Of a stretch of DNA of 64,000 nucleotides, positions 1 to 64,000 are shown piece by piece. Source of the stretch: Gammaproteobacteria bacterium (GTDB lineage: Bacteria; Pseudomonadota; Gammaproteobacteria; Ga0077536); NCBI GenBank assembly GCA_016209015.1, contig JACQWY010000011.1, positions 40,922 through 104,921 on the forward strand. The letters run 5' to 3'. The notes beneath the pieces were generated by a model. It worked only from the letters and a program-made list of their open reading frames with translations, ran no database searches and was not told the DNA's origin. The position numbers were made by a program, and so were the translations under genes. The stretch's first letter is position 1; each line of letters starts with the position of its first letter.

Positions 1-635
1 GCGAACAGCCACGGCTGCTCCGCCTTGCGCTTCGCCTCGTACGCCCGGATCTCGTCGGCGTGCGTGAGCGTGATGCCGATGTCGTCGAGGCCGTTCAGCA
101 TGCGGTGCTTCAAGCTCGCCTCGTAGTCGAAGCGGAACACTTCGCCGCCCGGCGTCGTGACCGTCTGCGCGGCGAGATCGATCGTGAGTGCGTAGCCCTC
201 CTTCGCCTCGCATTCCGTGAACAGCTTGTCGACGGCCGCCGCCGGCAGCTTCACGAGCAGCAGCCCGTTCTTCGAGGAGTTGCTGTAGAAGATGTCGGCG
301 AAGCTCGGCGCGATGACGGCGCGGAAGCCGTAGTCGACGATCGCCCACGGCGCGTGCTCGCGCGAGGAGCCGCAGCCGAAGTTGTCGCGGGCGAGCAGGA
401 TTTGCGCGCCCCGGTAGCGCGGCTGATTCAGCACGAAGTCCTTGTTCAGCGGACGGCCCTCGTTCGGCTTGTCCGGGCCGCCCTGATCGAGATAGCGCCA
501 TTCGTCGAACAGATTCGGGCCGAAGCCCGAGCGCTTGATCGACTTCAGGAACTGCTTCGGGATGATCGCGTCCGTGTCGACGTTCGGGCGATCGATCGGC
601 GCCACGAGTCCCGTCAATTGCGTGAAAGCTTCCAT
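1..635 (-). CDS. leuD: 3-isopropylmalate dehydratase small subunit (runs off left edge)
   Basis: Not in the ORF track; manual translation from ATG at 635 gives [48 protein letters not shown]... ending ...EQPWLFA at the window edge; directly downstream of leuC. Confidence 0.96.
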
Positions 636-639
636 CGGT

Positions 640-2040
<1,401 letters not shown>

Positions 2041-2214
2041 GGTGCTGGACCGTCGTTCGTTGAAAAGGAGGCGGATTCTAGCATCCTTTGCCGGGCCCGT
2101 TCCCCCACCCGAAAAGGCAGCTCAGCGCGAGCTTTTTGACCTGGGTCGGTGGGCATTGACGACAGCCTGCTAAGATTCGCGGCATCGAATTTCCAATCCA
2201 ACGAGGTGAACGTC

Positions 2215-2727
2215 ATGCGTCCCAAGTCGAGGGTCTTTTTCCGCCGGCTCCTGTTGACGGGCGTCCTGCTGGCCGCGCCCGCCGCCCATGCCGATTTCAA
2301 CGACGGCATCGCTGCATTCGCGGCCGGCGACTACAACAAGGCCATGCAGGTATTCCAACCGCTCGCGACGACGTCGAACCACGCCTACGCGCAGTACTTT
2401 CTCGGGCGCATGTACCTCGAGGGCCGGGGCGTCGAGCGCGACCCGGCCGAAGCGGCGAAGTGGCTGCGCAAGGCCGCCGAGCAGAGCGTGAAGGAAGCGC
2501 AGTACCAGATGGGCAGCCTGTACGTGCGTGGCGAGGGCGTGCCGAAGGATATGGAGCAGGCCTATGCCTGGCTGAGCTGCGCGGCGCATCTCGGCAGCCC
2601 GCGTGCCCAGGAGGCGCTCGCGGGACTGGAGCTCAGCGCCGAGGAGAAGACCGCGGCGGACAAGCTCGCCGAGGAGCTCATCGCGAAGTACGGCAAGACG
2701 CCCGCCTCGACGAGCGTCACTCAGTAA
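2215..2727 (+). CDS. Sel1-like repeat (TPR) exported protein
   Basis: Signal peptide (LLLTGVLLAAPAAHA-D); Sel1 repeats AQYFLGRMYLEGRGV and AQYQMGSLYVRGEGVPKD; ATG 2215 preceded by GAGGTG RBS (ORF track starts at 2149). Confidence 0.88.
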   Translation: MRPKSRVFFRRLLLTGVLLAAPAAHADFNDGIAAFAAGDYNKAMQVFQPLATTSNHAYAQYFLGRMYLEGRGVERDPAEAAKWLRKAAEQSVKEAQYQMGSLYVRGEGVPKDMEQAYAWLSCAAHLGSPRAQEALAGLELSAEEKTAADKLAEELIAKYGKTPASTSVTQ

Positions 2728-2764
2728 TCGACCGGCCTGCCCTGGGCGCCGGCCCGGCCGGCGC

Positions 2765-3100
2765 TCAGACCCGGACGTCCACGTACATGCCCTTGTAGGC
2801 TGACGTGGCGGCCCCGCCCATGTTCTCGATCATCGCCGCGAGCAATGCCGACGGCCCCTGGCGGCGACTCTGCCATGCCGCCTCGGGCGAGGCATTCGGC
2901 GCGCTGCGCGCCTCGCCGTCCGCGAATCCCGTGTGGACGTCCGGCTCTCGCGCGGCCGCGCCCGTGGCGCGGCCGGCCTCGTCGGCCTGGGCCGGCCGCG
3001 TATAGGGCCCGCGCCGCGCACCCGCGATGCCCGGGCCGTCAGCCTGCCAGGTCGGCAGGCCGGCACTGTAGGGATAGACGCTGAGCGCACCGACGGCCAT
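2765..3100 (-). CDS. Small hypothetical protein, last gene of TPS locus 1
   Basis: ATG 6 nt after the sapC stop on the same strand; C-terminus AMIENMGGAATSAYKGMYVDVRV resembles the KG-x-x-VD-x-x-V ends of small YjfB-like proteins (recollection, unverified). Confidence 0.5.
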   Translation of the reverse strand: MAVGALSVYPYSAGLPTWQADGPGIAGARRGPYTRPAQADEAGRATGAAAREPDVHTGFADGEARSAPNASPEAAWQSRRQGPSALLAAMIENMGGAATSAYKGMYVDVRV

Positions 3101-3106
3101 GACGTG

Positions 3107-3853
3107 CTAGCCGCCCTCCGCTCGCGCGGGGCCCTGATTCGCCGCGAGCTTGTCGACGTTGGCGAGGGAATGCAGGTGCAGGTACAGCAACTCGAGATAC
3201 TCCTGGGCGACCAGTGCGTGGACCTGCGTCGCCGTGAGGGCCTTGATGCGGGCCCGTGTGGCGCACAGGAACCCGTTCAGGGCGAACGTCTCGCCATCCC
3301 CCAGCTTGACGGTCGCCTGCATCGGCTCGAGCAGGTCGGCAGCGACGACGGCGGCGCAGAAGGCAGCCGTCGCCTGGGTCTGGCGATGGTATTCCTCCAG
3401 GAATTCTAGGCACTGGCGCACGGCCGGGCCAGCCTCGCCGCGCTCGTCGAGCAGCTTCGCCCCTTCGGCGACGGTGTTGAAGCCCGAATAGGTCTCGTCG
3501 ATGCACACCGTGTAGCGGTCCGGCGCGGCGGCGTCGGGCACGGGCATGAAGGGATAGCGCCGCAGATAGGCGGGCAGGTATCGGCCGGTCCACCGGCCCT
3601 GGGCGTCCACGACCGCATTGCGGCCCGGCCGCAGACCCAGCAGCGCAACCGGGGCTACGGTACCGTCGTCGCGGCTCAGGAAGACGATCGGAAAGTCGCG
3701 GGCGGCGGGCGGGAATTCGATAGCAGCGAGCGGCAGGACCTGCGCCCCGGCCGCGAAGCGATAGCCGTGATCCGGATCGAGATACCACTCGCGATGCCGC
3801 GTCCGGTCGAGCGGCGTCAGATTGCGGTAGAGCGCCGGCAGCCCGGGCGCCAC
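3107..3853 (-). CDS. SapC family protein (copy 1)
   Basis: EFPPAARDFPIVF, PVALLGL, YLPAYLRRYPF, LYLHLHSLANV motifs typical of SapC; GTG start abuts the tpsA stop; no signal peptide. Confidence 0.88.
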   Translation of the reverse strand: MAPGLPALYRNLTPLDRTRHREWYLDPDHGYRFAAGAQVLPLAAIEFPPAARDFPIVFLSRDDGTVAPVALLGLRPGRNAVVDAQGRWTGRYLPAYLRRYPFMPVPDAAAPDRYTVCIDETYSGFNTVAEGAKLLDERGEAGPAVRQCLEFLEEYHRQTQATAAFCAAVVAADLLEPMQATVKLGDGETFALNGFLCATRARIKALTATQVHALVAQEYLELLYLHLHSLANVDKLAANQGPARAEGG

Positions 3854-3854
3854 G

Positions 3855-6800
3855 TCAGTAGCGCGCGTGGACCGCCGGCAGTAGGAGCTCGCCCTGCCAG
3901 CGCACGCGGCCCGTCGCGTCGATGGCGACCGCTCCGTGCGGCGTCGCGTCCGCGTTGTCGGCGAGGCTCAGTATGAACGAGTCGTCGATGTCCTCTTCGA
4001 GCTCCTCGAATTCGCCGGGCGCGGCCGCGGGCTTGCCGGCCGGCTTCGGCGCGGCCTTCGGGGCCGGCGCGGGCGTCGGCTTCGGGGCGGCCGGTGCGGG
4101 CACGGCGGGCTTCGCGGCCGGCGCGGGCTGGACCGGCGCGGCCTTCGGCTTGTCGTCGAACGTCTCGTCGAGCTCTTCGAATTCCGCCGGCTTCGCGGCT
4201 GGCGCGGCCGGCGCCGGAGCGGCCTTCGGCGCGGCCTGGGGCTGCGTCGCGGAGGGCTTCTCGACCTCTTCGAAATCCTCTTCCGGCGCGGGTTGATTCG
4301 CCGCGGGTGCGGGCGGTTTGCCCTTCGCGCCGCCGACGTCGAGGTCCTCGAAATCGTCCTTGCGCGATTCCTCCTGCGCCTCCTGGTAATCCTGGAGCTG
4401 CTTCTTGTAGCCCTCGAAGCTCGCGAGCTGCCGCTCGTATTCCGCGACGAGGTCCTTGCGTTCGCGACCGCCGCCGCGTTCCCCTTTGCCGCGCTGCTTG
4501 AGCACGTCCAGGCGCGCCTTCAGGCCCGCGATGAGCTTGTCGAGCTCTTCCATCGTCACGTTCGGCGCGCAGCCGTCCTTGTCCTCGCACTGGTCGAGCG
4601 AGAGCGCGATGCCGTTGCCGAGCACGCCGAAGAGCGTCAGATCCTGCTCGAACACGCCGACGTCGACGAACTGCACGTTCTGCAGACCGGTCAGCGCCGC
4701 CGCCGGGTTGCTGAACACGACCTGCACCGCCTGTACGCCGATGGGATTCGTCAACGAGGAGATGATCTTCAGGGCCGTCGGGTCGAACGTCTGGGAGGTC
4801 GCGTTCGAGGACGGATCGAAGGTCGGTTGCTGCACCGAGGACGAGACGGCGACGAGCACCGGTCCGCCGCCGAGGTCGAGACGGATGTTCTGGTTGTTCA
4901 CGATCGCGTTGTTCGCGATGAGCACCGCCTTGTCCGCCGTGATGCCGACCGTGCCCACGGTCGGGCCCGTGATGTCGCCCGAGGCGGAGCCCGTGCCCTG
5001 CGTATCGCCCACGGCGAGCATCGTGACCTGCCCGCCGGTCGCCGCGAGATCCGCGAGCAGATCGATGTTGCTCGCGAGCAGCGTCACGTCGCCGTGCGTC
5101 GCGAACGTGCTGCCGACGGTGATCCGATCCGCGTTGATCTCGTCGACCCGTGCATCCTCGGCCGGCCCCGTGCGCGGCGTCAGGATGCCGCCGACAATCA
5201 GATGACCGTGATAACCGGAGAAGGCCGTCGAGGAGAGGTGCCGGGCTGCAACCGTCGTGTCGATCAAGAGGTCCGTGCCGGCCGTCGGGTTGATGTCGAG
5301 ACTGCCGTTGCCGACCACCGAGCCCGCGAACGTCCAGGTGTTCGTGCTCGACTCGGCGAGCACGTCACCGGCGATGTCGGCATTGCCGTTGAATACGAGG
5401 TTGGCGCCGTGCAGATCGCCGTTGAACGTCGTGCTGCCTGAATACGTCTGCGAGCCCGTCGTCGTCACCGCGCCGATGACGGAATTCGCGCTCGCGATGT
5501 CGACGCTGCCCGCGGCGATCGCGCCGCCCACCGTGAAGCTGCCGGCGGGCGCCTGCGCGCTGAACGCGCCCGAGTGCGCATCGACCGCGCCGCCGAGCAC
5601 GATCGCACCGCCGCCGGTCGAGATCGTCGTCGTGCCGCTCGTCGTGAGCGCGCCGCCGAGCGTGAAGTTGCCGCCGCCCGTACTCGCGACGACCCCGGCG
5701 CTGCCCGTCAGCGCGCCGGTGATCGCCATGGGCGCCGCGGCGCTCGTGAGCGTCAGCGCGCCGCTGCTCGTGACGTTGCCGGCGATCGTGATTGCGCCGG
5801 CGGTGATCGACTGCACACCGGCCGTCACGACGTTGCCCTGCACGTTGAGCGCCGTGCCGCCGGTGTCGATGTTCGCGGTCGCGAGCGTGATCTGGGGCGC
5901 GGTGAACGTACCCGAGATGCCCGCGACGGCGCCGAAGGCCAGCGTCGCATTCGCGCCCTGCGCGGTGAGGTTCTGCACGTTCGTGAACGCGTTGCCGTTC
6001 ATCGTGCCGGCGTTCGCGCCGGTGATGTTCCAGCCGTTCACGATGCCGTTGCCGACGAGCTCGTTCGTGCCGGCGCCGCCGTCCATCGTGCCCGAAACGA
6101 GCACGCCCGCGCCGCTGATGACGTAGCGATCCGCGGCTGCGCCGCCGGTCAGGTTCTCGACCCCGGTGAACGCGAAGCTGTCGAGCGTGCCCTGGTTCGC
6201 CGCGGTGACGGTCCAGGTGTTCGCGACGTCGTCGGCGATCAGCGTGTCGGCGGCGGACGCGCTGCCGGTCAGCGCCTCGACGTTCGTCGTGCCGCCCGCG
6301 GTCGTCACGAGACTCGCCGTGTGGTTCTTCAAATCGACCGTGATCGGGCCGGCGAGCGCGCTGTAGTCGAGGCGATCCGTGCCGACGCCGCCATCGAGCG
6401 TCGCATAGCCCGCGGCGCCCGAGAACTGGAACGTGTCGTCGGCGCCGCCGCCGACGAGCTGCGAGACGTTCGTGAACGCCGAATTGCCGCCGATGTCGCC
6501 GGCGTTCGCGCCGTTGAGGTGCCAGGTGTTCGCGACGTCGCCGCCCTGGATCGTGTTCGTGCCGAGTCCGCCGTCGATCGCGCCCGCGAACGCCGAGGCA
6601 CCGACCACGACGAACGTATCGCCCGCGCTGCCGCCGGTGACGTTCATGATGCCGGAGAAGCTGCCGCCGAGTCCTGTCCCCGCCCCCGTGATCGTGCCCG
6701 AGGTGGCGCCCGTCAGCGTCCAGCTCGTCGCGACGTTGTCGCCGGTGATCGTATTCGTGCCGCCGCCGCCGTTGATGCTGCCCGTCAGCCGGCCGCCGGC

Positions 6801-9800
6801 GGTAAAGACGAAATCGTCGTTCGCGCTGCCGCCCTGCAGGTTGCCGACGTTCGTGAACGTCGCATTGTTTATCCCGACCACGATCTGGAACGTGTTCAGA
6901 CCGTTGATGGTCCAGGTCGCGTTCGAGTTCGGGCCGATGATCGTGCTGAGCGAATTGTTCGTGACGTAGACGTCGATGCCGGTGAAGCCCGGCCCGGTCG
7001 CGCCGACGAGCGGGCTCAGATCGCCCTGATCGAGCGTCGCGAGATTCGTGATCGTGAGCGAGACCGCGCTCGTCGAAGCGGACCAGTCGAGCGTGTCGTT
7101 GCCGGCCGCGCCGCCGTTGACGCTGCCCGTGATGCGCGCGTCCGCGCTGAAGACGAAGCTGTCGTTGCCCGTGCCGCCGACGAGATTGCCGGTCAGCACC
7201 GTGCCCGTGCCCCCGATGTTGAACGTGTCGTTGCCGTTGCCGCCGCTGAGATTGCCGGTGTGATTGCCGGTGACGTCGAACGTATCGTCGGCTGCACTGC
7301 CGGTCAGGTTCTCTATCGCCGAGAACGCGAGCGTTCGCAGGCCGACCGTGAAGCTCTCGCTGCCGCCCACCGCCCACGTCGCCGTCGCGACGCCGCCGTT
7401 CGTGAGCGTGTCCGTGCCGGCGCTGCCGACCGCGACGTCGATGTTGTCGAAGCCGGTCGCGAGGAAGTGCTCGGTGCCCTGCACGCCGTCGACCGTGCCC
7501 GATCCAGTCACGGTGAGCGAGGCGACGCCCGCGTTGCCCGCGAAGCTGAGCGTATCCGCGCCGCTGCTGCCGTCGACGTGGCCGATCGTGCCTGCCGCGT
7601 TGCGCGTGACGACGAAGCTGTCCGCGTCCGTGCCGCCGACGAGCGTCGGAAAGTCCGCGAACGTCAGCGTGCCGGCCCCGCTCGCCAGCGTGCCGCCGTT
7701 CGCGGCATTGATCGTCCAGGTATTCGTCGCGTTCGGACCGGTGAGTTGTCCCGCCGCGCCCGTCCTGTTCGCGATGGACTCGATCCCGCTGAAGCCGGCG
7801 GCGATGCTCGCCTCCGTGCCGCTCGCCCCCGTCGCATCGAGGGCGGTGACGACTACCGTCCGTCCCGTGGCGAACGCACTCCAGTCGAGCGTGTCGGTGC
7901 CGCTGCCGCCCGCGACCGCGCCGGTCTGGGAGCCGGTCGTGAACGCGAACGTATCGGCGTTCGTGCCGCCCGCGAGGTTCGCGAAGTTCGTGTAGGCCAT
8001 CGTGCGCCCGCCGCTCGTCACCGAGCCCGTGTCCGCGCCGCTGATCGTCCAGGCGTTCACGAGGTTCGCGCCCGTGAGCGTGCCGGGGAAGGCGCCCGGG
8101 TTCACGAGCGCGGTGATGTCGTCGAAGCCGCCGCCGATGCCCGTCACCGTACCCTGGAAACCGACCGTCGTGCCGAGCGCGGTCAGCGTCACGTCGTGCG
8201 CGGCACCGGACGTCGACCAATCGATCGTGTTCGCGCCGGCGCCGCCGTCGATGTTGCCGGTGAAGCTCGCATTCGGCGTGAAGGTGTCGACGACGCCGCC
8301 GCCGAGCAGCGTCTGGATGCCCGAAAAATTCGTCGTGAGGCCGCCCACGGTGATCGAGCCGCCGGTCGCGGAATCGAGCGTCCAGGTGTTCGCGGCCGCA
8401 GCAGCACCGGTCACTTTGTTCGTGCCGCCGCCACCGATGATGCTGCCGGCGATCTGGCCGCCGCTCGAGAAGCGGAAGTCGTCGTTGCTCGTGCCGCCGA
8501 CGACCAGGAAATTGTTGAACGTGTTCTCGTTGCCGGTCGTCGGTCCGAACGTGCCCGAGTTGACGCCGGTGATCTTCCAGATCGTGCTCGCCTGCGTGCC
8601 GGCGTCGGGGCCGTAGATCGCGCCGAGGCCGTTGCCGGTGACGGTCTGGACGTTCGTGAAGGTCGGGACGAGATCGACGTCCGGGGGCGAGGCGATCAGG
8701 GCCTCGTCGAGGATCGAGCCCGAATTCGCCGCGCCGCCGACCGTGTACTTCAGCGCGAGTGTCGAGCCGCTGAAGTCGATCACGTTCACGCCCGCGCCGC
8801 CGCCGCCGTCGACGCTGCCCGAGATCCGGCCGTGCACGGCGCCTGCGCTCGTGAACACGAAGCTGTCGGCGCCCGTGCCCCCGGTCAGGCTGCCGAAGTT
8901 CGTGAACGTCATCCCGCCGTTCACGTCGCCGAGGTCGAGATCGCTGACGTTGAACGTCGTGCCGGTATTGCTCGCGACGAGCGTGTTCGTGCTGGCCGTG
9001 CCGGCGGCATCGACGCTGCTCAGGTTCGAGACGAGCGCGAGATTGAAGGTGACGCCCGAGGCCGCGAAGTGCACGGCGTTCGTACCGCCCGCGCCGCCGT
9101 CGACCGTGGTGGTTCCGAGCGAGGTGACGCCGATGGGGAAATCGAAGGTGTCGTTGCCGGCGTTGCCGACGAGATTGCCGATGCCGGTGAACGTCGCCGT
9201 GCCGCCGAGCGTCGCGACGCTGCCGTCCGTCGCGTTCGTCATCGTCCAGGTATTCGCCGCGTTGTCGGCCGTCAGGGTATTGCCGCTCGCCGTGCCGCCG
9301 CCGCTCAGGCTGCCGGAGATCATGCCGCCGCCGGTGAACGCGAAGGCATCCGTAGCGGTGCCGCCGGTCAGCGTCTTGAACTCCGAGAACGCGACCGAGC
9401 CGCCGCCACTCGCGAGCGTTCCGGAATTCGCGCCGGTCACGGACCAGGTGCTCGCGGCATTCGGACCGGTGAGCTGTCCCGGCGCGCCGGTCTTGCCGAT
9501 CAGGGTTTCGACGTTCGCGAAACCGCCGATGACGCTGCCGGCCTCGAGGCCGTCCGCGCCATTCGCGTCGAGCGCCGTGATGGAGACGTCGCGCGTCGTC
9601 CCGTAGTTGCTCCAGTTGATGGTGTCCGAGCCGCCGGCGCCGTCGATGGCGACGACCGTGAACGCGCCCGCCGCGAACACGAACGCATCGGCGTTCGTCC
9701 CGCCCTGCAGGCCCTCGAAGCTCGAGAACGTCACCGTGCCGCCGGCATTGACGACGTTGCCGGAGTTGTTGCCGGTGATATTGAACGTGTTCGCCACATT

Positions 9801-12800
9801 CTTGCCGACGAGCGTGTCGGCTCCCGCGCTGCCGGTCACGTCCTGAATGTTCGTCAGACTGCCGAGGTCGACGGCGATCGGGGTCGGCGACGCGGAGAAG
9901 TCGTAGTGGTTCGTGCCGGCGCCGCCGTCGGCCGTGCCCGTGATGCGGCCGGTGCCGGTGAAGGAGAACGTGTCGTTGCCGCCGCCCGCGGTGACGTTCT
10001 GCATATTGCTGAAGGCGAGCGGTGTCGCGGTGTTCACGCTGCCTGCGTCGTCCGTTCCCGCGATCGTGAACGTGAGGTCCGCGACCGCCGCCGCGAGGCT
10101 CAGCGTGTTCGTCACGCCGCCGCCCGTGCCACCCTGCAACGACCCCACGCCCGTGAAGCTCACGGGTCCGACGCTGATCGTGCCGCTGCCGCCGCCGGCG
10201 GCGACCGAATACACCGCGCTCGAGTTCGGACCGACGAGCGTCGTGTTCGCGCCGTTGCCGGTGAGCGCGTTGATGTTGCCGATCGAGCCGCCGACGCTCG
10301 TCGCCGTACCGGCCGCGAGGTTCACGTTGAGCGTCGTCGCGGGCGCGACGAGCGAATAATCGAGCGTGTTCGTGCCGCCCGCGCCGCCATTGATGTTGCC
10401 GGTGACCGAGCCGCCGTTGAACTGGAAGCTGTCGGTCGTATTGCCGCCTGTCAGCGACGAGAAGGCGGTGAACGAGAGCCCGTTCAAGGTCCCGGCATTG
10501 CTCGCGGTCAGTATCCAGGCATTGACGGTGTCGTCGCCGCTGAGCGTGTTCGTCCCGGTGCCGCCGGCCAGGCTGCCGCTGAGCGAGCCGCCGCCGCTGA
10601 ACGTCACGGCGTCCGTGCTCGTGCCGCCCGTCAGCGTCCCGAAGTTCGTGAAGGCGAGCGTGCCGCCGCCGCTCGTGAGCGAGCCGCCGTCCGCGGCGTT
10701 GACGGCCCAGGTGTTCGCCTGGTTCGCCGCAGTGAGGATGCCGCCCGCTGCGCTCGTCACGCTGTCGATGCCGCTGAACGTGCCGGTGAGGCTGCTGCTC
10801 GCGCTCGTGTCCGTGCCCGTTGCGCCGGTCGCGTCCATCGCGGAGAGCACGAGCGTGCGCGCGCTGCCGAAAGCCGCCCAGTTGATGACGTCGTTGCCGG
10901 CGTTGCCCTGGATGGAGCCGACCTGGAAGGCACCGGTGAACGTGAACGTATCCGCGTTCGCGCCGCCGATCAGCGTCTGAATATTCGTGAACGTCGTCGT
11001 CAACCCGCCGGTCGTCAGGCTGCCGGCATTCGCACCCGTGATCGAGAACGTCCCCGCCGCAACGGTGGTCAGCGTATTGACGCCCGTGCTGCCGTCGATG
11101 CCGGTCCCGCCCGTCAGGCGCCCGCCGCTGTTGACGGTGAAGTTGTCGATCTGATCCCCGCCGACGACTTGCGCGGCCGCGAACGACGTGCCGTTCAGCG
11201 TGAAGACGTCGACACCGGTGACGACCCAGTTGTTCGTCTGGCCGTTCGGTGCGGTGATCGTCGCGATGCCGGTGACGCTCTCGATGTTGTCGTAGTCGTC
11301 CACTCCGCCGACGATGGGGTCCGGCACGCCGGAGACGTCGCCCTTACCCGAACCGCCTTTGGGCGAGACGTCGACCGAGGTCGCGTAGCCCGAGAAGCTC
11401 AGGGCGTCGCTGGCGCCGGCACCGTCGACCATGCCGGTGAGCACCGCAGCTCCGGAAAAATTGAATGTGTCGGCGCCCGAACCACCCGTGAGATTGCCAC
11501 TGTGGTTTTGCGAGACGTTGAACGTATCACCGCCCGTGCCCGCCGTCAGGTTCTCGAGCGCCGAGTATGTGAGCGTGCGCCCGCCGCTGACGTAAGTCTT
11601 CGAGGCGCCGAGATTCCAGGTGGAAGCCGTGTTGCGGCCGGTCAGCGTGTCGGTCGCCGAACCGCCGACGAGCACGTCGATGTCGTCGAACGCCGTCACC
11701 GCCGCTTCCGCGCCCTGGAAGCCGTGGCTCGTACCGAGCGTCGCGGCAATCGTGATGCTGCGCGCCGTGCCGAACGCGGCGAAGCTGAGCGTGTCCGAAC
11801 CGCCGCTGCCGCCGTCGATCGAAGCCGCGGTCACGCCGCTCGCGAGCACGAAGCTGTCGTTGCCCGCGCCGCCGGTGAGCGTGCCCGTGACGCTCTGGTT
11901 GATGTTGAACGTGTCGCCGGCGCCGCCCGCCGCGAGGTTCTCGAACGCCGAGAACGTGAGCGTGTTCGTGCTGACGTAGGTCTTCGTCACACCGATGTTC
12001 CACACTGCCGCGAGCGCCGCTGCACCGGTCAGGGTATCGGTCGCGGAGCCGCCGGTGAGCACATCGATGTCGTCGAAGGCCGTCACGGCCGCTTCCGAAC
12101 CCTTGAAGCCGTGCGACGTGCCGAGTGCGCTCAGCGTCACGTTGCGCGCGGTGTTGTACGCCGCGAAGCTCAACGTATCCGTGCCGCCGCTGCCGCCGTC
12201 GATCGTGCCGGTCACGGTGCGCGTGTTCGCGAAGACGAAATCGTCCGAGCCCGCGCCGCCGGTGAGGTTGCCGGTGTGGTTGACGTTGATGTTGAACGTG
12301 TCGCCGAGGCCGCCCGCATTCAGGTTTTCGATCGCCGAGAACGTCAGCGTGTTCGTACTGACGTAGGTCCGCGTGCCGGCGATGTTCCAGACGCCCGCCG
12401 CCGCGGCGAGGCCGGCCAGGCTGTCCGTGCCCGTACCGCCGGTGAGGGCGTCGATGTTGTCGAAGCCGTTCGCGCCGCCGCCGTTGATCGCGGCCTCGTG
12501 GCCCTTGAAGCCGCGCGTCGTGCCGAGGCCGTCGAGGACGAAGGCGCGGGCCGTCGTATAGGCCGAGAAATCCAGCGTGTTCGTGCCGGAGTTCGCGCCG
12601 GCATCGATCGTTCCGGCGAGTGTGGCGCCGTCGGCGAACACGAACGTGTCCGCGCCCGTGCCACCGACGAGGTTCTCGATGCCCGCGAACGTGAGCGTGT
12701 TCGTGCTCACGTAGGTGTTCGCGCCGAGGTTCCAGGTCGAGGTCGCGTTGAGGCCGGTCAGGGTATCGGTCGCCGAGCCGCCGACGACCCGCGTGATGTT

Positions 12801-15800
12801 GTCGAACGTGCCGCTGATCGCCGCATTCGTGCCCGAGAAACCGTGGGCCGCGCCGACGCCGTTCAGTACCACGTTGCGCGCGGTGGTGTAGCCGGAGAAG
12901 CTCAGCGTGTCGAGCCCCGCGGTGCCGCCCTCGAGCGCGCCCGTGAGCACGACGGCGTCGCCGAAAACGAAGCTGTCCGCGCCCGTGCCGCCGTGGAGAC
13001 CGACGGTGTGGTTCGTGTTGATGTTGAACGTGTCGCCGCCGTCGCCGGCGATGAGGTTCTGGAAGTTCGTGAGCGTCAGCGAGTTCGCGCCGTCCGTGTA
13101 GACGTCGGACGCGCCGAGGTTCCAGGTCGCCGTGGCCGCGGCGCCTTTGAACTGGTTGCCGCCGCCGAGGTGGCCGACCAGCGCGGTGATGTTCGTGAAG
13201 CCGTCCGCGGCGCCCGCTTTCAGCACGCTGACGTGGCCGCGGAAGCCGTGCGCGCCGCCCGTACCGTCGAGCGCGATGTCGGTCGCGGCGGTCGCACCGT
13301 TGAAATCGAGCGTATCCGTGCCGGCGGAGCCGCCGTCGATCGTGCCGCTGAGCGCGGACGTACTGACGAAGGCGAACGTGTCGCTGCCGGCACCGCCGGC
13401 GAGGCTGCCCGTGAAATCCGCGTCGATGTCGAACGTGTCGCCGCCGCTGCCGGCGCGCAGCGTCTCGAAGGCGCTGAACCCCAGCACGTTCGTGCTGGTG
13501 TAGCTGAGCCCGCTGAGCGACCAGGTGCCGGCCGAGTTGATGCCCGTGAGCGTATCCGAGCCGGTACCGCCCGTGATCGTGTCGATGTTGTCGAAGCCGT
13601 TCGCGGCACCGCCGTTGAGCGCCGCTTCGTGACCCTTGAAGCCGCGATTGGTACCGACTGCATCGAGCGTGACGCTGCGCGCGGTGGTATAAGCGGCGAA
13701 GCTCAACGAGTTCGCGGAGGCGCCGCCACCACCGGCGATCGTGCCGGACAGCGTGGCGCCGTCGCTGAACACGAAGCTGTCCGCGGCCGTGCCGCCGCGC
13801 AGACTGAAGGCACCGCTCAGCGTCGCCGTGGCGCCGACAGAGATCGTAACGGCATCGGCGCCGGTGATCCCCCAGGTCGTCGCATTGTTCGGACCGACCA
13901 CCGTGCCGCCACCGGTGATCGTATCCGCGACGGTCACGCCGCTCGCGAGATTGAACGTCGTACCCGCCGCACCGGTGAGCGTGCTGCCTGCGGCGAGGCT
14001 GACGTTGATGCGCACGAGATCCGTGCCACCGCCGGTCGAGACCGTCGCTCCGGGATCGACGTTCAGATTGAACGTGTCGTTGCCGCCGCCGCCCGCGAGG
14101 TGCTGCACCGAGGTGTAATTCGCGGCGAACGGACCGGAGATGGCACCGGCGCCCGCGCCGCTCGTCGTGAACGTCGCGCCGCCCGACGGGCCGTTGATCG
14201 TGTCCGAACCGGCGCCGCCCGTGATCGAGACGTCGGTCGAGGTGTTGATCGTTACGGCGTTGAACGACAGCGCACCGGCGACGGTCTGGCCGAATTTGAG
14301 CTCGAGGTACGGGGACCCCGGCGCGAAGCTGCCGTCCTGAGCCGCGATGTTCCCCGCGAGCGAGAGGTTTTGTCCGGCCGAGAGCGTGAGCTTCGTCGGC
14401 GCGTTCCAGGTGATGTCGATCGCGCCCGACGAGCTGTCGAAAGTGATGTCCGACGGCCCGGCCGCGCCATCGACCTCGGTGTCGATGACGAGAGCGCCGG
14501 TATTCGTGAGGAAATCCGTGATGTCGGCATCGACCAGAACGTCCGTTCCCACGCTCGCGCCCAGCGCGCCATGCTTGATCGTCACCGTGCCCGGGTCGAA
14601 CAACAACGTGCCCCACCGGCCGTTCGGTGCGCGCAGATCCGCATGGCCGCCGATCTGCAGATGATGTCCCGAGACTTCCGCGAAGCCGCCGTTCCCTGCT
14701 TCTGCCGCGCCGCGCGCTTCGATCGATCCGAGGAACGTCGTCAGCCCGTTCGACCAGACGATGATCTTGCCGCCGTCGCCGGTGCCGGTCGCGCTCGCGG
14801 TGATGCTCGCGTCCCTGCCGAGTGTGGTCGTCCCGGCATTGCGCACGCCGGGGTTCGCGCCGGCACGATCGCCGCCGACGAGCGCGGCGCCGCCGCCGGC
14901 GGGGCCGGAGACGTCGATGCGTGCCTGATCGGCGAGCTCGACCGTCGTGCCGAGCACTTTCACTTCACCACCCGTGCCGCCGGAGCCCCCGGCCGCCCTG
15001 ACGACGCCGCCGCCGGCGAGCGTCGTCCTGCCGTCGGCATTCAGCTCGATGGCACCGCCATTGCCGCTGCCGGCCGCCGCAGCGTCGAGCGTGCCGGTGT
15101 TGAGGACGGATGCCTCCGGGCCGGTGGCGACGAGACGGATCACGCCGCCGCTGTTGTCGACGCGCGCGGCGCGGATGACGCCGGCGTTGTTCACGGCGCG
15201 CGAGAAGACGTCGGCCGCGGCCTTCGCCTCGATCATCACCGCGCCGCCGTCGGCGCTCACGCTGCCGGAGTTCGAAATCGCGCTGTCGAGCGCCTGGGCG
15301 TTGTCGAGCACGCCTTCGTCGACCGTGAAGCGCACGAGGCCGTCGCCGTCGAAGTCGAGCGTGACCTTGTTGCCCGCGGCGAGATTGACGCGCCCCGCGG
15401 TCGCGACGATCACGCCCTCGTTGCGCACGGCCTTGCCGGCGAGCGTCACGTCGCCGCCGGTCGCCGCCGCGATGAGGCCCTGGTTCACGACCACGCCGTC
15501 GGCGCCGTCGAGGCCTTCGAGATGGAGCCTGCCGGCCATGAAATCATCGACCTTCGCCTGCAGGCCGGCGGCGACGAGGCTGCCGACGTTGACCTGCGCG
15601 CCCGTTCCGAAGACGACGCCGTTCGGGTTCATGAGCAGCACGCGGCCGTTCGCGTTGAGTCGGCCGAAGATCTGGCTCGGGTTCTGATCGAAGATGCGAT
15701 TCAGCGCCTGGGCGTTGCGACCCGGCTGCCGGAACTCGACGAGCTCGTTCGATTTGACGTTGAACGACTGCCAGTCGATGGCGAGATTCGCGGACTGCTG

Positions 15801-16025
15801 GGTGATGCGTGTCGTGAGCGCGTCAGGTGCGCTGATCTGACCCTGGCCGGCCACGACCTGGCCGCCCTGCGGTGCGGCGAACACCTCGCTCGCCGCCACA
15901 CCGAGCAGGAGCGCGAGACGGATCTGGCGCGCGAGCGGCTTCAAGCTGCGACCGTGGGCCGGCGAATGGGCTGTCGCTGCCGTGCCGTCGTAGCGGCCGG
16001 CTGCTTTCTCAACGGGCGTCTTCAT
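3855..16025 (-). CDS. Giant filamentous-haemagglutinin-like TpsA exoprotein (4056 aa)
   Basis: Long signal peptide ending VFA-APQGGQVVAG; TPS domain (IDWQSFNV, NRI, GRLNANGRVLLMNPNGVVFG); ~3000 aa of Gly/Thr/Asn/Ala beta-repeats with GGxGxDxF/L nonapeptides; charged C-terminal region; directly downstream of tpsB. Confidence 0.93.
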   Translation of the reverse strand: MKTPVEKAAGRYDGTAATAHSPAHGRSLKPLARQIRLALLLGVAASEVFAAPQGGQVVAGQGQISAPDALTTRITQQSANLAIDWQSFNVKSNELVEFRQPGRNAQALNRIFDQNPSQIFGRLNANGRVLLMNPNGVVFGTGAQVNVGSLVAAGLQAKVDDFMAGRLHLEGLDGADGVVVNQGLIAAATGGDVTLAGKAVRNEGVIVATAGRVNLAAGNKVTLDFDGDGLVRFTVDEGVLDNAQALDSAISNSGSVSADGGAVMIEAKAAADVFSRAVNNAGVIRAARVDNSGGVIRLVATGPEASVLNTGTLDAAAAGSGNGGAIELNADGRTTLAGGGVVRAAGGSGGTGGEVKVLGTTVELADQARIDVSGPAGGGAALVGGDRAGANPGVRNAGTTTLGRDASITASATGTGDGGKIIVWSNGLTTFLGSIEARGAAEAGNGGFAEVSGHHLQIGGHADLRAPNGRWGTLLFDPGTVTIKHGALGASVGTDVLVDADITDFLTNTGALVIDTEVDGAAGPSDITFDSSSGAIDITWNAPTKLTLSAGQNLSLAGNIAAQDGSFAPGSPYLELKFGQTVAGALSFNAVTINTSTDVSITGGAGSDTINGPSGGATFTTSGAGAGAISGPFAANYTSVQHLAGGGGNDTFNLNVDPGATVSTGGGTDLVRINVSLAAGSTLTGAAGTTFNLASGVTVADTITGGGTVVGPNNATTWGITGADAVTISVGATATLSGAFSLRGGTAADSFVFSDGATLSGTIAGGGGASANSLSFAAYTTARSVTLDAVGTNRGFKGHEAALNGGAANGFDNIDTITGGTGSDTLTGINSAGTWSLSGLSYTSTNVLGFSAFETLRAGSGGDTFDIDADFTGSLAGGAGSDTFAFVSTSALSGTIDGGSAGTDTLDFNGATAATDIALDGTGGAHGFRGHVSVLKAGAADGFTNITALVGHLGGGNQFKGAAATATWNLGASDVYTDGANSLTLTNFQNLIAGDGGDTFNINTNHTVGLHGGTGADSFVFGDAVVLTGALEGGTAGLDTLSFSGYTTARNVVLNGVGAAHGFSGTNAAISGTFDNITRVVGGSATDTLTGLNATSTWNLGANTYVSTNTLTFAGIENLVGGTGADTFVFADGATLAGTIDAGANSGTNTLDFSAYTTARAFVLDGLGTTRGFKGHEAAINGGGANGFDNIDALTGGTGTDSLAGLAAAAGVWNIAGTRTYVSTNTLTFSAIENLNAGGLGDTFNINVNHTGNLTGGAGSDDFVFANTRTVTGTIDGGSGGTDTLSFAAYNTARNVTLSALGTSHGFKGSEAAVTAFDDIDVLTGGSATDTLTGAAALAAVWNIGVTKTYVSTNTLTFSAFENLAAGGAGDTFNINQSVTGTLTGGAGNDSFVLASGVTAASIDGGSGGSDTLSFAAFGTARSITIAATLGTSHGFQGAEAAVTAFDDIDVLVGGSATDTLTGRNTASTWNLGASKTYVSGGRTLTYSALENLTAGTGGDTFNVSQNHSGNLTGGSGADTFNFSGAAVLTGMVDGAGASDALSFSGYATSVDVSPKGGSGKGDVSGVPDPIVGGVDDYDNIESVTGIATITAPNGQTNNWVVTGVDVFTLNGTSFAAAQVVGGDQIDNFTVNSGGRLTGGTGIDGSTGVNTLTTVAAGTFSITGANAGSLTTGGLTTTFTNIQTLIGGANADTFTFTGAFQVGSIQGNAGNDVINWAAFGSARTLVLSAMDATGATGTDTSASSSLTGTFSGIDSVTSAAGGILTAANQANTWAVNAADGGSLTSGGGTLAFTNFGTLTGGTSTDAVTFSGGGSLSGSLAGGTGTNTLSGDDTVNAWILTASNAGTLNGLSFTAFSSLTGGNTTDSFQFNGGSVTGNINGGAGGTNTLDYSLVAPATTLNVNLAAGTATSVGGSIGNINALTGNGANTTLVGPNSSAVYSVAAGGGSGTISVGPVSFTGVGSLQGGTGGGVTNTLSLAAAVADLTFTIAGTDDAGSVNTATPLAFSNMQNVTAGGGNDTFSFTGTGRITGTADGGAGTNHYDFSASPTPIAVDLGSLTNIQDVTGSAGADTLVGKNVANTFNITGNNSGNVVNAGGTVTFSSFEGLQGGTNADAFVFAAGAFTVVAIDGAGGSDTINWSNYGTTRDVSITALDANGADGLEAGSVIGGFANVETLIGKTGAPGQLTGPNAASTWSVTGANSGTLASGGGSVAFSEFKTLTGGTATDAFAFTGGGMISGSLSGGGTASGNTLTADNAANTWTMTNATDGSVATLGGTATFTGIGNLVGNAGNDTFDFPIGVTSLGTTTVDGGAGGTNAVHFAASGVTFNLALVSNLSSVDAAGTASTNTLVASNTGTTFNVSDLDLGDVNGGMTFTNFGSLTGGTGADSFVFTSAGAVHGRISGSVDGGGGAGVNVIDFSGSTLALKYTVGGAANSGSILDEALIASPPDVDLVPTFTNVQTVTGNGLGAIYGPDAGTQASTIWKITGVNSGTFGPTTGNENTFNNFLVVGGTSNDDFRFSSGGQIAGSIIGGGGTNKVTGAAAAANTWTLDSATGGSITVGGLTTNFSGIQTLLGGGVVDTFTPNASFTGNIDGGAGANTIDWSTSGAAHDVTLTALGTTVGFQGTVTGIGGGFDDITALVNPGAFPGTLTGANLVNAWTISGADTGSVTSGGRTMAYTNFANLAGGTNADTFAFTTGSQTGAVAGGSGTDTLDWSAFATGRTVVVTALDATGASGTEASIAAGFSGIESIANRTGAAGQLTGPNATNTWTINAANGGTLASGAGTLTFADFPTLVGGTDADSFVVTRNAAGTIGHVDGSSGADTLSFAGNAGVASLTVTGSGTVDGVQGTEHFLATGFDNIDVAVGSAGTDTLTNGGVATATWAVGGSESFTVGLRTLAFSAIENLTGSAADDTFDVTGNHTGNLSGGNGNDTFNIGGTGTVLTGNLVGGTGNDSFVFSADARITGSVNGGAAGNDTLDWSASTSAVSLTITNLATLDQGDLSPLVGATGPGFTGIDVYVTNNSLSTIIGPNSNATWTINGLNTFQIVVGINNATFTNVGNLQGGSANDDFVFTAGGRLTGSINGGGGTNTITGDNVATSWTLTGATSGTITGAGTGLGGSFSGIMNVTGGSAGDTFVVVGASAFAGAIDGGLGTNTIQGGDVANTWHLNGANAGDIGGNSAFTNVSQLVGGGADDTFQFSGAAGYATLDGGVGTDRLDYSALAGPITVDLKNHTASLVTTAGGTTNVEALTGSASAADTLIADDVANTWTVTAANQGTLDSFAFTGVENLTGGAAADRYVISGAGVLVSGTMDGGAGTNELVGNGIVNGWNITGANAGTMNGNAFTNVQNLTAQGANATLAFGAVAGISGTFTAPQITLATANIDTGGTALNVQGNVVTAGVQSITAGAITIAGNVTSSGALTLTSAAAPMAITGALTGSAGVVASTGGGNFTLGGALTTSGTTTISTGGGAIVLGGAVDAHSGAFSAQAPAGSFTVGGAIAAGSVDIASANSVIGAVTTTGSQTYSGSTTFNGDLHGANLVFNGNADIAGDVLAESSTNTWTFAGSVVGNGSLDINPTAGTDLLIDTTVAARHLSSTAFSGYHGHLIVGGILTPRTGPAEDARVDEINADRITVGSTFATHGDVTLLASNIDLLADLAATGGQVTMLAVGDTQGTGSASGDITGPTVGTVGITADKAVLIANNAIVNNQNIRLDLGGGPVLVAVSSSVQQPTFDPSSNATSQTFDPTALKIISSLTNPIGVQAVQVVFSNPAAALTGLQNVQFVDVGVFEQDLTLFGVLGNGIALSLDQCEDKDGCAPNVTMEELDKLIAGLKARLDVLKQRGKGERGGGRERKDLVAEYERQLASFEGYKKQLQDYQEAQEESRKDDFEDLDVGGAKGKPPAPAANQPAPEEDFEEVEKPSATQPQAAPKAAPAPAAPAAKPAEFEELDETFDDKPKAAPVQPAPAAKPAVPAPAAPKPTPAPAPKAAPKPAGKPAAAPGEFEELEEDIDDSFILSLADNADATPHGAVAIDATGRVRWQGELLLPAVHARY

Positions 16026-16067
16026 CGCGGGTCTCGCTACGCGGCAGCGCTCGCTGCGGGCGGGTCG

Positions 16068-16111
16068 ATGGTAGTGCGGGCATTGGTCCGTCGTCCATGA
16101 GTTGTTTCACA
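16068..16111 (-). promoter_or_regulatory. Candidate CRP/Vfr-type site plus -10 element upstream of giant tpsA
   Basis: CATGA-N6-TCACA at 16096-16111 (8/10 to TGTGA-N6-TCACA); minus-strand TACCAT at 16073-16068; site centre about -42.5 from the inferred +1. Confidence 0.35.
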
Positions 16112-16126
16112 CGCGGGCGGCGGAGG

Positions 16127-17944
16127 TCAGAAGTAGAAATTCAGGTCGAGCCAGTACACGGGGCGGCGGCCGTTCGTCGGTCGCGGACCACCGACCGGCG
16201 TCGCCACGCTGAGCTTCGAGGAGAAGACCTTCGGGTTGTTGAAGGAAATGGCTCCGCCGAGGCCGCGGTAAGTTTCGCTCGCGCGCTCCGTCGGCAATGG
16301 ATCGTTGATGCGGCCGGTCGCGATGTCGAAGAAGAACGAGACCTGCAGGAGCTCGCCCCAGGTGCGGTTGCTGAACGCCGGTTTGTCGGCGATTCCGGGG
16401 GCGTTGATGATCCATTCGATCGATCCGAACAGCGCCTTGTCGAACAGACGCTCCGTCGGCTGGTAGGCGCGGACATTCGTCGGGCCGCCGACCGAATACT
16501 GCTCGAGCGGCACGAGCAGATCCTCGGACCACTGCATTTCCGTGCGGAACAGCAGCGAGTGATTCTTCAGCTTGTCGCTGAGCGGCGTGAGGCTCTGCAG
16601 ACGCGAATAGCTCGCGAACATTTTGTCGAAGCTGCCCTGCGCGTACTGGCGGCTGCCGCCCTGGCGGCTCGGCTTCACACTGCCCGGGTTCTTGCCCATC
16701 GAGCCGAACAGATCGTTGAAGCCGTGCGTGTATTCGACGAGGCCCGAATTCAGGCCCGCGAAGCGCGAATCGACGGAGTCGTAATCGACGCCGAACAGCA
16801 TGCTCGAGAGATCGTCCTTCGACTGCTCGCGCTGGCGGATGTCGGTCACGGCCTGCGCGCGTTCGACTTCGAAACGGCCCGTCAGATTGCGCTGCCGGCT
16901 GCGCAGGAAGGCGTCTGCGAACGTGACGTTGAACGTCTGCGTCTGGCTCGCGATGTTGCGGTCCCGGAACGCGCCGCCGACGTCGAACTCGTTCTTGTCG
17001 TAGTGCACGCGCATCGAGGCGTCGTCGAGAAACGGCGCCCGGCTCCAGTAGAGCGGACGCTCGTAATCGAGTCCCCAGAAGAGCGAATTCGAGGGCGCGA
17101 CGGAATGCTGGAAGGAGCCGGTCAGCTTGTCGGCGGCGCCGGTGACGTCGTTCACGGCGAGTTCGGTGCGATAGCGCCGCGTGCCGGTCTCCTTGATGCC
17201 GTGATTGTCGTAGCGGACGCTGCCTTCGAAGCGCTTCTCCTTCTGGACCTTGATCACCATGTCCGCGGTGCCGACTTCCTGCCCCGGCTGGAAGACGCCG
17301 AACAGCGAGAGTCCGGGATAGGCGTTCAACTGGAGCAGCGCGGACTCGATCTGCTCCTTCGTCACGGGCTGGCCCACGAGCCCGGCGAACGGCCGCTCGA
17401 GCACTTCGGGTTTGTAGATTTTCTGGCCCTCGGTCATGACGCGGCCGAGCGCGCCTTCCAGGATTTGGATGCGGATGCGGCCGCCCTCGACGGTCTGCAC
17501 GGGCACGAAGGCCTGCGCGAGGATGAGGCCGTGCGCACGATAGAACTTCGTGATGTCGTCGGCGATTTCCTGGAGGCGGCCGACCGTCAGCCCCTCGGGA
17601 TGCGCGGCGAGCTGCTGCTGTGCGATCGCCTCGAGATCCTTGACGTACAGGCCGCGCTTCGGGCGGTCCGTGGCGCCGACGATTTCGAAGGCGGTGACTT
17701 TGATCTTCTCGCCGGCATCGACCTCGAGCGGCCGATCCGGCACGGCAGGGACGACGAACGCGGGTGCGGCGGGCGGCTGCGGCAGCGTCTGCCGTTCCTG
17801 ACCCGGGCGCTGTGCGCCGGGCTTCGCGGCATCGGGAACGGTCTGGGCTCGCGCGCCGAGGCACGCCCCGAACAACAGGACGCCTGCGATGCAAGCGCTG
17901 CGGCGCCGGACCCGGTTTGTCCCCCCGGTTTTGTTCAGGACCAC
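16127..17944 (-). CDS. TpsB (ShlB/FhaC/HecB family) outer-membrane transporter, locus 1
   Basis: Signal peptide, two POTRA-like segments (YRAHGLILAQAFVP-Q...G-I-I-ILEG), VGGPTNVRAY loop-6 motif, C-terminal LNFYF; GTG 17944 with GGGGGA RBS preferred over the ORF-track start 18025. Confidence 0.93.
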   Translation of the reverse strand: MVLNKTGGTNRVRRRSACIAGVLLFGACLGARAQTVPDAAKPGAQRPGQERQTLPQPPAAPAFVVPAVPDRPLEVDAGEKIKVTAFEIVGATDRPKRGLYVKDLEAIAQQQLAAHPEGLTVGRLQEIADDITKFYRAHGLILAQAFVPVQTVEGGRIRIQILEGALGRVMTEGQKIYKPEVLERPFAGLVGQPVTKEQIESALLQLNAYPGLSLFGVFQPGQEVGTADMVIKVQKEKRFEGSVRYDNHGIKETGTRRYRTELAVNDVTGAADKLTGSFQHSVAPSNSLFWGLDYERPLYWSRAPFLDDASMRVHYDKNEFDVGGAFRDRNIASQTQTFNVTFADAFLRSRQRNLTGRFEVERAQAVTDIRQREQSKDDLSSMLFGVDYDSVDSRFAGLNSGLVEYTHGFNDLFGSMGKNPGSVKPSRQGGSRQYAQGSFDKMFASYSRLQSLTPLSDKLKNHSLLFRTEMQWSEDLLVPLEQYSVGGPTNVRAYQPTERLFDKALFGSIEWIINAPGIADKPAFSNRTWGELLQVSFFFDIATGRINDPLPTERASETYRGLGGAISFNNPKVFSSKLSVATPVGGPRPTNGRRPVYWLDLNFYF

Positions 17945-18015
17945 TCTTCCCCCACTTACGCCGATACCGGCTCCGTACCCGGCGCGCGGACTTCGCGCCC
18001 CGGCCGCCGCTCGGC

Positions 18016-18044
18016 AGTATATCAATGCCCTCAGCGGGGCACAA
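18016..18044 (-). promoter_or_regulatory. Sigma70-like promoter for tpsB1
   Basis: Minus strand TTGTGC-N17-TATACT in an AT-rich gap. Confidence 0.5.
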
Positions 18045-18099
18045 TAAAACTTCCCTGAGGAATTAGTCGTTTAGGGCTTGGTCTTTGCGCAGATCCTGA

Positions 18100-19194
18100 T
18101 TAGTTCGCCGACGCTTCCCCCGCAGGCTTCGCGGCCGCTTTCGGATCCGGCGCCGCAGCGTCGCCGGCGGCCGGCACGACTTGGCCGAAATCCGCCTGCG
18201 CGAGCGACTTCCGCCAGCTCGCGAGCGCCGTGGCGTCGACGCTGACGGGATAGGTCTGGGCGACCTTATCCACGGCGGCCTGGCGGATCTTCAATGCCGC
18301 CTCGCGCTTGAGCTGGGCGACCACGCGGGGCCGGGCCTCCTCGAGCCCGAGGCTCGTGCCGGGCACCGTCTCGCCGCGTTTCAGCACATGGAAGCCGGCC
18401 GGGGTCCGGACCGGCCCGACGATGTCGCCCGCGTCCGCCTTCTGGACGGCTTCCCGCACCGGGGGCAGCAGCTCGTCGCGGCGCAAGAGTCCCATGTAAC
18501 CGCCGTTCAGCCGGCTCTCGTTGTGGCGGGAGTACTTGAGCGCCTGGGCTGCGATGTCCGACTTGCCCTTGCGCAGCGCCTCCGCGACCTGGGTGGCGAG
18601 CGCCTTGGCGGCAGCCTGTTCGGACTTCGTCGCGGACTCGTCGGCCGGGATGAACACCTGCCACAGATGCACGCGGTCCGGGATCCTGAAGGCCTCGGGA
18701 TTCTTGTCATAGAACTCCTGGATCTGGGCATCGCTCGGGAACTTCGGGTCGAGGTTGCGCCGGACGATGTCCGCCATGTAGGCCTCGACGAGCGCCTTCT
18801 GGCTCGCGCGCTGCATCAGCAGCCGGACCGGCTCGTTGCGCTCGACGTCGTTGGCGTAGGCGGCGGCGAGCACGGACTGGTTCTTCGCCTCCTGCTGCAC
18901 GAACTGACTGAACTTCTCGTCCGAGGCGAGCAGAAAGTCGCGGCTCGGCTTGTCGAGGAGCGCGAGCAGCTTCTGCAGCGCCTCGAGCTCTATCGATTTC
19001 ACCGGGACCGGTTTCGCGGGATCGGGGGCAACGGGCGGCGGTGCTGCCGCGGTCGTAGCGCCGGCGGCTGCCCCGGCAAGCGGATCGGCAGCGGCTTTAC
19101 GGGCGTTCGTATCGTACCAGCGCGCACCGGTCGCTCCCGCCAGGACCAACAGCGCCGCGACGAGCAGCGCGCTCAACAGCCTCAACACATTCAA
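18100..19194 (-). CDS. Membrane-anchored parvulin/PpiC-type peptidyl-prolyl isomerase (SurA/PrsA-like)
   Basis: N-terminal hydrophobic anchor; rotamase domain (VHLWQVFIP...ALKYS...GGYMG...GPVRTPAGFHVLK); TTG start. Confidence 0.87.
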   Translation of the reverse strand: MNVLRLLSALLVAALLVLAGATGARWYDTNARKAAADPLAGAAAGATTAAAPPPVAPDPAKPVPVKSIELEALQKLLALLDKPSRDFLLASDEKFSQFVQQEAKNQSVLAAAYANDVERNEPVRLLMQRASQKALVEAYMADIVRRNLDPKFPSDAQIQEFYDKNPEAFRIPDRVHLWQVFIPADESATKSEQAAAKALATQVAEALRKGKSDIAAQALKYSRHNESRLNGGYMGLLRRDELLPPVREAVQKADAGDIVGPVRTPAGFHVLKRGETVPGTSLGLEEARPRVVAQLKREAALKIRQAAVDKVAQTYPVSVDATALASWRKSLAQADFGQVVPAAGDAAAPDPKAAAKPAGEASAN

Positions 19195-19442
19195 ATCGGG
19201 TCTCCTGATCGATTGCCGCCGTGCCGACGGCGCAGCGCGTGCGGGCAGGCCGGCGCGGCCGGCGCCGCGGGCCGTCGGCCGGCGCTTCGCGGCGCGGAAG
19301 GCGCTCTTCTACTCATGGAAAATTTCGCTTAAAGTATAACCACTTCCGTAGCGAAGTTCGTATGCCATCGTATCACCTGGATGTAATACATGCCCCTGAC
19401 GAGGACCTCCAGTTGAGCAATCTTTCCGGGACCGTTTGAAAG

Positions 19443-20342
19443 ATGGCTCCCCAGACCCGCAATCTCGCCATCCTGTTCGCGGACATCAGCGGCAGCACGC
19501 GCCTGTACGAGCTGCTCGGCGACGTGGCGGCGCGCGCCAAGGTCGCGAGCTGCCTCGACCAGCTCACCGAAGTGATCAAGCGCCATCGGGGCACCGTCAT
19601 CAAGACCATCGGCGACGAGGTGATGTGCACGTTTCCCGACGCCGAGACCGCGGCCACCGCGGCGTGCGAGATGCACGAGACCATCGAGGACGACGCCACC
19701 GAGCAGACCGCCGCCGGACCCATCTCGCTCGCGATCCGTGTGGGTATGCATTACGGACCGGCGATCCTCGAGTCGGGCGACGTCTTCGGCGACGCGGTGA
19801 ACGTCGCCGCCCGCATGGCCTCCATGGCGAAAGCCGGACAGATCATCACGACCCAGACCGCCGTCGAGACGATGTCCCCCATCCTGCGCGCCAGCACCCG
19901 CTTCATCGACCGCGCGCCCGTGAAGGGCAAGAAGGAGACGATGGACATCTTCGAGGTGATCTGGCAGCAGGAAGACGTCACGCGAATGTCCACCGGCATC
20001 ATCGCGAAGCCGGAAATCGCCGCTCGCATGCGTCTGACGCATCACGGCGCCACGATCACGATGGGCAGCGAGCGCGCGCAGGTCGTGCTCGGCCGCAGCA
20101 AGACGGCCGACATGACGGTCGATGAAGTCCTCGCCTCCCGCCAGCACGTCCGCATCGAGTTCCGCCGGGGCAAGTTCTTCATCATCGATCAGAGTACGAA
20201 CGGCACGTACGTCAAACACTCGGGCAACGAGGCATTCCTGCGGCGCGAGGAGATGCCGCTGACGGGCAGCGGCATGATCAGCCTCGGCCGGCCGTTCAGC
20301 GAGAATCCGCAGGAAGTCGTACACTTCAGCGCCGAACCTTGA
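19443..20342 (+). CDS. Class III adenylate cyclase fused to a C-terminal FHA domain
   Basis: ILFADISGST, IKTIGDEVM, DVFGDAVNVAARM cyclase motifs; FHA motifs LGR, SRQH, STNGTYV. Confidence 0.92.
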   Translation: MAPQTRNLAILFADISGSTRLYELLGDVAARAKVASCLDQLTEVIKRHRGTVIKTIGDEVMCTFPDAETAATAACEMHETIEDDATEQTAAGPISLAIRVGMHYGPAILESGDVFGDAVNVAARMASMAKAGQIITTQTAVETMSPILRASTRFIDRAPVKGKKETMDIFEVIWQQEDVTRMSTGIIAKPEIAARMRLTHHGATITMGSERAQVVLGRSKTADMTVDEVLASRQHVRIEFRRGKFFIIDQSTNGTYVKHSGNEAFLRREEMPLTGSGMISLGRPFSENPQEVVHFSAEP

Positions 20343-20487
20343 ACGCCGCCATAGTCGGGACCGTACGCTGCGACGGGCCGGCCGCCGACTCATGGGCGAC
20401 CGGCGCCGACGCCTCACGAAATGATTCATTCGTCACCTCCGGGCGCGGGCCGGCGGGGCGGCAGTCGGGACGCGTTGGGGACCAGCA

Positions 20488-21219
20488 TTGAACAGCCACT
20501 CCGAGCCTCAGTTTTCCTGGCGGTCCTACGCCGTCTCTCACGTGGGCAAGGTGCGCAAGCTCAACGAGGATGCCTGTCTCGATCGCCCCGAGGTCGGCCT
20601 GTGGGCGATCGCCGACGGCATGGGCGGACACTCGGCCGGCGATCTCGCGAGCCAGCTCGTCATCAACGTGCTCTCGAAGATCAAGCCGCACGCCGAGCTC
20701 TCGTCGCTCGTCGATTTCGTCGAGCACGGCATCATCTCGGCGAACACCCGCCTGTTCGATCTCGCGGCAGCGAGCAATCAGACGATCGGCAGCACCGTCG
20801 TCACGCTGCTCTGCGCGCAGGGTCATTGCGTCTACATGTGGGCCGGCGACAGCCGGCTCTATCGCCTGCGCGGCGGCAGGCTGCAGCAGCTCACGACGGA
20901 TCATTCGCAGGTCGAGCTCTACGTCCAGCAGGGTCTCATCCGGCGCGAGGACGCCTCCGCCCACCCCGCCGGCAATCTCGTGACGCGGGCGGTGGGCGCG
21001 TCCGGCGAATTGCACCTCGATCTGGACATCGGGAGGCTGGCGGCCGGCGACCGCTTCCTGCTCTGTTCCGACGGGCTCATCCGCCACGTCACGTTCGAGG
21101 AAATCGAGAGCTCGCTCGGCGAACCGAGCGCCGAGCTCGCGGCCGAGCGGCTGCTCGGCATGACGCTCAGTCGCGGCGCGGTCGACAACGTTTCGATCTG
21201 CGTCGTCGAAGTGGTATGA
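20488..21219 (+). CDS. PP2C/PPM-family Ser/Thr phosphatase (PppA/Stp1-like)
   Basis: GKVRKLNED, ADGMGGHSAG, AGDSRLY, TTDHS, LLCSDGL, DNV motifs intact; TTG start. Confidence 0.93.
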   Translation: MNSHSEPQFSWRSYAVSHVGKVRKLNEDACLDRPEVGLWAIADGMGGHSAGDLASQLVINVLSKIKPHAELSSLVDFVEHGIISANTRLFDLAAASNQTIGSTVVTLLCAQGHCVYMWAGDSRLYRLRGGRLQQLTTDHSQVELYVQQGLIRREDASAHPAGNLVTRAVGASGELHLDLDIGRLAAGDRFLLCSDGLIRHVTFEEIESSLGEPSAELAAERLLGMTLSRGAVDNVSICVVEVV

Positions 21220-21306
21220 AAGCAGGAGGCACCGGTCTGCGCGCGCCACGACGCGCGGGATCCTCGGTCCGGGGACGGCACACAACTTTTTCCAAGGTAA
21301 ACGCGC

Positions 21307-24300
21307 GTGGCTGATTTCAAGACTGCCCTGGCGGCGTTGACGCGGGGCGAGGTCGCATTCGAGACCTTCATCGACAACATCGCAAAGCTCCTGGAGACGC
21401 GGCCGCAAGCCGCAGTTCAGGTGATGAATCAACTGCGCGAGGCCTATGGCGAGGACGTGATCGACGCGGCCACCTACGCGCGCCTGAAGCGCAGCGTGGC
21501 CGAGCTCGCGGCGCCGTCGCCGGATGACGACGCGCGCACCGAGACCGGCGCGCGGACCGTCTACGAGCCGCTCGCGGAGTCCGAGGCGAAGACCGTCTTC
21601 GCCGGCGACGAGGCGACGAGCGGCTACGAGATCGATCGCGACGGCGCGACCCAGCTCCTCGGCGACGTCGACCACGACGCACCGACCGCGTTGCACACCG
21701 TGCGCACCTCGCCGCCCGAGGCGTCGGGCCTCGACTTCGACATCACCGGCGACAGCCAGCCGAGCACGGGCTCTTCCTGGGATTCCTCGCTGCCGACGAT
21801 GCCGCCGCGCGCGGAGCTCAAAATCGCGCCCGGCACGGTGCTGAAGGAACGCTTCCAGCTCGACGAGGTACTCGGCGTCGGCGGTATGGGTACCGTGTAC
21901 AAGGGCCGCGACCTCATCAAGGTCGAGGCGCGCGACAAGAATCCCTACGTCGCCTTGAAAGTGCTGAACGAGGACTTCAAGAAGCACCCGGACGCGTTCA
22001 TCGCGCTCCAGCGCGAAGCGAGCCGCCAGCAGAAGCTCGCGCATCCGAACATCGCGACGGTCTACGATTTCGATCGCACCGGCGGCGGCACCGTCTTCCT
22101 GACGATGGAAATGCTCGTCGGCACGCCGCTCAACAATTACATCAAGAAGGACGTGAAGGCGCGCGGCGGTCTGCCGTTCGCGGAAGCCTTCCCGATGATC
22201 CAGGGCCTCGGCAACGCACTCGTCTACGCCCACGAACGCAACATCGTCCATTCCGACTTCAAACCCGGGAACTGCTTCCTGACGAAAGACGGCACGATGA
22301 AGGTGCTCGACTTCGGCATCGCGCGCGCAGTGAAAAATCCCGGCCAGGGCGAGGGCGAGAAGACGCTGTTCGACCCGGGCAAGCTCGGCGCGCTGACGCC
22401 GGCCTACGCGAGCGCCGAGATGCTGGAGGGTCAGGAACCCGATCCGCGGGACGACATCTATGCGCTCGCCTGCGTCGCCTACGAGCTGCTGACGGGACGG
22501 CATCCGTTCAACAAGCTGCCCGCGAACAGCGCGCGCGACAACAAGCTCGTGCCGCAGCCCGTGAAGGGTCTGAAGCGCAAGCAGCAACGCGGCCTGATGC
22601 GCGGCCTGGCCTTCGATCGCAAGAATCGCAGCCAGAGCGTCGCGGAATTCCTCGAAGAGCTCGAGGGCCGGACGTCGCCGTTCAGGAATCCGTTCATCAT
22701 GGTGCCCGCGGCCGTCGTGCTGCTCGCCGTCGCCGGCGTCTATCCGACCCTGAACGTCCTGCACCAGCGCGACATCGCGGGTCGCATCGCACTCGCGAAG
22801 ACGGGCGATGCGGCGACGATCGATCGGGTGCTGACCGGCCTCGCCACGCTCGACAATCCGGCCGATCGCGACCAGGTGCTCGTCGCGGCGCGCGAGGAAA
22901 TCTTCAAGTACTACCAGGCCAGGATCAACGAACGGATCGACACCGAGCACAAGCAATACGACTTCGCCGGCGCCCGCGCGCTGATCGAGAGGATCTCCGC
23001 CTTCGACGTCTACAAGGACTCGGCCCAGGTGAAGGCGATGAAGCAGCAGATCGACGACAGCGAGAACGTGCTGCTCGCGCTGCAGACCGAGCAGTTCAAT
23101 ACGGCGCTCGAGCAGGAAGCGCTGCTGCCGACCGCCGGCGGGACGAACGTGCTCGGCGTGATCGAGACCGTGGCGAAATTCGCGCCCGATGCCGCGAAGC
23201 AACTGAAGAAGCGTCTGTCCGGCCCCTATTCAGCCGCGATCACGAAGGCGATCGCCGACAAGGACTTCGAGCGCGCGAAGACGCTGGGCACCACCGGTAT
23301 CGGTCTCCTGCCCGACAGCAGGAACCTGCGCAACCTCATGGACAAGGTCGGCAGCGAGCAGGAACGCTACGAGCTCGCCGCGCAGATCCTCGGCCTGACG
23401 GGCCGCATCCAGGCCGCGCTCGACGGCTACAAGGCGCTCGACGCCCTGCGCGACGTGCGCAGCGACGTCGTGGAGCTCGCGAAGATCGATCCCGGCAATC
23501 ATCTACTCGAGGAGATCGCGAAGAAGATCGGCGCGGGCGTCGACAAGGACCTCAAGGATCTGCAGGCTTCGCACGCCTGGGGCCGCAGTCTCGTCGTGCA
23601 GCAGGAGTACGCGCCGATGTTGCGCGCGGTCGGGCTGCAGGACGCCGCGCTCGCCGCGGCGAAGCTGCGCGACGAATTCACGGGCGAGGTCGGCAAGCGC
23701 GCGGGCGCGGTCCTGCAGGCCGTCGCCGGAGACGCGATCGCACCGCCCGCGAGCCCGAACGCCGTCGACGGCCTGAAGGAGCTCGCCGCGATCGCGCCCG
23801 AGGACAACCGCACGCTGCAGGTCCGCGACGTCGTCGCGCACGCCCTGCTGCGCAGCGCACGCCTCGCCCGCGCGAAAGGCGACGAAGCGCATGTCGCGCC
23901 CCGTCTGCAGCTCGCCGCGGCGCAGTCGCCGAGCCCGGCGGTCGCGAAGCTCATCGGCGATGCCGCCCAACCCGCGGCGGCCGCGACACCGGATCACGCG
24001 GCCTTCCAGACCGCGCTCGCCGCGCTCGGCAACGACCCCGCGAAGCTCCCCGCCATCCTCGCCGCGCTCGATGCGCTCGAAGCCGCGAAGCCCGATGCGC
24101 CCGAGCTCGCGACGGCCCGCGACGCCACCGCCACGGCGGCGGCCGCGCTCGCCGACGAGCTCGGCAAGGCGGGAAAATGGGACGACGCGCTCGCCGCGGC
24201 CTGGTCTGCTGCGGCACTCGCCCCGGCCGCGCCCGGCTTCGGCGACAGGCTCGCCGCGCTCGACACGAGCCGCCTGCAGGCGCGCGCGGAAGCCGAACGC

Positions 24301-26178
24301 AAGCTCGTCGCCGACAGCAAGCAGGCCGTCGAACAACTGCTCGCCGCACCGAGCGCGGATCGCGAGTGGAACTCGAAGGTCCAGCAGCGCATGGCGGACG
24401 TCCTGGGCCTCGCGGATCCCAAGGATCCCTGGCTCGCCGAGTACCGCGGCAAGCTCGCCGCGGTCTACGTCGAGAAGGCGAAGGGCATGCGCGAAGCCGA
24501 GCGTTTCGCCGAGGGCGGCAGCCTTCTCGAGCGCGCCGCGCGCTATGCCCCGGATCTTCCCGCGCTCGCCGCGGAACGCCAGGCGCTCGCCGCGGCGAAC
24601 GAAGCGTTCGAGAAAGAACAGCGCGAGCAGGAACTCGCCGCCCGGATCGAAGGTTTCAAGCAGACGTTCGCGACGCAGGCGAAGGCGAACGACGTCGTCG
24701 GCGCCGCGAAGACGCTCGAGCAGATCACGGCCGAAGTCGGCGGCGACGACGCCTTCGTCGCGACCGAGGCCCCGCAAGTGCTCGGCAAGGCCTATCTCCG
24801 TCTCGCGGTCAGCAAGGCCGAGGCGCAGGATTTCGCGGCCGCGCTGAAATTCGCGAAAGCGGGCCTGAAGCTGCAGCCGAAGGATCAGGAACTGCGTCTC
24901 GCCGTGAAGGACTACACCGTGAGCGGCAACACGCAGGACCTCGGCAATACGTTCGCGCGCAATCCGAACTTCGACGTCGCCGAGGTGCTCGACAAGATCG
25001 CCGAGGTGCAGACGCTCGATCCGAAGGTCTACGGCGAGCAGGAAGCGGCCTGGGCGAAAGCCGTCGCCGCGCGTCTGAATGCGCCCGAGGAGAACGCGGA
25101 TGCCGAAGCCGCGAAGAAGCTGCTGCAGCACGCGAAGGAAGTCTTCGCCGGCAACCAGCTCATCGCCGCGCTCGAGCCCGTGCCCCTCTTATCCGCGCCG
25201 ACGCCCGAAATTGCGGCGATCGAGAAGGCGATCAACGCCGCGCTGTTGACGCAGGCGCGCGATCTCATCACCGCCGCGGCCGCGAAGAACCCGGACAGCG
25301 CGGACGTCGTACGGCTCAAGGGCCTCTACAACGGCCGTCTGAAGCAGGTGAAGTCGCTCTACGAGGATTACAAGACGGCGTTCACGGCGAAGGATTACGA
25401 GAAGGCGAATCAGATCCTCGACAAGGCCCTCGGCATCTGGGCCGACAGCGCGACGTTCAAGAAGGAGAAGTCCCGCGTGGTGGCGGCGCTCAAGCCCGGG
25501 GCCTCGGTGCAGGAGGAGACGAACCTGCTGCCGCCGCCGCCGTCGAAGAGCCCGTGCACGGATCAGCTCGCGGGCCACGGCAAGCGCAAGCAGGGCACGT
25601 GCTTCGACATGATCGACCAGACCGCGCGCGGTCCGCTGATGGTCGTCGTGCCGGGCGGCGGCGCCGCCGCGCACGCGTTCGCCATCGGGCGCTACGAAGT
25701 GTCAGTCGGCGACTACAACGCCTACTGCCAGCTCTCGGGCAAGTGCCAGCCCGTCGCGGGCAGCGATCCGGATCTGCCGGTCACGAACATCACGCTCGAG
25801 CAGGCGAATGCCTACGCGACCTGGCTGTCCGCGCGCACCGGCAAGACGTATCGGCTGCCGACGGTGCAGGAATGGAGCTATGCCGCCGAGGCGGCGGGCG
25901 ATCAGCCGCAGAAGGACTACAACTGCCGCGTCGAGCAGGGCGGTCAGATCATGAAGGGCCAGTCCGCAATGGACGTGAACAGCGGCAAGCCGAACGGCTG
26001 GGGGCTCTACAACTACGTGGGCAACGTCCAGGAATGGGTCAAGAGCGGCGGCGGGGTGGTCGTGCGCGGTGGCGCGTTCGAGGACACGTTCAGCAAGTGC
26101 AACATCAATCTCGAAAAGCCGCACGACGGCAAGGCCGACAACGTCACCGGCTTCCGGCTCGTCCTGGATCTCGGTTGA
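21307..26178 (+). CDS. Membrane Ser/Thr (Hanks) kinase with long helical/TPR-like region and C-terminal FGE-sulfatase-like domain
   Basis: LGVGGMGTVYKG, VALKVL, HSDFKPGN, DFGIARA, TPAYAS-E, DIYALAC; one TM (FIMVPAAVVLLAVAGVY); C-terminal YEVSVGDYNAYC, YRLPTVQEWSYAA, GNVQEW, VRGG, GFRLV. Confidence 0.92.
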   Translation: MADFKTALAALTRGEVAFETFIDNIAKLLETRPQAAVQVMNQLREAYGEDVIDAATYARLKRSVAELAAPSPDDDARTETGARTVYEPLAESEAKTVFAGDEATSGYEIDRDGATQLLGDVDHDAPTALHTVRTSPPEASGLDFDITGDSQPSTGSSWDSSLPTMPPRAELKIAPGTVLKERFQLDEVLGVGGMGTVYKGRDLIKVEARDKNPYVALKVLNEDFKKHPDAFIALQREASRQQKLAHPNIATVYDFDRTGGGTVFLTMEMLVGTPLNNYIKKDVKARGGLPFAEAFPMIQGLGNALVYAHERNIVHSDFKPGNCFLTKDGTMKVLDFGIARAVKNPGQGEGEKTLFDPGKLGALTPAYASAEMLEGQEPDPRDDIYALACVAYELLTGRHPFNKLPANSARDNKLVPQPVKGLKRKQQRGLMRGLAFDRKNRSQSVAEFLEELEGRTSPFRNPFIMVPAAVVLLAVAGVYPTLNVLHQRDIAGRIALAKTGDAATIDRVLTGLATLDNPADRDQVLVAAREEIFKYYQARINERIDTEHKQYDFAGARALIERISAFDVYKDSAQVKAMKQQIDDSENVLLALQTEQFNTALEQEALLPTAGGTNVLGVIETVAKFAPDAAKQLKKRLSGPYSAAITKAIADKDFERAKTLGTTGIGLLPDSRNLRNLMDKVGSEQERYELAAQILGLTGRIQAALDGYKALDALRDVRSDVVELAKIDPGNHLLEEIAKKIGAGVDKDLKDLQASHAWGRSLVVQQEYAPMLRAVGLQDAALAAAKLRDEFTGEVGKRAGAVLQAVAGDAIAPPASPNAVDGLKELAAIAPEDNRTLQVRDVVAHALLRSARLARAKGDEAHVAPRLQLAAAQSPSPAVAKLIGDAAQPAAAATPDHAAFQTALAALGNDPAKLPAILAALDALEAAKPDAPELATARDATATAAAALADELGKAGKWDDALAAAWSAAALAPAAPGFGDRLAALDTSRLQARAEAERKLVADSKQAVEQLLAAPSADREWNSKVQQRMADVLGLADPKDPWLAEYRGKLAAVYVEKAKGMREAERFAEGGSLLERAARYAPDLPALAAERQALAAANEAFEKEQREQELAARIEGFKQTFATQAKANDVVGAAKTLEQITAEVGGDDAFVATEAPQVLGKAYLRLAVSKAEAQDFAAALKFAKAGLKLQPKDQELRLAVKDYTVSGNTQDLGNTFARNPNFDVAEVLDKIAEVQTLDPKVYGEQEAAWAKAVAARLNAPEENADAEAAKKLLQHAKEVFAGNQLIAALEPVPLLSAPTPEIAAIEKAINAALLTQARDLITAAAAKNPDSADVVRLKGLYNGRLKQVKSLYEDYKTAFTAKDYEKANQILDKALGIWADSATFKKEKSRVVAALKPGASVQEETNLLPPPPSKSPCTDQLAGHGKRKQGTCFDMIDQTARGPLMVVVPGGGAAAHAFAIGRYEVSVGDYNAYCQLSGKCQPVAGSDPDLPVTNITLEQANAYATWLSARTGKTYRLPTVQEWSYAAEAAGDQPQKDYNCRVEQGGQIMKGQSAMDVNSGKPNGWGLYNYVGNVQEWVKSGGGVVVRGGAFEDTFSKCNINLEKPHDGKADNVTGFRLVLDLG

Positions 26179-26229
26179 GCCGCGACGGATGGGGAAACGT
26201 GTGACCGCGACTGGGGACGGCATCACGAC

Positions 26230-27930
26230 ATGCAGACGCTGAGAGCGCTCGCCGCGGATTATGCGGAAGGCCGGATCGATCGCAAGACGTTCATCACCGA
26301 GCGACGCCGCCTCATCGACGGCATCGTCGCCGGCGAGATCCCGTTGCCCGAGGAAGCGCCGCCCGCCGCGCCACCGCCGCAGGCCGAGGGCGACGAGGAC
26401 ATCACCGTCGACGTCGCGGAGCAGTCTGCGGAGCCGGTCCCCGCGGCCGCGCCCACGGCCGTCGCGCCCCGCAAGTCGGGACGCGGCGCCGGCATCGCCG
26501 TCGCGCTCGGGATCGCGGCCGCGCTGGCCTTCGGCGCAAAGCAGTTCCTGGCCCCGACGACACCCGCCACGACGGCGGCGCCCGCGACGAACGTGGCCGC
26601 GCAGCCTTCGCTCGTCGCCCGCTTCATCGCCGGGAACCACTGGGACGAAACGGCGCTGCTGAAATTCACCGAGCAATGGCAGGCGCTGCCCGAGGCGGAA
26701 CGCAAGAGCCTGCGCGGCACGCCGGCGATGAGCCAGTTGAGCGATCTCCTGCAGACGCGCTTCAACGAGGCGCGCGCGCTGCTCGAGCTCGGCGATCGCG
26801 ACGGAGCGCTCGCGACCCAGCGCCGTCTGCTCGAGCTCGCGCAGGCGCTCGAGATCAGCAATGAGCGGATCGACCGCATGGCGGCCGAATGGCGGGTCGC
26901 GATCGCGAGTCCGGTGAAGCCTGGCGCCGCGAAGCCGGTCGCGGCCGCGACGGCGCCCGCTCCCGCTGCCACCGCGCCCACGGTCGCGGACGCACCGGCT
27001 GCGGCAGCGCCCGCGGAGGCCGTCCCGGATGCGGCCCCCGCGCCGACGGCCGCCACGCCCGTGGAAGCTCCGCCTCCCGTAGCGGCCCCGTCGGAAGCAT
27101 CCAAGGCGCTCGAGCCCAAGCCGGCCGCCACGGAGCAGGCAGCGCCGGAATCCGCCGCCGAGGGCCCGTCGTCTCCCGGCTGCAGTGCCGCGCTCGCGAC
27201 GCAGCGCCGTCCGTATTGCCGCGACAAGCTCGGCAACGGCACGGGTGGACCGCTGCTCGCCGTCGTGCCGCACGGCGCCTACACCATGGGCGGGCGGCGG
27301 CCCGAGGAGGCGCCGCGCCATCGCGTCGACGTCGCCCGGGCTTTTGCGATGAGCGTCTTCGAGGTGAGCACGGCGGATTTCGCGGCGTTCTGCAAGGCTG
27401 CGGGCGCGGGTTGCCCCGCCCAACCCTGGAACGAAGCGCGTCTGCCCGCCGTCAACGTGCCGTGGAAGCTCGCCGCAGCCTACGCCGAGTGGCTGTCGGC
27501 CCAGACGCATGCGCACTACCGCCTGCCCAGCGAGGCCGAATGGGAATACGCGGCGCGCGCCGGCACGGACACCGAATACCCGTTCGGGGACGAGCTCCTG
27601 CCGACCCATGCGCGCTTCAGCTTCCAGGGCCCGCAGACGATGCCGCTCGCGGCCGACGATCGTTCCGTCAATAAGAACCGCTTCCGTCTGTATCATATGG
27701 TCGGCAACGTGCGCGAATGGGTCGCGGACGCCTGGAACGCCGGTTACGTCGGTGCGAGTGAAGAGGCGACGGCCCGCACCGCGCCGGAATCCGGACCGCA
27801 CGTCGTACGCGGCGGGTCGTATGCCGATCCCGCGGAACGCCTGCGCTCCGCGGCGCGCGGTCCGGGCGCGGACGAGGGCGACGCGTTCACGGGCATCCGC
27901 CTCGTCCGCGACTTGCAGACAGCTCCCTAG
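26230..27930 (+). CDS. Membrane protein with Pro/Ala linker and C-terminal FGE-sulfatase (SUMF1/EgtB/PvdO-like) domain
   Basis: TM GAGIAVALGIAAALAFG; YRLPSEAEWEYAARAGT, LYHMVGNVREWV, VVRGGSY, GIRLVRD. Confidence 0.88.
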   Translation: MQTLRALAADYAEGRIDRKTFITERRRLIDGIVAGEIPLPEEAPPAAPPPQAEGDEDITVDVAEQSAEPVPAAAPTAVAPRKSGRGAGIAVALGIAAALAFGAKQFLAPTTPATTAAPATNVAAQPSLVARFIAGNHWDETALLKFTEQWQALPEAERKSLRGTPAMSQLSDLLQTRFNEARALLELGDRDGALATQRRLLELAQALEISNERIDRMAAEWRVAIASPVKPGAAKPVAAATAPAPAATAPTVADAPAAAAPAEAVPDAAPAPTAATPVEAPPPVAAPSEASKALEPKPAATEQAAPESAAEGPSSPGCSAALATQRRPYCRDKLGNGTGGPLLAVVPHGAYTMGGRRPEEAPRHRVDVARAFAMSVFEVSTADFAAFCKAAGAGCPAQPWNEARLPAVNVPWKLAAAYAEWLSAQTHAHYRLPSEAEWEYAARAGTDTEYPFGDELLPTHARFSFQGPQTMPLAADDRSVNKNRFRLYHMVGNVREWVADAWNAGYVGASEEATARTAPESGPHVVRGGSYADPAERLRSAARGPGADEGDAFTGIRLVRDLQTAP

Positions 27931-28004
27931 CGCAGCAGTGCGCTGCCGGCGCGCCGTCGTTCGCGGCGCGTGCCTCATCTCATCGACCAGCGGATTACGA
28001 TTCG

Positions 28005-28703
28005 ATGTTGAACCTCGACGAAACCGAAATCGCGAAATTCAGAGACCTCGCCGCAGCGTGGTGGGACGAGCGCGGTGCGAGCCGCACGCTTCACGACATC
28101 AACCCCGCGCGCACGCAGTTCGTCGCCGCGCGCTGCGATCTCAAGGGCACGCGCGTGCTCGACGTAGGCTGCGGCGGCGGCATCTTCAGCGAGGCGCTGG
28201 CGCGTGAAGGCGCCGTCGTCACCGGCATCGATGCCGGCGTGGAAGTGATCCGCATCGCCACCGGGCACGCCCACGAGAGCGGGCTGGCGATCGACTACTG
28301 CGCCGTGACGGCCGAGGAATTCGCGCGCGAGCGCGCCGGCGAATTCGCCGTCGTCACCTGCATGGAGCTGCTCGAGCACGTGCCCGATCCCGAAAGTCTG
28401 CTCGTCGCCTGTCACGAACTGCTCGCGCCCGGCGGCCAGCTCTTCGTCTCGACGCTGAACCGCACCGCGGCGGCCTGGCTCGGCGCCGTCGTCGGCGCGG
28501 AATACCTCGCCGGCCTGCTGCCGCGCGGCACGCACGATTATTCGAAATTCATCCGCCCCGCGGAGCTCGCGCGCTGGCTGCGCGGCTGCGGCTTCGAAGT
28601 CCGTGAGATCGCCGGTATGCAGTACAACCCGCTCACGCGCGGCGCGCGCATCGGCGGCTCGACGCGCGTGAACTATCTGCTGCACGCCGTGCGCCCGGCA
28701 TGA
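28005..28703 (+). CDS. ubiG: Ubiquinone biosynthesis O-methyltransferase
   Basis: EIAKF...WWD, LHDINP-R, VLDVGCGGGI, TCMELLEHVPDP, STLNR, LPRGTHDYSKFIRP-EL. Confidence 0.96.
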   Translation: MLNLDETEIAKFRDLAAAWWDERGASRTLHDINPARTQFVAARCDLKGTRVLDVGCGGGIFSEALAREGAVVTGIDAGVEVIRIATGHAHESGLAIDYCAVTAEEFARERAGEFAVVTCMELLEHVPDPESLLVACHELLAPGGQLFVSTLNRTAAAWLGAVVGAEYLAGLLPRGTHDYSKFIRPAELARWLRGCGFEVREIAGMQYNPLTRGARIGGSTRVNYLLHAVRPA

Positions 28704-29374
28704 GCTCCCCGCGTCCTGACGTCACGCACGTCCTGTTCGATCTCGACGGCACGCTGCTCGATACCGCGCCCGATCTCGCCTACGCGCTGAATGCGCTATG
28801 CGGGCGTCACGGCCGTTCCGCGCTGCCCTACGAGACGATCCGGCCGCAGGTCTCGCACGGCGGTGCGGCGCTCGTGCGCCTCGGCTTCGGCATCGACGAT
28901 CATGCGCCCGGATTCGAGGCGCTGCGCCGCGAGCTGCTCGACCTCTATCACGCGAACGTCGCGCGCGCGAGCCGGCTCTTCGACGGCATGGACGCACTGC
29001 TCGAGACGATCGAACGCGCGGGCCTCGTCTGGGGCATCGTGACGAACAAGCCGGGCTGGCTCACCGCGCCGCTGCTCGATGCCCTCGGCCTCGAATCGCG
29101 GCCGGCCTGCGTGGTGAGCGGCGACACGCTGCCGCAGCGCAAGCCGCATCCCGCGCCCCTGCTGCATGCCGCGGCCTGCATGGACGGTGCGCCCGCGCGC
29201 TGTCTCTACATCGGCGACGCCGCACGCGACATCGAAGCCGGTCACGCCGCCGGCATGATCACCATGGCCGCGCTCTACGGCTACATCCCCGCGGACGAGG
29301 ATCCCCTGAGCTGGAACGCGACGGCCTACGTCGCGACCCCGCCCGACATCGGCCGCTGGCTCGCGCTCGCCTGA
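28700..29374 (+). CDS. HAD phosphatase (phosphoglycolate phosphatase Gph / MurNAc-6-P phosphatase MupP-like)
   Basis: LFDLDGTLLDTAPDL, IVTNKP, KPHPAPL, YIGDAARDIEAG; ATGA overlap with ubiG, an arrangement also seen for Pseudomonas ubiG-mupP. Confidence 0.9.
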   Translation: MSSPRPDVTHVLFDLDGTLLDTAPDLAYALNALCGRHGRSALPYETIRPQVSHGGAALVRLGFGIDDHAPGFEALRRELLDLYHANVARASRLFDGMDALLETIERAGLVWGIVTNKPGWLTAPLLDALGLESRPACVVSGDTLPQRKPHPAPLLHAAACMDGAPARCLYIGDAARDIEAGHAAGMITMAALYGYIPADEDPLSWNATAYVATPPDIGRWLALA

Positions 29375-29376
29375 GC

Positions 29377-30183
29377 ATGCGCGCGAGCGAGGAATTCGCG
29401 CCCGCGCCGGGCTCGGACACGCATTACGCCCTGCTGTACGTACCCGACGCGCTGCGCGTGCGGCTCGCGCTCGTCGAAGCGTTCCGCGCCCGGATCGTCA
29501 GCGTGCCGCTGCTTGCGAGCGATCCGGTCGTGACGATGGCGAAGCTCACGTGGTGGGGCGAAGAGCTCGGCCGCCTCGCCGCGGGCGGCCCGCGTCATGC
29601 GTTGACCCAGGGCCTCGCCCCGCTCGTCTCCGAAGACGCGACGTTGCTGCCTGCGCTCGACGCGCTCGTCGCCGGCATCGCAGGCGGGCTGCACGGGGCC
29701 GGTCATGCGGACGATGCGGAGCGCCACGCGGCGTTCGATGCTGCGCACGGCGCGCTGTGGGAGTACGTCGCGCGCCGCTGCGGCGCGGCGGATGCAAACG
29801 CGGCACGCCACCTCGGCGTGCGGCTCGAAATCGCCTACGCGCTGCGGGATCTGCGCCGCCAGGTCGAAGCGGGCAGCGTGCCCGTGCCGCGTGACCGCCT
29901 CACCGCGGCCGCCGTCGTGACGTTCGCGGGCGGCGCGGACGCGCCGCTCGCGCGTGCCGTCGCCGCCGATCTCGCGGCGTGCCGCGCGGCGATCACGAAT
30001 GCGCTCGCGGCCCTGCCGCGTGCGGATCGCCGCCGGCTGCTGCCGCTCGTCACACTCGCGCGCATCACGCTCGCGCTGCTCGCGGAGATCGAGCGCGACG
30101 GCTGTCAGGTCTGGGATCGCCGCCTCGAGCTCCCGCCGCTGCGCAAGCTCTGGCTCGCCTGGCGGACGCGTTTCATCGGCTGA
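29377..30183 (+). CDS. Squalene/phytoene synthase (HpnD)-fold protein, catalytic motifs degenerate
   Basis: ATG 29377 inside ORF 28798..30183; GSDTHYALLYVP, KLTWWGEEL, LP-LRKLWLAW match HpnD-like scaffolds, but DDxxD is absent. Confidence 0.75.
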   Translation: MRASEEFAPAPGSDTHYALLYVPDALRVRLALVEAFRARIVSVPLLASDPVVTMAKLTWWGEELGRLAAGGPRHALTQGLAPLVSEDATLLPALDALVAGIAGGLHGAGHADDAERHAAFDAAHGALWEYVARRCGAADANAARHLGVRLEIAYALRDLRRQVEAGSVPVPRDRLTAAAVVTFAGGADAPLARAVAADLAACRAAITNALAALPRADRRRLLPLVTLARITLALLAEIERDGCQVWDRRLELPPLRKLWLAWRTRFIG

Positions 30184-30610
30184 GCGGCGCGGGCGGGTGC
30201 AGGAGGCGCACGCGCAGCCGCCTGAAGATTGCGGGATCGGTATTGTCGGTCGCGAGCGCGAGATGCAGGCGTCTGCCCTCTGTCTCGACGACGAGCACGG
30301 TGAGCCAGGCCGTGACGAGGCGCTCCGAAGCGAGCGTCGCGGCGCGCGGACTGGAGGTCCGGGCGAGGATCGCGAGCGTGCCGTCCGCGCGCAGCAACAG
30401 CGCTGCGTAATCGCGATGCAGCTGCCTGCGCTGACGATGAAAGTGCACGAGGCTCGCGAGGATCGCGAGGACGAACGCGAGCTTCATCCAGAGCGTCGTC
30501 ACGCCGAGCGCCGCGAGGGCGACGGCACAGACATGCGCGATCGTCACGTCGCGACCGATCCGGCGCGACGGCGCAAGCGAAATATGCAGCGGGGCAGCCA
30601 GCGGATTCAT
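30173..30610 (-). CDS. YgfX/CptA-family inner-membrane protein
   Basis: ATG 30610; L-PS at the N-terminus, two TM helices, LVTAWLTVL, D-TD-AIFRRLRVRL C-terminus characteristic of YgfX. Confidence 0.75.
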   Translation of the reverse strand: MNPLAAPLHISLAPSRRIGRDVTIAHVCAVALAALGVTTLWMKLAFVLAILASLVHFHRQRRQLHRDYAALLLRADGTLAILARTSSPRAATLASERLVTAWLTVLVVETEGRRLHLALATDNTDPAIFRRLRVRLLHPPAPLSR

Positions 30611-30764
30611 GCGCGTCACCTCGTCCCTGATGTGTGCGCTCTGCTTGAAATTAGGTAGGCGAGACAAGATACTAAGGCCTGTTCGCCGTGCGGCAAAGCA
30701 GTGCCCTGAGGCGCATCGACGGCACCGGCAGCGGTGCGTCAATACCGGAAACCGTCCACGCAGC

Positions 30765-30932
30765 ATGACTGAGCAACGAGAAACTGTTCCCCCGCACGCC
30801 GACGGCACAACGCCGCCAGCCAAGACTGAGCAGCAACCGCTCCGCAAGGTGAAAGAGATCGGCGGGCCGCGTGGCCCGGAGCCGACACGCTACGGAGACT
30901 GGGAACGCAAAGGCCGCTGCATCGACTTCTAG
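30765..30932 (+). CDS. DUF1674 protein (SDH assembly factor 4 / Sdh8 homolog)
   Basis: KEIGGPRGPEPTRYGDWERKGRCIDF signature; ATG 30765; upstream of sdhC. Confidence 0.92.
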   Translation: MTEQRETVPPHADGTTPPAKTEQQPLRKVKEIGGPRGPEPTRYGDWERKGRCIDF

Positions 30933-31139
30933 CGTATAAGACAGAGAGGTCCTGGGAGACCACAGGACCAGGCGGACCGGAACGGGTGTGGGTTCCGGTT
31001 CTGTGCATTTCGGCGTCGTGCGGCTGCCGGAGGCAGGCCGTGTACCGCGATTCCGGAGCCGGGCGACGTTACGTCGGGCTCTGCCGTCACGGGACCAGCA
31101 TTCACTCCGGCCGTTAGTCACGACCAGCTAATGGGATGA

Positions 31140-31541
31140 ATGAATGACATGACTAGCAGACCCTTGTCTCCGCATCTCCAGGTGTACCGTTGGCAGCTCC
31201 CCATGGCGATGTCGATCTTCCATCGCATGACCGGAGTGGCGCTCGCCGTCGGTTCGCTGGTGCTCCTCTACTGGCTCGTCGCCGCCGCGAGCGGCCCCGA
31301 AGCGTATGCGCGGGCGCAGGGCCTGCTCGGTTCTGTCGTTGCGAAGCTGCTGCTGGCCGGCTGGACCTGGGCGTTCTTCTACCACCTCTGCAACGGCGTG
31401 CGGCACCTGTTCTGGGACGCCGGCAAGGGCTTCGAGATCAAGCGGGCCTACGCCTCGGGCTATGCCGTCATCGGCTGCTCGTTCGTGCTCACCGCGCTGG
31501 TCTGGGCCTGCGTCTTTGCGCAGTCGGGAGGTGCCCGATGA
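31140..31541 (+). CDS. sdhC: Succinate dehydrogenase cytochrome b556 subunit
   Basis: RPLSPHLQVYR, SIFHRMTG, YHLCNGVRHLFWD; start may be 31149. Confidence 0.96.
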   Translation: MNDMTSRPLSPHLQVYRWQLPMAMSIFHRMTGVALAVGSLVLLYWLVAAASGPEAYARAQGLLGSVVAKLLLAGWTWAFFYHLCNGVRHLFWDAGKGFEIKRAYASGYAVIGCSFVLTALVWACVFAQSGGAR

Positions 31542-31921
31542 GTCTGCGTTCCCCGCTCGGCCGCGTGCGCGGCCTCGGCTCCGCGAAGTCGGGCCTGAGT
31601 CACTGGCGCTGGCAGCGCATCACCGCGCTCGCACTCATCCCGCTCGGGCTCTGGTTCGTATACATCCTGCTCGAGCTGATGAACGCCGATCATGCGCAGG
31701 TCGTCGCGTTCTTCCGCTCGCCCTGCCCGGCGGCGCTCGCGATCGGCCTCGTGGTCGCGCTGTTCTATCACATGAAGCTCGGCCTGCAGGTCGTCGTGGA
31801 GGACTACGTCCATGGCCACGTCGCGCAGGTCGCGTTGCAGGTCGCGCTCCGGCTCGGCACGGCGCTCGGCGCGCTGCTGGCGCTCGTGTCCATCCTCAAA
31901 CTGTCGTTGGGATCCGCATAA
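31538..31921 (+). CDS. sdhD: Succinate dehydrogenase membrane anchor
   Basis: [42 protein letters not shown]; ATGA overlap with sdhC. Confidence 0.96.
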
Positions 31922-31922
31922 C

Positions 31923-33713
31923 ATGTCGCAAAGCTACAAGCTCATCGAACACAAATATGACGTCGTGGTCGTCGGTGCCGGCGGGGCTGGCCTGCGCGCG
32001 ACGTTCGGCATGGCGGCGGAAGGTCTCGCGACGGCGTGCATCACGAAAGTCTTCCCGACGCGCAGCCACACGGTCGCCGCACAGGGCGGCATGAGCGCCG
32101 CGCTCGGCAACATGGGCCCGGACGACTGGCGCTGGCACATGTACGACACCATCAAGGGCTCGGACTGGCTCGGCGATCAGGACGCGATCGAATACATGTG
32201 CCGCGAGGCCATGCCGGCAGTGATCGAGCTCGAGCATTACGGTGTGCCGTTCTCGCGCACCGAGGACGGCCGCATCTACCAGCGTCCGTTCGGCGGTATG
32301 ACGACGAACTTCGGCGAAGGCACGGCCCAGCGCACCTGCGCCGCGGCCGACCGCACCGGTCACGCGATCCTGCACACGCTCTACCAGCAGTCGCTGAAGC
32401 ACAAAGCCGTGTTCATGATCGAATACTTCGCGCTCGATCTCGTGATGGATCACGATGGCGTGTGCCGCGGCGTGCTGGCGTGGAAGCTCGATGACGGCAC
32501 GCTCCACCTGTTCCGCGCACACTCCGTCGTGCTCGCGACCGGCGGCTACGGCCGCGCCTACTTCTCGTGCACCTCGGCGCATACCTGCACGGGCGACGGC
32601 AACGCGATGGTGCTGCGCGCCGGCCTGCCGCTGCAGGACATGGAGTTCATCCAGTTCCACCCGACCGGCATCTACGGCGCCGGCTGCCTCATCACCGAAG
32701 GCGTACGCGGCGAGGGTGGCTATCTCACGAACAGCGCGGGCGAACGCTTCATGGAGCGCTACGCGCCGAACGCGAAGGATCTCGCCTCGCGTGACGTCGT
32801 GTCGCGCTCGATGACGGTCGAAATCCGCGAAGGCCGCGGCGTGGGCCCGCACAAGGATCATATCCACCTCCATCTCGAGCACCTCGGCCCCGAGGTCATC
32901 GAGGAACGACTGCCGGGTATCGCAGAGTCGGCGATGATCTTCGCCGGGGTCGACGTTTCGAAAGAGCCGATTCCGGTACTGCCGACCGTGCACTACAACA
33001 TGGGAGGCATCCCGACGAACTATCACGGGCAGGTGGTGACGAAGCGCGACGGCAATCCGGATACCGAAGTGCCGGGCCTCATGGCGATCGGCGAAGCGGC
33101 CTGCGTGTCCGTGCACGGCGCGAACCGGCTCGGCTCGAACTCGCTTCTCGACATCGTCGTGTTCGGCCGCGCCGCAGCGCGGCGCTGCGGGAAGGATATC
33201 AAGCCCGGCAGCTCGCATCCGAATCTGCCGCAGGAGGCCGTCGATCGCATCCTCGATCGCTTCGATCGCCTGCGCCACGCGAACGGCAGCGAGCCGACCG
33301 CGAAAATCCGCATGGCCATGCAACGGACCATGCAGAACCATGCGGCGGTGTTCCGCACCGGTGAAGTGCTGCAGGAAGGCATTACGATGCTGAAAGACGT
33401 GTGGGCGTCCTTCGAGAAGGTCAAAGTCTCGGACCGTTCGCTCATCTGGAACACCGATCTCGTCGAGACGCTGGAGCTCGAGAACCTGCTCGGCAATGCG
33501 ATGGTGAGCATCACGGGCGCCGAGAACCGCAAGGAGAGCCGCGGCGCCCATGCCCGCGAGGACTATCCCGATCGCGATGACGTGAACTGGCACAAGCACA
33601 CGCTCGCGTGGGCCGATGCGGCCGGCAACGTCAAATTCGATTATCGTCCGGTGCACATGTACACCCTGACGAGCGACGTGGACGTCGTGCCGCTGAAGAA
33701 GCGCACGTACTGA
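31923..33713 (+). CDS. sdhA: Succinate dehydrogenase flavoprotein
   Basis: [57 protein letters not shown]; ATG 31923. Confidence 0.98.
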
Positions 33714-33741
33714 TCGACCGCGGCCAGAAGAGGTAACGACA

Positions 33742-34524
33742 GTGGCGGAATTCAGCCTTCCCAAGAACTCCCAGGTCCAAGCCGGCAAGACCTTCCCCGC
33801 GCCGGCAGGCGCGAAACGGGTCAAGAAGTTCCAGCTCTACCGCTGGGATCCGGATACCGACGCGAACCCGCGCGTGGACACCTACGAGATCGATCTCGAC
33901 AAGTGCGGACCGATGGTGCTCGACGCCATCATCTACATCAAGAACGAGATCGATCCGACGATTGCCTTCCGCCGCTCCTGCCGCGAAGGCGTGTGCGGCT
34001 CCTGCGCGATGAACATCGACGGCACGAACACGCTGGCCTGCACCAAGGCCACTTCGGCGATCGCCGGCGACGTGAAGATCTATCCGCTGCCGCACATGGC
34101 GGTGCAGAAGGATCTCGTCCCGGATATGACCCATTTCTTCGCGCAGTATGCTTCCATCGAGCCGTGGCTGCAGACCGAATCCGCGCCGCCGCCGGACAAG
34201 GAGCGCCTGCAGTCGAAAGAGGAGCGCGACAAGCTCGACGGCCTCTACGAGTGCATCCTCTGCGCGTGCTGCTCGACGAGCTGCCCGAGCTACTGGTGGA
34301 ACAGCGATCGCTATCTCGGCCCGGCGATCCTGCTGCAGGCACGGCGCTGGCTCGCGGACAGCCGCGACGAGGCGACGGGCGAACGTCTCGACGCACTCGA
34401 GGATCCGTTCCGGCTCTATCGCTGCCACACGATCATGAACTGCACGAACACCTGCCCGAAGGGTCTGAATCCCGCGCAGGCGATCGCCGAGATCAAGAAG
34501 ATGCTGCTGGAGCGCAGCCTCTGA
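33742..34524 (+). CDS. sdhB: Succinate dehydrogenase iron-sulfur subunit
   Basis: [33 protein letters not shown]. Confidence 0.98.
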
Positions 34525-34537
34525 GCACGGCACGGGG

Positions 34538-34804
34538 GTGGCGGTGGCTGTCGATCCGGATCTGAACCGCACGCTCTGGCGCTGCCGGCGCGGCATGCGG
34601 GAGCTGGACATGCTCCTGCATCGCTACGCCGAGAAGTACTATCCCGCGATGGACGCCGCCGACCGCGCGACATTCGAGCGCTTCCTCGAAGCGCAGGACG
34701 CGGACATCTACGCCTGGTTCATCGGGCGCGAAGCTCCGCCCGATGCGCCGCTCGCCGCGCTCGTCGGACGCATCGTCGCCTCACGTCCCGAGCTCGCCGA
34801 CTGA
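34538..34804 (+). CDS. sdhE: FAD assembly factor SdhE (SDHAF2/Sdh5/YgfY)
   Basis: WRCRRGMRELDMLL (RGxxE motif), D-DIYAWF. Confidence 0.95.
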   Translation: MAVAVDPDLNRTLWRCRRGMRELDMLLHRYAEKYYPAMDAADRATFERFLEAQDADIYAWFIGREAPPDAPLAALVGRIVASRPELAD

Positions 34805-34823
34805 CGCGCCCGAGGAGGCCGCC

Positions 34824-35807
34824 ATGAGTACGCCGCAGCCTTCCGCCGTTTCCCTGCCTGCGTGGGAGCCCGCCGTCGCGCTCGACGCGCCGGCCTCGGC
34901 GCGGCTCGCCGCCGGAACGTTCAAGGCCGCCTTGCCCACGCTCGCGGTGGTACGCGTGACCGGCACCGACGCGCGGACTTTCCTGCACGGCCAGTTCGCC
35001 GCGGACGTGAAGGGACTCGCCGCCGGCCAGAGCGTACTCTCCGCCTGGTGCAGCGCGCAGGGCCGCGTGCTGTTCCTGCCGCGGATCTGCGCCCTCGATG
35101 ATCACTTCGATATCCTCGTGTCGCGCGTGCAGACCGCGAAGTTCGTGCAGCGGCTGCGCATGTTCGTGCTGCGCGCCCAGGTCGCGATCACCGAAACCGC
35201 CGACTGCGTGTTCGGATTCGCGGCCGCGGACGAGGCAGGCCTGCCCGCGCCCGGGGCGCTCGCGGCGACGGCGGACACGATCGTGCTCAGAAGCGCCGCG
35301 ACACGGCCGCGCTGTCTCGTGTACGGCACGGCAGACGCGATTGCGCGCGCCTGGGACGCCCGTCCCGAGCCGGCCGCGCAGACCGCGGCCTGGACGCTGC
35401 TCGACATCGACGACGGCATCCCGGACTTCGATCCGGCGCTTGCCGATCAACTGCTGCCGCAGAACCTGAATCTCGACGCCGGTCCCGGCATCAGCTTCAC
35501 GAAGGGCTGCTATCCGGGCCAGGAAGTCATCGCTCGCCTGAAATATCGCGGCCAGGTGAAGAGCAGGCTCATGCGCGGCACGCTCGGCCCGGGTCCGGAT
35601 GTACCGCCCGGCACGAAGCTCTACGCGCCGGACGACGCGTCGGGCAAGACGCTCGGCACGGTGATCGCGACCGCCCCCGATGCCGCGGGTGGCCGCGCCG
35701 TGCTCGCGGTCGTCGACATCGAACGCGGCGGTGCTGCGCCCGTCGCGCTCGGCGCGCCGGGCGGCGAGCGATTGCGCTTCGCGCCCGCGCCGGGCTGGCC
35801 GGCCTGA
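34824..35807 (+). CDS. ygfZ: Folate-binding Fe-S cluster maturation protein YgfZ
   Basis: G-DARTFLHGQF, LPQNLNL, FTKGCYPGQEVIAR signature; ATG 34824 after GAGGAG. Confidence 0.94.
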   Translation: MSTPQPSAVSLPAWEPAVALDAPASARLAAGTFKAALPTLAVVRVTGTDARTFLHGQFAADVKGLAAGQSVLSAWCSAQGRVLFLPRICALDDHFDILVSRVQTAKFVQRLRMFVLRAQVAITETADCVFGFAAADEAGLPAPGALAATADTIVLRSAATRPRCLVYGTADAIARAWDARPEPAAQTAAWTLLDIDDGIPDFDPALADQLLPQNLNLDAGPGISFTKGCYPGQEVIARLKYRGQVKSRLMRGTLGPGPDVPPGTKLYAPDDASGKTLGTVIATAPDAAGGRAVLAVVDIERGGAAPVALGAPGGERLRFAPAPGWPA

Positions 35808-36796
35808 CGCGAACGCAGTCACCCCCCTTCCGGCCGGCCTGGTGGCTGCAGGGACCGCATCTCCAGACCCTGTGGCCCGCGCTCGCGCGCCGGCAGCGCC
35901 TCGTCGGCCCGCGCTTCGAGACGTTCGAGCTCCCGGACGGCGACTTCCTCGATCTGTGCTGGTACGGCCCCGAGACAGGGCCGCTCGTCGTCGTCCTGCA
36001 CGGTCTCGAGGGGAGCTGGCGTTCGCCGTATGCCATGGGGCTGCTCGCCAGCCTCGCGGCCCGCGGTTGCGGCGCGGTCGTCGCGCAGTTCCGCGGCTGC
36101 AGCGGGCGACCGAACCGGCTCGCGCGCAGTTATCACTCCGGCGACACCGGCGATCTGCGGGCCGTGCTCGCGGCGCTCGTGCAGCGCCATCCCGGCCGCA
36201 TGCTCGGCGCGGCCGGCTTCTCGCTCGGCGGCAACGTGCTGCTCAAGTATCTCGGCGAATGCGGCGAGGCCACCCCGCTCGCGGCCGCCGTCGCGGTCTC
36301 CGTGCCCTTCGAGCTCGCACGCGGCGCGGCACGCCTGAACAGCGGCTTCTCGCGCCTCTATCAATGGCATCTCGTGGCGAGCCTGCGGGCGAAAGCCCGT
36401 GCGAAATTCGCGACGCGCGAGGGCTGTCCGGTGCCGCTCGCGGCGCTCGACGGTCTGCGCGACTTCTGGACGTTCGACGACCGGGTCACCGCCCCGCTCC
36501 ACGGCTTCCGCGACGTGCATGACTACTACGCGCGGTCGAGCTGCCGCCAGTTCCTGCCGCGCATCCGCGTGCCGACGCTCGTCGTTCACGCCGTCGACGA
36601 TCCCTTCCTGTCCAGCGCTGCGATCCCGACCGCGGCCGAGCTGCCGCCGGCCGTCACGCTCGAGCTCCATCCGCACGGCGGGCACGTCGGCTTCGTCGCC
36701 GGTCGCTGGCCGTGGCGGGCGGAATACTGGCTCGAGCAGCGCATCGCCGGCGAGCTCGTCGAACGTCTGCGTGTCACGTCCGACGAGGTAGAATGA
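35804..36796 (+). CDS. YheT-like alpha/beta hydrolase (start codon uncertain)
   Basis: In-frame upstream of ATG 36035: FRPAWWLQGPHLQTLWP, ELPDGDFLDL, VLHGLEGS; then GFSLGGN nucleophile, DDPF, GGHVGF; no in-frame ATG/GTG/TTG before the conserved N-terminus, CTG at 35804. Confidence 0.88.
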   Translation: MTRTQSPPFRPAWWLQGPHLQTLWPALARRQRLVGPRFETFELPDGDFLDLCWYGPETGPLVVVLHGLEGSWRSPYAMGLLASLAARGCGAVVAQFRGCSGRPNRLARSYHSGDTGDLRAVLAALVQRHPGRMLGAAGFSLGGNVLLKYLGECGEATPLAAAVAVSVPFELARGAARLNSGFSRLYQWHLVASLRAKARAKFATREGCPVPLAALDGLRDFWTFDDRVTAPLHGFRDVHDYYARSSCRQFLPRIRVPTLVVHAVDDPFLSSAAIPTAAELPPAVTLELHPHGGHVGFVAGRWPWRAEYWLEQRIAGELVERLRVTSDEVE

Positions 36797-36821
36797 GACT
36801 CCTCAACGGAGTTCTCCCGGC

Positions 36822-37334
36822 ATGCTCTCCAGAATCCTCGGTACCCGCTGGATCTACGCCGCCATCGCGTTCGGCTGCATCACCCTGCTCGCCATGGGCT
36901 ATTACATCCAGTTCGTCGAGCACATCGAGCCCTGCCCGATGTGCATCTTCCAGCGGCTCTGCTATTTCGCGGTGATCGCGGTCGGGCTCGTCGCGACGCT
37001 GCACGGTCCGCGTGGCGGCTGGCATGGCCTCTACTGCGGTCTCCTGTTCCTCGCCGCGGCGACCGGCGCCGGCATCGCCGGCCGTCAGACCTGGCTCCAG
37101 CACCTGCCGGCCGACAAGGTGCCGGAATGCGGACCGGGCCTGAACTTCATGCTCGAAATGTATCCGCTAGCCGAAGTGATCAAGAAGGCGCTGAAGGGCA
37201 CGGGCGATTGCGCGAAAGTCGACTGGACGCTGCTCGGCTTCTCGATCGCGGAATGGTCGCTGCTCTGCTTCAGCATGATCCTCGTCGTCGCGGGGCTGCA
37301 GCTTCGCGCCGCTTTGCGAGGCGATCGTGGCTGA
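36822..37334 (+). CDS. dsbB: Disulfide bond formation protein DsbB
   Basis: PCPMCIFQR, AGRQTWLQHLP, CGPGL, GTGDCAKVDWTLLG-S-AEW. Confidence 0.94.
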   Translation: MLSRILGTRWIYAAIAFGCITLLAMGYYIQFVEHIEPCPMCIFQRLCYFAVIAVGLVATLHGPRGGWHGLYCGLLFLAAATGAGIAGRQTWLQHLPADKVPECGPGLNFMLEMYPLAEVIKKALKGTGDCAKVDWTLLGFSIAEWSLLCFSMILVVAGLQLRAALRGDRG

Positions 37335-37836
37335 GCGGCTCGCGCTCGTACTCGCCACGCTCCTCGTGCTGCTCAGACCCGCATTCGCCGCGGGCGGCGG
37401 CGAGTTCTCCTACATGACGTTGAACGGTGTGAAAGCGGCCGCGGTCGCGATCCAGGGCATCGAACCGGGCTTCGCCCGTTACGGCCTCACGCTGCCGCCG
37501 CTGCAGGCCGCGGTCGAGAGCCAGCTCCGTCAGAGCGGGATCGAGATCGTGTCCTACGAGGACGCGGTGCGCCGGCCGGACGCCGCTCTCGTGCAGGTGA
37601 AGTTCCGCACGAACCAGAGCGAATACCAGTTCTACTTCTACAACCTCGCGCTCGAAGTCCGCGAGAAGATCCCGCTCGGCAACGCCGCCGGCGGCTTCGT
37701 GTCCGTGCTCATCTGGTCGGACGCGCAACAGGGCAGCGTGCAGCCGACCGACCTGCCACGGATCACGAAAGTCGTCGACGACGTCGTCGCCGTGTTCGTG
37801 CGCGAGTACCAGGCCCAGAACGCCGTCAAACGCTGA
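37327..37836 (+). CDS. Hypothetical exported protein
   Basis: GTG start overlapping the dsbB end; signal peptide ending PAFA; normal-composition 169-aa ORF. Confidence 0.7.
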   Translation: MAERLALVLATLLVLLRPAFAAGGGEFSYMTLNGVKAAAVAIQGIEPGFARYGLTLPPLQAAVESQLRQSGIEIVSYEDAVRRPDAALVQVKFRTNQSEYQFYFYNLALEVREKIPLGNAAGGFVSVLIWSDAQQGSVQPTDLPRITKVVDDVVAVFVREYQAQNAVKR

Positions 37837-40126
37837 CCGCGCCCGGCTCGCGAGCCGTCTGCGCAATTTGCGCGTCGACGACCGCGAGCGCGCTCATGTT
37901 GATCACGCGCCGCACGGATGCCGACGGCGTCAGCACGTGCGCAGTCTGCCGGAGCCCCATGAGTATCGGCCCGACCACGACGCCGTCGCCGAGCACCGTC
38001 AGCAGATGCATGGCGATGTTCGCCGCGTCGAGGCCGGGCATGACGAGCACGTTCGCCGCGCCGCTGAGCGTCGAATCCGGCAGCGCCGCCTCGCGCAGCG
38101 CCGGCAGCAGCGCGGCGTCGGCCTGCATCTCGCCGTCGACCTCGAGCCCGGGCCGGCGCGCGCGGATGAGGGCGAGCGCCTCGCGCATGCGCAGCGCCGA
38201 ATCCTCGTTGCTCGTGCCGAAGTTCGAATGCGACAGGAGCGCGAGCCGCGGCGTTAGCCCGAAGCGTTGCACGCGATCCGCCGTGTGAATCGCGGTATCG
38301 GCAATTTGCGCGGCACTCGGGTTCGCGTGGACCTGTGTGTCGCACATGAAATACGTGCCCTTCTTCATCACGAGCACGCTGTAGGTCGCGGGTGCGAGGT
38401 GTCCGGTGTCGACACCGAGCACTTCCGTCAGGTGCCGCAGATGATCGTGATAAGCCCCGCTCACGCCGCACAGCATCGCGTCCGCCTCGCCCTTCTGCAG
38501 CAGCAGCGCGGCGATGACGGTCGCGTTCGTGCGCAGCATCGTGCGCGCCTGCTGGAGCGTGACGCCGCGCCGGGACATCAGCGCGTGATAGGACGCCGAA
38601 TACTCCCGGAAGCGGTGGTCGCTCTCCGGATTGACGACCGTGAAGTCCTCGTCCGGCGTGAGCCGGAGCCCGAGCTGCGCGATGCGCTGGGCGATGACGG
38701 CCGGCCGGCCGACGAGGATCGGCCGCGCGAGGCGATCGTCGACGACCGACTGCACTGCGCGCAGCACGACCGGCTCCTCGCCGTCGGCGTAGACGAGCCG
38801 TTTGCGGTCCGTGCGCGCGCGGTCGAAGATCGGCCGCATCAGCAGCATCGACTGGAAGACGAATCTCGTGAGTTGTTCGCGATAAGCATCGAGATCGGCG
38901 ATCGGCCGCGTCGCGACGCCGCTCTCCATCGCGGCCTTCGCGATCGCCGGCGCGAGCGTCGTGATGAGGCGAGGATCGAAGGGCTTAGGAATGATGTACT
39001 CGCGCCCGAACGACAGACTCTCGCCGCCGTAGGCCGCGAGCACGACGTCCGAGGCTTCCTGCATCGTGAGCTCGGCGAGCGCGCGCACGCAGGCGGCCTT
39101 CATTTGCTGCGTGATCGTCGTCGCGCCGGCGTCGAGCGCGCCGCGGAACATGTACGGGAAGCACAGCACGTTGTTCACCTGGTTCGGATAGTCCGAACGT
39201 CCCGTCGCGACGATCGCGTCCGGGCGCGCGGCGAGCGCCTCCTCGGGCAGGATTTCCGGCGTCGGATTCGCGAGCGCGAGGATGATGGGCTGCGCCGCCA
39301 TCGTCGCGACCATCGCCCCGGTGAGCACGCCGGGGCCCGACAGCCCGAGGAAGACGTCCGCGCCGACGATCGCCTCGGCGAGCGTGCGCGCCGTGGTGTC
39401 CTGGGCGTAGACCGCCTTGTGCTCCTCCATGTGATGTGGCCGGCCGCGGTAGATGACGCCCGCGCGATCGACGGCCGTGACGTTGCCGCGCGTGAGGCCG
39501 AGCGTCTCGAGGAGACTGAGGCACGCGAGTGCCGCGGCGCCCGCGCCGGAGACCACGAGGCGCACTTCGTCCATGCGTTTGCCGACGAGCTTCAGCGCGT
39601 TCAGGATCGCCGCCGAGGCGATAATCGCCGTGCCGTGCTGATCGTCGTGGAAGACCGGGATGCCGCAGCGCTCGCGGAGCTTCTCCTCGACGTAGAAGCA
39701 CTCCGGGGCCTTGATGTCCTCGAGGTTGATGCCCCCGAACGTCGGCGCGAGGCTCGCGATGATTTCGACGAGCTTGTCCGGGTCCTTCTCGGCGATCTCG
39801 ATGTCGAACACGTCGATGCCCGAGAATTTCTTGAAGAGCACCGCCTTGCCTTCCATCACCGGCTTGCCGGCGAGCGGACCGATGTCGCCGAGACCGAGCA
39901 CCGCCGTGCCGTTCGTGATCACGGCGACGAGGTTCGCGCGGTTCGTGTAGTCCGCGACCTTCAGCGGATCGGCGGCGATCTCCTCGCAGGGCGCGGCGAC
40001 GCCGGGCGAATAGGCGAGCGCGAGATCGCGCTGCGTCGCGAGCGGCTTCGTGGCGGCGATTTCGACTTTGCCGGGCCGCGGTACGCGGTGGTATTCGAGT
40101 GCGTGTTTGACGAGTTGTTCGTCCAT
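37826..40126 (-). CDS. maeB: NADP-dependent malic enzyme with phosphotransacetylase-like domain
   Basis: [52 protein letters not shown]-terminal PTA-like region. Confidence 0.97.
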
Positions 40127-40299
40127 GAGGGAGTCCTCGGGCGGCGCTGCTGGCGCCGCCCTTGCCGGTCGATGTTCACGGAATGGTTCGAATCTTCATA
40201 GGATGCCGACGAAGGAGGGGCGGCGATCGCGGTATTCGGCCCTTGCTCGGCGTCGCGAGCCCTTCGATGATCGCTCTGCAAGCCGGGGTATGACCCGCA

Positions 40300-40367
40300 T
40301 GGATAACTCGCTGACGCGAGTTATCCACACGCGTCAGACCCCGGCACCACACGCGTCAGACCCCGGC
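40300..40367. repeat. REP-like perfect hairpin followed by a 21-bp direct repeat
   Basis: TGGATAACTCGC-TGAC-GCGAGTTATCCA (40300-40327); CCACACGCGTCAGACCCCGGC at 40325-40345 and 40347-40367. Confidence 0.75.
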
Positions 40368-40380
40368 CCCCTGCGCCTGC

Positions 40381-41742
40381 TCAAAACGGCATGCGCGGCG
40401 GCATCTGGCCCTTCATGCCGCGGATGAGATTCTTCAGGCCGCCCTTCTTCGAGACTTTCTTCATCATCTTCTGCATCTGATCGAACTGCTTCAGCAGCCG
40501 GTTGATGTCCTGCACCTGCGTGCCGGAGCCCGTCGCGATGCGGCGCTTGCGCGAGGCCTTGATGATCGCCGGAAAGCGGCGCTCCTGCGGCGTCATCGAA
40601 TCGATGATCGCGGCGAGGCGGGTCAGCTCCTTGTCGTTGACGCGGCTCTTGACGTGATCGGGGAGCTCGGCCGTGCCCGGCAGTTTGCCCATGAGCGCGG
40701 CGAGGCCGCCCATGTTCTTCATCTGGTCGAGCTGTTCGCGGAAGTCGAGGAGATCGAAACCCTTGCCCTTGGAGAGCTTCTCGGCGACCTTCGCCGCCTT
40801 CTCCTTGTCGACCTTCTGCTCGACTTCCTCGATGAGCGTCAATACGTCGCCCATGCCGAGGATGCGCGAGGCCATGCGATCCGGATGGAAGGGTTCGAGC
40901 GCGTGTGTCTTCTCGCCGACGCCGATGAACTTGATCGGCTTGCCGGTGACATGGCGCACCGACAGCGCGGCGCCGCCGCGGGCATCGCCATCGGTCTTTG
41001 TGAGTACCACACCGCTGAGCGGCAGCGCCTCGTTGAACGCGCGCGCCGTGTTCACCGCGTCCTGACCCATCATGGAGTCGATGACGAACAGCGTTTCCTT
41101 GGGATTCAGCGCGGTGTGGAGGTCCTTGATCTCCTGCATCATCTCGTCGTCGATGTGCAGGCGTCCCGCGGTATCGACGATGAGGACGTCCTTGAACTGA
41201 CGGCGCGCCTGGTCGAGCGCAGACAGCGCGATGTCGCGCGGCTTCGCGTTCGCGGCACTCGGGTAGAACTCGACGCCGATCTCCTCGGCGAGCACGCGCA
41301 ACTGCTCGATGGCCGCGGGACGATAGACGTCGCAGCTCACGACCGCGACGCTCTTCCTCTCGTTCTCCTTGAGGCGCTTGGCGAGCTTCGCGGCACTCGT
41401 CGTCTTGCCCGAGCCCTGGAGGCCGGCCAGCAGGATCACGACCGGCGGCTGGGCCGCGTAGTCGATGCCGACACCGCTCTCGCCCATCAGCAGCGTGAGC
41501 TCGTCGCGCACCACGCGGATGAGCGCCTGCCCGGGCGTCAGATTGCCGATGACGTCCTGACCGAGCGCCTTCGCCCGCACGCCGTCCATGAACGCTCGCA
41601 CGACCGGCAGCGCGACGTCGGCTTCGAGCAGCGCCATGCGCACTTCGCGCAGCGTGGCGTCGATGTTCTCTTCGGTGAGCCGCGCCTGACCGCGCAGCTT
41701 CTTGACGACCGCTGTCAGGCGGTCACTGAGATTCTCAAACAT
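40381..41742 (-). CDS. ffh: Signal recognition particle protein
   Basis: MFENLSDRL, GLQGSGKTT, DTAGR, TKTDGDARGGAALS, RMASRILGMGD, M domain. Confidence 0.98.
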   Translation of the reverse strand: MFENLSDRLTAVVKKLRGQARLTEENIDATLREVRMALLEADVALPVVRAFMDGVRAKALGQDVIGNLTPGQALIRVVRDELTLLMGESGVGIDYAAQPPVVILLAGLQGSGKTTSAAKLAKRLKENERKSVAVVSCDVYRPAAIEQLRVLAEEIGVEFYPSAANAKPRDIALSALDQARRQFKDVLIVDTAGRLHIDDEMMQEIKDLHTALNPKETLFVIDSMMGQDAVNTARAFNEALPLSGVVLTKTDGDARGGAALSVRHVTGKPIKFIGVGEKTHALEPFHPDRMASRILGMGDVLTLIEEVEQKVDKEKAAKVAEKLSKGKGFDLLDFREQLDQMKNMGGLAALMGKLPGTAELPDHVKSRVNDKELTRLAAIIDSMTPQERRFPAIIKASRKRRIATGSGTQVQDINRLLKQFDQMQKMMKKVSKKGGLKNLIRGMKGQMPPRMPF

Positions 41743-41771
41743 GGTTCGTATGCTTCACTCGTTGCGGTCGC

Positions 41772-42860
41772 TCACCAGCCTTCCATGACTTCCTCGAACG
41801 GAAAGCGCAGACCGACCGTGTTCCACACCTCGGCGACGCGCTTCACGACCGGCTCGGCCTTGCGGAACCACTCGGGGTGCCGCGCGTGATTGTCGAAGAC
41901 CTCGAAGGACTCCGGCTTCGGATCGCGATGCCCGAAGCGGTAGTAGAAGGACTTCACGAGATCCTCCATGCGCTCCTTGCCATAGGCGACGATGATGATG
42001 TCGCGGCTCGCGGAGAGACCGGTCGTCGCGACGTAATAGTGGTATTGCTCCCAATAGCGCAGGTAGGCGTCGAAGTAATCGGTGTTCGCGATCTCTTCCG
42101 GGTCGACGCCCGTGTACACGAGGTCGCGCCGCGCCCACTCTTCTATGTTGCCGCGGACCGCGAACTTGCCGTTCGCCGGCCAGCCGCCGGATTTCTCGTA
42201 GGTGGAGATGCACGACGTGACGGGATGGCGGACGGTCAGTATGTTCTCGACGGCGTGCCCGAGGATGCGATGGAAGAAGCCGCCGGCGTAAGTCCCCTTC
42301 GTGAGCTTCTTCGGCACGACGATCTTGCCGGAATGCGGTTTGTTCTTCCCGAAGTAGAGCTCGACCATCGTCAGGTACTCGGCCATCGTCTGCAGGCTCG
42401 TCGTCCAGGAGTTCACGCCGCGATCGAACGTGAACGGTCCGGCTTCGGGGAACCCGTCGTGCGCGATTACGTTCGGCACGCGGTCGGGGTGGAAGCCGAG
42501 CGCCCGGTAGATCTCCTTCGTCAGATACGAGCCGCCGTTGCGCGGCACGCCGATGATGTTGATGAAATGGAAACGAAGCTGGATATCCTTGATGAGCTCG
42601 ACGTCGCCGGTCATGAGCGCGACGAGGAGCTGATAGGCGCGGCCGATCGCCTGCTGGCCGACGGCGTTCGAGAGCACGAGCGTCGCGTTGTCGGTCGCGC
42701 TGCGCACGAGGCGGGCCTGTTCGTTCGTCAGCGCCTCGGAGAGCTGATCGCCCCACACCGCGCCTTCGAAGGGCACCTCGGCGACGATGTGGTAGAGAAA
42801 ATCAATGAAAACGGGCGATACGGGCAGCTCCCGATCGCTCAGCTTGATCTCGACACCCAT
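41772..42860 (-). CDS. PAPS-dependent sulfotransferase-fold protein
   Basis: 5'-PSB-like IIGVPRNGGSYL and 3'-PB-like TVRHPVTSCIS motifs; ~95-aa helical N-terminal extension; no signal peptide. Confidence 0.72.
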   Translation of the reverse strand: MGVEIKLSDRELPVSPVFIDFLYHIVAEVPFEGAVWGDQLSEALTNEQARLVRSATDNATLVLSNAVGQQAIGRAYQLLVALMTGDVELIKDIQLRFHFINIIGVPRNGGSYLTKEIYRALGFHPDRVPNVIAHDGFPEAGPFTFDRGVNSWTTSLQTMAEYLTMVELYFGKNKPHSGKIVVPKKLTKGTYAGGFFHRILGHAVENILTVRHPVTSCISTYEKSGGWPANGKFAVRGNIEEWARRDLVYTGVDPEEIANTDYFDAYLRYWEQYHYYVATTGLSASRDIIIVAYGKERMEDLVKSFYYRFGHRDPKPESFEVFDNHARHPEWFRKAEPVVKRVAEVWNTVGLRFPFEEVMEGW

Positions 42861-42941
42861 GGGGAATCCTGGTTCCGGATTGAGGCTGCATGGTAAGAGG
42901 GACGCCCGGGCGGTTCAAGCGAACCGGGACGTCGCGCGCGC

Positions 42942-43676
42942 CTAACTCCTTGAACGCGCGGCCTCGCGATCCAGCAGCGCCGCGAAGTTGTCGAGCGACA
43001 TCAAGTGCGCATAGAGACGCGCGAGCCAGCCGCGCGTCATCAACTCGCGAAGGTTCGCCACCGGCAGCTCGTTCAGCTTCACTTCGGCGACGCGCAGCAT
43101 CCCGGTGAGGCGTTTGCGCGGCGCGGCGTTGGGATTGATGTCCGCTTCGAAAGGCTCGAGCAGGCCGAGGTCGTCTATCAGCTTCGCGAATTCGTTCGTC
43201 TGCTCGCGCGCCGCGTCGAAATCCTCGATGAGACGCCGCAGCGGGTCCCACGCCGGTGTCGGCTCGCCTCGCGCGTCGAGGAGCACGGGCGCGGCGTGCT
43301 GATCGAGACCGCTCTCTTCGACGAGTATCAGCGACTGCGCACGTCCTTCCGGGTCCGTGACGCGAGCGGTGTGGAACGGATAGCGCCGCACGTAGGCCGG
43401 ACAATACGCTTCGGGCACCCACCGGCCCTCCTGCACGAACAAATTCACGCCCGGCTCGAGCCCGGTCAGCACTACGGGCTGCGGCAGGTTCGCCTCGTCG
43501 CGCGCGAAGACGATGGGGTAGGAGCGCGCGGCCGGCACGAATTCCGGCACGGTCAGGTAGAACGAGTGAAGTGTCGCGGCGAAACTCTGCGCGCCGGCAT
43601 GGATACCGCGCAGGCGATGTTTCGTCTTGTCGAATGGGGCGACCGCCCGGTAGCCCGGCGGTGCGGGGATCGCCAT
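42942..43676 (-). CDS. SapC family protein (copy 2)
   Basis: EFVPAARSYPIVF, PVVLTGL, YCPAYVRRYPF, LYAHLMSLDNF. Confidence 0.88.
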   Translation of the reverse strand: MAIPAPPGYRAVAPFDKTKHRLRGIHAGAQSFAATLHSFYLTVPEFVPAARSYPIVFARDEANLPQPVVLTGLEPGVNLFVQEGRWVPEAYCPAYVRRYPFHTARVTDPEGRAQSLILVEESGLDQHAAPVLLDARGEPTPAWDPLRRLIEDFDAAREQTNEFAKLIDDLGLLEPFEADINPNAAPRKRLTGMLRVAEVKLNELPVANLRELMTRGWLARLYAHLMSLDNFAALLDREAARSRS

Positions 43677-43689
43677 CGTCGGCCGTGGC

Positions 43690-44391
43690 TTACTGGCAGT
43701 CCTGCGGATTCGCGGCGGGCGTCGGATCGTGCGTGACCGGATTTCCCGAGCCGAGCGTGACGTTCGTCGGCGGGCCGCCGCGCTGGTCGACGAAGCCCCC
43801 CATGCCCTGCTCGAAGCCGAGCCTGCCGCCCTGCAGACCCGTCACGTCGATGCTGCCCTGGTGCACCTTGAAGTAGAGGCCCGGCTTCGGCTTGATGCCC
43901 ATGTCCGGGCAGCCGTCGGTGCAGTCGATCGCCTCGACGTCCGTGCCGCGGATCCCGATTGTCGCCACCGCCGTGCGATAACGGATTCCGGCGTGATTGC
44001 GCTGACCGATCAAACCGGTCACGGCCCGGAAGCCGCCCTTCAGCAGATTGAAGAAGCCGCGACTCTCGTTCGCGTTGTCGCTCAGCTTGTAGTCCTCGAT
44101 CTGGAAACGCGTGCTCGGACGCAGCACGATGAAGCTGCCGTCGGAGAGCTTCATGCGCATGAAGCTGTTCGTCGCAGTCACGACCGTATCGCCCGTGTTG
44201 ACGGGATGACCCTGCTGGAGATTGCGGATGTCGCCTTCCGAGGTCGCGGCCTGCGCCTTCCCGGTCAGTGTCACGACTTCGCCGGCCTTGTCGACCGCGT
44301 AGACCGCGGGCAGCGCGCCCATGATTCCGGCAAAGAGCAGGGCCCCGAGGCCTCCCGCGACGGTCTTGCGTCTGGCGCCTGCGTTCATCAT
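43690..44391 (-). CDS. Stand-alone FecR-domain exported protein
   Basis: Signal/anchor helix; GDTVVT, LSDGS-IVLRPST, LLKGGFRAVTG, T-VATIGIRGT; ATG 44391 overlaps the tpsA2 TGA (ATGA coupling); ORF track starts 44397. Confidence 0.88.
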   Translation of the reverse strand: MMNAGARRKTVAGGLGALLFAGIMGALPAVYAVDKAGEVVTLTGKAQAATSEGDIRNLQQGHPVNTGDTVVTATNSFMRMKLSDGSFIVLRPSTRFQIEDYKLSDNANESRGFFNLLKGGFRAVTGLIGQRNHAGIRYRTAVATIGIRGTDVEAIDCTDGCPDMGIKPKPGLYFKVHQGSIDVTGLQGGRLGFEQGMGGFVDQRGGPPTNVTLGSGNPVTHDPTPAANPQDCQ

Positions 44392-47300
44392 TGGCATAGC
44401 TGACCCTTGTTCGATTGTTGCGTGATTAGCCCGTCGCCACCACCGCCTTCGCCTTCTTCGCCCGTGTCGACGTTGTTGCGCCGCTCGTCATCTTCCGTCG
44501 TCGTGTCGTCGCTGAATTCATCCACGACCGGTGCCTTGAAGACCTCGGTGACCGGCGCGAGCAGGAGCTCGAGATCCGCGATGAAGCCCGTCGACAACAC
44601 GTTCTTGATGCCGCTGACGCCGCCGGTCGTCGCGAAGAGGATGTTCTGATCGCCGATATCGAACGCGCCACCCGAGCCGATCGTGATCTTGCCCGTCTGC
44701 TTGCCCCCCGGCAGCGACAGGCCGCCGATCAGGATCGTCGTGCCCGGCAGGGTCTTGAAGTTCGTATCGGCGTAGAAGCCGGTACCGGCCATGCCGGAAA
44801 CGTACGTGCCCTCGACCGCGATGGGATTCGTGTGGGTGTAGGCCGCGTACTGCGCGATGAAGCTCACCTTGGTCGGGTTGATGCTCTGGACTGGCCCGGT
44901 CAGTACCGGCCCATCCGACTGGAACACCACATACGGCGTATCCGGATCGTCGAATTTGAGGCCGCCGGAGGCGCCGCTGTGACCGAAGCCCGAGGCGCCA
45001 ATCATGATGCCGCCCTGCGCGCGGAACACCGCGTTAGGACCCACCCCGACCTTGCCCTGGTACTCCGGCACCGGGAGATGCTGGCCGTCGGGACGCACTG
45101 CGAGCGACAACGCCTTGATCGTCAGCTCGTCACCGAGCTTCGCCGGCAGCGGCACGTCACCGATCAAGACGGAACCCGGGATGAACAATCCGCCGTTGTT
45201 GACCTCGACGTAGAGGTTCTTCGCGGCGAAATCGCCGACGATGAGCGTGTTGCCGCCGAAGCCGAATTTAGTCTCGCCCAGCATGGCGGTACCGGAGCTC
45301 GAACCGCGGGCCGAGCTGCCCAGGCCGATGCTCGAGGGCAAGGCGAACTGAGAGCTCAGGTAGAGGACGGTCTGGCCCGCGTACGTCCGATTGTCTATCG
45401 CGACGGCCGGTGCGAATGTGCCGGGCACGGCGAAATTGATCATCGGTGCGTTCGTCTGCACGCTGACCGGCCCACCGCCGTCGTCGCCGATGAACACTTC
45501 CGTGTTCGCGATGAGAATGCCGGCGCCGATGGTCTGGATGCCGCCTGCGCCACCGTTCCGAACCTGCACGTATCCGGAGGAGCCGCCGACGGCGGCAACC
45601 GGCCCGCCGATCGTGATCGCCCCGGCCGAGGTGTTGCGGATGCGGACGCCCGCGAAGCTCGGCCCGGTCGCGACGATCGTTCCGGCAACCGAGACACCGC
45701 TCTGGCCGAGGATATCGACCGCCGCACCGCTGTAGCTGGAACCGCCGTAACTCGTGCTACCGAGGTAACCGGACCCCGTCCCGCGCACGGAAATGCCGCT
45801 CTTCACCGCGACCGTCGCGCCCCTGAGTTGAACGAGCGCGTTCGAACTCGCTGCGGACGCCGTGATCGCGCCGTTGACAGCAATCGAGCCCGTGGCGCTG
45901 ACGCGGATAATCTGCTGCCACTTCCCGACCGCACTCATCGCGCCGCCGACCGTGATGTTGCCGCCGGAGCTGTCGTTGTAGAGGCTGATCCATCCGCTGC
46001 CGCCGGTGTTGGCCACGCTGAGGTTGCCGCCGATGGCGATGTTGCCCGCGCCCTGGTTCTTCACGTAGATGGAAGAGCTCGAGCTCGCGGCGGTCGCGGT
46101 CATGTTGCCGCTGACGTTGATGCCTCCACCGTTCCAGTTCTCGATGTCGATCCAGGCTCCGGAGTCCCCACCGGTCACGGTGACGCTGCCGTTGACGTTG
46201 ATCGCTCCCCCGCCCGAATTGTGTACGTACACCGAGCCGCTCGCGGAAGAGGAGGCTCCGCCGTTCGCCGTGAGATTGCCGTTGATCGCGATGCCGCCGC
46301 CGTTCGCGGAGTTGCCGATATCGATCGAGGCGTCGCCGCGCGTGGCCGTTGCCAGCACATTGCCGGTGATCTGCACGTTGCCGGTCGAGAAATTGTGCGC
46401 GGAGATGCTGGCCGAACCGCCGGTCGCCGTGATGTTGCCGTTGACGACGAGACCGTTCTGAGCGTTCAGATCGATGCTGGCACTGCCATAGGACGCGGCG
46501 GTTGCCACGGTGATGGCGCCGTTCAGGTTCAGGCTCGTGCCGTCCATGCGCAGCCGCGCGTCCCCCGAAGCCTGCACGGTGCGAACCGTGATGGCACCAC
46601 TCGTCACGACCGGGCCCGACGATGCGTTGAAACGCAATCCCGCCCCGTACGATCCCGTGACCGACACCGCGCCGGTGACACCGATGTGCGTCGCGGCCTG
46701 TATGTTCAGCATCGCGCCGCCGAAATACGCGCCGCTGTTCGAGCCACCGCTGAAGCCGCTGAGCGTGGCACCTTGCGCGACGTCTACGGAATTGCCGGAG
46801 AGGCTCACAAGCGAGTAAACGCCCGTGTTCGGAATGGCGATCGCGCTGATCGGACCGGCCACCGTCAGATGAGCACCAGTGGCGGCGATATCCGCCTTCA
46901 ACGCGCCGCTGCCCGTGAGCGTCAGCGAGCCCATCGTGACGTCGCCGTGGGCCGTGACCTGCACGCGGTTCGCGCTCACGTTGCCGAGTTGCACGACACC
47001 GGCGGTGCTGCCGGCCTGGGCGTTGAGCTGCCCCCTGAGCGCGATGTTCACGCCGGCGAGGTGGATATCGCCCGCGGCCGTGGGGAGAAACGTCGGGACA
47101 CCGCTGCACACACCGAAGGAGCACGCCCCGGAATAGTTGCCGATGCCGAGCCTCAGGTTGCCCGCGAGGCTGCCCGACGTCGCATCGACGGTCATCGGGC
47201 CGGCCGCGAAGATTTCGTTCGTCGCGATGAGGCTGACGTTCACACCTGATTTGAGCTGGTTCTCGATGAAGCTCTTGCCGACGGTCGTGAAGCTCGAGGC

Positions 47301-48554
47301 GAGGCTGCCGCTGCCGTTGCCGTACGACGGATTCGAGGCGTCATTCAGGATCTTCAAACGCGCCGGATCGATGAAGAGCTGGCCGCCCTTGCCGAGCTCG
47401 ACCTTGCCGCGCAGCGCGATGCTCTGGTGACCGCTGACCTCGACCGCGCCGCCAGTGCCGCCCTGGTCGCCACCGGTCGCGACGATGGTCGCGCCGGCCG
47501 CGAAATTCAGATGCCCGTCCGCGATCACGCGGACCGCGCCCCCGTTACCCGCAGCATCGCCGCTCGCATCGATCGTGGACTGCGGTGCGAGCGTCACGTC
47601 GTGGTCGCTGACTACGACGGCCTTGCCGCCGCTCTGGCCCTGCTCGCCCGCGACGTCGATCGTGCCGGCATTGACGACGTTGCCGCCACCCGCGGCGAGC
47701 ACGATCTCGCCCTCGTGTTCCTGGATGGAGCGCGCACGCATGAGCCCTTCGTTGTTCACCGCCGCCGCGGCGAGGCCGTCCGCGACTTTCGCCGTCATCA
47801 CCACGCGGCCGCCGTCGGCGACGATCTGGCCCGCGTTCTTCACGCCCGCGAGGGCGGAGACGGTCTTCTCGTCGACTGCGATGTTGACGAGGCCGTCCTG
47901 GTTGATGTCGAGCGTGATCTTGTTGCCGGAGGCGAGCGCGACGGTGCCGAGCTTCGCGCTGATGAGGCCGCTGTTGTCGGCGCGGTCGCCGAGCAGCGCG
48001 ACGAAACCGTCCGCGCCGTTCGTCGAAATCCGTCCTTCGTTCACCACGGAAGCACCGTCCGGACTGTTCGCGGTCTTCGTGAACACGTAACGGCCGTTCA
48101 TGAAATCGTCGTCGCGGATGTCCAGCACGCTCGCGGCGATCGCACCGACGTCCACCTGCGCGCCGGGTGCGAAATACACGCCGCGCGGGTTGACCAGGAA
48201 CACCCTGCCGTTCGCCTCGAGGCGGCCGAAGATGCTCGACATGTCGGGGCCGACGACGCGGTTCAGAATCGCGGCGTTCGTACCCGGCTGCACGAACTTC
48301 ACGTATTCGTTGCCGGCGATGGAGAACGACTGCCAGTTCATCACCGCCTGCTGGCTCGTCTGGGTGACGACGGTCGAGCCCGCATCCGGGCGTGCGACCG
48401 TGGCTGCACCGCCGAGGAGCTGCTCGCCGGCCGGACCGGCCAGCGCGAGACCCGGCAGCGCAGCGAGTGCGCCGTAGCCCAGCGCTATGCTCGTGCGGCT
48501 GCGAATGCCCGCCGCGATCGGCTTGAGAAAGAATTCCTGAGACGTGGCTGTCAT
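44388..48554 (-). CDS. Filamentous-haemagglutinin-like TpsA exoprotein (1388 aa)
   Basis: Signal peptide ending ALA-GP; TPS domain (MNWQSFSI, ILNRV, GRLEANGRVFLVNPRGVYF); Gly/Ser/Asn-rich beta-helix passenger; acidic tail ending GQLCQ. Confidence 0.93.
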   Translation of the reverse strand: MTATSQEFFLKPIAAGIRSRTSIALGYGALAALPGLALAGPAGEQLLGGAATVARPDAGSTVVTQTSQQAVMNWQSFSIAGNEYVKFVQPGTNAAILNRVVGPDMSSIFGRLEANGRVFLVNPRGVYFAPGAQVDVGAIAASVLDIRDDDFMNGRYVFTKTANSPDGASVVNEGRISTNGADGFVALLGDRADNSGLISAKLGTVALASGNKITLDINQDGLVNIAVDEKTVSALAGVKNAGQIVADGGRVVMTAKVADGLAAAAVNNEGLMRARSIQEHEGEIVLAAGGGNVVNAGTIDVAGEQGQSGGKAVVVSDHDVTLAPQSTIDASGDAAGNGGAVRVIADGHLNFAAGATIVATGGDQGGTGGAVEVSGHQSIALRGKVELGKGGQLFIDPARLKILNDASNPSYGNGSGSLASSFTTVGKSFIENQLKSGVNVSLIATNEIFAAGPMTVDATSGSLAGNLRLGIGNYSGACSFGVCSGVPTFLPTAAGDIHLAGVNIALRGQLNAQAGSTAGVVQLGNVSANRVQVTAHGDVTMGSLTLTGSGALKADIAATGAHLTVAGPISAIAIPNTGVYSLVSLSGNSVDVAQGATLSGFSGGSNSGAYFGGAMLNIQAATHIGVTGAVSVTGSYGAGLRFNASSGPVVTSGAITVRTVQASGDARLRMDGTSLNLNGAITVATAASYGSASIDLNAQNGLVVNGNITATGGSASISAHNFSTGNVQITGNVLATATRGDASIDIGNSANGGGIAINGNLTANGGASSSASGSVYVHNSGGGAINVNGSVTVTGGDSGAWIDIENWNGGGINVSGNMTATAASSSSSIYVKNQGAGNIAIGGNLSVANTGGSGWISLYNDSSGGNITVGGAMSAVGKWQQIIRVSATGSIAVNGAITASAASSNALVQLRGATVAVKSGISVRGTGSGYLGSTSYGGSSYSGAAVDILGQSGVSVAGTIVATGPSFAGVRIRNTSAGAITIGGPVAAVGGSSGYVQVRNGGAGGIQTIGAGILIANTEVFIGDDGGGPVSVQTNAPMINFAVPGTFAPAVAIDNRTYAGQTVLYLSSQFALPSSIGLGSSARGSSSGTAMLGETKFGFGGNTLIVGDFAAKNLYVEVNNGGLFIPGSVLIGDVPLPAKLGDELTIKALSLAVRPDGQHLPVPEYQGKVGVGPNAVFRAQGGIMIGASGFGHSGASGGLKFDDPDTPYVVFQSDGPVLTGPVQSINPTKVSFIAQYAAYTHTNPIAVEGTYVSGMAGTGFYADTNFKTLPGTTILIGGLSLPGGKQTGKITIGSGGAFDIGDQNILFATTGGVSGIKNVLSTGFIADLELLLAPVTEVFKAPVVDEFSDDTTTEDDERRNNVDTGEEGEGGGGDGLITQQSNKGQLCQ

Positions 48555-48681
48555 GTTGGATCACCCGCGGCGCGCGAGGACGCGCCTGATTCCTGCGTGA
48601 GTTCTCGTAATCCTAGTCGTGCCCGATCCAGAACGGCTGCGAATTACTTCACGCCCGGTCCCCCCGTTTCGGCACCTTTTA

Positions 48682-50358
48682 TCAATAGTTTGCAGAAAAG
48701 CCCGCCCACACGCGCGCACCGCCCTCGCCATCGGTCGAATCGTAAGCGCCGAGCGGATGCGAAACCGAAACGTCGACGTCGAAGTAGCGGGTCGCGTGCG
48801 CCAGGATCCCGAAGCCGATCCCGGTCAGCGACTGGGTGTGATGAACGCCGAGCTTCTCGTATTCCTTCGTGAACACGCGGCCGTGATCGATGAACACTTT
48901 CGCGGTGGTGTCGAACATCTTCCACTCCGGCAGCGGATGCTGCAGCTCGGCACTCAGGAAGTAGCCGTCGTCGCCACTGAGCTCGGAGGACGGGAACGCA
49001 CGGACGCTGGTCGGGCCGCCGAGACGGAAGCGCTCGGTGTCGACGAGCGGCTTCGCGGAGGCGACGCCCGTCGCGCGGAGTGCGACGGAGAGCTCGTGGT
49101 AGACCTTGCGGAAGTGACTCAGGTCGATCTGGAATTTCGCCGCCTCGGCGTTGTTCTCGGCCTTGCCGCTGGCCGGCGTGTTCGCATCGAAGTTCGACGA
49201 GAACGAGAAATTCGCGGTGCTGAAGCTCGAATCCGGATGGATGTAAGTGACGAGGGCGGTCAGCACGCCGACGCCGATGTCCTCGCCGGACCGCGTGCCC
49301 GTGCCGCGCTCGAACTGCCGCGTCACGGTGCGATCGAAGCCGAGCCCCATGTACAGATTGAGATTCTTCGAGCGGATGAACGGGTGCAGCACGTTGATCC
49401 CGAAGTTGTCACCTTCGCCATCGAGATCCAGCGAGGAGAACGCCGCCGGCAGACGATTGCGATCGACGTTGTAGTCGTAGCGCGCGAAATAGGCCGAAAC
49501 GCGCGTGCCCTGGTTCGTAATCGGCAGACTGTAGCGGAAACGGCCGTAGTGGAGCAGGCCGCGTTCGGCCATGACGCCCGACATCTCGAGCTTGTCACCG
49601 CGCCCCGTCAGGCCGTTCAGCGCGAGATCGGCCTCGGTGCGCCACTCGCCGATCGACGAGCGGCCGTAGTTGTTCAGGCGCAGCGCGGCATCGACCAGCT
49701 TCTCGGCGGATTGCACCGTGATGTCCGAGGTGCCGTATTCGTCGCCGGGCTGAATGACGCTCCTGGCGGAATAGCCCGGGAGATCGTTCAGCACGAGCAG
49801 CTGGCGCTCGAGCGCGGAGTCGCGGACCACTTCGCCGGACTTCAGGCTCGTCATGTTCCAGCGCAGGAAGTTCTCGTTGTAGCGGCGCTCGCCTTCGACG
49901 TTGATCTTGCCGATGCGGCCCTCGATCACTTCGAGCTTGATCGTGCCGGAAGCGACTTTCTGCGCCGGCACGTTCGCGCTTGCGACAGTGAAGCCGTGGG
50001 TGCGGTAATAGCGCGTGACGAGATCGGCGACGTCGTAGATTTCGAGCAGGGTGAGCTGCTTGCCCTCGTAGGGCGCGACGACCTGGTGGAGCTCGTCGCC
50101 CGAGATGGCACTGTTGCCCGTGATCTCGAACCGTTCGACGAGCACCTGCTTGCCGCCGGCGGGAACGCCCGCGCCGGCCTGCGGCGCGGCGGGCGCCTTC
50201 GGCAGGAGATCGGCGGGCGTCTTCGGCAATTCCTGGCGGGGACGCAGGGGTTCTTGCACGGTACCGGGCGTCGGTACGGCTTGGCCGTAGGCCGCGCAGG
50301 CGGTGGTGCAGGCGATTACGGCGGACAGGAGCCGCAGGGGCGTCGGGGCGCTTCTCAC
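48682..50358 (-). CDS. TpsB (ShlB/FhaC/HecB family) outer-membrane transporter, locus 2
   Basis: Signal peptide (AYG-Q), POTRA segments, LGGPTSVRAF loop-6 motif, C-terminal FSANY; GTG 50358 preferred because TTG 50394 lies at the predicted transcription start. Confidence 0.93.
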   Translation of the reverse strand: MRSAPTPLRLLSAVIACTTACAAYGQAVPTPGTVQEPLRPRQELPKTPADLLPKAPAAPQAGAGVPAGGKQVLVERFEITGNSAISGDELHQVVAPYEGKQLTLLEIYDVADLVTRYYRTHGFTVASANVPAQKVASGTIKLEVIEGRIGKINVEGERRYNENFLRWNMTSLKSGEVVRDSALERQLLVLNDLPGYSARSVIQPGDEYGTSDITVQSAEKLVDAALRLNNYGRSSIGEWRTEADLALNGLTGRGDKLEMSGVMAERGLLHYGRFRYSLPITNQGTRVSAYFARYDYNVDRNRLPAAFSSLDLDGEGDNFGINVLHPFIRSKNLNLYMGLGFDRTVTRQFERGTGTRSGEDIGVGVLTALVTYIHPDSSFSTANFSFSSNFDANTPASGKAENNAEAAKFQIDLSHFRKVYHELSVALRATGVASAKPLVDTERFRLGGPTSVRAFPSSELSGDDGYFLSAELQHPLPEWKMFDTTAKVFIDHGRVFTKEYEKLGVHHTQSLTGIGFGILAHATRYFDVDVSVSHPLGAYDSTDGEGGARVWAGFSANY

Positions 50359-50384
50359 ACTATTTAATCTCACAGCCGTATGGG

Positions 50385-50427
50385 AATCTTCCAAGGAAGA
50401 TTATAAACACGATATAAGGGATTGCAA
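50385..50427 (-). promoter_or_regulatory. Sigma70-like promoter with overlapping palindromic operator candidate
   Basis: Minus strand TTGCAA-N16-TATAAT (50427-50400); AATCTTCC-AA-GGAAGATT perfect 8-bp inverted repeat at 50385-50402. Confidence 0.6.
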
Positions 50428-50449
50428 ATTAAGCTTTTTTAGGGGGGCT

Positions 50450-51667
50450 TCAGTGCCCCTCCCCGATCCGGGCCGCTCGAGGCTCCAAGCAGCGCCGGAA
50501 GGAATCATACATTGCATGCAGGGTCTCCGTCCCGGCTTGCGCAGCGTACTTCGCGGCGAAGCGGCCGGCCGCCTCGCGAAACGCCGGCGCCGCGAGCAAG
50601 GCGGCGATTTTCCCGGGGATGTCGCCGGGCGCGAGCCGCGGCGCGGCGAGCCCCGCGCCATATTCCTCGAGCCGGCGCGCCGTCAGGAATTTCTCCAGGT
50701 TGTACGGCACGGCGAGCTGCGGCGTTCCGGCCTTGAGCCCGGACACGAGCGTGTTCAGGTTCGCGTTCGTGATCATGAGCGCGCTCTCGGCCGCGGCCCG
50801 CGGGACGTCGACGGGTTCGGACATCAGCTCCAGGGCCGGCAGCCGCGACCGCGCTCCGAGCGCGCCGCGATCGAGTCCCGGCGAGAAGAGGCAGACCCGC
50901 GCGCCTATCCCGGACAGCCCGGCCAGGATTTCGTCGAGCAGTATGCCGGGCTCGAGATAGGCGAAGACCGCCGGTCCCGCCCCGGCAGGCCAGCGCGGGG
51001 CCGCCCCGAACGCGGCATCTGCGTAAGTCCCGGCGTGCAGGACGCCGGGCCGCTCGGGATAGGGATCGAACTCCGGGACAGTCATCAGCACCTGCGGTGC
51101 CGCATAGAGATCGGCGAGGGCGGCGAGTGGCGCGGCATCGATTCCGGCGAGGGCCTCGTTCATGTTCGCGACGACCCGGTCCTCGGCCTCGAGCTGGCGG
51201 GCACGGTCGTGCGGCAGCCAGTAGCGGAGCGGGGGAACGGGGCGCAGCAGCGGCGGCGAATAGAAGCCGCTGCCGCAGACGATCGTGGGCACGCCGAGGG
51301 CGCGGCCCGCCATGAGCGCACTCGGGCTGAAGTCGGAGAAAATCGCGTCCGGTGCACGGGCGCGGAGCAGATCGCGCCAAGCGCGGGTCCGCACGGCGAG
51401 CGCCGCGCCGTCATCGAACCCGCAGTTCAGCAGGATCTCGGCGAACGTATACGGCAGCCGGATCCGACGCGCGGGCGGCGTCTCGCCCAACGGCGCCGCG
51501 AGAATTTCTGGCGCGTCGGCGCCGAACACGGCCGCGGCACGTTGCGGCGCCCGGGCCACGTAGACGACGCGATGGCCTTCCCCGCGCAGCTTCGCGACGA
51601 GCTCGCGATAGCGCAGGACGTGGCCGTAACCGGTGCCGTACTCCCAGCAGATGCAGATCGTCGCCAT
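50450..51667 (-). CDS. GT-B fold glycosyltransferase (GT1/GT28-like)
   Basis: ICICWEYGTGYGH N-terminal motif, DFSPSA, GTPQLAVPYNLEK UDP-sugar-binding region; ATG 51667 preferred over 51721. Confidence 0.85.
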   Translation of the reverse strand: MATICICWEYGTGYGHVLRYRELVAKLRGEGHRVVYVARAPQRAAAVFGADAPEILAAPLGETPPARRIRLPYTFAEILLNCGFDDGAALAVRTRAWRDLLRARAPDAIFSDFSPSALMAGRALGVPTIVCGSGFYSPPLLRPVPPLRYWLPHDRARQLEAEDRVVANMNEALAGIDAAPLAALADLYAAPQVLMTVPEFDPYPERPGVLHAGTYADAAFGAAPRWPAGAGPAVFAYLEPGILLDEILAGLSGIGARVCLFSPGLDRGALGARSRLPALELMSEPVDVPRAAAESALMITNANLNTLVSGLKAGTPQLAVPYNLEKFLTARRLEEYGAGLAAPRLAPGDIPGKIAALLAAPAFREAAGRFAAKYAAQAGTETLHAMYDSFRRCLEPRAARIGEGH

Positions 51668-51771
51668 CGTCCTCCCGGACCGCTGCGGAGACCGGGCGAG
51701 CCCGGCCCCCTTGCGCTTCATTCGCCCGGCGAATTATGCAATCATGCGGCGCACAGCACACCGATCCGCCT

Positions 51772-52578
51772 ATGGAAATTTCCTTGCTCGGTCTCCTCGC
51801 CATCATCGCGTACCTGGCGGCCGCCGTGCGCATCGCTGGCGGACGTCATGCCCTATCCGTGCTCGGTCTCGATGCTCGCCAGCAGGGGCTCGCGCTCGCC
51901 GGAATCGCCGTACTCATGCACGCCGTCGTGCTCTATCCGAGCACGCTCGTCGGCACGGGCGTCAACCTCGGCGTCTTCAACGCAGGCTCGCTCGTCGCAT
52001 GGTGCGTGACGGTGAGCGTCGTGGTCCTCGCACTCGTCAAACCGATCGAGAGTCTGGCCGTCGTGATCCTGCCGGTCGCGGCCGCAGCGATAGCGCTGAC
52101 ACTGATGTTCCCGGGCGCGCGGCTCATCACCTCGCACGTCGCGGTGGGACTCGAGCTGCACATCGCGCTCTCGATCGTCGCCTACAGTTTCTTCGTCATC
52201 GCGACCATCCAGGCCCTCTTCCTCGCGTTCGCCGAGCGCAAGCTGCGCCAACGCCACCCGATCCTGAATTTCCTGCCGCCGCTGCCCACGATGGAATCCG
52301 TGATGTTCCAGCTCACCGGGCTCGCGTTCGTGCTGCTGACGATCGCGCTCGCGCTCGGCACGCTCTACATCGTGAACGTCCGCACCCAGCACCTCGGACA
52401 CAAGATCACCTTCTCGCTGCTCGCCTGGCTCGTCTTCGCGGTCCTCGTCACCGGGCGCTGGCGCTATGGCTGGCGGGGGCGCCACGCGGTCAAATACGTC
52501 GTCACCGGCTTCGTTCTGCTCGCGATCGGTTTCTTCGGCACGAAAGTCGTCCTCGAACTGATTCTCCACCGGGCCTGA
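51772..52578 (+). CDS. ypjD: Inner-membrane cytochrome c assembly-family protein (YpjD/CcsA-like)
   Basis: Eight TM-like helices, LHIALSIVAY, LPPLPTME, HKITFSLLAW, GRWRYGWRG; ATG 51772. Confidence 0.88.
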   Translation: MEISLLGLLAIIAYLAAAVRIAGGRHALSVLGLDARQQGLALAGIAVLMHAVVLYPSTLVGTGVNLGVFNAGSLVAWCVTVSVVVLALVKPIESLAVVILPVAAAAIALTLMFPGARLITSHVAVGLELHIALSIVAYSFFVIATIQALFLAFAERKLRQRHPILNFLPPLPTMESVMFQLTGLAFVLLTIALALGTLYIVNVRTQHLGHKITFSLLAWLVFAVLVTGRWRYGWRGRHAVKYVVTGFVLLAIGFFGTKVVLELILHRA

Positions 52579-53892
52579 ATGATTCCGGACGACCCGGTGT
52601 TACTGCTCGTCGGCACCCTGGTCGGGATGATCGTCGGCGCGGCCTACTTCGCCGGCACCGAGACCGCGCTCATGGCACTCAACCGCTACCGCCTGCGCCA
52701 CCTCGCCGATCGCGGCCACCCGGGTGCGAAGCGCGCGTCCAAACTCCTGGAGCGGCCGGATCGGCTGATCGGCTTCATCCTGCTCGGCAACACGTTCGTG
52801 AACATCGTCGCGACCCAGATCGCGACCATCGTGACGCTCGAGGCGTACGGCGAGCACGGCCTCATCGTGGTGACCGCCGTGCTCACCGTCCTGCTCCTCG
52901 TCTTCGGCGAAATCCTGCCGAAGACTTTCGCCGCGCTGAATCCCGAGCGTGTCGCGTTCCCGTCGAGCTGGCTCCTGCTGCCGCTCATGTGGCTCTGCCA
53001 TCCGATCACCGCGACGCTGAATGCGGCGACGAATGCGATTCTGAAACTCTTCCGCACCGAGCCGCGCGGCAGCGGCGCGGAGGCGTTGAACCGCGAGGAG
53101 CTGCGCACCGTCGTGAAGGAAGCCGGCGCCATGATTCCCGAGAAGCACCGCGACATGCTGTTCGGCATTCTCGATCTCGAGAAGGCGAACGTGCAGGACA
53201 TCATGATCCCCCGCGGCGAGATCGTCGCCATCGATCTCGACGAGGACTGGGTCGACGTGGTCGATCAGATCGTCGCCTGCCGCCATACCCGCGTGCCCTG
53301 CTACCGCGGCAGCATGGACAACGTCATCGGCATCCTGCACATGCGCAATCTCGCCCGCCTGATGCGTGACGACGACGGCTTCGGTCGCGAAGACTTGGTC
53401 TCGATCCTGGCCGAGCCCTACTACGTACCGCTCAAGACCGACCTCAACACCCAGCTCATCAACTTCCAGGTGCAGCGTCAGCGCATGGGTCTCGTCGTCG
53501 ACGAATATGGCGACATCGAAGGGCTCGTGACGATCGACGATCTGCTGGAAGAGGTCGTCGGCGAATTCACCACCGTGCCGCAGTTCAATACCCGGGGCAT
53601 CGTGCCGCAGGCCGACGGCAGCTTCCTCGTCGACGGCTCGGCCTATGTTCGCGAGCTGAATCGGGGCTATGGCTGGAGTTTTCCGGACGAAGGGCCGAAA
53701 ACCCTGAACGGGCTGATCATGGACGCCCTGGAGGACATCCCGGAGACCGGGACGAGCCTGCGCATCGGCGGCTACACGATCGAAATCGTGCACAGCACCG
53801 GGCATTCGGTGCGAACGGCGCGGGTGTTCCCGCCCCACGTGGAACCCGGCGCGCCCGGCGGAGAGGAAGCACATGACGAAACCAGAGACTGA
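52579..53892 (+). CDS. HlyC/CorC (CNNM/DUF21-CBS-CorC) transporter, YfjD/CorB-like
   Basis: ETALMALNRYRL, ILLGNTFVNI, FGEILPKT, IMIPR, VVDEYGDIEGLVT-DDLLEE-VGEF, KTLNGLI. Confidence 0.93.
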   Translation: MIPDDPVLLLVGTLVGMIVGAAYFAGTETALMALNRYRLRHLADRGHPGAKRASKLLERPDRLIGFILLGNTFVNIVATQIATIVTLEAYGEHGLIVVTAVLTVLLLVFGEILPKTFAALNPERVAFPSSWLLLPLMWLCHPITATLNAATNAILKLFRTEPRGSGAEALNREELRTVVKEAGAMIPEKHRDMLFGILDLEKANVQDIMIPRGEIVAIDLDEDWVDVVDQIVACRHTRVPCYRGSMDNVIGILHMRNLARLMRDDDGFGREDLVSILAEPYYVPLKTDLNTQLINFQVQRQRMGLVVDEYGDIEGLVTIDDLLEEVVGEFTTVPQFNTRGIVPQADGSFLVDGSAYVRELNRGYGWSFPDEGPKTLNGLIMDALEDIPETGTSLRIGGYTIEIVHSTGHSVRTARVFPPHVEPGAPGGEEAHDETRD

Positions 53893-54241
53893 ACAACGCC
53901 GCTTCCATCGCCTGTGGGCGGATGGCACGGCAGTCCTGACGGTGAACGGCACGGAGCATCGCGCCCCGCTCGTCGATCTCTCACTGAAGGGCGTATTGAT
54001 CAGGAAGCCCGCAGATCTCGCGCTCGCGGCGGACGCACCCGTCACGCTCGTCGTCCTGCTCGGTGAGGGCGGACCGCGCATCGCGATGGAAGGCCGTGTC
54101 GCGCACGTCGAGGCCGAGACCATCGGCATCTGCTGGCAGCAGATCGACCTCGACAGCATTTCCGAGCTGCGCCGCTTCGTGGAACTCAACCTCGGCGATT
54201 CCGACGTGTTGAATCGGGAGCTGAGCCAGCTCTTCACGTGA
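53873..54241 (+). CDS. Single-domain PilZ c-di-GMP receptor (MapZ/PA4608-like)
   Basis: RRFHR (RxxxR) and DLSLKG (DxSxxG) motifs, LRRFVELNLGD...L-REL tail; next to radA as in Pseudomonas. Confidence 0.9.
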   Translation: MTKPETEQRRFHRLWADGTAVLTVNGTEHRAPLVDLSLKGVLIRKPADLALAADAPVTLVVLLGEGGPRIAMEGRVAHVEAETIGICWQQIDLDSISELRRFVELNLGDSDVLNRELSQLFT

Positions 54242-54384
54242 GCTCCGGACCGGGTGTCCGAGGCTCGGATGCGGGTCTGATTCTTCCAAAGCGCATGTCG
54301 AAGGGATCCTCGGCGCATCGCGTCGATTCCGCGCTCGATGCGCCTCCATCGCCGGCACCTCGTGTAGGTCCTGCGCCTGTCTAA

Positions 54385-54536
54385 GGAAGCTCTGAACAAG
54401 TTCAGAGCTTCCTGCGGCACATGGACGTGCCGCCGTGAACAGTGGCGTAAGCCTTTGTTCACGTAAGGTCGGTAAGAACCACGCTTCTTGCCGACCGTGC
54501 TCTGAAAAGTCCAGGATGGACTTATTCAGAGCTTCC
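54385..54536. mobile_element. IS5-family-derived MITE (152 bp, non-autonomous)
   Basis: 16-bp imperfect TIRs GGAAGCTCTGAACAAG / (rc) GGAAGCTCTGAATAAG; flanked by direct repeat CTAA (54381-54384, 54537-54540); internal hairpins; no transposase. Confidence 0.8.
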
Positions 54537-55892
54537 CTAAATCAGGTCCAACGCCTCGGCCAAGCGGCTCACCGGAATCACCTCGATGTCGCGCGCGCCG
54601 CCCTTGGGCGCATTCGCCTTCGGGACGATGGCCCGTTTGAAGCCGTGCTTCGCCGCTTCCTTCAAACGCTCGGGCCCGGCCTGCACGGGCCGGATTTCGC
54701 CGGCGAGCCCGATTTCGCCGAACGCGACGAGATCCTGCGCGACCGGCCGATCGCGCAGGCTCGATATCACCGCGAGGAGGGTCGCGAGATCCGCGCCCGT
54801 CTCCGTGACCCTGACCCCGCCGACGATGTTCGCGAAGACGTCGCTGCCGCCGGTCGCCACGCCGCCATGTCGATGCAACACCGCGAGCAGCATCGCCAGA
54901 CGATTGTGCTCGAGCCCGACGGTCACGCGCCGCGGATTCGCGAGCACGCTCTGATCGACGAGCGCCTGGACCTCCACGAGCAGCGGCCGCGTGCCCTCGC
55001 GCGTGACCATCACGACGCTGCCCGGCACCGGCTGCTCGTGGCGCGAGAGCAGCATCGCGGAGGGATTCGTCACCTCTTTCAGACCGCGATCCGTCATCGC
55101 GAAGACGCCGAGCTCGTTGACCGCGCCGAAACGATTCTTGAACGCCCTGACGAGACGATACCGCCCGCCCTGCTCGCCCTCGAAATAGAGCACGGCATCG
55201 ACCATATGCTCGAGCACGCGCGGCCCGGCGAGCGCGCCCTCCTTCGTGACGTGGCCGATGAGGTAGACCGCGGTCCGTGAGTTCTTCGCGAAGCGCACGA
55301 GCTGCGCCGCGCACTCGCGCACCTGCGCGATGCTGCCCGGCGCCGATTGCATGGCGGAGGAATACACGGTCTGGATGGAATCGATGACGAGGATCCCGGG
55401 TTGCTCGGCACGCGCGAGCGCGAGGATGCGATCGATGTCGGTGTCCGTCAGCACCCGCAGACCCGCCCCGGGCAGCGCGAGCCGCGACGCACGCATCGCG
55501 ATCTGCGCGGAGGATTCCTCGCCGCTGACGTAGAGCGATTTCACGCGGTCCTGGACGAGCGCGAGGCTCTGCAGCAGCAGCGTCGACTTGCCGATTCCGG
55601 GGTCGCCGCCGAGCAGAACGATGGAGCCGGCGACGAGCCCGCCCCCGAGCACGCGATCGAGCTCGCCGATGCCGGTGGCGTAACGCGCCTCGGCTTCCGG
55701 GCGCACTTCGCCGAGCGTGACGATGCGCGGCGCCTCGCCGCTGTAGGAAGCGTGGCGCGATTTAGCGGCGGCGGTATCCGCGACGAGCGTCTCGACGAGC
55801 GTGTTCCACTGCCCGCAGTCCGGACACTGGCCCGCCCATTTCGACTGCGCCGCACCGCACTGTTCGCACTGGTACTGGCGCTTCGTCTTCAT
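54537..55892 (-). CDS. radA: DNA repair protein RadA/Sms
   Basis: CEQCG...WAGQCPDCGQW zinc finger, GDPGIGKSTLL, KNRFG, Lon-like C-terminus; ATG 55892. Confidence 0.97.
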   Translation of the reverse strand: MKTKRQYQCEQCGAAQSKWAGQCPDCGQWNTLVETLVADTAAAKSRHASYSGEAPRIVTLGEVRPEAEARYATGIGELDRVLGGGLVAGSIVLLGGDPGIGKSTLLLQSLALVQDRVKSLYVSGEESSAQIAMRASRLALPGAGLRVLTDTDIDRILALARAEQPGILVIDSIQTVYSSAMQSAPGSIAQVRECAAQLVRFAKNSRTAVYLIGHVTKEGALAGPRVLEHMVDAVLYFEGEQGGRYRLVRAFKNRFGAVNELGVFAMTDRGLKEVTNPSAMLLSRHEQPVPGSVVMVTREGTRPLLVEVQALVDQSVLANPRRVTVGLEHNRLAMLLAVLHRHGGVATGGSDVFANIVGGVRVTETGADLATLLAVISSLRDRPVAQDLVAFGEIGLAGEIRPVQAGPERLKEAAKHGFKRAIVPKANAPKGGARDIEVIPVSRLAEALDLI

Positions 55893-56956
55893 CCCTGCGT
55901 CTCGACGAACTGCGCGCGCATGCGCATCCGGCAGAGGAGCTCGTAGGGAATCGTGCCCGCGCTCCGCGCGACGTCCTCGACCGGCAGCGCCGGTCCCCAC
56001 AGCGTCACCGGATCGCCGACGCGCGCCTCCGGCACCGGTCGCAGATCCACGGTCAGCATGTCCATCGAGGCGTGTCCGAGCACTTGCGTGCGCACACCGT
56101 TCACGAGCACCGGCGTGCCCGTGCCCGCGTGGCGCGGATAGCCGTCGCCGTAGCCGAACGCGACGACACCGATCGGCATGTCCCCGGGACAGCGGAACGC
56201 CTGGCCGTATCCGACGCCGCCGCCGGCCGCGACGCGCTTCACCGCGATGAGCGCGGAAGTGCAGGTGAGCACGGGCTTCAGGCCGAGATCGGCGCCGCTG
56301 GAATCCGCGAACGGCGAGACGCCGTAGAGCATGATGCCGGGCCGCACCCAGTCTCCGTGTGCGTCGGGGCGATTCAGGATCGCGCTCGAGTTCGCGACGC
56401 AGATCTCGCCGCGACGGCCTTCCATCGCGACGCGGAACGCGGCGAGCTGGCGCTCGATGCTCGGGTCGCCCGGAATGTGCGCGCTCGCGAAGTGGGTCAT
56501 ATAGCGAATGACGCGATCCGGCCGCGCGAGCGCCTCGAAGACACGCCCGAGCTCGTGCGGCGCGAAGCCGAGTCGGTGCATGCCGGTATCGATCTTGATC
56601 CAGGCGGGGATCGGCTCGGGCACGGCGGCGAGCATCGCGATCTGCTCGTCGTTGTGAACCACGGTTTCGAGGCCGTGGGCGACGATTTCGGGGATTTCGG
56701 CGGCTTCGAACGGACCGTCGAGCAGCACGATGGGCTGGCGGACATCGGCGGCGCGGATGCGGATCGCCTCTTCCACCGAGGCGACGCCGAACGCATCGGC
56801 CGCGGTGAGCGCGCGCGCCATGCGCGCAACGCCGTGTCCGTAGCCGTCCGCTTTCACGATCGCGAGGATGCGGCGCCCCGGCGTCGCGCGCCGCACGAGG
56901 TCCAGATTCCAGCGGGCAGCGTCGGCGTCGATCAGGGCCCGGGCGGGCCGCGTCAT
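55889..56956 (-). CDS. alr: Alanine racemase
   Basis: IVKADGYGHG PLP-Lys, KIDTGMHRLG, WVRPGIMLYG, GYGDGYPR, GTIPYELL; ATG 56956 inside ORF 55889..58105. Confidence 0.96.
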   Translation of the reverse strand: MTRPARALIDADAARWNLDLVRRATPGRRILAIVKADGYGHGVARMARALTAADAFGVASVEEAIRIRAADVRQPIVLLDGPFEAAEIPEIVAHGLETVVHNDEQIAMLAAVPEPIPAWIKIDTGMHRLGFAPHELGRVFEALARPDRVIRYMTHFASAHIPGDPSIERQLAAFRVAMEGRRGEICVANSSAILNRPDAHGDWVRPGIMLYGVSPFADSSGADLGLKPVLTCTSALIAVKRVAAGGGVGYGQAFRCPGDMPIGVVAFGYGDGYPRHAGTGTPVLVNGVRTQVLGHASMDMLTVDLRPVPEARVGDPVTLWGPALPVEDVARSAGTIPYELLCRMRMRAQFVETQG

Positions 56957-58356
56957 GCGCGTCCCTCGAGCGAGCCGTAGCTGTCGTGAGCGAGGTTCTC
57001 GAAGCGCGTGTACTCGCCGAAGAAGCGCAGCTTGCGCACGCCGATCGGTCCGTTGCGCTGCTTGCCGATGATGATTTCCGCGATGCCCTTGTCGGTGCTG
57101 TCCTCGTTGTAGACCTCGTCGCGGTAGATGAACATGATCACATCCGCGTCCTGCTCGATCGCGCCCGACTCGCGGAGATCGGACATCACGGGCCGCTTGT
57201 CGCCGCGCTGCTCGAGACTGCGGTTGAGCTGCGAGAGTGCGATCACCGGGACATTCAACTCCTTGGCAAGCGCCTTCAGCGAGCGGGAGATCTCCGAGAT
57301 TTCCGTCGCCCGGTTCTCGCTCGTGCCGTGCACGTGCATGAGCTGCAGGTAGTCGATCACGACCATGCCGAGGCCGTGCTCGCGGGCGAGGCGTCGACAG
57401 CGCGCCCGCAGATCGCCCGGCGTCAGCGCCGGCGTGTCGTCGATGTAGAGCTTCACTTCCGAGAGATGGCCGACGGCGTGCGTCAGGCGCGGCCAGTCGT
57501 CGTCGCCGAGCTTGCCAGTGCGCAGCTTGTGCTGATCGATGCGGCCGAGCGAGGACAGGAGACGCATCGCGAGCTGCTCGCTCGGCATTTCCATGCTGAA
57601 GATCGCGACCGGCGTGTCGGCGTGCAACGCCGCATTCTGCGCGAGATTCAGCGCGAATGCGGTCTTGCCCATCGAGGGACGACCGGCAACGATGACGAGA
57701 TCGGAAGGCTGCAGCCCCGAGGTCATGTCGTCGAGCTCGGCGTAGCCCGTCGGCACGCCCGTGATCGGGCTGTCGCGCTGGTGGAGCTGATCGATGCGAT
57801 CGAGCGCGGCGACGAGCAGTTGCTTGATCGGCTGGAAGCCCTTGCGGCCGCGCGATTCGCGCTCGGCGATCTGGAAGACGACGCGCTCGGCATCGTCGAG
57901 GAGCTCGAGCGCGGATCGCCCCTCGGTACGGAACGCGCTCTCCGCGATGTCGGTGCCGGCGCGGATGAGGCTGCGGAGCACCGCACGCTCGCGCACGATG
58001 TCGGCGTAAGCGCCGATGTTCGCGGCGGTCGGCGTATTGTCGGCGAGCTGGGCGAGATATTGCAGACCGCCTGCCGCGGCGAGCTGCCCGTTCATCTCGA
58101 GCCATTCGGCGAGCGTGACGATGTCGTAGGGCTTGCCGGCATTCGCGAGCGCTTCGACGCCGCGGAAGATCGAGGCGTGATCGCGGCGATAGAAATCCTG
58201 ATCGGTGAGCTTCTCCGAGATCTGCAGCCAGGCCTCGTTGTCGAGCATGAGCCCGCCGAGCACGGACTGCTCGGCCTCGACGGAATGCGGCGGAACGCGC
58301 AGCCCCTCGGTCGCGCGATCCGGCGACGGGCTGCGGAAAGGATTCTCCGCGGCCAT
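56953..58356 (-). CDS. dnaB: Replicative DNA helicase
   Basis: PPHSVEAEQSVLG, AGRPSMGKT, IDYLQLM, LSQLNR, SDLRESGAIEQDAD. Confidence 0.98.
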   Translation of the reverse strand: MAAENPFRSPSPDRATEGLRVPPHSVEAEQSVLGGLMLDNEAWLQISEKLTDQDFYRRDHASIFRGVEALANAGKPYDIVTLAEWLEMNGQLAAAGGLQYLAQLADNTPTAANIGAYADIVRERAVLRSLIRAGTDIAESAFRTEGRSALELLDDAERVVFQIAERESRGRKGFQPIKQLLVAALDRIDQLHQRDSPITGVPTGYAELDDMTSGLQPSDLVIVAGRPSMGKTAFALNLAQNAALHADTPVAIFSMEMPSEQLAMRLLSSLGRIDQHKLRTGKLGDDDWPRLTHAVGHLSEVKLYIDDTPALTPGDLRARCRRLAREHGLGMVVIDYLQLMHVHGTSENRATEISEISRSLKALAKELNVPVIALSQLNRSLEQRGDKRPVMSDLRESGAIEQDADVIMFIYRDEVYNEDSTDKGIAEIIIGKQRNGPIGVRKLRFFGEYTRFENLAHDSYGSLEGRA

Positions 58357-58422
58357 CAGCGGCGCTGACGGACGACAGCGCGGCAGGCGCGCACCGGACG
58401 GTGCGTGCCGCCGGTCACTGCC

Positions 58423-58908
58423 TTATTCCTCGTCCGCGGCAGCGGGCGGGGCGGCCGGCGCGTCCTCCGAGACGACCACGACCGTGACGGTCGCGTTGAC
58501 GTCGGCATGCAGGTGCACGTCCACGCTGTGCCGGCCGAGCATGCGGATCGGGCCGTTCGCGAGGCGCACTTCGCGCTTCTCGACCGTCTGACCGAGCGCG
58601 GCGAGCGCGTCCGCGATCTCGCCCGTGCCGACCGAGCCGTAGAGCCGGCCTTCGGCGCCGGACTTCGCGGCGATCGTCACCTCGAGATCGGCGAGCTGCG
58701 CGGCGCGCGCTTCAGCGGCCGACAGCACGTCCTGGTGGGCTTTCTCCAGATCGGCGCGCTGTGCCTCGAACTTCGCGATGTTGTCCGCCGTCGCGGGTAC
58801 CGCCTTCTTCAGCGGGATGAGGTAATTGCGACCGAACCCCGAACGCACGCGCACCTTGTCGCCGAGCTTGCCGAGATTGTGGATCTTTTCGAGCAGGATC
58901 ACTTCCAT
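58423..58908 (-). CDS. rplI: 50S ribosomal protein L9
   Basis: [32 protein letters not shown]. Confidence 0.97.
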
Positions 58909-58956
58909 CGTCGTTTCCTTCAGTCAAAACCTGTGCGGGTGGCCCTGCGCCAGCCG

Positions 58957-59877
58957 CTATTCATGGCCCGGCTGCCGTCCGCGCGGCGGTCCGAGCTTGC
59001 GAAAATCCGCGAGCATGTCGGCGATGCCGACGATTGCCAGTACCGCGCCGGTGAGCAGCGTGGCGAGTGCCAGCAGCACATACAGCATGCCCAGCCAGGC
59101 CGCCCGCCACCTCAGAGCGTAAGCCCGCGCATGCGTCACCGCGAGGCCCTGGAAGGCGAACATCGACACCAGCAGCAGGACGCCGTCGTTCGCGAGTCCG
59201 GCATAGCTGCCCCGCGCCATCTGCAGCATCGCCGCTATCGCGACGAGCGCGGCGACCGGTGACACCGCCCGCGGCAGCCGCAGCGCGTGAAATTCGCCGC
59301 GGAAGCCACCCGGGTTGTACAAAGCCGCCTGCCACCACCGCGCCGTCAACAGCGTACCGGCGAGCAGCGCCATCACCATCACAATCGCCGATTCGTGCAT
59401 CACGCCCGCGAACACCGCGAGCTGCTGCTCGTCGAACAGCGTACCGCCCTGCGCCTTCAGATGCGCGTTCACCGCATCGAGCTGGCCGCGCCAATACGCG
59501 ACGACATCCGGATGCGTCGCGCGCATCGCGACCGCGTAGCAGGCCACGGCACAGGCATTCACGCCGATCGCGCGTCCCTGGTCCGCGGTCCGGCGCAGCA
59601 CGATTGCGCCACACCACACCCCGGCCCAGTAGATCGGCAGCGTCAGCGCCGGTCCGAGGCTCATGGCCTGGGTGAGCTTCACCCAGACGCTCAACACCGC
59701 GGCCGGCAGCAGCACCAGGAGACCCGGTACCGCGCCGTGGCGCAGCGTCGCCAGCGCTCCGATCGCCCCGCTCACGAGCAGGAACGGCGGGAACACCGAG
59801 GCCATGAGCGCGAAGCCCGCCGCATAGAGTCGCGCGGCCCAGGGGCTGCGCATCGCGGCGGCGGCTAGCGAACGCAT
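58957..59877 (-). CDS. DUF2232/YybS-like membrane protein
   Basis: Multi-TM; ARWWQAALYNPGGFRGEFHALRL; conserved position between rpsR and rplI. Confidence 0.85.
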   Translation of the reverse strand: MRSLAAAAMRSPWAARLYAAGFALMASVFPPFLLVSGAIGALATLRHGAVPGLLVLLPAAVLSVWVKLTQAMSLGPALTLPIYWAGVWCGAIVLRRTADQGRAIGVNACAVACYAVAMRATHPDVVAYWRGQLDAVNAHLKAQGGTLFDEQQLAVFAGVMHESAIVMVMALLAGTLLTARWWQAALYNPGGFRGEFHALRLPRAVSPVAALVAIAAMLQMARGSYAGLANDGVLLLVSMFAFQGLAVTHARAYALRWRAAWLGMLYVLLALATLLTGAVLAIVGIADMLADFRKLGPPRGRQPGHE

Positions 59878-59962
59878 CGCCCGGCCTCCTCTCTCGTCTC
59901 AGACTGGCGCCGTTCGCGGCCGCGCCAGGGCTTGCCGCCGGCCGTTCCGGCCGGACGCACGA

Positions 59963-60199
59963 TCAATGCGAATCGCAGAAAGGCAGGAGCGCGAGGAAGC
60001 GCGCCCGCTTGACCGCCGTCGAGAGCTGGCGCTGGTAGCGCGCCTTCGTGCCGGAAATCCGGCTCGGGACGATCTTGCCGTTCTCGGAAATGTAGGCCTT
60101 GAGCGTGTTGAGATCCTTGTAGTCGATTTCCTCGACGCCTTCGGCCGTGAACTTGCAATAACGGCGGCGGCGGAAATGCCGGGGGGAGCTGCTGCGCAT
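59963..60199 (-). CDS. rpsR: 30S ribosomal protein S18
   Basis: IDYKD...[34 protein letters not shown]. Confidence 0.97.
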
Positions 60200-60205
60200 C
60201 GGGTC

Positions 60206-60637
60206 TTACTCCGCGTTTGCGGCCTCGGCGGCCGGCTCGATGGATTCGGATTTGTCGGCGGCGGCCTGCGCGGCGGCATTGCGCGCGCGGCGCTCGCCTT
60301 CACGCTCTTCCTGCTCGTCCTTGGCCTTGGCCATGATGGACGGCTCGACGACCGCCTTGTCGCGGCTGATGACGAGGTGACGGAGCACGGCGTCGTTGAA
60401 GCGGAACGCGCTCGTCAGCTCGGTCAGCACCGGCGCGTTGCACTCGATGTTCATGAGCACGTAGTGCGCCTTGTGGACCTTGTTGATGGGATAGGCGAGC
60501 TGGCGACGGCCCCAGTCTTCGAGGCGGTGGATCGCGCCGCCGCCGGTTTCGATCATCGAGCGGTAGCGCTCGACCATCGCGTTGACTTGTTCGCTCTGGT
60601 CAGGATGGACCAGAAACACGACTTCGTAGTGTCTCAA
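60206..60637 (-). CDS. rpsF: 30S ribosomal protein S6
   Basis: [39 protein letters not shown]; TTG 60637 with GGGAG RBS. Confidence 0.97.
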
Positions 60638-60643
60638 GTGGTA

Positions 60644-60690
60644 TCTCCCCACGGTTTAAGCTTCCCGACGTCGCGGTGAAGCAAGGAGTG
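60644..60690 (-). promoter_or_regulatory. Probable S6:S18 autoregulatory leader RNA
   Basis: Minus strand CTCCTTGCTTC...GAAGCTTAAACCGTGGGGAG: anti-SD stem, inner stem and CCG motif immediately before the rpsF RBS. Confidence 0.5.
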
Positions 60691-60765
60691 ATGATTTGGG
60701 TCCCTGGAAGGGAGGCGTATTCTAGGCGCCCCCGCCCGCCCTGTAAAGGAAGGGAATTCCGGGGC

Positions 60766-61518
60766 TTACGCCCCCCGCCCCGCGAGCTGGCGGCGGGCTT
60801 CGAAGAGGCAGACCGCGGCCGCCGTCGAGAGGTTCAGGCTCGCCACGCGGCCATGCATCGGGATGCTGACGAGGCCGTCGCAGTGCTCGCGGGTCAGGCG
60901 CCGGAGGCCCCGGCCTTCGCCCCCGAACACGAGCGCGAGCGGCCTGGCGAGGTCGGCCGTATACAGGGTGTCCGGCGCGTCGTGGCTCGCGCCGACGACC
61001 CAGAGCCCCGCTTTCTTCACGTCCTCGAGCGCCCGCGCGAGGTTCGTCACGGCGACGAGCGGCACGGAATCGACCGCCCCGCTCGCGACTTTCGCGACCG
61101 TCGGGCTCAGGCTCGCGCTGCGGTCGCGGGTAACGATGACGGCCCGGGCCCCGGCACCGTCCGCGACGCGCAGACATGCGCCGAGATTGTGCGGGTCCTG
61201 GATCTGGTCGAGCACGAGCACGAGCGGGTTCGCGGCCGGGTCGAGCGTCGCGAGCAGATCGGGCAGCTCCTGTCCCGCCGGCAGGCGCCGGCGCAGCAGC
61301 ACGCCCTGGTGCAGGGCATTCCCGGACAGGCGATCGAGCGTCGCCCGGTTCACGCGCTGCGGCTTCACTCCCGCGCCGCGCGCGAGCGCGACGAGGCCGT
61401 CCGCCTCTTCGTCCTGGAGGTCGTCGCGCACCCACAGTTCGAGCGCATCGCCCGGCGCGAGCCGGAGCGCGGCCTCGACGGTGTGCAGCCCCCACACCAG
61501 GATCGGTTTCGCGGACAT
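60766..61518 (-). CDS. rlmB: 23S rRNA (Gm2251) 2'-O-methyltransferase
   Basis: G-HTVEAAL, LDQIQDPHNLGAC-R, GGEGRGLRRLT, SLNLS SPOUT motifs; ATG 61518. Confidence 0.95.
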   Translation of the reverse strand: MSAKPILVWGLHTVEAALRLAPGDALELWVRDDLQDEEADGLVALARGAGVKPQRVNRATLDRLSGNALHQGVLLRRRLPAGQELPDLLATLDPAANPLVLVLDQIQDPHNLGACLRVADGAGARAVIVTRDRSASLSPTVAKVASGAVDSVPLVAVTNLARALEDVKKAGLWVVGASHDAPDTLYTADLARPLALVFGGEGRGLRRLTREHCDGLVSIPMHGRVASLNLSTAAAVCLFEARRQLAGRGA

Positions 61519-61520
61519 GC

Positions 61521-63710
61521 TCAGCGCCGCGACTTGCGGCGGGGCGCACCTGCCGCGGTCTCGGCGAGGACGTAGTCGATCTGCCGATCGTCGAGACTCA
61601 CACGCGCGACGCGCACGGTGAGCTTCTGGCCGACCCGGTACTCGCGCTTCGAGCTCCGGCCGCGCAGGCGATGGCCGATGGCGTCGAACTGGTAGTAGTC
61701 CTCCGGCAGCGCGGTGACGTGAACGAGCCCTTCGACGAACAACTCGTCGAGCTGCACGAAGAGCCCGAACGAGGTCACGCTGCTGACGATGCCGGGGAAG
61801 GATGCGCCGACCTTGTCGAGCATGTATTCGCATTTCAGCCAGGACACCGCGTCGCGCGTCGCCTCGTCCGCGCGTCGTTCCGTGTGCGAGCAGTGCTCGC
61901 CGAGCGCCACGCCCTCCGCCGCTTCGTCCTCGCGCTTCGGCACGCGCGCGATCTGGGCCTTGATCGCGCGATGCACGACGAGATCGGGATAGCGCCGGAT
62001 GGGCGAAGTGAAATGCGCGTAAGCCGCGAGCGCGAGCCCGAAGTGACCGACGTTCTCGGGGCTGTAGACGGCGAGCTTGAGACTCCGCAGCAGCACGGTC
62101 TCGATGAGATGGCGATCGGGACGATCCGCGGCCTGCTTCAGCACTTCCGCGAAGTGGATCGCCACCGGCCGCTCGCCGCCGCCGAGGTGCATGCCGAGCT
62201 CGCCGAGGAACTGCCTGAGCGCCTCGACGCGCTGCGCATCCGGGCCGTCGTGAATGCGGAAGAGGCCGGGCCGGCGGTGCTTGATCAGGAATTCCGCGGC
62301 CGCGACGTTCGCCGCGACCATGCACTCCTCGATGAGCCGGTGCGCGTCGTTGCGCGTCTGCTGCTCGATGCGCTCGATCTTGCGCTCGGCGTTGAAGACG
62401 AAGCGCGGCTCGACGGTGTCGATGTCGAGTGCGCCGCGCTCGTCGCGCCGCGTGCGAAGCTGCTGGTAGAGGCCGTAGAGCGCCATGACGTGGGCGCGGA
62501 TCGAGCCGCGCGGCGACTCTTCCGGATTCGCGATCCAGCCGCCGACCTCGGCATAGGTGAGCCGCGCGTGCGAACGGATCACGGCGTCGTAGAAGCGCGC
62601 GCGCTTCGTGTTGCCCTCCGCATCGAAGCCGAGCTCGCAGACGAGCGCGAGCCTGTCGACTTCGGGATTGAGGGAGCAGATGCCGTTCGAGAGCACCTCG
62701 GGCAGCATCGGGATGACGCGGTCGGGGAAGTACACGGAGGTGCCGCGCTCGCGCGCCGCGGCGTCGAGCACCGTGCCCGGCCGGACGTAGTGCGCGACGT
62801 CCGCGATCGCGACGTAGAGCGTCGCGCCTTCGCGGCCCGGCTTGCAGTACACCGCGTCGTCGAAATCGCGCGCGTCGACGCCGTCGATGGTCACGAACGG
62901 CAGATCGCGCAGATCCTTCCGGCCTTCGATCGCGGATTCGACGACCTGCGAGGGGACTTTCGCGAGCTCGGGCTCGAGATCCTCCGGCCACTGCACGGGC
63001 AGCCCGTGGGTGCGGATCGCGATGTCGACTTCCATGCCCGGCGCCATGTGATCGCCGAGCACTTCGACGACGCGGCCGAGCGGCTGGTAGCGCGCGTCGG
63101 GCTGCTGCTCGATGCGCGCGATGACGATCTGGCCCGATTCCGCGCCGGTCTCGAGACCGTTCGCGATCAGGATGTCCTGATTGATATTGCGATTGTCGGG
63201 GACGACGAACCCGACGCCGCCCTCGCGGAAGTAGCGTCCGACGACCTCGGTGTTCGCGCGCTCCAGCACCTCGACCACGTTGCCGTAGGGCCGCTGGCGG
63301 TCGTCGACGCCGGCAATGCGCACGAGCACGCGATCGCCGTGCAGCACGCGCCGTGCCTCACGATGCGCGACGTAGACGTCGTCGCCGCCCTGGTCGGGAC
63401 GCACGAACGCGAAGCCATCCGGATGGCCGAGCACGCGGCCGGGAATGAGCTCCATGCGCTCGGTGAGGCCGAAGCGATTGCTGCGCGTCTCGATGAGCTG
63501 GCCGTCGCGGACCATGGCATAGAGGCGGCGCGTGAGCCCGTTCAGGGCCTCGCCGCCGTCGACCTCGAGGCCGCGGGCAATGGCTTTGATGGCGCACGGC
63601 GCGCCTTCGGCCTCCAGGTATTTCAGGATCGCTTCGCGGGAAGGGATTTCGACGGCGTACTCGGGGGTTGCGCGCGTTGTGTCGTAGTGTCTCTGGTTGC
63701 GTCGCCTCAT
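61521..63710 (-). CDS. rnr: Ribonuclease R
   Basis: GHPDGFAFV, TIDGVDARDFDDAV, IADVAHYV, AHFTSPIRRYPDL, S1 domain; ATG 63710 (the ORF-track extension crosses the tRNA). Confidence 0.97.
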   Translation of the reverse strand: MRRRNQRHYDTTRATPEYAVEIPSREAILKYLEAEGAPCAIKAIARGLEVDGGEALNGLTRRLYAMVRDGQLIETRSNRFGLTERMELIPGRVLGHPDGFAFVRPDQGGDDVYVAHREARRVLHGDRVLVRIAGVDDRQRPYGNVVEVLERANTEVVGRYFREGGVGFVVPDNRNINQDILIANGLETGAESGQIVIARIEQQPDARYQPLGRVVEVLGDHMAPGMEVDIAIRTHGLPVQWPEDLEPELAKVPSQVVESAIEGRKDLRDLPFVTIDGVDARDFDDAVYCKPGREGATLYVAIADVAHYVRPGTVLDAAARERGTSVYFPDRVIPMLPEVLSNGICSLNPEVDRLALVCELGFDAEGNTKRARFYDAVIRSHARLTYAEVGGWIANPEESPRGSIRAHVMALYGLYQQLRTRRDERGALDIDTVEPRFVFNAERKIERIEQQTRNDAHRLIEECMVAANVAAAEFLIKHRRPGLFRIHDGPDAQRVEALRQFLGELGMHLGGGERPVAIHFAEVLKQAADRPDRHLIETVLLRSLKLAVYSPENVGHFGLALAAYAHFTSPIRRYPDLVVHRAIKAQIARVPKREDEAAEGVALGEHCSHTERRADEATRDAVSWLKCEYMLDKVGASFPGIVSSVTSFGLFVQLDELFVEGLVHVTALPEDYYQFDAIGHRLRGRSSKREYRVGQKLTVRVARVSLDDRQIDYVLAETAAGAPRRKSRR

Positions 63711-63750
63711 TGACTCGCTCAGGTGGGTTCGGTAGATTTCGCGTCCCGCT

Positions 63751-63835
63751 GCCGAGATGGCGGAATTGGTAGACGCGCTGGTTTCAGGTACCAGTGGAGA
63801 GATCCGTGGAGGTTCGAGTCCTCTTCTCGGCACCA
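63751..63835 (+). tRNA. tRNA-Leu (CAG)
   Basis: GCCGAGA...TCTCGGC-A-CCA acceptor stem, D-loop GGCGGAATTGGTAGACGC, anticodon arm CTGGT-TTCAGGT-ACCAG, long variable arm, GGTTCGAGTCC T-loop; 85 nt. Confidence 0.97.
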
Positions 63836-64000
63836 AGCTGAAGACCGTATCGTCCCACAGCGGACGCACGATAGGAAGCGCACCGACCGCGACCGGAGCC
63901 GCTCCGACACGCGACTGGCCCGCGCCGCAGGCGGAGTAAGCCGTTCGCATCATGATTCCGATGTCCGTCGTCCGGACTTCGCCACGCGCTCCGGCGCGAC

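Follow-up and report, generated by a model that had tools for sequence, protein, structure and literature searches.

The window, a 64-kb stretch of DNA from a groundwater bacterium, holds two divergent operons bounded by leuC (640-2040) and a Sel1 gene (2149-2727) on one side and by ubiG (28005-28703) on the other. The minus-strand operon runs from a membrane-anchored PpiC/parvulin-type PPIase (18100-19194; rotamase families, E 1e-17 to 6e-18) through TpsB, the Omp85-type outer-membrane transporter for TpsA (16127-18025; ShlB E 3.5e-18, POTRA_2 E 7e-13), to the 4,056-residue TPS-domain exoprotein TpsA (3855-16025) and a SapC-family protein (3107-3853; PF07277, E 1.4e-66; Pfam/NCBIfam). Across a divergent intergenic region (19195-19442), the plus strand encodes a class III cyclase fused to an FHA domain (19443-20342; Guanylate_cyc E 1e-20, FHA E 1.4e-11), a PP2C Ser/Thr phosphatase (20488-21219; PP2C_2 E 1.6e-11), a 1,623-residue receptor Ser/Thr kinase (21307-26178; Pkinase E 5e-34, FGE-sulfatase E 1e-19), and a single-pass FGE membrane protein, FGEmem (26230-27930; FGE-sulfatase E 2e-40). 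All eight genes that the first-pass annotation had placed between leuC/Sel1 and ubiG were found with Pfam and NCBIfam, two of them in a corrected frame: the ORF at 16107-18044, which overlaps tpsB, was rejected as an Arg-rich wrong frame, and the PP2C ORF starting at 20421 was likewise in the wrong frame, the corrected gene being 20488-21219.

The earlier start coordinate of the system, 2765, belongs not to sapC but to a separate small conserved ORF of 111 residues (2765-3100, minus strand; GC3 0.88) with no Pfam or NCBIfam match. Its C-terminal ~33 residues (pattern ..AM.E.MGGA.TS..KGM.V...V) are 55 to 59% identical in L043, L047, L049, and L057, loci in which it is still present despite the absence of TPS genes, and it may lie outside the system. 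The earlier statement that the window has no T6SS gene agrees with our scans, in which the window ORFs scanned gave no tss-family match; T6SS families had no match among the 20 GC3-supported ORFs scanned from 28 to 64 kb, an interval with five further, shorter ORFs. The ORFs scanned in that interval are mainly housekeeping genes and include a second TPS locus. No gene for CRP or another cAMP receptor was found in the 64-kb window.

The TPS domain of TpsA (residues 65-299, nt 15129-15833; E 2e-34; TIGR01901 E 6e-23) was detected only by scanning the N-terminal 500 residues alone. It is followed by a body of Gly/Thr/Ala-rich repeats with 22 RTX-like G[GS]xGxD motifs (1.7 in shuffles) and by a C-terminal module (residues 3773-4056; nt 3858-4709, minus strand) that holds the only two Cys of the protein, within a conserved block (CEDKDGC, nt 4569-4589). 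The module also contains a coiled coil, a Pro/Ala-rich spacer in which four acidic [DE]F[ED][ED][LV] motifs are set (DFEDL, DFEEV, and EFEEL twice), and an extreme C terminus of the form G.V.W..G..LP...RRY. It is kept at 34 to 58% identity in 14 giant homologues, among which the repeat body varies, and in L066 the tpsA gene is replaced by a 192-residue ORF consisting of a signal peptide and this module alone, with tpsB, sapC, and the kinase operon all still there. HMW1 and FhaB are familiar examples of proteins whose C-terminal part is located in the periplasm. By analogy with these two and with CdrA (PMC4694147), the module is predicted to lie in the periplasm and is a candidate retention or signalling tail.

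The companions of TpsA in the operon are less uniform in what they reveal. The tpsB gene is conserved next to tpsA in related loci. SapC, encoded directly downstream of tpsA, has no signal peptide; neither its AF2 model (pLDDT 70) nor its sequence had a match in the PDB. The second TpsA of the window is also followed by a SapC gene, and in L063, L066, and L076 SapC adjoins exoprotein or cyclase genes. The PPIase, product of the first gene of the operon, has an N-terminal hydrophobic segment (residues 3-21) and is probably a periplasmic chaperone.

On the signalling side, the cyclase-FHA protein is soluble, with its cyclase domain at nt 19449-19940, its FHA domain at nt 20040-20312, and an invariant EDVTRMS segment (nt 19971-19991) in the linker between them. 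Nearly all of the ~80 orthologues conserve cyclase residues D14, K54, D58, D113, N120, and R124, which supply the ATP-specifying Lys and Asp, the two metal-binding Asp, and the transition-state Asn and Arg, along with the pThr-binding residues of the FHA domain (G217, R218, S232, R233, H235, N253, and G254; signature GR/SxxH/NG). Of the solved cyclases, 3mr7 and Ma1120 (4wp9) come closest (E 1e-16), and two Thr of the protein itself, T5 and T180, are conserved. The adjoining PP2C matches NF033484 (Stp1/IreP) at E 1.3e-56, a match under the curated cut-off, and has the DGMGGH and DN motifs; it would be the eraser of a phosphothreonine mark.

The receptor kinase opens with an N-terminal helical domain (nt 21307-21501) and a variable linker bearing the Thr motifs KTVFA and ATQLL (nt 21589-21660), followed by a Hanks kinase domain with HSD and DFG (residues 184-455, nt 21856-22671), a single TM helix (residues 464-482, nt 22696-22752), a periplasmic TPR-like superhelix of ~910 residues (nt 22753-25491), and a non-catalytic FGE-like domain (residues 1456-1619, nt 25672-26175). 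Its catalytic set is complete (Gly loop, catalytic Lys, HSD..N, and DFG), and the kinase domain is closest to PknB (E 2.5e-35). An AF2 model of the ectodomain (pLDDT 84) shows ~45 helices plus an alpha/beta domain, with long TPR solenoids as the best PDB matches. The ectodomain is mainly superhelix, and the FGE-like domains, which the first-pass annotation took as the sensors, are candidates for that role. Repeated [AS]-T-x-[FVIL] motifs in the otherwise variable linker are found again in orthologues. In FGEmem, a cytoplasmic tail with a helix and the Thr motif EDITVDVAE (nt 26395-26421) precedes the TM helix (residues 86-107, nt 26485-26550), and the FGE-like domain on the periplasmic side (residues 345-560, nt 27262-27909) is non-catalytic; the solved structure nearest to the protein is PvdO (5hha, E 2e-23). 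Of 41 orthologues, 25 have a Thr motif, described as T-x-[EDQ]-[ILVFM] and also as D-x-T-x-E-[ILV], at a conserved position in the tail, whereas shuffled sequences give 7.7. FGEmem is a candidate TagR-like co-receptor and phosphothreonine docking site, and the near-invariant cyclase and FHA residues, taken with the Thr motifs of the linker and of the FGEmem tail, make plausible the gating of the cyclase by phosphothreonine that the first-pass annotation had proposed.

A possible output of this signalling was seen in the gap between tpsB and tpsA, where a CRP-type box (16096-16111, minus strand; TGTGAAACAACTCATG on the tpsA sense strand) matches 8 of the 10 positions of the consensus TGTGA-N6-TCACA. 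The window's own box has two mismatches, and the count of boxes in the window alone is not above chance (7 versus 11 expected). Across the related loci, a box with at most two mismatches is present in 22 of 41 orthologous tpsB-tpsA gaps, perfectly in 8 of them, and 17 of the 34 boxes with at most one mismatch in 1.19 Mb of loci fall in this gap (binomial 6e-26); in a control test, four control palindromes were found in 0 of 36 gaps versus 15 of 36 for the CRP box. A -10-like hexamer, TACCAT (16068-16073, minus strand), lies 22 nt downstream of the box and so predicts a box centre at about -41.5 to -42.5, in class II geometry, and a TAnnn[TA] hexamer follows the box by 20 to 22 nt (mode 21) in 18 of 20 loci. 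CRP boxes are not enriched in the divergent region (7 of 53 regions versus 8.1 expected), where we also found no sigma-70 consensus promoter. The first-pass annotation had cAMP controlling either expression or deployment of the adhesin; the conserved class II box before tpsA favours expression, while the deployment arm gained no support, transcriptional control of tpsA being all that is indicated.

The arrangement of these genes is far from chance. TpsA-TpsB-PPI facing Cyc-PP2C-STK-FGEmem-UbiG is repeated in order and orientation in about 40 of 80 related loci, over cyclase identities from 81% down to 55%. The loci come from species-level genomes of uncultured Gammaproteobacteria, all of one gammaproteobacterial radiation, and are MAG contigs, so that a gene may in some cases be missing because of the assembly. 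Two of them, L066 and L023, look rearranged. In the 57 loci that could be judged, TPS and kinase are both present in 39 and both absent in 16, with the kinase alone in 2 and TPS alone in none (Fisher p 2.6e-12, phylogeny ignored). At the orthologous leuC-ubiG locus, a quick-search tree of the cyclase implies at least five independent joint losses of TPS and kinase, each of which required two deletions because the genes lost flank a PPI-Cyc-PP2C block that was kept. The co-conservation of signalling and TPS genes, whose absence would have refuted the idea of the first-pass annotation, is seen both in this split and in these losses. Lineages without TPS and kinase have long cyclase branches (0.5 to 1.2 versus a median of 0.1), and all three cyclase-only loci lack a metal-binding Asp (D58S in L033 and L054, D14T in L069). 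Reduced loci carry Cyc, PP2C, and, after PP2C, a mini-ORF that encodes only the FGEmem cytoplasmic tail. Both discordant loci have the kinase without TPS; the kinase is truncated in one of them, L051, and also in its relative L042, whose TPS state could not be judged. Half of the TPS-less loci retain the PPIase gene, which is therefore not strictly TPS-specific.

We consider it somewhat better than an even bet that the two divergent operons form one unit, a phosphothreonine-to-cAMP pathway controlling transcription of a giant TPS surface protein. The observations beneath this reading are the gene content, the domains with their intact residues, the co-conservation and co-loss, the Thr motifs, and the CRP-type promoter geometry; we infer from them every biochemical step, as well as the cue, the cAMP receptor, and which of the Thr motifs the FHA domain really binds. 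In this scheme the kinase ectodomain, with its TPR-like superhelix and FGE-like domain, would sense a cue from the periplasm or the envelope, and the TagR-like FGE membrane protein is a probable partner in sensing. The kinase would then phosphorylate itself on the Thr motifs of its cytoplasmic linker, or FGEmem on the motif of its cytoplasmic tail, or both, and docking of the FHA domain on pThr would recruit the cyclase, which would dimerise and become active until PP2C reset the switch. A CRP/Vfr-type activator, its gene lying outside the window, would respond to the resulting cAMP and, from the class II site near -41.5 in the tpsB-tpsA gap, would turn on tpsA (and sapC) separately from ppi-tpsB. 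Several observations count against this scheme: with HSD the kinase is of the non-RD kind, and the motifs of its linker differ in number and sequence, a good CRP box is missing from 19 of the 41 orthologous gaps, the window's own box is imperfect, and the cyclase-FHA protein and PP2C are retained where kinase and TPS have both been lost, as the PPIase is in some TPS-less loci. The retention of the cyclase-FHA protein implies that it also has kinase-independent or TPS-independent roles, or is served by another kinase. Because the window has no cAMP-receptor gene, the box could also be read by a CRP/FNR-family protein that does not bind cAMP.

The flow of information might instead be reversed or form a closed loop, with TpsA or its secretion state as the signal, a possibility that we rate as appreciable but do not expect to prevail. 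The C-terminal module of TpsA would stay in the periplasm and be read by the TPR superhelix and FGE-like domains of the kinase, so that cAMP would change when the adhesin engages at the surface, is lost, or becomes jammed, and cAMP-CRP acting on tpsA would be the feedback arm. The constancy of the module beside a variable repeat body speaks for this, as do its possession of the only two Cys of TpsA and the persistence in L066 of a signal peptide-module ORF together with tpsB, sapC, and the kinase operon, although the L066 locus comes from just one MAG contig, in which the assembly may have collapsed. Long TPR-type solenoids bind extended peptides, and the C-terminal end of CdrA, also a TPS adhesin, is processed by LapG in the periplasm (PMC4694147); the topology of the module here, however, is our conjecture. 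The order of loss, in which TPS disappears while the kinase is kept or truncated and the opposite is never found, is what one would expect if the kinase had no further use after the loss of TpsA, but a giant gene is a larger mutational target and could account for the same order. This reading is compatible with the phosphothreonine-to-cAMP pathway that we prefer.

We think it unlikely that the main target of the signalling operon is not TpsA but, for example, a T6SS or some other process encoded elsewhere. The tpsA box would then be read by a CRP/FNR regulator blind to local cAMP, for example a Clp-like, c-di-GMP-responsive one, and the window has no cAMP-receptor gene. With a weak box in the tpsB2-tpsA2 gap of the second TPS locus as well, boxes of this kind may belong to a general regulon, and the 13 TPS-less loci that retain cyclase-FHA and PP2C show that these proteins have work without TPS. 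Set against this are the absence of TPS without kinase (0 of 39 loci), the lack of a tss-family match among the window ORFs scanned, the loss of a catalytic Asp from partnerless cyclases, and a different clade, with another gene order, in which cyclase-FHA comes straight after the gene for a giant exoprotein and sapC. The two operons might also be neighbours only because a stable stretch of the chromosomal core, from leuC to ubiG, was inherited as it stood, without functional coupling. This might be suggested by the housekeeping surroundings, the same flanks in nearly all loci, and the single radiation from which the loci come, but is very improbable given the repeated joint losses by two separate deletions apiece, the lack of any locus with TPS but without kinase, the CRP-type site conserved exactly at tpsA beside a gene for a cAMP synthase, and the faster evolution of the cyclase, with dropped catalytic residues, after its partners are lost.

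The systems closest in logic are the T6SS pathways PpkA/PppA/Fha1/TagR of the P. aeruginosa H1-T6SS and PpkA/TssL-pThr/Fha of A. tumefaciens, for which the earlier background on TagR, PpkA, and Fha proved correct (PMC13713981, PMC3953482). The FGE domain of TagR binds the PpkA ectodomain in Pseudomonas (PMC13713981), and in Agrobacterium Fha binds phosphothreonine on the membrane protein TssL (PMC3953482); these interactions parallel the FGE domain and the tail of FGEmem. Common to these pathways and the present locus are a Hanks kinase that crosses the membrane once and has a periplasmic domain, a PP2C encoded next to it, a reader with an FHA domain, and an FGE-like accessory protein in the periplasm. 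The resemblance may be one of analogy or of homology. With the T6SS Fha model, whose cut-off is 120 bits, the FHA part reaches 35.9; it is fused to an adenylate cyclase and is not a TagH/Fha1 orthologue. The periplasmic domain of PpkA is of von Willebrand type, whereas the kinase here has its own FGE-like domain after the superhelix. The partner here is a type Vb (TPS) system in a window whose scanned ORFs lack tss genes, and the pathway is proposed to act through a diffusible second messenger on transcription, unlike the machine assembly controlled in T6SS.

Other parts of the scheme have separate precedents. PknB-type receptor kinases of Actinobacteria have the FHA partners GarA/OdhI and FhaA, which dock on T-Q and T-x-hydrophobic motifs in juxtamembrane or linker segments; our system resembles these in its kinase domain, in candidate docking motifs of this kind, and in a PP2C of Stp1/PstP type but differs in its Gram-negative host, its TPR and FGE-like ectodomain in place of PASTA, and its cyclase as FHA effector. 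Par27 is a parvulin chaperone for secretion of Bordetella FHA and, like the PPIase here, ties a periplasmic parvulin-type protein to a giant TpsA substrate, although the present PPIase is membrane-anchored, encoded within the TPS operon, and kept in some TPS-less loci. For the TPS operon exlBA of P. aeruginosa, the cAMP that Vfr needs comes from the global cyclases CyaA and CyaB, and we know of no dedicated cyclase, kinase, or phosphatase alongside that operon. Vfr binds the exlBA promoter and activates it through a site reported as a species-specific acquisition (PMC7049718). Such CRP-like control of a TPS promoter is predicted here too, but from a site in the tpsB-tpsA gap that many species have kept. 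CdrA is a large TPS adhesin under post-translational control by LapD-LapG, c-di-GMP, and periplasmic proteolysis (PMC4694147), and it shares with our proposal the tie to a cytoplasmic nucleotide messenger and the handling of a C-terminal end in the periplasm; no LapD or LapG homologue was seen here, and our evidence points to transcriptional control. According to the abstract and outline of the report on DgcB of Bdellovibrio bacteriovorus (PMC6733907), this FHA-GGDEF diguanylate cyclase is gated by binding of a pThr peptide, its own N-terminal tail, to make c-di-GMP, and that outline names no dedicated neighbouring kinase, phosphatase, or secretion system. The cyclase-FHA protein here is likewise a second-messenger synthase fused to FHA, with similar gating proposed, but its catalytic domain is that of a class III cyclase and bears ATP-specifying residues, and its best candidate ligands are the linker of the kinase and the tail of FGEmem, although its own T5 and T180 are conserved as well.

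We found no paper on this gene cluster in the literature, and it is apparently both conserved and undescribed. If the phosphothreonine-to-cAMP reading is right, its two divergent operons would act as a single unit through which these bacteria set the transcription of a giant TPS surface protein.

The eight genes listed in the first-pass annotation were all borne out by the ORF listing and family scans, and they form two operons set back to back. The minus-strand operon encodes a membrane-anchored PpiC-type peptidyl-prolyl isomerase (PPIase; 18100-19194, Rotamase families), TpsB (16127-18025), the giant exoprotein TpsA (3855-16025), and SapC (3107-3853, PF07277). The plus-strand operon encodes a class III cyclase fused to an FHA domain (cyclase-FHA; 19443-20342, Guanylate_cyc and FHA), a PP2C phosphatase (20488-21219, Stp1-like), a 1623-aa Ser/Thr kinase (21307-26178, Pkinase and FGE-sulfatase), and a 566-aa FGE membrane protein, here called FGEmem (26230-27930). 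The start that had been assigned to the cluster, 2765, belongs instead to a separate small conserved ORF (2765-3100, minus strand, 111 aa) that matches no family. Its C-terminus is conserved (..AM.E.MGGA.TS..KGM.V...V), and it is kept between Sel1 and the PPIase gene in four related loci that lack the two-partner secretion (TPS) genes (L043, L047, L049, and L057). Two ORFs among the longest, 16107-18044 and 20421-21314, were rejected as wrong frames. The cluster is flanked by leuC, a Sel1-repeat protein gene, and UbiG, and the window has a high G+C content (~68%); its remainder consists of housekeeping genes (HAD, sdhAB, dsbB, maeB, ffh, radA, dnaB, and rnr) and a second TPS locus, and its sole Rfam match is a tRNA (63751-63832). 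The window DNA comes from a groundwater metagenome; the sequencing-run search matched it in DNA runs from such metagenomes only and found no RNA runs containing it.

SapC had no sequence match in the PDB, and its AF2 model (pLDDT 70, from a five-sequence alignment) had no Foldseek match at E < 0.4; that search showed no kinship with cupins. SapC is placed after a TpsA twice in the same window. The second TPS locus (41772-51721, minus strand) has the order GT-TpsB2-TpsA2-FecR-SapC2, with genes for a glycosyltransferase-like protein (50450-51721), TpsB2 (48682-50394), the 1388-aa TpsA2 (44388-48554), a FecR-domain protein (43690-44397), and SapC2 (42942-43676), all on the minus strand, as is a 362-aa ORF of no family within the locus.

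The plus-strand operon had been compared with the threonine phosphorylation checkpoint of the type VI secretion system (PpkA, PppA, Fha1, and TagR), a background that was correctly described and agrees with the literature, and the logic of that checkpoint had been proposed to be repurposed here. The likeness of logic stands: both systems join a membrane Hanks kinase to a neighboring PP2C and an FHA protein, and FGEmem is a candidate counterpart of TagR. Membership in the T6SS pathway does not, on two defining points. The absence of tss genes from the window, remarked from the sequence, agrees with the Pfam scans, in which none of the ORFs covered (all but five shorter ones in the 28-64 kb part) matched a T6SS family. 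In addition, the FHA protein is a cyclase fusion and not a member of the TagH/Fha1 family (TIGR03354 gave 35.9 bits against a cut-off of 120.25, in a match limited to the FHA core). Our reading is that the system would work like the T6SS checkpoint but be coupled to cAMP and to type Vb secretion.

The TPS assignment rests on domain matches in both partners. The N-terminal TPS domain of TpsA occupies aa 65-299 (PF05860, E = 2e-34; TIGR01901, E = 6e-23), and TpsB, whose gene ends 101 nt upstream of tpsA, is an Omp85-type protein with a POTRA domain (ShlB, E = 3.5e-18; POTRA_2, E = 7e-13). TpsA and its cognate TpsB have the domains that define type Vb systems and are predicted to be such a pair. 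A Pfam search with the entire 4056-aa TpsA returned no match, the TPS domain being found only when the N-terminal 500 aa were searched alone, and this is a warning for the automated annotation of repetitive giant proteins. The body of the protein is a Gly/Thr/Ala-rich repeat carrying 22 RTX-like G[GS]xGxD motifs, compared with 1.7 in shuffled sequences.

On the signaling side, the soluble cyclase-FHA protein matches PF00211 (E = 1e-20), and among solved cyclases it is closest to 3mr7 and to Ma1120, a minimal enzyme from mycobacteria. The metal-binding residues D14 and D58, the ATP-specifying K54 and D113, and the transition-state residues N120 and R124 show little or no variation among ~80 orthologues, which gives the cyclase the class III residue set expected of an enzyme predicted to make cAMP from ATP. 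The FHA pocket is equally well kept in these orthologues (G217, R218, S232, R233, H235, N253, and G254, forming the G-R, S-x-x-H, and N-G motifs). The PP2C gene (PP2C_2, E = 1.6e-11) adjoins that of a Hanks kinase (Pkinase, E = 5e-34) whose layout is a conserved N-terminal helical domain, a variable linker, a PknB-like kinase domain with HSD and DFG motifs, one transmembrane helix (aa 464-482), and an ectodomain. A model of the ectodomain built from 29 orthologues (mean pLDDT 84) consists of ~45 helices and, after them, an FGE-like domain of alpha/beta type. For the helical part, Foldseek found matches among long TPR superhelices (IFT-A, Ctr9, Ski3, OGT, SPINDLY, a periplasmic flagellar scaffold, and LbcA), with probabilities near 1 and low global TM-scores. 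FGEmem has an FGE-sulfatase domain (E = 2e-40) that is predicted to be periplasmic; BLASTP found no similarity between its N-terminus and that of the kinase.

True FGE enzymes carry a catalytic Cys pair close to the C-terminus of the domain. The FGE-like domain of the kinase has one Cys only in the catalytic region (..GAFEDTFSKC..), and FGEmem has no Cys beyond ..VVRGGSYADP... Since both domains are without the pair, they are predicted to be binding modules and not catalytic FGE. PvdO, TagR, and PorK are likewise thought to be FGE-like binding modules, and PvdO is the closest solved relative. The domain of TagR belongs to the same FGE superfamily (PMC13713981).

The TPS genes and the signaling genes are conserved together. 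Cyclase-FHA has thousands of homologues, of which the top ones are 65 to 95% identical and all from uncultured Gammaproteobacteria; in the cluster look-up every named homologue came from an uncultured metagenome-assembled genome (MAG), with no cultured host among them. When GTDB was sampled at one genome per species, at least 519 relatives came up, and 80 loci with 10-kb flanks (numbered with the prefix L) were kept and their arrangement read by tblastn with the window proteins. These loci come from MAGs, in which mis-assembly is possible. The full back-to-back arrangement is present in ~40 of them, down to a cyclase identity of 55%, and the cluster recurs in hundreds of uncultured Gammaproteobacteria from groundwater, soil, sludge, and marine settings. 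Among the 57 loci that could be judged on both sides, the kinase accompanies the TPS genes in all 39 loci that have them, and where the TPS genes are absent the kinase is present in 2 loci and absent in 16 (Fisher p = 2.6e-12, not corrected for phylogeny). The co-conservation on which the proposal of a single system depended therefore holds.

Joint loss of the two gene sets provides a second line of evidence. Reduced loci keep the PPIase, cyclase, and PP2C genes between leuC/Sel1 and UbiG. Of the genes that have gone, those for TPS lay on one side of the kept genes and those for the kinase and FGE protein on the other, so each joint loss takes two deletions. In a quick IQ-TREE phylogeny of the cyclase, joint loss at the orthologous locus occurred at least five times: in L077; in L038; in L044, with intermediates L051 and L042 that have a truncated 462-aa kinase; in L033 together with L054; and in the L024-L049 clade, with intermediate L029. 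Lineages without both sets have long cyclase branches in this tree (0.5 to 1.2, compared with a median of 0.1). In the three cyclase-only loci a metal-binding Asp has been replaced (D58S in L033 and L054, D14T in L069). These loci consist of leuC, (Sel1), cyclase-FHA, and UbiG, with the cyclase at ~10001-10897, 6859-7755, and 10001-10882, respectively, and their cyclases keep all FHA pocket residues. This pattern of residues suggests an FHA-only role once the partners had been lost. The loci form a decay series, from the full cluster through cyclase and PP2C with a Thr-tail mini-gene to a lone cyclase with a dead active site, and this series is a natural dissection of the dependence between the parts.

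A different association with exoprotein genes is seen in another clade (L063, L074, and L076), where cyclase-FHA comes immediately after a giant exoprotein gene's 3' end and, in L063 and L076, after a sapC gene as well, with all of these genes on the same strand. L063 further encodes an FHA-GGDEF protein (7500-8459, minus strand), 4.6 kb from the SapC/cyclase-FHA pair, with the same architecture as DgcB, so that in the L063 genome both a cAMP and a c-di-GMP synthase are FHA fused. Two arrangements of other kinds were seen. In L023 a second, near-identical cyclase-FHA copy directly precedes a piece of a kinase-like gene that covers its C-terminal helical and FGE part, and protein P0151, from the same MAG as L015, has 1672 aa, is annotated as a CHAT-domain protein, and clusters at 90% identity with the cyclase. 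These may be fusions, duplications, or mis-assemblies.

Candidate phosphothreonine sites for the FHA domain are found in three proteins. The highly variable linker of the kinase carries one to several [AS]-T-x-[FVIL] motifs (KTVFA and ATQLL in the window kinase, up to four ATQVM repeats elsewhere). The cytoplasmic tail of FGEmem is a conserved helix with a D-x-T-x-E-[ILV] motif immediately before the transmembrane helix (EDITVDVAE in the window), and of 41 orthologues 25 have the Thr motif, compared with 7.7 in shuffles. In reduced loci that lack the kinase, the TPS genes, and the FGE domain, a mini-ORF after PP2C encodes exactly the FGEmem-tail helix and Thr motif (..LRRLAQAYAEQRIDRRTYIHERRRLIDE..T[IL]ELPR..; for example, L043:5065-5307, L049:11639-11932, and L027:11623-11904); the transmembrane helix is kept in some of these loci and the FGE domain in none. 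We read the core switch as the FHA-cyclase (reader and output), PP2C (eraser), and the Thr-motif protein, which would be the docking site; in full loci the receptor kinase would be its dedicated writer. The proposed docking on the FGEmem tail parallels the binding of Fha to phosphothreonine on TssL (PMC3953482). Within the cyclase itself, T5 is conserved (T-x-x-L) and T180, in the inter-domain linker, is invariant; both are alternative, self-ligand candidates for the FHA domain. In its gating, the FHA-cyclase would parallel DgcB, an FHA-gated diguanylate cyclase (PMC6733907).

The proposed link from cAMP to the adhesin is a CRP-type site in the tpsB-tpsA gap. In the window, a box at 16096-16111 (TGTGAAACAACTCATG on the tpsA strand) has two mismatches and agrees with 8 of 10 consensus positions; the window has 7 such boxes, below the 11 expected by chance, and the box by itself is not significant. 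Significance comes from the orthologues. A box with at most two mismatches is present in the tpsB-tpsA gap of 22 of 41 loci, 8 of these boxes being perfect and 9 having one mismatch, and in 19 of the 36 gaps bounded by both genes, compared with ~3 from shuffles. Across 1.19 Mb of loci, 17 of the 34 boxes with at most one mismatch fall inside this gap (binomial p = 6e-26), and at that threshold four control palindromes, including the FNR box, occur in 0 of 36 gaps, compared with 15 of 36 for CRP. The site has the form TGTGA-N6-TCAC(A/G) on the tpsA strand, and a TAnnn[TA] -10-like hexamer follows 20 to 22 nt past it (mode 21) in 18 of 20 loci. This spacing would place the center of the site near -41.5 from the inferred transcription start, the geometry of a class II CRP promoter. 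Given the conserved box and spacing, tpsA is predicted to have its own conserved CRP-type promoter, separate from that of ppi-tpsB. The divergent region between ppi and the cyclase gene shows no enrichment of CRP boxes (7 of 53 regions, 8.1 expected), a simple scan for promoters and terminators across 15900-19600 yielded no useful result, and the window encodes no CRP/Vfr gene. The tpsB2-tpsA2 gap also has a two-mismatch CRP-like box (48638-48653), and 2 of the window's 7 boxes lie inside the two tpsB-tpsA gaps, which together span 228 nt (p ~3e-4). Control of exlBA by Vfr is a precedent for a CRP-like activator acting on a TPS operon (PMC7049718).

The C-terminus of TpsA raises a further possibility. 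The last 499 aa match no Pfam family, and the final ~285 residues are a module conserved in 14 giant homologues (34 to 58% identity), made up of a strongly conserved block with the only two Cys of TpsA, a coiled coil, a Pro/Ala-rich spacer bearing three to five acidic (D/E)F(E/D)EL motifs, and a conserved extreme C-terminus. Locus L066 has a 192-aa ORF in place of tpsA (5440-6018, minus strand) that consists of a signal peptide and the C-terminal module only (..LAISQCETDEVC.., then coiled coil and acidic tail) and still has tpsB, sapC, ppi, and the entire kinase operon; this is either a tail-only variant of natural origin or the product of a collapsed assembly. Periplasmic C-terminal parts of a comparable kind occur in HMW1 and FhaB. 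The TPS adhesin CdrA, which has a candidate cleavage site near its C-terminus, is cut from the cell surface by LapG, a periplasmic protease (PMC4694147). By analogy, the TpsA tail is a good candidate for a periplasmic element. A periplasmic tail might be read by the TPR superhelix, and this is the basis of a rival to the main model, in which the kinase would act through phosphothreonine, the FHA-cyclase, cAMP, and a CRP-type activator on tpsA as output. In the rival, TpsA would serve the circuit as sensor as well as output, its tail staying in the periplasm and binding or threading into the ~910-aa TPR superhelix of the kinase and the FGE-like domains. If the surface filament made contact, was pulled, or was lost, the result would be Thr phosphorylation, FHA-gated cAMP synthesis, and CRP-dependent re-expression of tpsA. 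We consider this extended role of TpsA rather unlikely, and we know of no such surface-sensing loop on a type Vb adhesin with eukaryote-like phospho-signaling.

The elements of the main model are known singly: a Hanks kinase with PP2C and FHA, messenger synthesis gated by FHA, TPS genes under CRP control, and FGE-like binding domains. No description of the gene combination was found in the literature searched. If the main model is true, this would be the first known case of a class III adenylate cyclase gated by phosphothreonine via a fused FHA domain, a cAMP counterpart of the c-di-GMP enzyme DgcB. It would also be the first known Hanks-kinase/PP2C/FHA checkpoint dedicated to a two-partner-secreted giant surface protein; to our knowledge, such checkpoints have so far been linked with the T6SS and with cell-wall control in Gram-positive bacteria. 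A complete, testable circuit of receptor, writer, eraser, reader-synthase, messenger, and promoter would then lie within 25 kb. Such a circuit could be rebuilt in an E. coli Δcya strain and would therefore offer a handle on when environmental bacteria make very costly adhesins.

Follow-up and report, generated by a model that had tools for sequence, protein, structure and literature searches.

Two-partner secretion (TPS) is usually described as a system that, apart from general Sec and periplasmic factors, needs the exoprotein TpsA and the transporter TpsB alone. Some TPS operons have three genes, the third being a cytoplasmic accessory gene, as in hmw1ABC (the glycosyltransferase HMW1C) and cdiBAI (the immunity protein CdiI). 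SecB, an anti-folding factor that also acts on the type I substrate HasA, is a general, housekeeping protein. Before export, proteins thousands of residues long must stay unfolded, intact, and targeted, and how bacteria achieve this is, to our knowledge, little understood.

The SapC family is named after the sapCDEF locus of Campylobacter fetus, which serves type I secretion of the S-layer and in which the function of SapC is unclear (literature including PMC2938197); a sequence-only reading of the DNA studied here had said the same, consistent with the literature that we found. Iyer et al. 2010 (PMC2938197) described a neighborhood of JOR/JmjC, tryptophan halogenase, SapC, and TonB-receptor genes, for which a role in small-molecule biosynthesis was proposed, and predicted SapC to be an enzyme. 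Here we analyzed two sapC genes in a stretch of 64,000 nt (the window), each located in a TPS locus (Table 1).

Table 1. Features of the two SapC-TPS loci, with positions in the window.
Feature	Position	Strand	Length (aa)	Matches and remarks
Small ORF	2765..3100	minus	111	begins 6 nt past sapC-1
sapC-1	3107..3853	minus	248	GTG start; PF07277
tpsA-1, exoprotein	3855..16025	minus	4056	N-terminal TPS domain
tpsB-1, Omp85-type outer-membrane transporter	16127..18025	minus	632	ShlB E 3.5e-18; POTRA_2 E 7e-13
Parvulin-type PPIase gene	18100..19194	minus		Rotamase, Rotamase_2, Rotamase_3; 5' of tpsB-1
Very conserved protein gene	41772..42860	minus	362	no recognized family; 3' of SapC-2-type genes
sapC-2	42942..43676	minus	244	ATG start; PF07277
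FecR-like periplasmic protein gene	43690..44397	minus	235	signal peptide; PF04773 E 9e-9
tpsA-2, exoprotein	44388..48554	minus	1388	TPS domain: PF05860 E 2.7e-32, TIGR01901 E 2.6e-19
tpsB-2	48682..50394	minus	570	ShlB E 1e-23; POTRA_2 E 6e-17
GT1-like glycosyltransferase gene	50450..51721	minus		weak EryCIII-like_C and Glyco_trans_4 matches; 5' of tpsB-2

Against the family HMM PF07277 (gathering score 28.9 bits), SapC-1 matched profile positions 1-220 of 220 with 224.7 bits (E 1.4e-66) and SapC-2 positions 2-220 of 220 with 179 bits (E 1.3e-52), which confirmed both ORFs as full-length members of the SapC family. The two proteins share 34% identity (E 9e-32) and are separated by the deepest split of the SapC tree, bearing out their earlier description as divergent paralogs. 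The earlier statement that both lack a signal peptide also held: a sequence scan found no N-terminal hydrophobic segment, signal peptide, or membrane segment in either protein, and the maximum 19-residue Kyte-Doolittle values were 1.34 for SapC-1 and 0.96 for SapC-2, compared with 1.98 for the signal peptide of the FecR-like protein. Both proteins are predicted to be cytoplasmic. The sequence occurred only in DNA runs from groundwater metagenomes.

The gene order of locus 1 is parvulin-tpsB-tpsA-sapC. The parvulin gene is the conserved first gene of the module, with an equivalent position in related loci (L085, L086, L154, and L155), and TpsB-1 is 60% identical to TpsB of L085. A scan of whole TpsA-1 against Pfam gave no match, and the TPS domain was visible only when the N-terminal 400 aa were scanned alone (PF05860, E 1e-34; TIGR01901, E 4e-23). 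TpsA-1 has an extended signal peptide of roughly 51 aa, an NPNG motif at residue 133, repeats of ~65 aa bearing 15 isolated GGxGxDxUx motifs (0.5 expected by shuffling), and an acidic, proline-rich C-terminus; its homologues span 4000-4700 aa. Only 1 nt separates the tpsA-1 stop codon from the sapC-1 start (TGA c GTG), and sapC-1 thus appears positioned for translational coupling to tpsA-1. The 111-aa ORF had no Pfam match and is weakly conserved in place, with phmmer matches to the post-SapC ORFs of L085 (E 3e-7) and L081-L084. The surroundings of sapC-1 comprise tpsA-1, this small ORF, a Sel1 gene, and leuC, and conserved signaling genes (Ser/Thr kinase-FGE, PP2C, and FHA-cyclase) lie near the locus.

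Locus 2 has the order glycosyltransferase-tpsB-tpsA-fecR-like-sapC. The glycosyltransferase gene travels with the module, with homologues in L090 (46%) and in the rearranged locus L128 (33%), and a sigma-70-like promoter match at 50428-50400 precedes tpsB-2. The C-terminal tail of TpsA-2 is acidic, and motif counts found no RTX-like motifs in this protein. The fecR-like gene shares 10 nt with the end of tpsA-2, and 13 nt separate it from sapC-2. The sequence-only reading had placed each sapC gene downstream of tpsA in a tpsB-tpsA operon; a full-length sapC is indeed the distal gene in both operons, but sapC-2 is not directly 3' of tpsA-2, because the fecR-like gene lies between them. A FecR-like gene stands directly 5' of SapC in 17 metagenome loci. 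The protein is predicted to be soluble and periplasmic, with no membrane span able to reach SapC, and gave a weak, sub-threshold match to the LapA retention module NF033682. In both loci, TpsA carries a signal peptide and a TPS domain and adjoins a TpsB with POTRA_2 and ShlB, the marks of type Vb secretion. Identity between the two loci is 28% for TpsB and 43% for the TPS domain; judged by sequence, the two TPS systems of the window are separate lineages.

sapC-2 is surrounded by the fecR-like gene, the 362-aa gene, and ffh. The 362-aa gene comes after SapC in 30 metagenome loci with four different arrangements, and its product has a mean identity of 81%. All homologues found (803/803) are annotated 'hypothetical', and searches of Pfam, NCBIfam, and PDB, including a PDB profile search, gave no match. 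The AF2 model of this protein was poor (pLDDT 58), too low for a meaningful fold search. As to a possible sulfotransferase, the loop GVPRNGGSYLTKE resembles a PAPS-binding loop by eye only. The 362-aa gene is a possible member of the SapC-2 module.

We compared the window with the described systems. Like hmw1ABC and cdiBAI, its loci combine tpsB-tpsA with a third, putatively cargo-dedicated cytoplasmic gene, and locus 2 also has a glycosyltransferase, which is GT1-like, whereas that of hmw1ABC belongs to GT41. SapC is unlike GT41 enzymes and immunity proteins in sequence and fold, and the window TpsA proteins have no toxin module. In sapCDEF of Campylobacter fetus and C. rectus, as in the window, a SapC without a signal peptide is encoded in an operon exporting a large, cysteine-poor surface protein; export there uses a type I system (ABC, MFP, and TolC), whereas the window has a TpsB Omp85 transporter fed by Sec. 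A type I locus of the sapCDEF kind was also sought, and no ABC transporter, membrane-fusion protein, or TolC-like gene flanks either window sapC. The neighborhood of Iyer et al. resembles the window in that SapC is beside a large beta-rich outer-membrane protein, but its halogenase, hydroxylase, and receptor genes are not next to either window sapC. Loci with an HlyD/M50-PqqD/SecA-like cassette beside giant RTX-type proteins fall in the clade sister to SapC-1, and SapC is therefore again found with a giant exoprotein. Their putative export machinery is entirely different from that of the window, SapC is often upstream of the giant gene, and a ~250-aa partner domain that is absent from the window is often present and sometimes fused to SapC.

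The link between SapC and the two TPS operons, which the sequence-only reading had proposed, is conserved and no coincidence of the window: both architectures were found again in genomes and metagenomes of relatives. The type-1 locus was found again in L081, L085, L086, and L154 with identical flanking genes, and the tpsA-sapC spacers are tight (1-13 nt) in orthologous operons of this type. The type-2 locus was found again in L090, L094, L095, L100, L120, and L123. Wherever at least ~4 kb was available upstream, the FecR-like and SapC genes were preceded by a large ORF, which carried a TPS domain in 6/6 loci with the N-terminus in range. In L128, tpsB-tpsA, sapC, and the glycosyltransferase gene are still adjacent despite rearrangement of the locus and divergent orientation, and the TPS adjacency of the SapC-2 type is kept in three gene orders (window, L120/L123, and L128). 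SapC-2 sits in a 13-row clade (support 99) of FecR-like and SapC loci. The pair of SapC and the 362-aa protein adjoins ffh in the window's clade and also persists in the 19-row sister clade, in which no TPS was found. Related TpsA proteins occur without an adjacent SapC as well, for example in L088, where signaling genes stand beside TpsA.

The trees of SapC, the TPS domain, and TpsB agreed at all resolved nodes. Identity to relatives was 47-57% for SapC and 49-63% for TpsB, the TPS domain, and the FecR-like protein, as against 78% for LeuC and 81% for Ffh of the backbone; likewise, the 362-aa protein and Ffh stood at 79-81% and SapC-2 at 47-57%. SapC thus diverges like TpsA and TpsB and unlike the backbone, which makes it part of the secretion module. 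The phylogenetic check proposed earlier, co-divergence of SapC with its TpsA, accordingly came out in favor of the link, with a module-like rate of change.

To place the two loci in the family (6674 cluster representatives in 50% identity clusters), we took a neighborhood census of 80 species-level SapC loci. A co-directional ORF of at least 1500 aa lies within 1 kb of SapC in 26/80 loci, many of them with RTX repeats (P ~2e-24 if the background is set generously at 2%); among these 26 giant ORFs is one PAS/MASE1 sensor, which is no exoprotein. The HlyD/M50/SecA-like cassette occurs in 21/80 loci, and a giant ORF, this cassette, or TPS genes in 40/80. SapC lies upstream of giant non-TPS proteins in many loci. 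The same giant-gene pattern is present on named plasmids of Azospirillum brasilense Sp7, where the giant gene is followed by sapC, and Yersinia ruckeri, and the TPS-type locus has cultured carriers, Halopseudomonas aestusnigri and Pseudomonas neustonica. TPS-linked SapC occupies at least three separate places in the SapC tree, the association being independent for SapC-1, L011, and L079/L080. In some SapC clades the neighbors are housekeeping genes, and 20 kb of sequence contained no large exoprotein. The neighborhood survey proposed earlier therefore did find conserved SapC-TPS loci, but most of the informative neighbors in the 80 loci are giant non-TPS proteins, either RTX-type or with the HlyD/M50/SecA-like cassette. 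The suggested 'SapC-TPS subclass' proved too narrow: only 3/80 loci are TPS loci (9 with orthologues counted), TPS is absent from the clade sister to SapC-2, and TpsA has relatives without SapC. On the whole, the earlier interpretation is partly supported; the dedicated chaperone or modification scaffold that it proposed is a candidate role, as is a catalytic one. We conclude that SapC accompanies giant cargo proteins whatever their export route and is not TPS-specific.

No repeat or module common to all SapC-linked cargoes was found, and an HMM of the TpsA-1 repeat did not match the RTX-type giants. The AF2 model of SapC-1 was confident (pLDDT 92.9, pTM 0.88), and a Foldseek search of PDB gave a best E of 0.5 with TM at most 0.18, and BFVD a best E of 0.015 with TM 0.13; sequence and profile searches of PDB were negative. 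A fold like that of SecB or another solved chaperone, a cupin/JmjC protein, or an HlyC-type acyltransferase found no structural match with this model. Among 138 SapC sequences from all contexts, E46, N79, Y92, P94, R98, R99, P101, H226, and S229 are conserved at 99-100%, and seven of these are polar (E46, N79, Y92, R98, R99, H226, and S229). Both window copies keep all family-wide invariant residues, including the PAxxRRYPF motif. This polar pattern would suit an active or ligand site better than the surface of a holdase.

We read SapC, from these sequence comparisons, as a probable cargo-directed cytoplasmic factor, either a pre-export holdase or adaptor or a tailoring enzyme, and we infer that it serves the cargo rather than the outer-membrane transporter. 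Our favored, though tentative, interpretation is that each SapC works in the cytoplasm as an accessory part of the exoprotein module in which it is encoded. There, SapC would bind its cognate large exoprotein while the precursor is still unfolded, keep it export-competent, and pass it to the inner-membrane translocase; alternatively, it may present the precursor to tailoring enzymes, of which the glycosyltransferase that travels with locus 2 would be one. Such physical binding, and any effect on export, are what we infer from the gene context. The job would be dedicated and analogous to that of SecB, which is the working analogy as a small cytoplasmic protein that keeps cargo unfolded before export, independent of the outer-membrane step; SapC differs in showing no sequence or fold similarity to SecB and in being encoded in cis with individual cargoes. 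This role would fit cargo of the Sec route (TpsA) and of a type I-like or SecA-like route (the giant RTX-type proteins), and likewise the TonB-receptor neighborhoods from the literature. Counting against a holdase are the lack of a SecB or solved-chaperone fold match, the lack of a shared cargo repeat, the TpsA relatives without SapC, and the SapC clades among housekeeping genes.

A possible but somewhat doubtful alternative is that SapC itself acts as a cytoplasmic tailoring enzyme on cargo awaiting export, functionally like the HlyC-type acyltransferases of RTX toxins or the HMW1C glycosylation of TpsA, with an unrelated fold. The polar residues invariant in all contexts speak for it, as do the prediction that Iyer et al. 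2010 (PMC2938197) made from the conservation pattern in the TonB-receptor/halogenase/JmjC neighborhood, and the co-occurrence of SapC with tailoring-type cytoplasmic genes (the locus-2 glycosyltransferase, and radical SAM genes in some loci). In addition, SapC is fused in three family representatives to the ~250-aa domain, which has invariant polar residues of its own and is a separate gene in 13/80 loci. However, SapC has no recognizable cofactor motif, its fold matches no solved enzyme, and no acceptor sequence common to the cargoes was found; moreover, its rate of change equals that of the surface cargo, whereas the neighboring 362-aa protein, a better enzyme candidate, is much more strongly conserved.

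FecR domains act in trans-envelope signaling, and SapC, being small, cytoplasmic, distal in its operons, and paired in locus 2 with a FecR-like protein, might instead be a regulator or checkpoint coupling operon expression to export status without handling the cargo, as the conserved signaling genes of locus 1 would also allow. We regard this as improbable: Pfam and NCBIfam revealed no DNA-binding or known signaling domain in SapC, the FecR-like partner has no span towards it, and signaling genes also stand beside the SapC-less TpsA of L088. Even less probable is that adjacency has no functional meaning for TPS and that cassettes landed beside a backbone gene, especially at locus 2, where the 362-aa gene and ffh follow sapC. 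The persistence of the SapC and 362-aa pair without TPS in the sister clade, its position next to ffh, and the minority status of TPS-linked loci would agree with this, but SapC-2 diverges like the TPS genes, TPS adjacency survives three gene orders, the association arose independently in several places, and locus-1-type spacers are minimal. A contact-dependent inhibition system (cdiBAI) with SapC as the immunity protein is already disfavored and very improbable. Only the position of a small cytoplasmic gene right after tpsA fits; both TpsA proteins lack VENN, ELYN, QLYN, LYVN, and further pre-toxin motifs, Pfam showed no toxin or pre-toxin domain in either, SapC precedes giant non-TPS proteins in many loci, and a large conserved family with invariant residues is unlike hypervariable immunity proteins.

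Returning to SapC as an accessory of giant exoproteins, we also consider, as a looser conjecture, that it could be the founder of a class of cytoplasmic factors, independent of the export route and of previously unseen fold, required for the export competence of giant repetitive exoproteins (by holding, piloting, or tailoring) via TPS, type I, or the SecA-like/M50/HlyD cassette. If so, the genome studied here would be naturally suited to testing for cargo specificity, having two SapC lineages that diverged deeply and a separate TpsA for each. SapC is a large orphan family with a fold that is unsolved and unmatched, seven invariant polar residues, and cargoes of giant size on three or more export routes, and is therefore a concrete and cheap target. 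Its association with giant cargo offers a testable lead to the function of SapC, and, if SapC is required, it would be relevant for the heterologous production of large adhesins.

Both genes that the sequence-only reading had assigned to SapC proved to encode full-length members of Pfam PF07277 (E 1.4e-66 for SapC-1 of locus 1 and 1.3e-52 for SapC-2 of locus 2), and the absence of a signal peptide that it had noted held for both, with no hydrophobic N-terminus or membrane segment in either protein. The window, which originates from a groundwater metagenome and has a G+C content of 65-72%, thus carries two SapC proteins that are 34% identical, each in one of two separate tpsB-tpsA operons for two-partner secretion (TPS). 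The TPS domain of TpsA-1 was undetected in a whole-protein scan; when the first 400 residues were scanned alone, the match was clear (PF05860, E 1e-34; TIGR01901, E 4e-23). The two systems are old, separate lineages, with identities of 28% for TpsB and 43% for the TPS domains. SapC had also been placed downstream of each tpsA: a single base separates the tpsA-1 stop codon from the sapC-1 start, but in locus 2 a gene for a FecR-like protein with a signal peptide lies between tpsA-2 and sapC-2. Promoter and terminator scans gave a promoter-like site upstream of tpsB-2 and were otherwise uninformative. The region turned up in no RNA run.

Coordinates of the two SapC-containing TPS loci in the window and of selected features in related loci (L, loci fetched from other genomes or metagenomes)
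Feature	Position	Strand	Remark
111-aa ORF	2765-3100	-	starts 6 nt past sapC-1
sapC-1	3107-3853	-	follows tpsA-1
tpsA-1	3855-16025	-	4056 aa
tpsB-1	16127-18025	-	between parvulin gene and tpsA-1
Parvulin gene	18100-19194	-	first gene in locus 1 order
Divergent block	19443-26178	+	adjoins the locus 1 operon; also L085, L086, L154, L155
362-aa gene	41772-42860	-	3' of SapC-2-type genes in 30 metagenome loci, in four gene orders
sapC-2	42942-43676	-	
FecR-like gene	43690-44397	-	
tpsA-2	44388-48554	-	1388 aa
tpsB-2	48682-50394	-	between glycosyltransferase gene and tpsA-2
Glycosyltransferase gene	50450-51721	-	GT1/EryCIII-like; first gene in locus 2 order
Glycosyltransferase gene	L128:12854-14230		locus-2 type, rearranged locus
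~190-aa ORF	L003:72-641; L154:18660-19256		paralogue of TpsA C-terminal module; also L004, L005, L006, L007, L009
~250-aa domain gene	L036:6099-6860; L041:11604-12356		11 more loci
Beta-repeat protein, OmpH/Skp-like and SapC genes	L158:1280-7827		three genes in a row

The order of locus 1 (parvulin, tpsB, giant tpsA, sometimes a ~190-aa ORF, sapC, small ORF, Sel1, leuCD) was present in the gammaproteobacterial assemblies L081, L085, L086 and L154. In L081 the N-terminus of the giant adjoining SapC (P0154, 4558 aa) shares 50% identity with the TpsA-1 TPS domain, and the C-terminus of TpsA-1 was matched by the C-terminal parts of giants in L002, L004-L006 and L009. SapC was kept beside TpsA-1 relatives with 54-63% TPS-domain identity (P0129, P0136, P0143, P0154); relatives with 42-51% identity (P0157, P0190, P0202) had no SapC. 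The 111-aa ORF after sapC-1 is weakly conserved, chiefly in its last 30 residues, at the equivalent place in L081-L085. The ~190-aa ORF, found with a signal peptide between tpsA and sapC in several orthologues, is paralogous to a module with a cysteine pair close to the giant's own C-terminus (residues ~3777-3877 of TpsA-1); L007 retains it together with SapC, and no giant gene was seen there within 10 kb. The divergent block, which adjoins the TPS operon in all orthologous loci, encodes an FHA-adenylate/guanylate cyclase, a PP2C-like protein and a Ser/Thr kinase of 1623 aa whose C-terminal domain is an FGE-sulfatase domain; in L088 the kinase-FGE gene is found beside a TpsA without SapC, too.

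The gene order of locus 2 was likewise shared by close metagenome relatives of SapC-2. In this metagenome sample, skewed to SapC-2, the FecR-like gene stood immediately 5' of SapC in 17 loci, and a TPS-domain protein and TpsB were found upstream wherever the contig was long enough (L090, L094, L095, L100, L120, L123). In L128 tpsB-tpsA lies on the opposite strand, yet adjoins sapC, the 362-aa gene and a locus-2-type glycosyltransferase gene. The GT1/EryCIII-like glycosyltransferase accompanies the module in L090 as well; because it travels with the module, TpsA-2-type proteins may receive sugars in the cytoplasm from an enzyme outside the GT41 family. The 362-aa protein, always annotated as hypothetical, shows 64-82% identity among hundreds of gammaproteobacterial assemblies; its GVPRNGGSYLTKE loop is invariant, and no match to a sulfotransferase or other family was found in Pfam, NCBIfam or PDB.

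Co-divergence of SapC with its cognate TpsA had been put forward as a check, and the phylogenies agreed with it: for loci carrying all these genes, the quick-method SapC tree was concordant at every resolved node with those of the TPS domain and TpsB. Between the window and L085, a locus-1-type relative, identity was 47% for SapC, 60% for TpsB, 59% for the TPS domain and 78% for the backbone protein LeuC. For the locus-2-type relatives L090, L095 and L100, it was 47-57% for SapC, 49-52% for TpsB, 50-55% for the TPS domain and 57-63% for the FecR-like protein, with 80-81% for the backbone protein Ffh and 79-81% for the 362-aa protein. SapC thus keeps the evolutionary pace of the secretion module rather than that of the chromosomal backbone, as would be expected of a protein contacting a fast-evolving partner.

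At least 595 SapC relatives were found (one genome per species), and the 80 closest to SapC-1 were retained with 10-kb flanks; their genes, like those of all fetched loci, were called by a simple longest-ORF rule. In this sample, skewed to SapC-1 relatives, TPS genes were in view in only three loci (L011, L079, L080), or nine with the six locus-1 orthologues. The cultured, non-pathogenic Halopseudomonas aestusnigri VGXO14 and Pseudomonas neustonica SSM26 carry the order giant-tpsB-sapC. In 26 of the 80, an ORF of 1500 aa or more, running in the same direction, lay within 1 kb of SapC (P ~2e-24 against a generous 2% background); one of these ORFs (L049) encodes a PAS/MASE1 sensor and not an exoprotein. 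Most of these giants extend beyond the 10-kb flank, and seven that were scanned contain RTX calcium-binding repeats. Another recurrent companion, present in 21 of the 80, is a cassette that encodes an HlyD-like adaptor, an M50/PqqD protein and a SecA-like ATPase of reduced length; no ABC transporter was seen beside it. Its members (GAF-HlyD adaptor, 620 aa; M50/PqqD protein, 715 aa; SecA-like ATPase, 665 aa; often joined by TolC) adjoin SapC and giant RTX-type ORFs in L010, L012, L014, L024, L026, L028, L031, L032, L035, L036 and others. Annotated plasmids agree with this pattern: a 5140-aa gene lies immediately 5' of sapC in Azospirillum brasilense Sp7. In L158, the small IncFII plasmid p17Y0159.2 of the fish pathogen Yersinia ruckeri, genes for a 1675-aa beta-repeat protein, an OmpH/Skp-like protein and SapC stand in a row. 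The giants of Azospirillum brasilense Sp7 and Yersinia ruckeri have no TPS domain, and no TpsB was visible at the L158 SapC locus.

In a quick-method SapC tree of 145 rows, the deepest split (support 99) separated SapC-1 from SapC-2. SapC-1 groups with orthologous TPS loci in a clade of 15 rows, neighboured by a 61-row giant/cassette clade, and SapC-2 belongs to a 13-row clade with FecR-like and TPS genes, whose 19-row sister clade retains SapC and the 362-aa gene and has no TPS; a further clade of 17 rows sits among housekeeping genes. We conclude that the link between SapC and TPS genes is genuine, conserved and particular to each module, yet forms part of a broader association of SapC with giant exoproteins; among the 80 loci, giants and cassettes are commoner than TPS. 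The earlier interpretation was partly supported: the operon link is conserved, but a SapC-TPS subclass is too restrictive.

The passenger of TpsA-1 consists of ~65-aa repeats, every one of which closes with one RTX-like GGxGxDxF nonapeptide (15 strict copies, 0.5 expected), isolated and not in tandem RTX blocks; TpsA-2 has none. Pfam HemolysinCabind did not match TpsA-1, whose whole-protein Pfam scan was empty, and Pfam gave nothing for the passenger regions of TpsA-1 and TpsA-2. An HMM of the TpsA-1 repeat matched other TpsA giants and one non-TPS giant, and no RTX/cassette giant. Motif counts, Pfam and the repeat HMM thus gave no recognition repeat or sequence feature common to all SapC-linked cargoes, which weakens models of direct shared-repeat recognition.

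The SapC family comprises 6674 cluster representatives (E 1e-3 or better), nearly all of them 235-270 aa long and made up of SapC alone. We anticipated a fold like that of cupins, JmjC proteins or SecB; the confident AlphaFold2 model of SapC-1 (pLDDT 92.9, pTM 0.88) matched nothing in the PDB (best E 0.5, TM <=0.18) or in the viral library BFVD, and sequence and profile searches of the PDB were negative. SapC is therefore not a cupin/JmjC protein, SecB or an HlyC-type acyltransferase. In an alignment of 138 sequences that covers all contexts, E46, N79, Y92, P94, R98, R99, P101 and S229 were 100% conserved and H226 99%, and both window proteins retain all of them. Three representatives of ~490 aa (P0462, P0500, P0503) are fusions of SapC to a ~250-aa domain in which a further set of polar residues is invariant (S, K, R, H, K, Y, E, K, R, S, D, H). 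In 13 of the 80 loci, all of giant/cassette type, this domain is encoded by a gene of its own; neither the window nor the TPS-type loci have it. The domain had no Pfam match, and PDB profiles gave only PagF peptide prenyltransferase at a non-significant E of 0.9, which single sequences did not reproduce.

Chance adjacency of SapC and TPS genes is unlikely, since it conflicts with the module-like evolutionary rate of SapC, with the repeated independent associations and with the spacers of 1-13 nt. A regulatory role is also unlikely, as Pfam and NCBIfam give no domain in support of it, and CdiI-like immunity was rejected because pre-toxin motifs are absent.

Given the variety of secretion routes among the cargoes, the predicted cytoplasmic location of SapC and its cargo-like pace, its most likely target is the precursor, ahead of transfer across the inner membrane, and not any single transporter. 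How SapC would act on it is a more tentative matter. By analogy with SecB, SapC could be a dedicated cytoplasmic holdase or adaptor for the exoprotein precursor, a reading that we favour, though as a possibility rather than an expectation; SecB serves here as a working analogy, whereas the SapC model matches no SecB structure. An enzyme that tailors the cargo is, in our judgement, an only slightly less probable alternative; it is favoured by the invariant polar residues and recalls the prediction of Iyer et al. 2010 (PMC2938197), the only statement on SapC function that we found, of an uncharacterised enzyme in a TonB-receptor/halogenase/JmjC neighbourhood. In our literature search, no paper connected SapC to two-partner secretion. 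By including SapC as an orphan third component, the loci in the window form an undescribed variant of the operon for two-partner secretion, and the role of SapC there is readily testable.

Follow-up and report, generated by a model that had tools for sequence, protein, structure and literature searches.

Within the window (the whole stretch of DNA analyzed, 64,000 nucleotides in length), six ORFs lie on the minus strand and encode, in order, a GT1-like glycosyltransferase (GT), TpsB, TpsA, a FecR-like protein, SapC, and a 362-aa protein, here called X362 (Table 1). All six co-oriented genes described in the earlier note were found in place, and its two spacings also hold on the sequence: the TGA of tpsA and an ATG of the fecR gene overlap as ATGA, and the fecR-sapC gap is exactly 13 nt. 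The ATG in this overlap is the second in frame; the first in-frame ATG gives a 10-nt overlap with tpsA. The other gaps measure 55 nt (GT-tpsB), 127 nt (tpsB-tpsA), 81 nt (sapC-X362), and 29 nt (X362-ffh). Within the cluster, the minus strand showed no terminator-like sites. The GT start had been placed at 51667, which is the internal Met19 of the ORF at 50450 to 51721; this Met19 is probably the true start. The window also contains a second TPS locus, with a SapC gene at its end, after the second TpsA.

Table 1. Genes and features of the TPS cluster (positions in the window)
Feature	Position	Strand	Details
GT1-like glycosyltransferase (GT-B)	50450..51721	-	423 aa; no signal peptide
Sigma-70-like promoter match in GT-tpsB spacer	50400..50428	-	10/12; consensus match only
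TpsB outer-membrane transporter	48682..50394	-	570 aa; ShlB 1.1e-23, POTRA_2 6.2e-17
TpsA exoprotein	44388..48554	-	1388 aa; Gly/Ala/Ser-rich beta-helix passenger; TPS domain 2.7e-32
TpsA C-terminal tail	44391..44552	-	acidic low-complexity linker, then LITQQS..GQLCQ with Cys1387
FecR-domain/LapA-retention-module-like periplasmic protein	43690..44397	-	235 aa; FecR 8.9e-9
SapC family protein	42942..43676	-	244 aa; PF07277 1.3e-52; no signal peptide
X362, divergent sulfotransferase-fold protein	41772..42860	-	362 aa; N-terminal helical domain of ~95 aa
Putative 5'-phosphosulfate-binding loop of X362, G104-VPRNGGSYL-113	42522..42551	-	
Putative 3'-phosphate-binding motif of X362, R211-HPVTSCI-S219	42204..42230	-	

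Recurrence of the cluster in related loci

Synteny was assessed in 80 related loci. SapC is encoded directly upstream of X362 in 68/73 assessable loci; TpsA-like genes occur in 42/55 loci and FecR-like genes in 42/63. GT orthologues were found in 18 of the 80 loci, at three different positions, and in 10 of the 18 loci where both possible positions were in view. At least seven gene arrangements occur, including GT-tpsB-tpsA-fecR-sapC-X362, a version with the GT gene after X362 instead, one without the GT gene, sapC-X362-tpsA, one with a divergent tpsB, a reordered locus (L030), and others. Flanking genes vary by lineage, with at least ten different downstream contexts, and linkage to ffh is confined to close relatives. 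Cultured Nevskia, Sinimarinibacterium, and Endothiovibrio carry TPS, FecR, SapC, and X362 genes together between unrelated flanks; Solimonas carries SapC and X362 genes together with a downstream tpsA, and a FecR-like gene was not seen there.

In one clade of ~16 loci, the SapC and X362 genes are surrounded by unrelated housekeeping genes, and neither a TPS nor a FecR gene lies within 10 kb of the pair; five loci hold X362 alone or with GT only. On the X362 tree, loci linked to TPS genes occur to either side of the root, and TPS-less states are nested. The synteny check found that the GT, X362, SapC, and FecR-like genes are co-conserved with the TPS genes across shuffles of gene order. Because it recurs in dozens of genomes, with differing flanks and in several gene orders, the cluster is a conserved TPS module of environmental Gammaproteobacteria, far beyond a chance neighborhood. 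No description of such a locus was found in the searched literature, in agreement with the earlier note, which knew of no described TPS locus with a sulfotransferase.

Terminal cysteines of TpsA and the FecR-like protein

TpsA matches the TPS domain at residues 60 to 300 and also matches TIGR01901 (2.6e-19). The earlier picture of a protein very rich in Ser, Thr, and Asn stands in part: these residues make up 22.8% of TpsA, with local values of up to 36%, but the composition is dominated by Gly (16.6%) and Ala (12.7%), a bias usual for beta-helical TpsA passengers. The codon of Cys1387, in the tail, occupies positions 44394 to 44396. All 43 linked TpsA-like proteins keep the tail architecture, including the acidic, unstructured linker, and all 43 have a Cys within the last 7 residues (penultimate in 27); in proteins of more than 1000 aa, it is often the sole Cys. 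No conserved Tyr was found in the tail when the linked TpsA-like proteins were compared.

The FecR-like protein carries a signal peptide and an internal C-x3-C pair, and after its Pro-rich tail comes a near-terminal Cys234 (codon 43696 to 43698). A Cys among the last 0 to 6 residues is present in 146/146 FecR-like proteins, comprising 26/26 locus copies and 120/120 database homologues. The protein matches the LapA retention-module model NF033682 (retention_LapA) at 3.8e-8, and 30/30 FecR-like proteins tested match this model (best E value, 4.2e-10), all of them under the curated cutoff (33.6 versus 50 bits).

X362, SapC, and the glycosyltransferase

X362 had been called a sulfotransferase; it has no direct family match in Pfam, NCBIfam, or PDB sequences, but the call is supported by fold, motifs, and transitive homology. 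In Foldseek searches, the top matches of its AlphaFold model were TPST2, TPST1, and a tick TPST (probability, 0.96 to 0.99). Sulfotransfer_3 (Pfam) was the only match of 7/10 distant relatives, and a broadened family profile returned sulfotransferases as its top four matches in the PDB, OLS, CurM, and StaL among them, with E values of only 0.0024 to 0.65. The motifs PRxGGxYL and RHP..S align with the CurM, OLS, and StaL sulfotransferases; specifically, the G104-113 loop aligns to PRSGSTLL and the R211-S219 motif to VRHPYAVIES of OLS and CurM. G104, R107, G109, and G110 are near-invariant across 54 family members, as are R211, P213, S219, the PKK Lys, and an Asp across the family.

It is quite improbable that X362 is some other P-loop-derived enzyme, such as a zeta-toxin-like kinase. 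The Foldseek TM-scores are low (0.34 to 0.40), zeta-toxin kinases are among the top matches (probability, 0.7 to 0.9), and no match reaches any curated threshold; however, the P-R-x-G-G-S-Y loop lacks the Walker-A Lys and resembles the PSB loop of sulfotransferases, the R-x7-S 3'-PB motif is retained along with the Lys and Asp, and both motifs align in the four PDB matches, which, like the Sulfotransfer_3 matches of the distant relatives, argue for a sulfotransferase. The assignment of X362, a cytoplasmic protein, as a divergent member of the PAPS-sulfotransferase superfamily is thus supported by predicted structure, sequence motifs, and distant relatives. Identity among X362 proteins is 60 to 82%, like that of Ffh, and among TpsA proteins it is 28 to 51%. 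Because X362 is far more conserved than TpsA, a small invariant acceptor fits better than the fast-evolving passenger.

The GT matches EryCIII-like_C in Pfam (1.7e-6, below the gathering score), MGT in NCBIfam (2e-6), and CalG1 (4.5e-6) and YjiC (6e-6) in the PDB. The earlier note had judged it to be GT1/28-like and different from HMW1C-type (GT41) enzymes; it is a cytoplasmic glycosyltransferase that is GT1-like and not HMW1C/GT41-like. The AF2 model of SapC has a pLDDT of 95.7 and matched no PDB fold. SapC relatives elsewhere are encoded beside TonB-dependent receptors or stand alone, and we know of no function for any SapC. Any role suggested for it here is a guess, since its fold matches nothing known.

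Anchoring and modification of the exoprotein

The cluster suggests that a bacterial adhesin is anchored, and perhaps also chemically modified, in a manner not described before. The reading that we prefer, with slightly less than even confidence, is that the adhesin is held in TpsB by a periplasmic plug that acts in trans and is linked to it by a disulfide, and that cytoplasmic modification enzymes complete the system. Its tethering step, drawn from the sequences and from analogy, is somewhat more probable than its converse. The FecR-like protein would be exported by Sec and fold in the periplasm, and an intermolecular disulfide would join its terminal Cys to that of TpsA. The acidic linker would stay threaded in the TpsB barrel with the passenger displayed on the surface, held by a bulky plug in trans. 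With such a plug, what the cis "cysteine hook" (HMW1, HxuA, and CdrA) and the LapA retention module do within one protein would be divided between two, and the adhesin could be released by reduction or by cleavage of the linker. Pairing is the simplest account of two adjacent, overlapping genes whose exported products each bear a strictly terminal Cys.

The modification step is more tentative. X362, with PAPS, may modify the exoprotein or its plug before export, SapC might serve it as a chaperone or substrate adaptor, and the GT, where present, might add a sugar, as HMW1C does to HMW1. The proposal that such a product mimics eukaryotic sulfated glycans found no support; these bacteria come from groundwater and soil.

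It is improbable that the terminal Cys residues are unpaired and serve other chemistry (lipidation, attachment to the envelope through a thioether or thioester, or modification by X362 or the GT) or that the FecR-like protein is a periplasmic regulator or chaperone and not a plug. FecR domains are best known from signaling proteins, the cytoplasmic enzymes of the cluster need some target that is conserved, and no other short features are as conserved as the two Cys tails. However, the gene overlap argues for pairing, cis disulfide anchors are established for TpsA proteins (PMC5422565), the FecR-like protein has neither a transmembrane segment nor an anti-sigma domain, and no ECF sigma or TonB-receptor gene was found in the related loci.

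It is also unlikely, although less so, that X362 (with SapC) and the GT have a non-protein acceptor, for instance a small metabolite, a glycolipid, or a sugar of LPS or EPS. The product would cooperate with the adhesin as a surface ligand or matrix or be exported independently, and only TpsB, TpsA, and the FecR-like protein would form the secretion and tether unit. The Ffh-like conservation of X362, the loci that lack TPS genes, and the lack of a conserved Tyr in the TpsA tail fit such an acceptor; in addition, the GT1 relatives with PDB structures mainly have small molecules or natural products as substrates, and CurM, OLS, and StaL sulfate small molecules or ACP-bound substrates. Yet linkage to TPS and FecR genes is the ancestral state on the tree and survives at least seven gene orders in many contexts, the related loci show no co-conserved genes for lipids, sugar nucleotides, or polysaccharide export, the best fold matches of X362 are protein tyrosine sulfotransferases, and a second SapC gene follows the second TpsA in the window. 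Very improbable is a SapC-X362 housekeeping unit beside which TPS islands lie by descent at a ypjD/ffh hot spot, with no functional system. The ypjD-ffh interval of the closest relatives does hold X362 alone (L011 and L034), GT plus X362 (L018), or the full set, and one clade has SapC and X362 only; but the neighborhood is kept while gene order is shuffled, TPS-less states are derived, and the genes stay together between unrelated flanks beyond close relatives (Nevskia, Sinimarinibacterium, and Endothiovibrio, and in Solimonas SapC, X362, and a downstream TpsA, with no FecR-like gene seen).

HMW1 and HxuA have cis disulfide anchors, and HMW1C glycosylation antagonizes release (PMC5422565). HMW1A/HMW1B/HMW1C of Haemophilus influenzae and EtpBAC of E. 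coli, like the present cluster, combine TpsA and TpsB with a cytoplasmic GT in one locus. In HMW1, the TpsA C terminus is locked in the periplasm in a disulfide-dependent manner and modification precedes Sec export (PMC5422565); the former is expected here too, and we propose that the latter is shared. However, HMW1C is a GT41 enzyme, whereas the GT here is GT1-like and present in only part of the loci; HMW1 carries a Cys pair, whereas TpsA has one terminal Cys and the second resides on the separately encoded FecR-like protein; and the HMW1 locus has no counterpart of SapC or the sulfotransferase.

The CdrA cysteine hook is a precedent for periplasmic retention (PMC7616799; bioRxiv 10.1101/198937). 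In CdrA/CdrB of Pseudomonas aeruginosa and in LapA/LapE, a folded periplasmic element holds the last-exiting end of the adhesin in the outer-membrane pore, and the FecR-like protein resembles the LapA N-terminal retention module (30/30, below the curated cutoff). In those systems the plug is in cis, whereas here a second polypeptide would serve as the plug, attached through an intermolecular disulfide; the TpsA tail lacks a LapG-type TAAG site, and the locus lacks lapG and lapD.

X362 can be likened to RaxST (which acts on RaxX in Xanthomonas) and eukaryotic TPST1/2 in that it is a cytoplasmic protein with a predicted PAPS-type sulfotransferase fold, encoded beside secreted-protein and exporter genes; TPSTs are its best fold matches, yet the solved TPST structures lack sequence-level similarity to it. 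RaxST and TPST sulfate protein tyrosines, whereas TpsA has no conserved acidic Tyr site, and the RaxST system uses a type I exporter, whereas the system here is type Vb with the enzyme paired with SapC (68/73 loci). The CurM and OLS sulfotransferase domains and StaL share PRxG[GS][ST]xL (5'-PSB) and RHPxxxxxS (3'-PB) with X362, which adds its N-terminal helical domain; they belong to polyketide or glycopeptide pathways, genes for which are absent from this locus. SapC of the Campylobacter fetus sapCDEF S-layer secretion operon, the founder of PF07277, belongs to the same Pfam family and likewise has the genes that export a large surface protein as its neighbors, although export there is type I and here is type Vb.

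Gene content of the locus and of the window

Six co-oriented ORFs occupy the minus strand between positions 41772 and 51721, in a window of 65 to 69% G+C. The gene order read earlier from the sequence, GT-tpsB-tpsA-fecR-sapC-sulfotransferase, was borne out by ORF calls and by Pfam and NCBIfam searches, which identified five of the six products; the sixth, the putative sulfotransferase X362, gave no match. TpsA carries a TPS secretion domain behind a hydrophobic leader seen in the sequence and is encoded next to a ShlB-type TpsB, which places the pair in type Vb (two-partner) secretion. Signal peptides are present in TpsA and the FecR-like protein and absent from GT, SapC, and X362. The spacings noted earlier were also correct: the tpsA stop codon and an in-frame fecR ATG share the sequence ATGA, and 13 nt separate fecR from sapC. 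An earlier in-frame ATG of fecR would give a 10-nt overlap with tpsA. The description of TpsA as very rich in Ser, Thr, and Asn holds in part: these residues make up 22.8% of the protein, but Gly (16.6%) and Ala (12.7%) dominate, as is typical of beta-helical TPS passengers.

The glycosyltransferase scores fall below the curated cutoffs (EryCIII-like_C, 28.5 bits versus 31.7; MGT, 27.1 versus 260). GT1 enzymes in PDB match it from 4.5e-6 to 1e-2, with CalG1 and YjiC the nearest relatives (∼5e-6; best, 4.5e-6). All matches (EryCIII-like_C, MGT, CalG1, and YjiC) are thus of the GT1 type, and none were to HMW1C/GT41.

The GT-tpsB spacer contains a sigma-70-like site; within the cluster, no terminator-like site was found on the coding strand. 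The cluster is followed by ffh and maeB and preceded, on the opposite strand, by a ccsA/ypjD-like gene and a CNNM/CorC gene. A 238-residue ORF opposite the ccsA/ypjD-like gene is probably spurious; its GC3 is low (0.68), and it matches no family. The window derives from a groundwater metagenome-assembled genome (MAG), and its sequence was found only in DNA metagenome runs from groundwater.

A second TPS locus is present in the window (3107 to 18025), in which no FecR-like, sulfotransferase, or GT gene was found. Its sapC2 adjoins the tpsA1 stop codon, and the product is 35% identical to the first SapC. The Pfam scan of whole TpsA1 was empty, while its N-terminal 400 residues match the TPS domain at 1e-34; its C terminus (...AVHARY) contains no Cys. 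An ORF at 16107 to 18044 was rejected as TpsB1 because it is in the wrong frame. An orthologous arrangement (a giant PATR protein, SapC, Sel1, and leuCD) occurs in L083, a locus with a SapC relative.

Positions of the features in the window and in related loci (L numbers)
Feature	Sequence	Position	Strand	Match or remark
X362, 362 aa	window	41772-42860	minus	no direct family match
SapC	window	42942-43676	minus	PF07277 1.3e-52; 179 bits vs cutoff 28.9; covers 2-220 of 220
FecR-domain protein, 235 aa	window	43690-44397	minus	FecR 8.9e-9
TpsA, 1388 aa	window	44388-48554	minus	TPS domain PF05860 2.7e-32 at aa 60-300; TIGR01901 2.6e-19
TpsB	window	48682-50394	minus	ShlB 1.1e-23, POTRA_2 6.2e-17; Omp85-type, 127 nt upstream of tpsA
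GT1-like GT-B glycosyltransferase	window	50450-51721	minus	EryCIII-like_C 1.7e-6, MGT 2e-6; both under curated cutoffs
ccsA/ypjD-like cytochrome c assembly gene	window	51352-52578	plus	PF01578 8.5e-27; upstream of GT
238-aa ORF	window	51853-52569	minus	probably spurious
SapC2	window	3107-3853	minus	
TpsA1, 4056 aa	window	3855-16025	minus	
TpsB1	window	16127-18025	minus	
Long FecR-like	L002	8036-9154		
Long FecR-like	L003	968-2077		
Long FecR-like	L013	1403-2473		
Long FecR-like	L081	7898-8989		
ypjD-ffh interval	L011	2308-3474		X362 only
ypjD-ffh interval	L034	1497-2663		X362 only
ypjD-ffh interval	L018	8663-11089		GT and X362
Lipoprotein, TPS-less clade	L039	4199-5095		
Lipoprotein, TPS-less clade	L044	11126-11947		
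Lipoprotein, TPS-less clade	L047	11109-12008		
Lipoprotein, TPS-less clade	L051	2547-4096		
Lipoprotein, TPS-less clade	L055	9167-9961		
Lipoprotein, TPS-less clade	L056	11035-11919		
Lipoprotein, TPS-less clade	L057	4117-4920		

The X362 family and conservation of the module

Direct assignment of X362 to a family failed: Pfam, NCBIfam, phmmer against PDB, and a profile of close homologues gave no match, and only distant relatives and a broadened profile provide a bridge. X362 nevertheless very probably belongs to the sulfotransferase superfamily, on the basis of three agreeing indirect lines (fold, transitive homology, and the broadened profile), with a putative catalytic activity. The AlphaFold2 model (pLDDT, 82.5) was compared with PDB by Foldseek, and the best matches were human TPST2 and TPST1 and a tick TPST (probability, 0.96 to 0.99; 0.99 for TPST2), at TM scores of only 0.34 to 0.40 and E values of ∼1e-2 (8.5e-3). 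Stf1, Stf9, and plant and schistosome sulfotransferases followed; zeta-toxin kinases were rival matches, with TM scores lower than those of the sulfotransferases. Among 10 distant full-length relatives, Sulfotransfer_3 was the top Pfam match in 7 (1.8e-5 to 0.13, below the gathering score). A broadened 54-member profile placed OLS, CurM, and StaL sulfotransferases at the top of PDB (0.0024 for 4gox, to 0.65), aligning PRtGGtYL with PRSGSTLL (4gox and 4gbm) and TvRHP...S with VRHPYAVIES.

In the 54-sequence alignment, W36, D135, and P138 are invariant, and G104, R107, G109, G110, K185, R211, P213, and S219 are nearly so. The putative 5'-phosphosulfate-binding loop, GVPRNGGSYL, follows strand 97-104 of the model, and the putative 3'-phosphate-binding motif, R211-x7-S219, lies at strand 204-210 and helix 213-223. 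The conserved residues cover a phosphosulfate-binding loop without the Walker-A Lys, a candidate base, a Lys, and the 3'-phosphate-binding Arg/Ser pair. A profile search of 1.84 billion cluster representatives gave a family of 227, all labelled "hypothetical," as are all 803 close homologues (361 to 363 residues, 60 to 82% identical), in which the length is fixed and the N-terminal Met-Gly is invariant. X362 represents a new, unannotated family of predicted sulfotransferases tied to SapC.

Species-representative genomes were scanned for X362 homologues, and 80 related loci were recovered with 10-kb flanks. Gene calls in these loci were heuristic, and the counts derive from tblastn, all-against-all clustering, and locus-derived HMMs. 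Of the 73 loci in which the upstream sequence extends to 1 kb or more, 68 have sapC immediately before X362 (63 scored automatically and 5 missed through scoring artefacts of overlapping stop-to-stop ORFs); it is truly absent there from L011, L018, L025, L034, and L036. Where 2 kb or more of upstream sequence was available (63 loci), a FecR-like gene was found in 42; where 3 kb or more was available (55 loci), a TpsA-like gene was found in 42. The GT gene, present in 18 loci, precedes tpsB in 8 (in addition to the window), directly follows X362 in 9, and directly precedes it in 1. The common order is tpsB-tpsA-fecR-sapC-X362 with or without GT at either end; others are sapC-X362-tpsA in Solimonas fluminis, where no FecR-like gene was seen, a divergent tpsB beside sapC-X362 (L060 and L066), and a reshuffled locus (L030). 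Cultured carriers include Nevskia soli, Sinimarinibacterium, and Endothiovibrio diazotrophicus; in E. diazotrophicus, a TpsA of at least 3148 residues is followed by FecR, SapC, and X362. The genes downstream differ by lineage and are unrelated (ffh, ThiF/MoeB, PfkB, Lgt, MobA-like, DUF885, a methyltransferase, and others); therefore, the module ends at X362 or GT. A functional link to ffh and maeB was dropped, as they adjoin the locus in the nearest relatives only.

In a maximum-likelihood tree of X362, TPS-linked loci fall on both sides of the midpoint root, and TPS-less states form three nested, derived groups. These are a soil-MAG clade of ∼16 loci, with SapC-X362 amid LysE, DUF1684, MAPEG, and VanY genes; L036 and L038, on a long branch; and L011, L018, and L034, within the window's own clade, in which the tpsB-tpsA-fecR-sapC block was lost from the ypjD-ffh interval and the enzyme was kept. 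Because TPS linkage spans the root and the TPS-less states are nested, the module is real and ancestral; SapC and X362 form the part of it that is kept most stably, and X362 can remain where no TPS pair adjoins it. Most accounts of two-partner secretion describe two genes and few accessory factors; the present module comprises five to six genes and has been kept across several gammaproteobacterial orders.

In the TPS-less clade, a gene for a lipoprotein of ∼250 to 300 residues (lipobox, invariant W-P-x-x-C-P-x-C motif, no Pfam match) often follows X362 on the same strand. Its identification as a diverged FecR-like protein was dropped (hhalign probability, 0.2). Five loci (L001, L002, L006, L009, and L057) are titled Hydrogenophaga intermedia, Klebsiella pneumoniae, Klebsiella sp., or Bacillota but are syntenic with the window, with X362, Ffh, and MaeB ∼70 to 81% identical to those of the window; they look like mislabelled bins.

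Terminal cysteines of TpsA and the FecR-like protein

All 43 TpsA-like proteins of the loci have a Cys within 7 residues of the C terminus (penultimate in 27), and it is often the sole Cys in 1000 to 2800 residues. The tail has a constant order: the end of the beta-helix, an acidic or Pro/Thr-rich low-complexity linker of 20 to 60 residues, the short motif [LIV][IV]-x-[QEK]-[QEK]-[ST], and the Cys. The FecR-like proteins likewise carry a Cys within 4 residues of the C terminus, in 26/26 from the loci and in 120/120 database homologues, a search that reached the same subfamily only. In the window, both TpsA and the FecR-like protein end in Cys-Gln. Their other features are a signal peptide, a conserved GIRGT core, an internal C-x3-C, and a Pro-rich tail (DPxP...C). 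Some homologues are 340 to 370 residues long, versus ∼225, with an extra segment and the terminal Cys kept (among them proteins P0300, P0304, P0307, and P0322).

An anti-sigma regulator of the FecR type was ruled out by the domain layout, which comprises only a FecR beta-domain behind a cleavable signal peptide, with no anti-sigma domain or TM segment, and by the absence of ECF sigma and TonB-receptor genes from the window locus and related loci. The LapA retention model NF033682 matches 30 of 30 FecR-like homologues, all below its cutoff (best E value, 4.2e-10); the window protein scores 33.6 bits against a cutoff of 50 and is thus not assigned to the LapA type. Here, the retention-like domain is encoded in a TPS locus and exported as a protein of its own; it does not form the N terminus of a T1SS adhesin.

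Known exoproteins are retained at the outer membrane in several ways. The C termini of HMW1 and HxuA stay periplasmic, locked in TpsB by a loop that a disulfide closes (PMC5422565); CdrA has a "cysteine hook" in CdrB (PMC7616799); and a folded retention module keeps LapA in LapE (bioRxiv 10.1101/198937). A hook in cis would use a Cys pair, and the window TpsA has one tail Cys, with many homologues having one Cys in total; the tail sequence also contains no LapG-type TAAG site. Because TpsA has a single Cys and the second is on a translationally coupled, exported partner, an intermolecular disulfide is the simplest reading. The terminal Cys of TpsA would pair with that of the FecR-like protein, attaching a bulky plug in trans while the acidic linker spans the TpsB barrel. 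We lean toward this disulfide-linked plug, though not strongly. Such pairing of the terminal Cys residues would be a new way for TpsA to stay on the cell, with a plug made in trans and releasable by reduction.

Candidate acceptors and comparison with known systems

SapC, X362, and GT reside in the cytoplasm, where PAPS and nucleotide sugars are also found, so modification of a protein must precede Sec export; modification by HMW1C likewise precedes it (PMC5422565). SapC is to be treated as a candidate chaperone or adaptor rather than a recognizable enzyme. Its AlphaFold model (pLDDT, 95.7) has no meaningful fold match in PDB (best probability, 0.23), its sequence has no match there, and identification as a cupin/hydroxylase or any other solved fold was dropped on the same score. 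Elsewhere, the gene for a SapC relative adjoins that for a giant exoprotein in L083 and that for a TonB-dependent receptor in L085; in L084, it has no notable neighbour. We know of no function assigned to the SapC Pfam family.

The acceptor of X362 may conceivably be a protein, namely, TpsA or its plug; the linkage of X362 and SapC to TPS genes across loci, the TPSTs as best fold matches, and the sapC gene that also ends the second TPS locus all point this way. However, X362 is as conserved as Ffh (81% versus 81% in L001), an unusual level for an accessory gene in an adhesin locus that evolves fast, whereas TpsA is 28 to 51% identical to its homologues. A search for a tyrosine sulfation site in the acidic TpsA tail across homologues found no conserved Tyr: tail Tyr residues occur in only some homologues, the window tail has none, and Y1208 is conserved in the nearest clade only. 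The existence of TPS-less loci and the action of GT1 enzymes and of CurM/OLS/StaL-type relatives on small molecules also count against a protein. A nonprotein acceptor, with which the latter observations are consistent, is itself rather unlikely. We regard as improbable the combined arrangement in which the FecR/retention-like protein, disulfide bonded to the last Cys of TpsA, plugs TpsB and SapC is an adaptor for a sulfotransferase acting before export on the adhesin or plug; if true, a TPS protein would for the first time be shown to be sulfated, and SapC would have its first function. In a bolder variant, X362 would S-sulfonate the terminal Cys, which would thereby be shielded while in the cytoplasm and primed for specific heterodisulfide formation in the periplasm. 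The secreted sulfated glycoprotein adhesin proposed in the earlier note is still hypothetical.

To our knowledge, RaxST is the sole established bacterial protein sulfation system. Full-text searches found no literature joining the parts of this locus, and a TPS review makes no mention of sulfation (PMC5422565); we know of no precedent for either a sulfotransferase or SapC in TPS systems. FecR regulators are anti-sigma factors, which the FecR-like protein is not, and the locus differs from LapA in having no LapG site and an NF033682 score below cutoff. Its GT, unlike HMW1C, is not of the GT41 family, and, unlike HMW1, HxuA, and CdrA, its TpsA has no Cys pair in cis. HMW1ABC is nevertheless the system most alike, as its TPS adhesin is paired with a cytoplasmic GT and held in the periplasm by a disulfide-dependent anchor.
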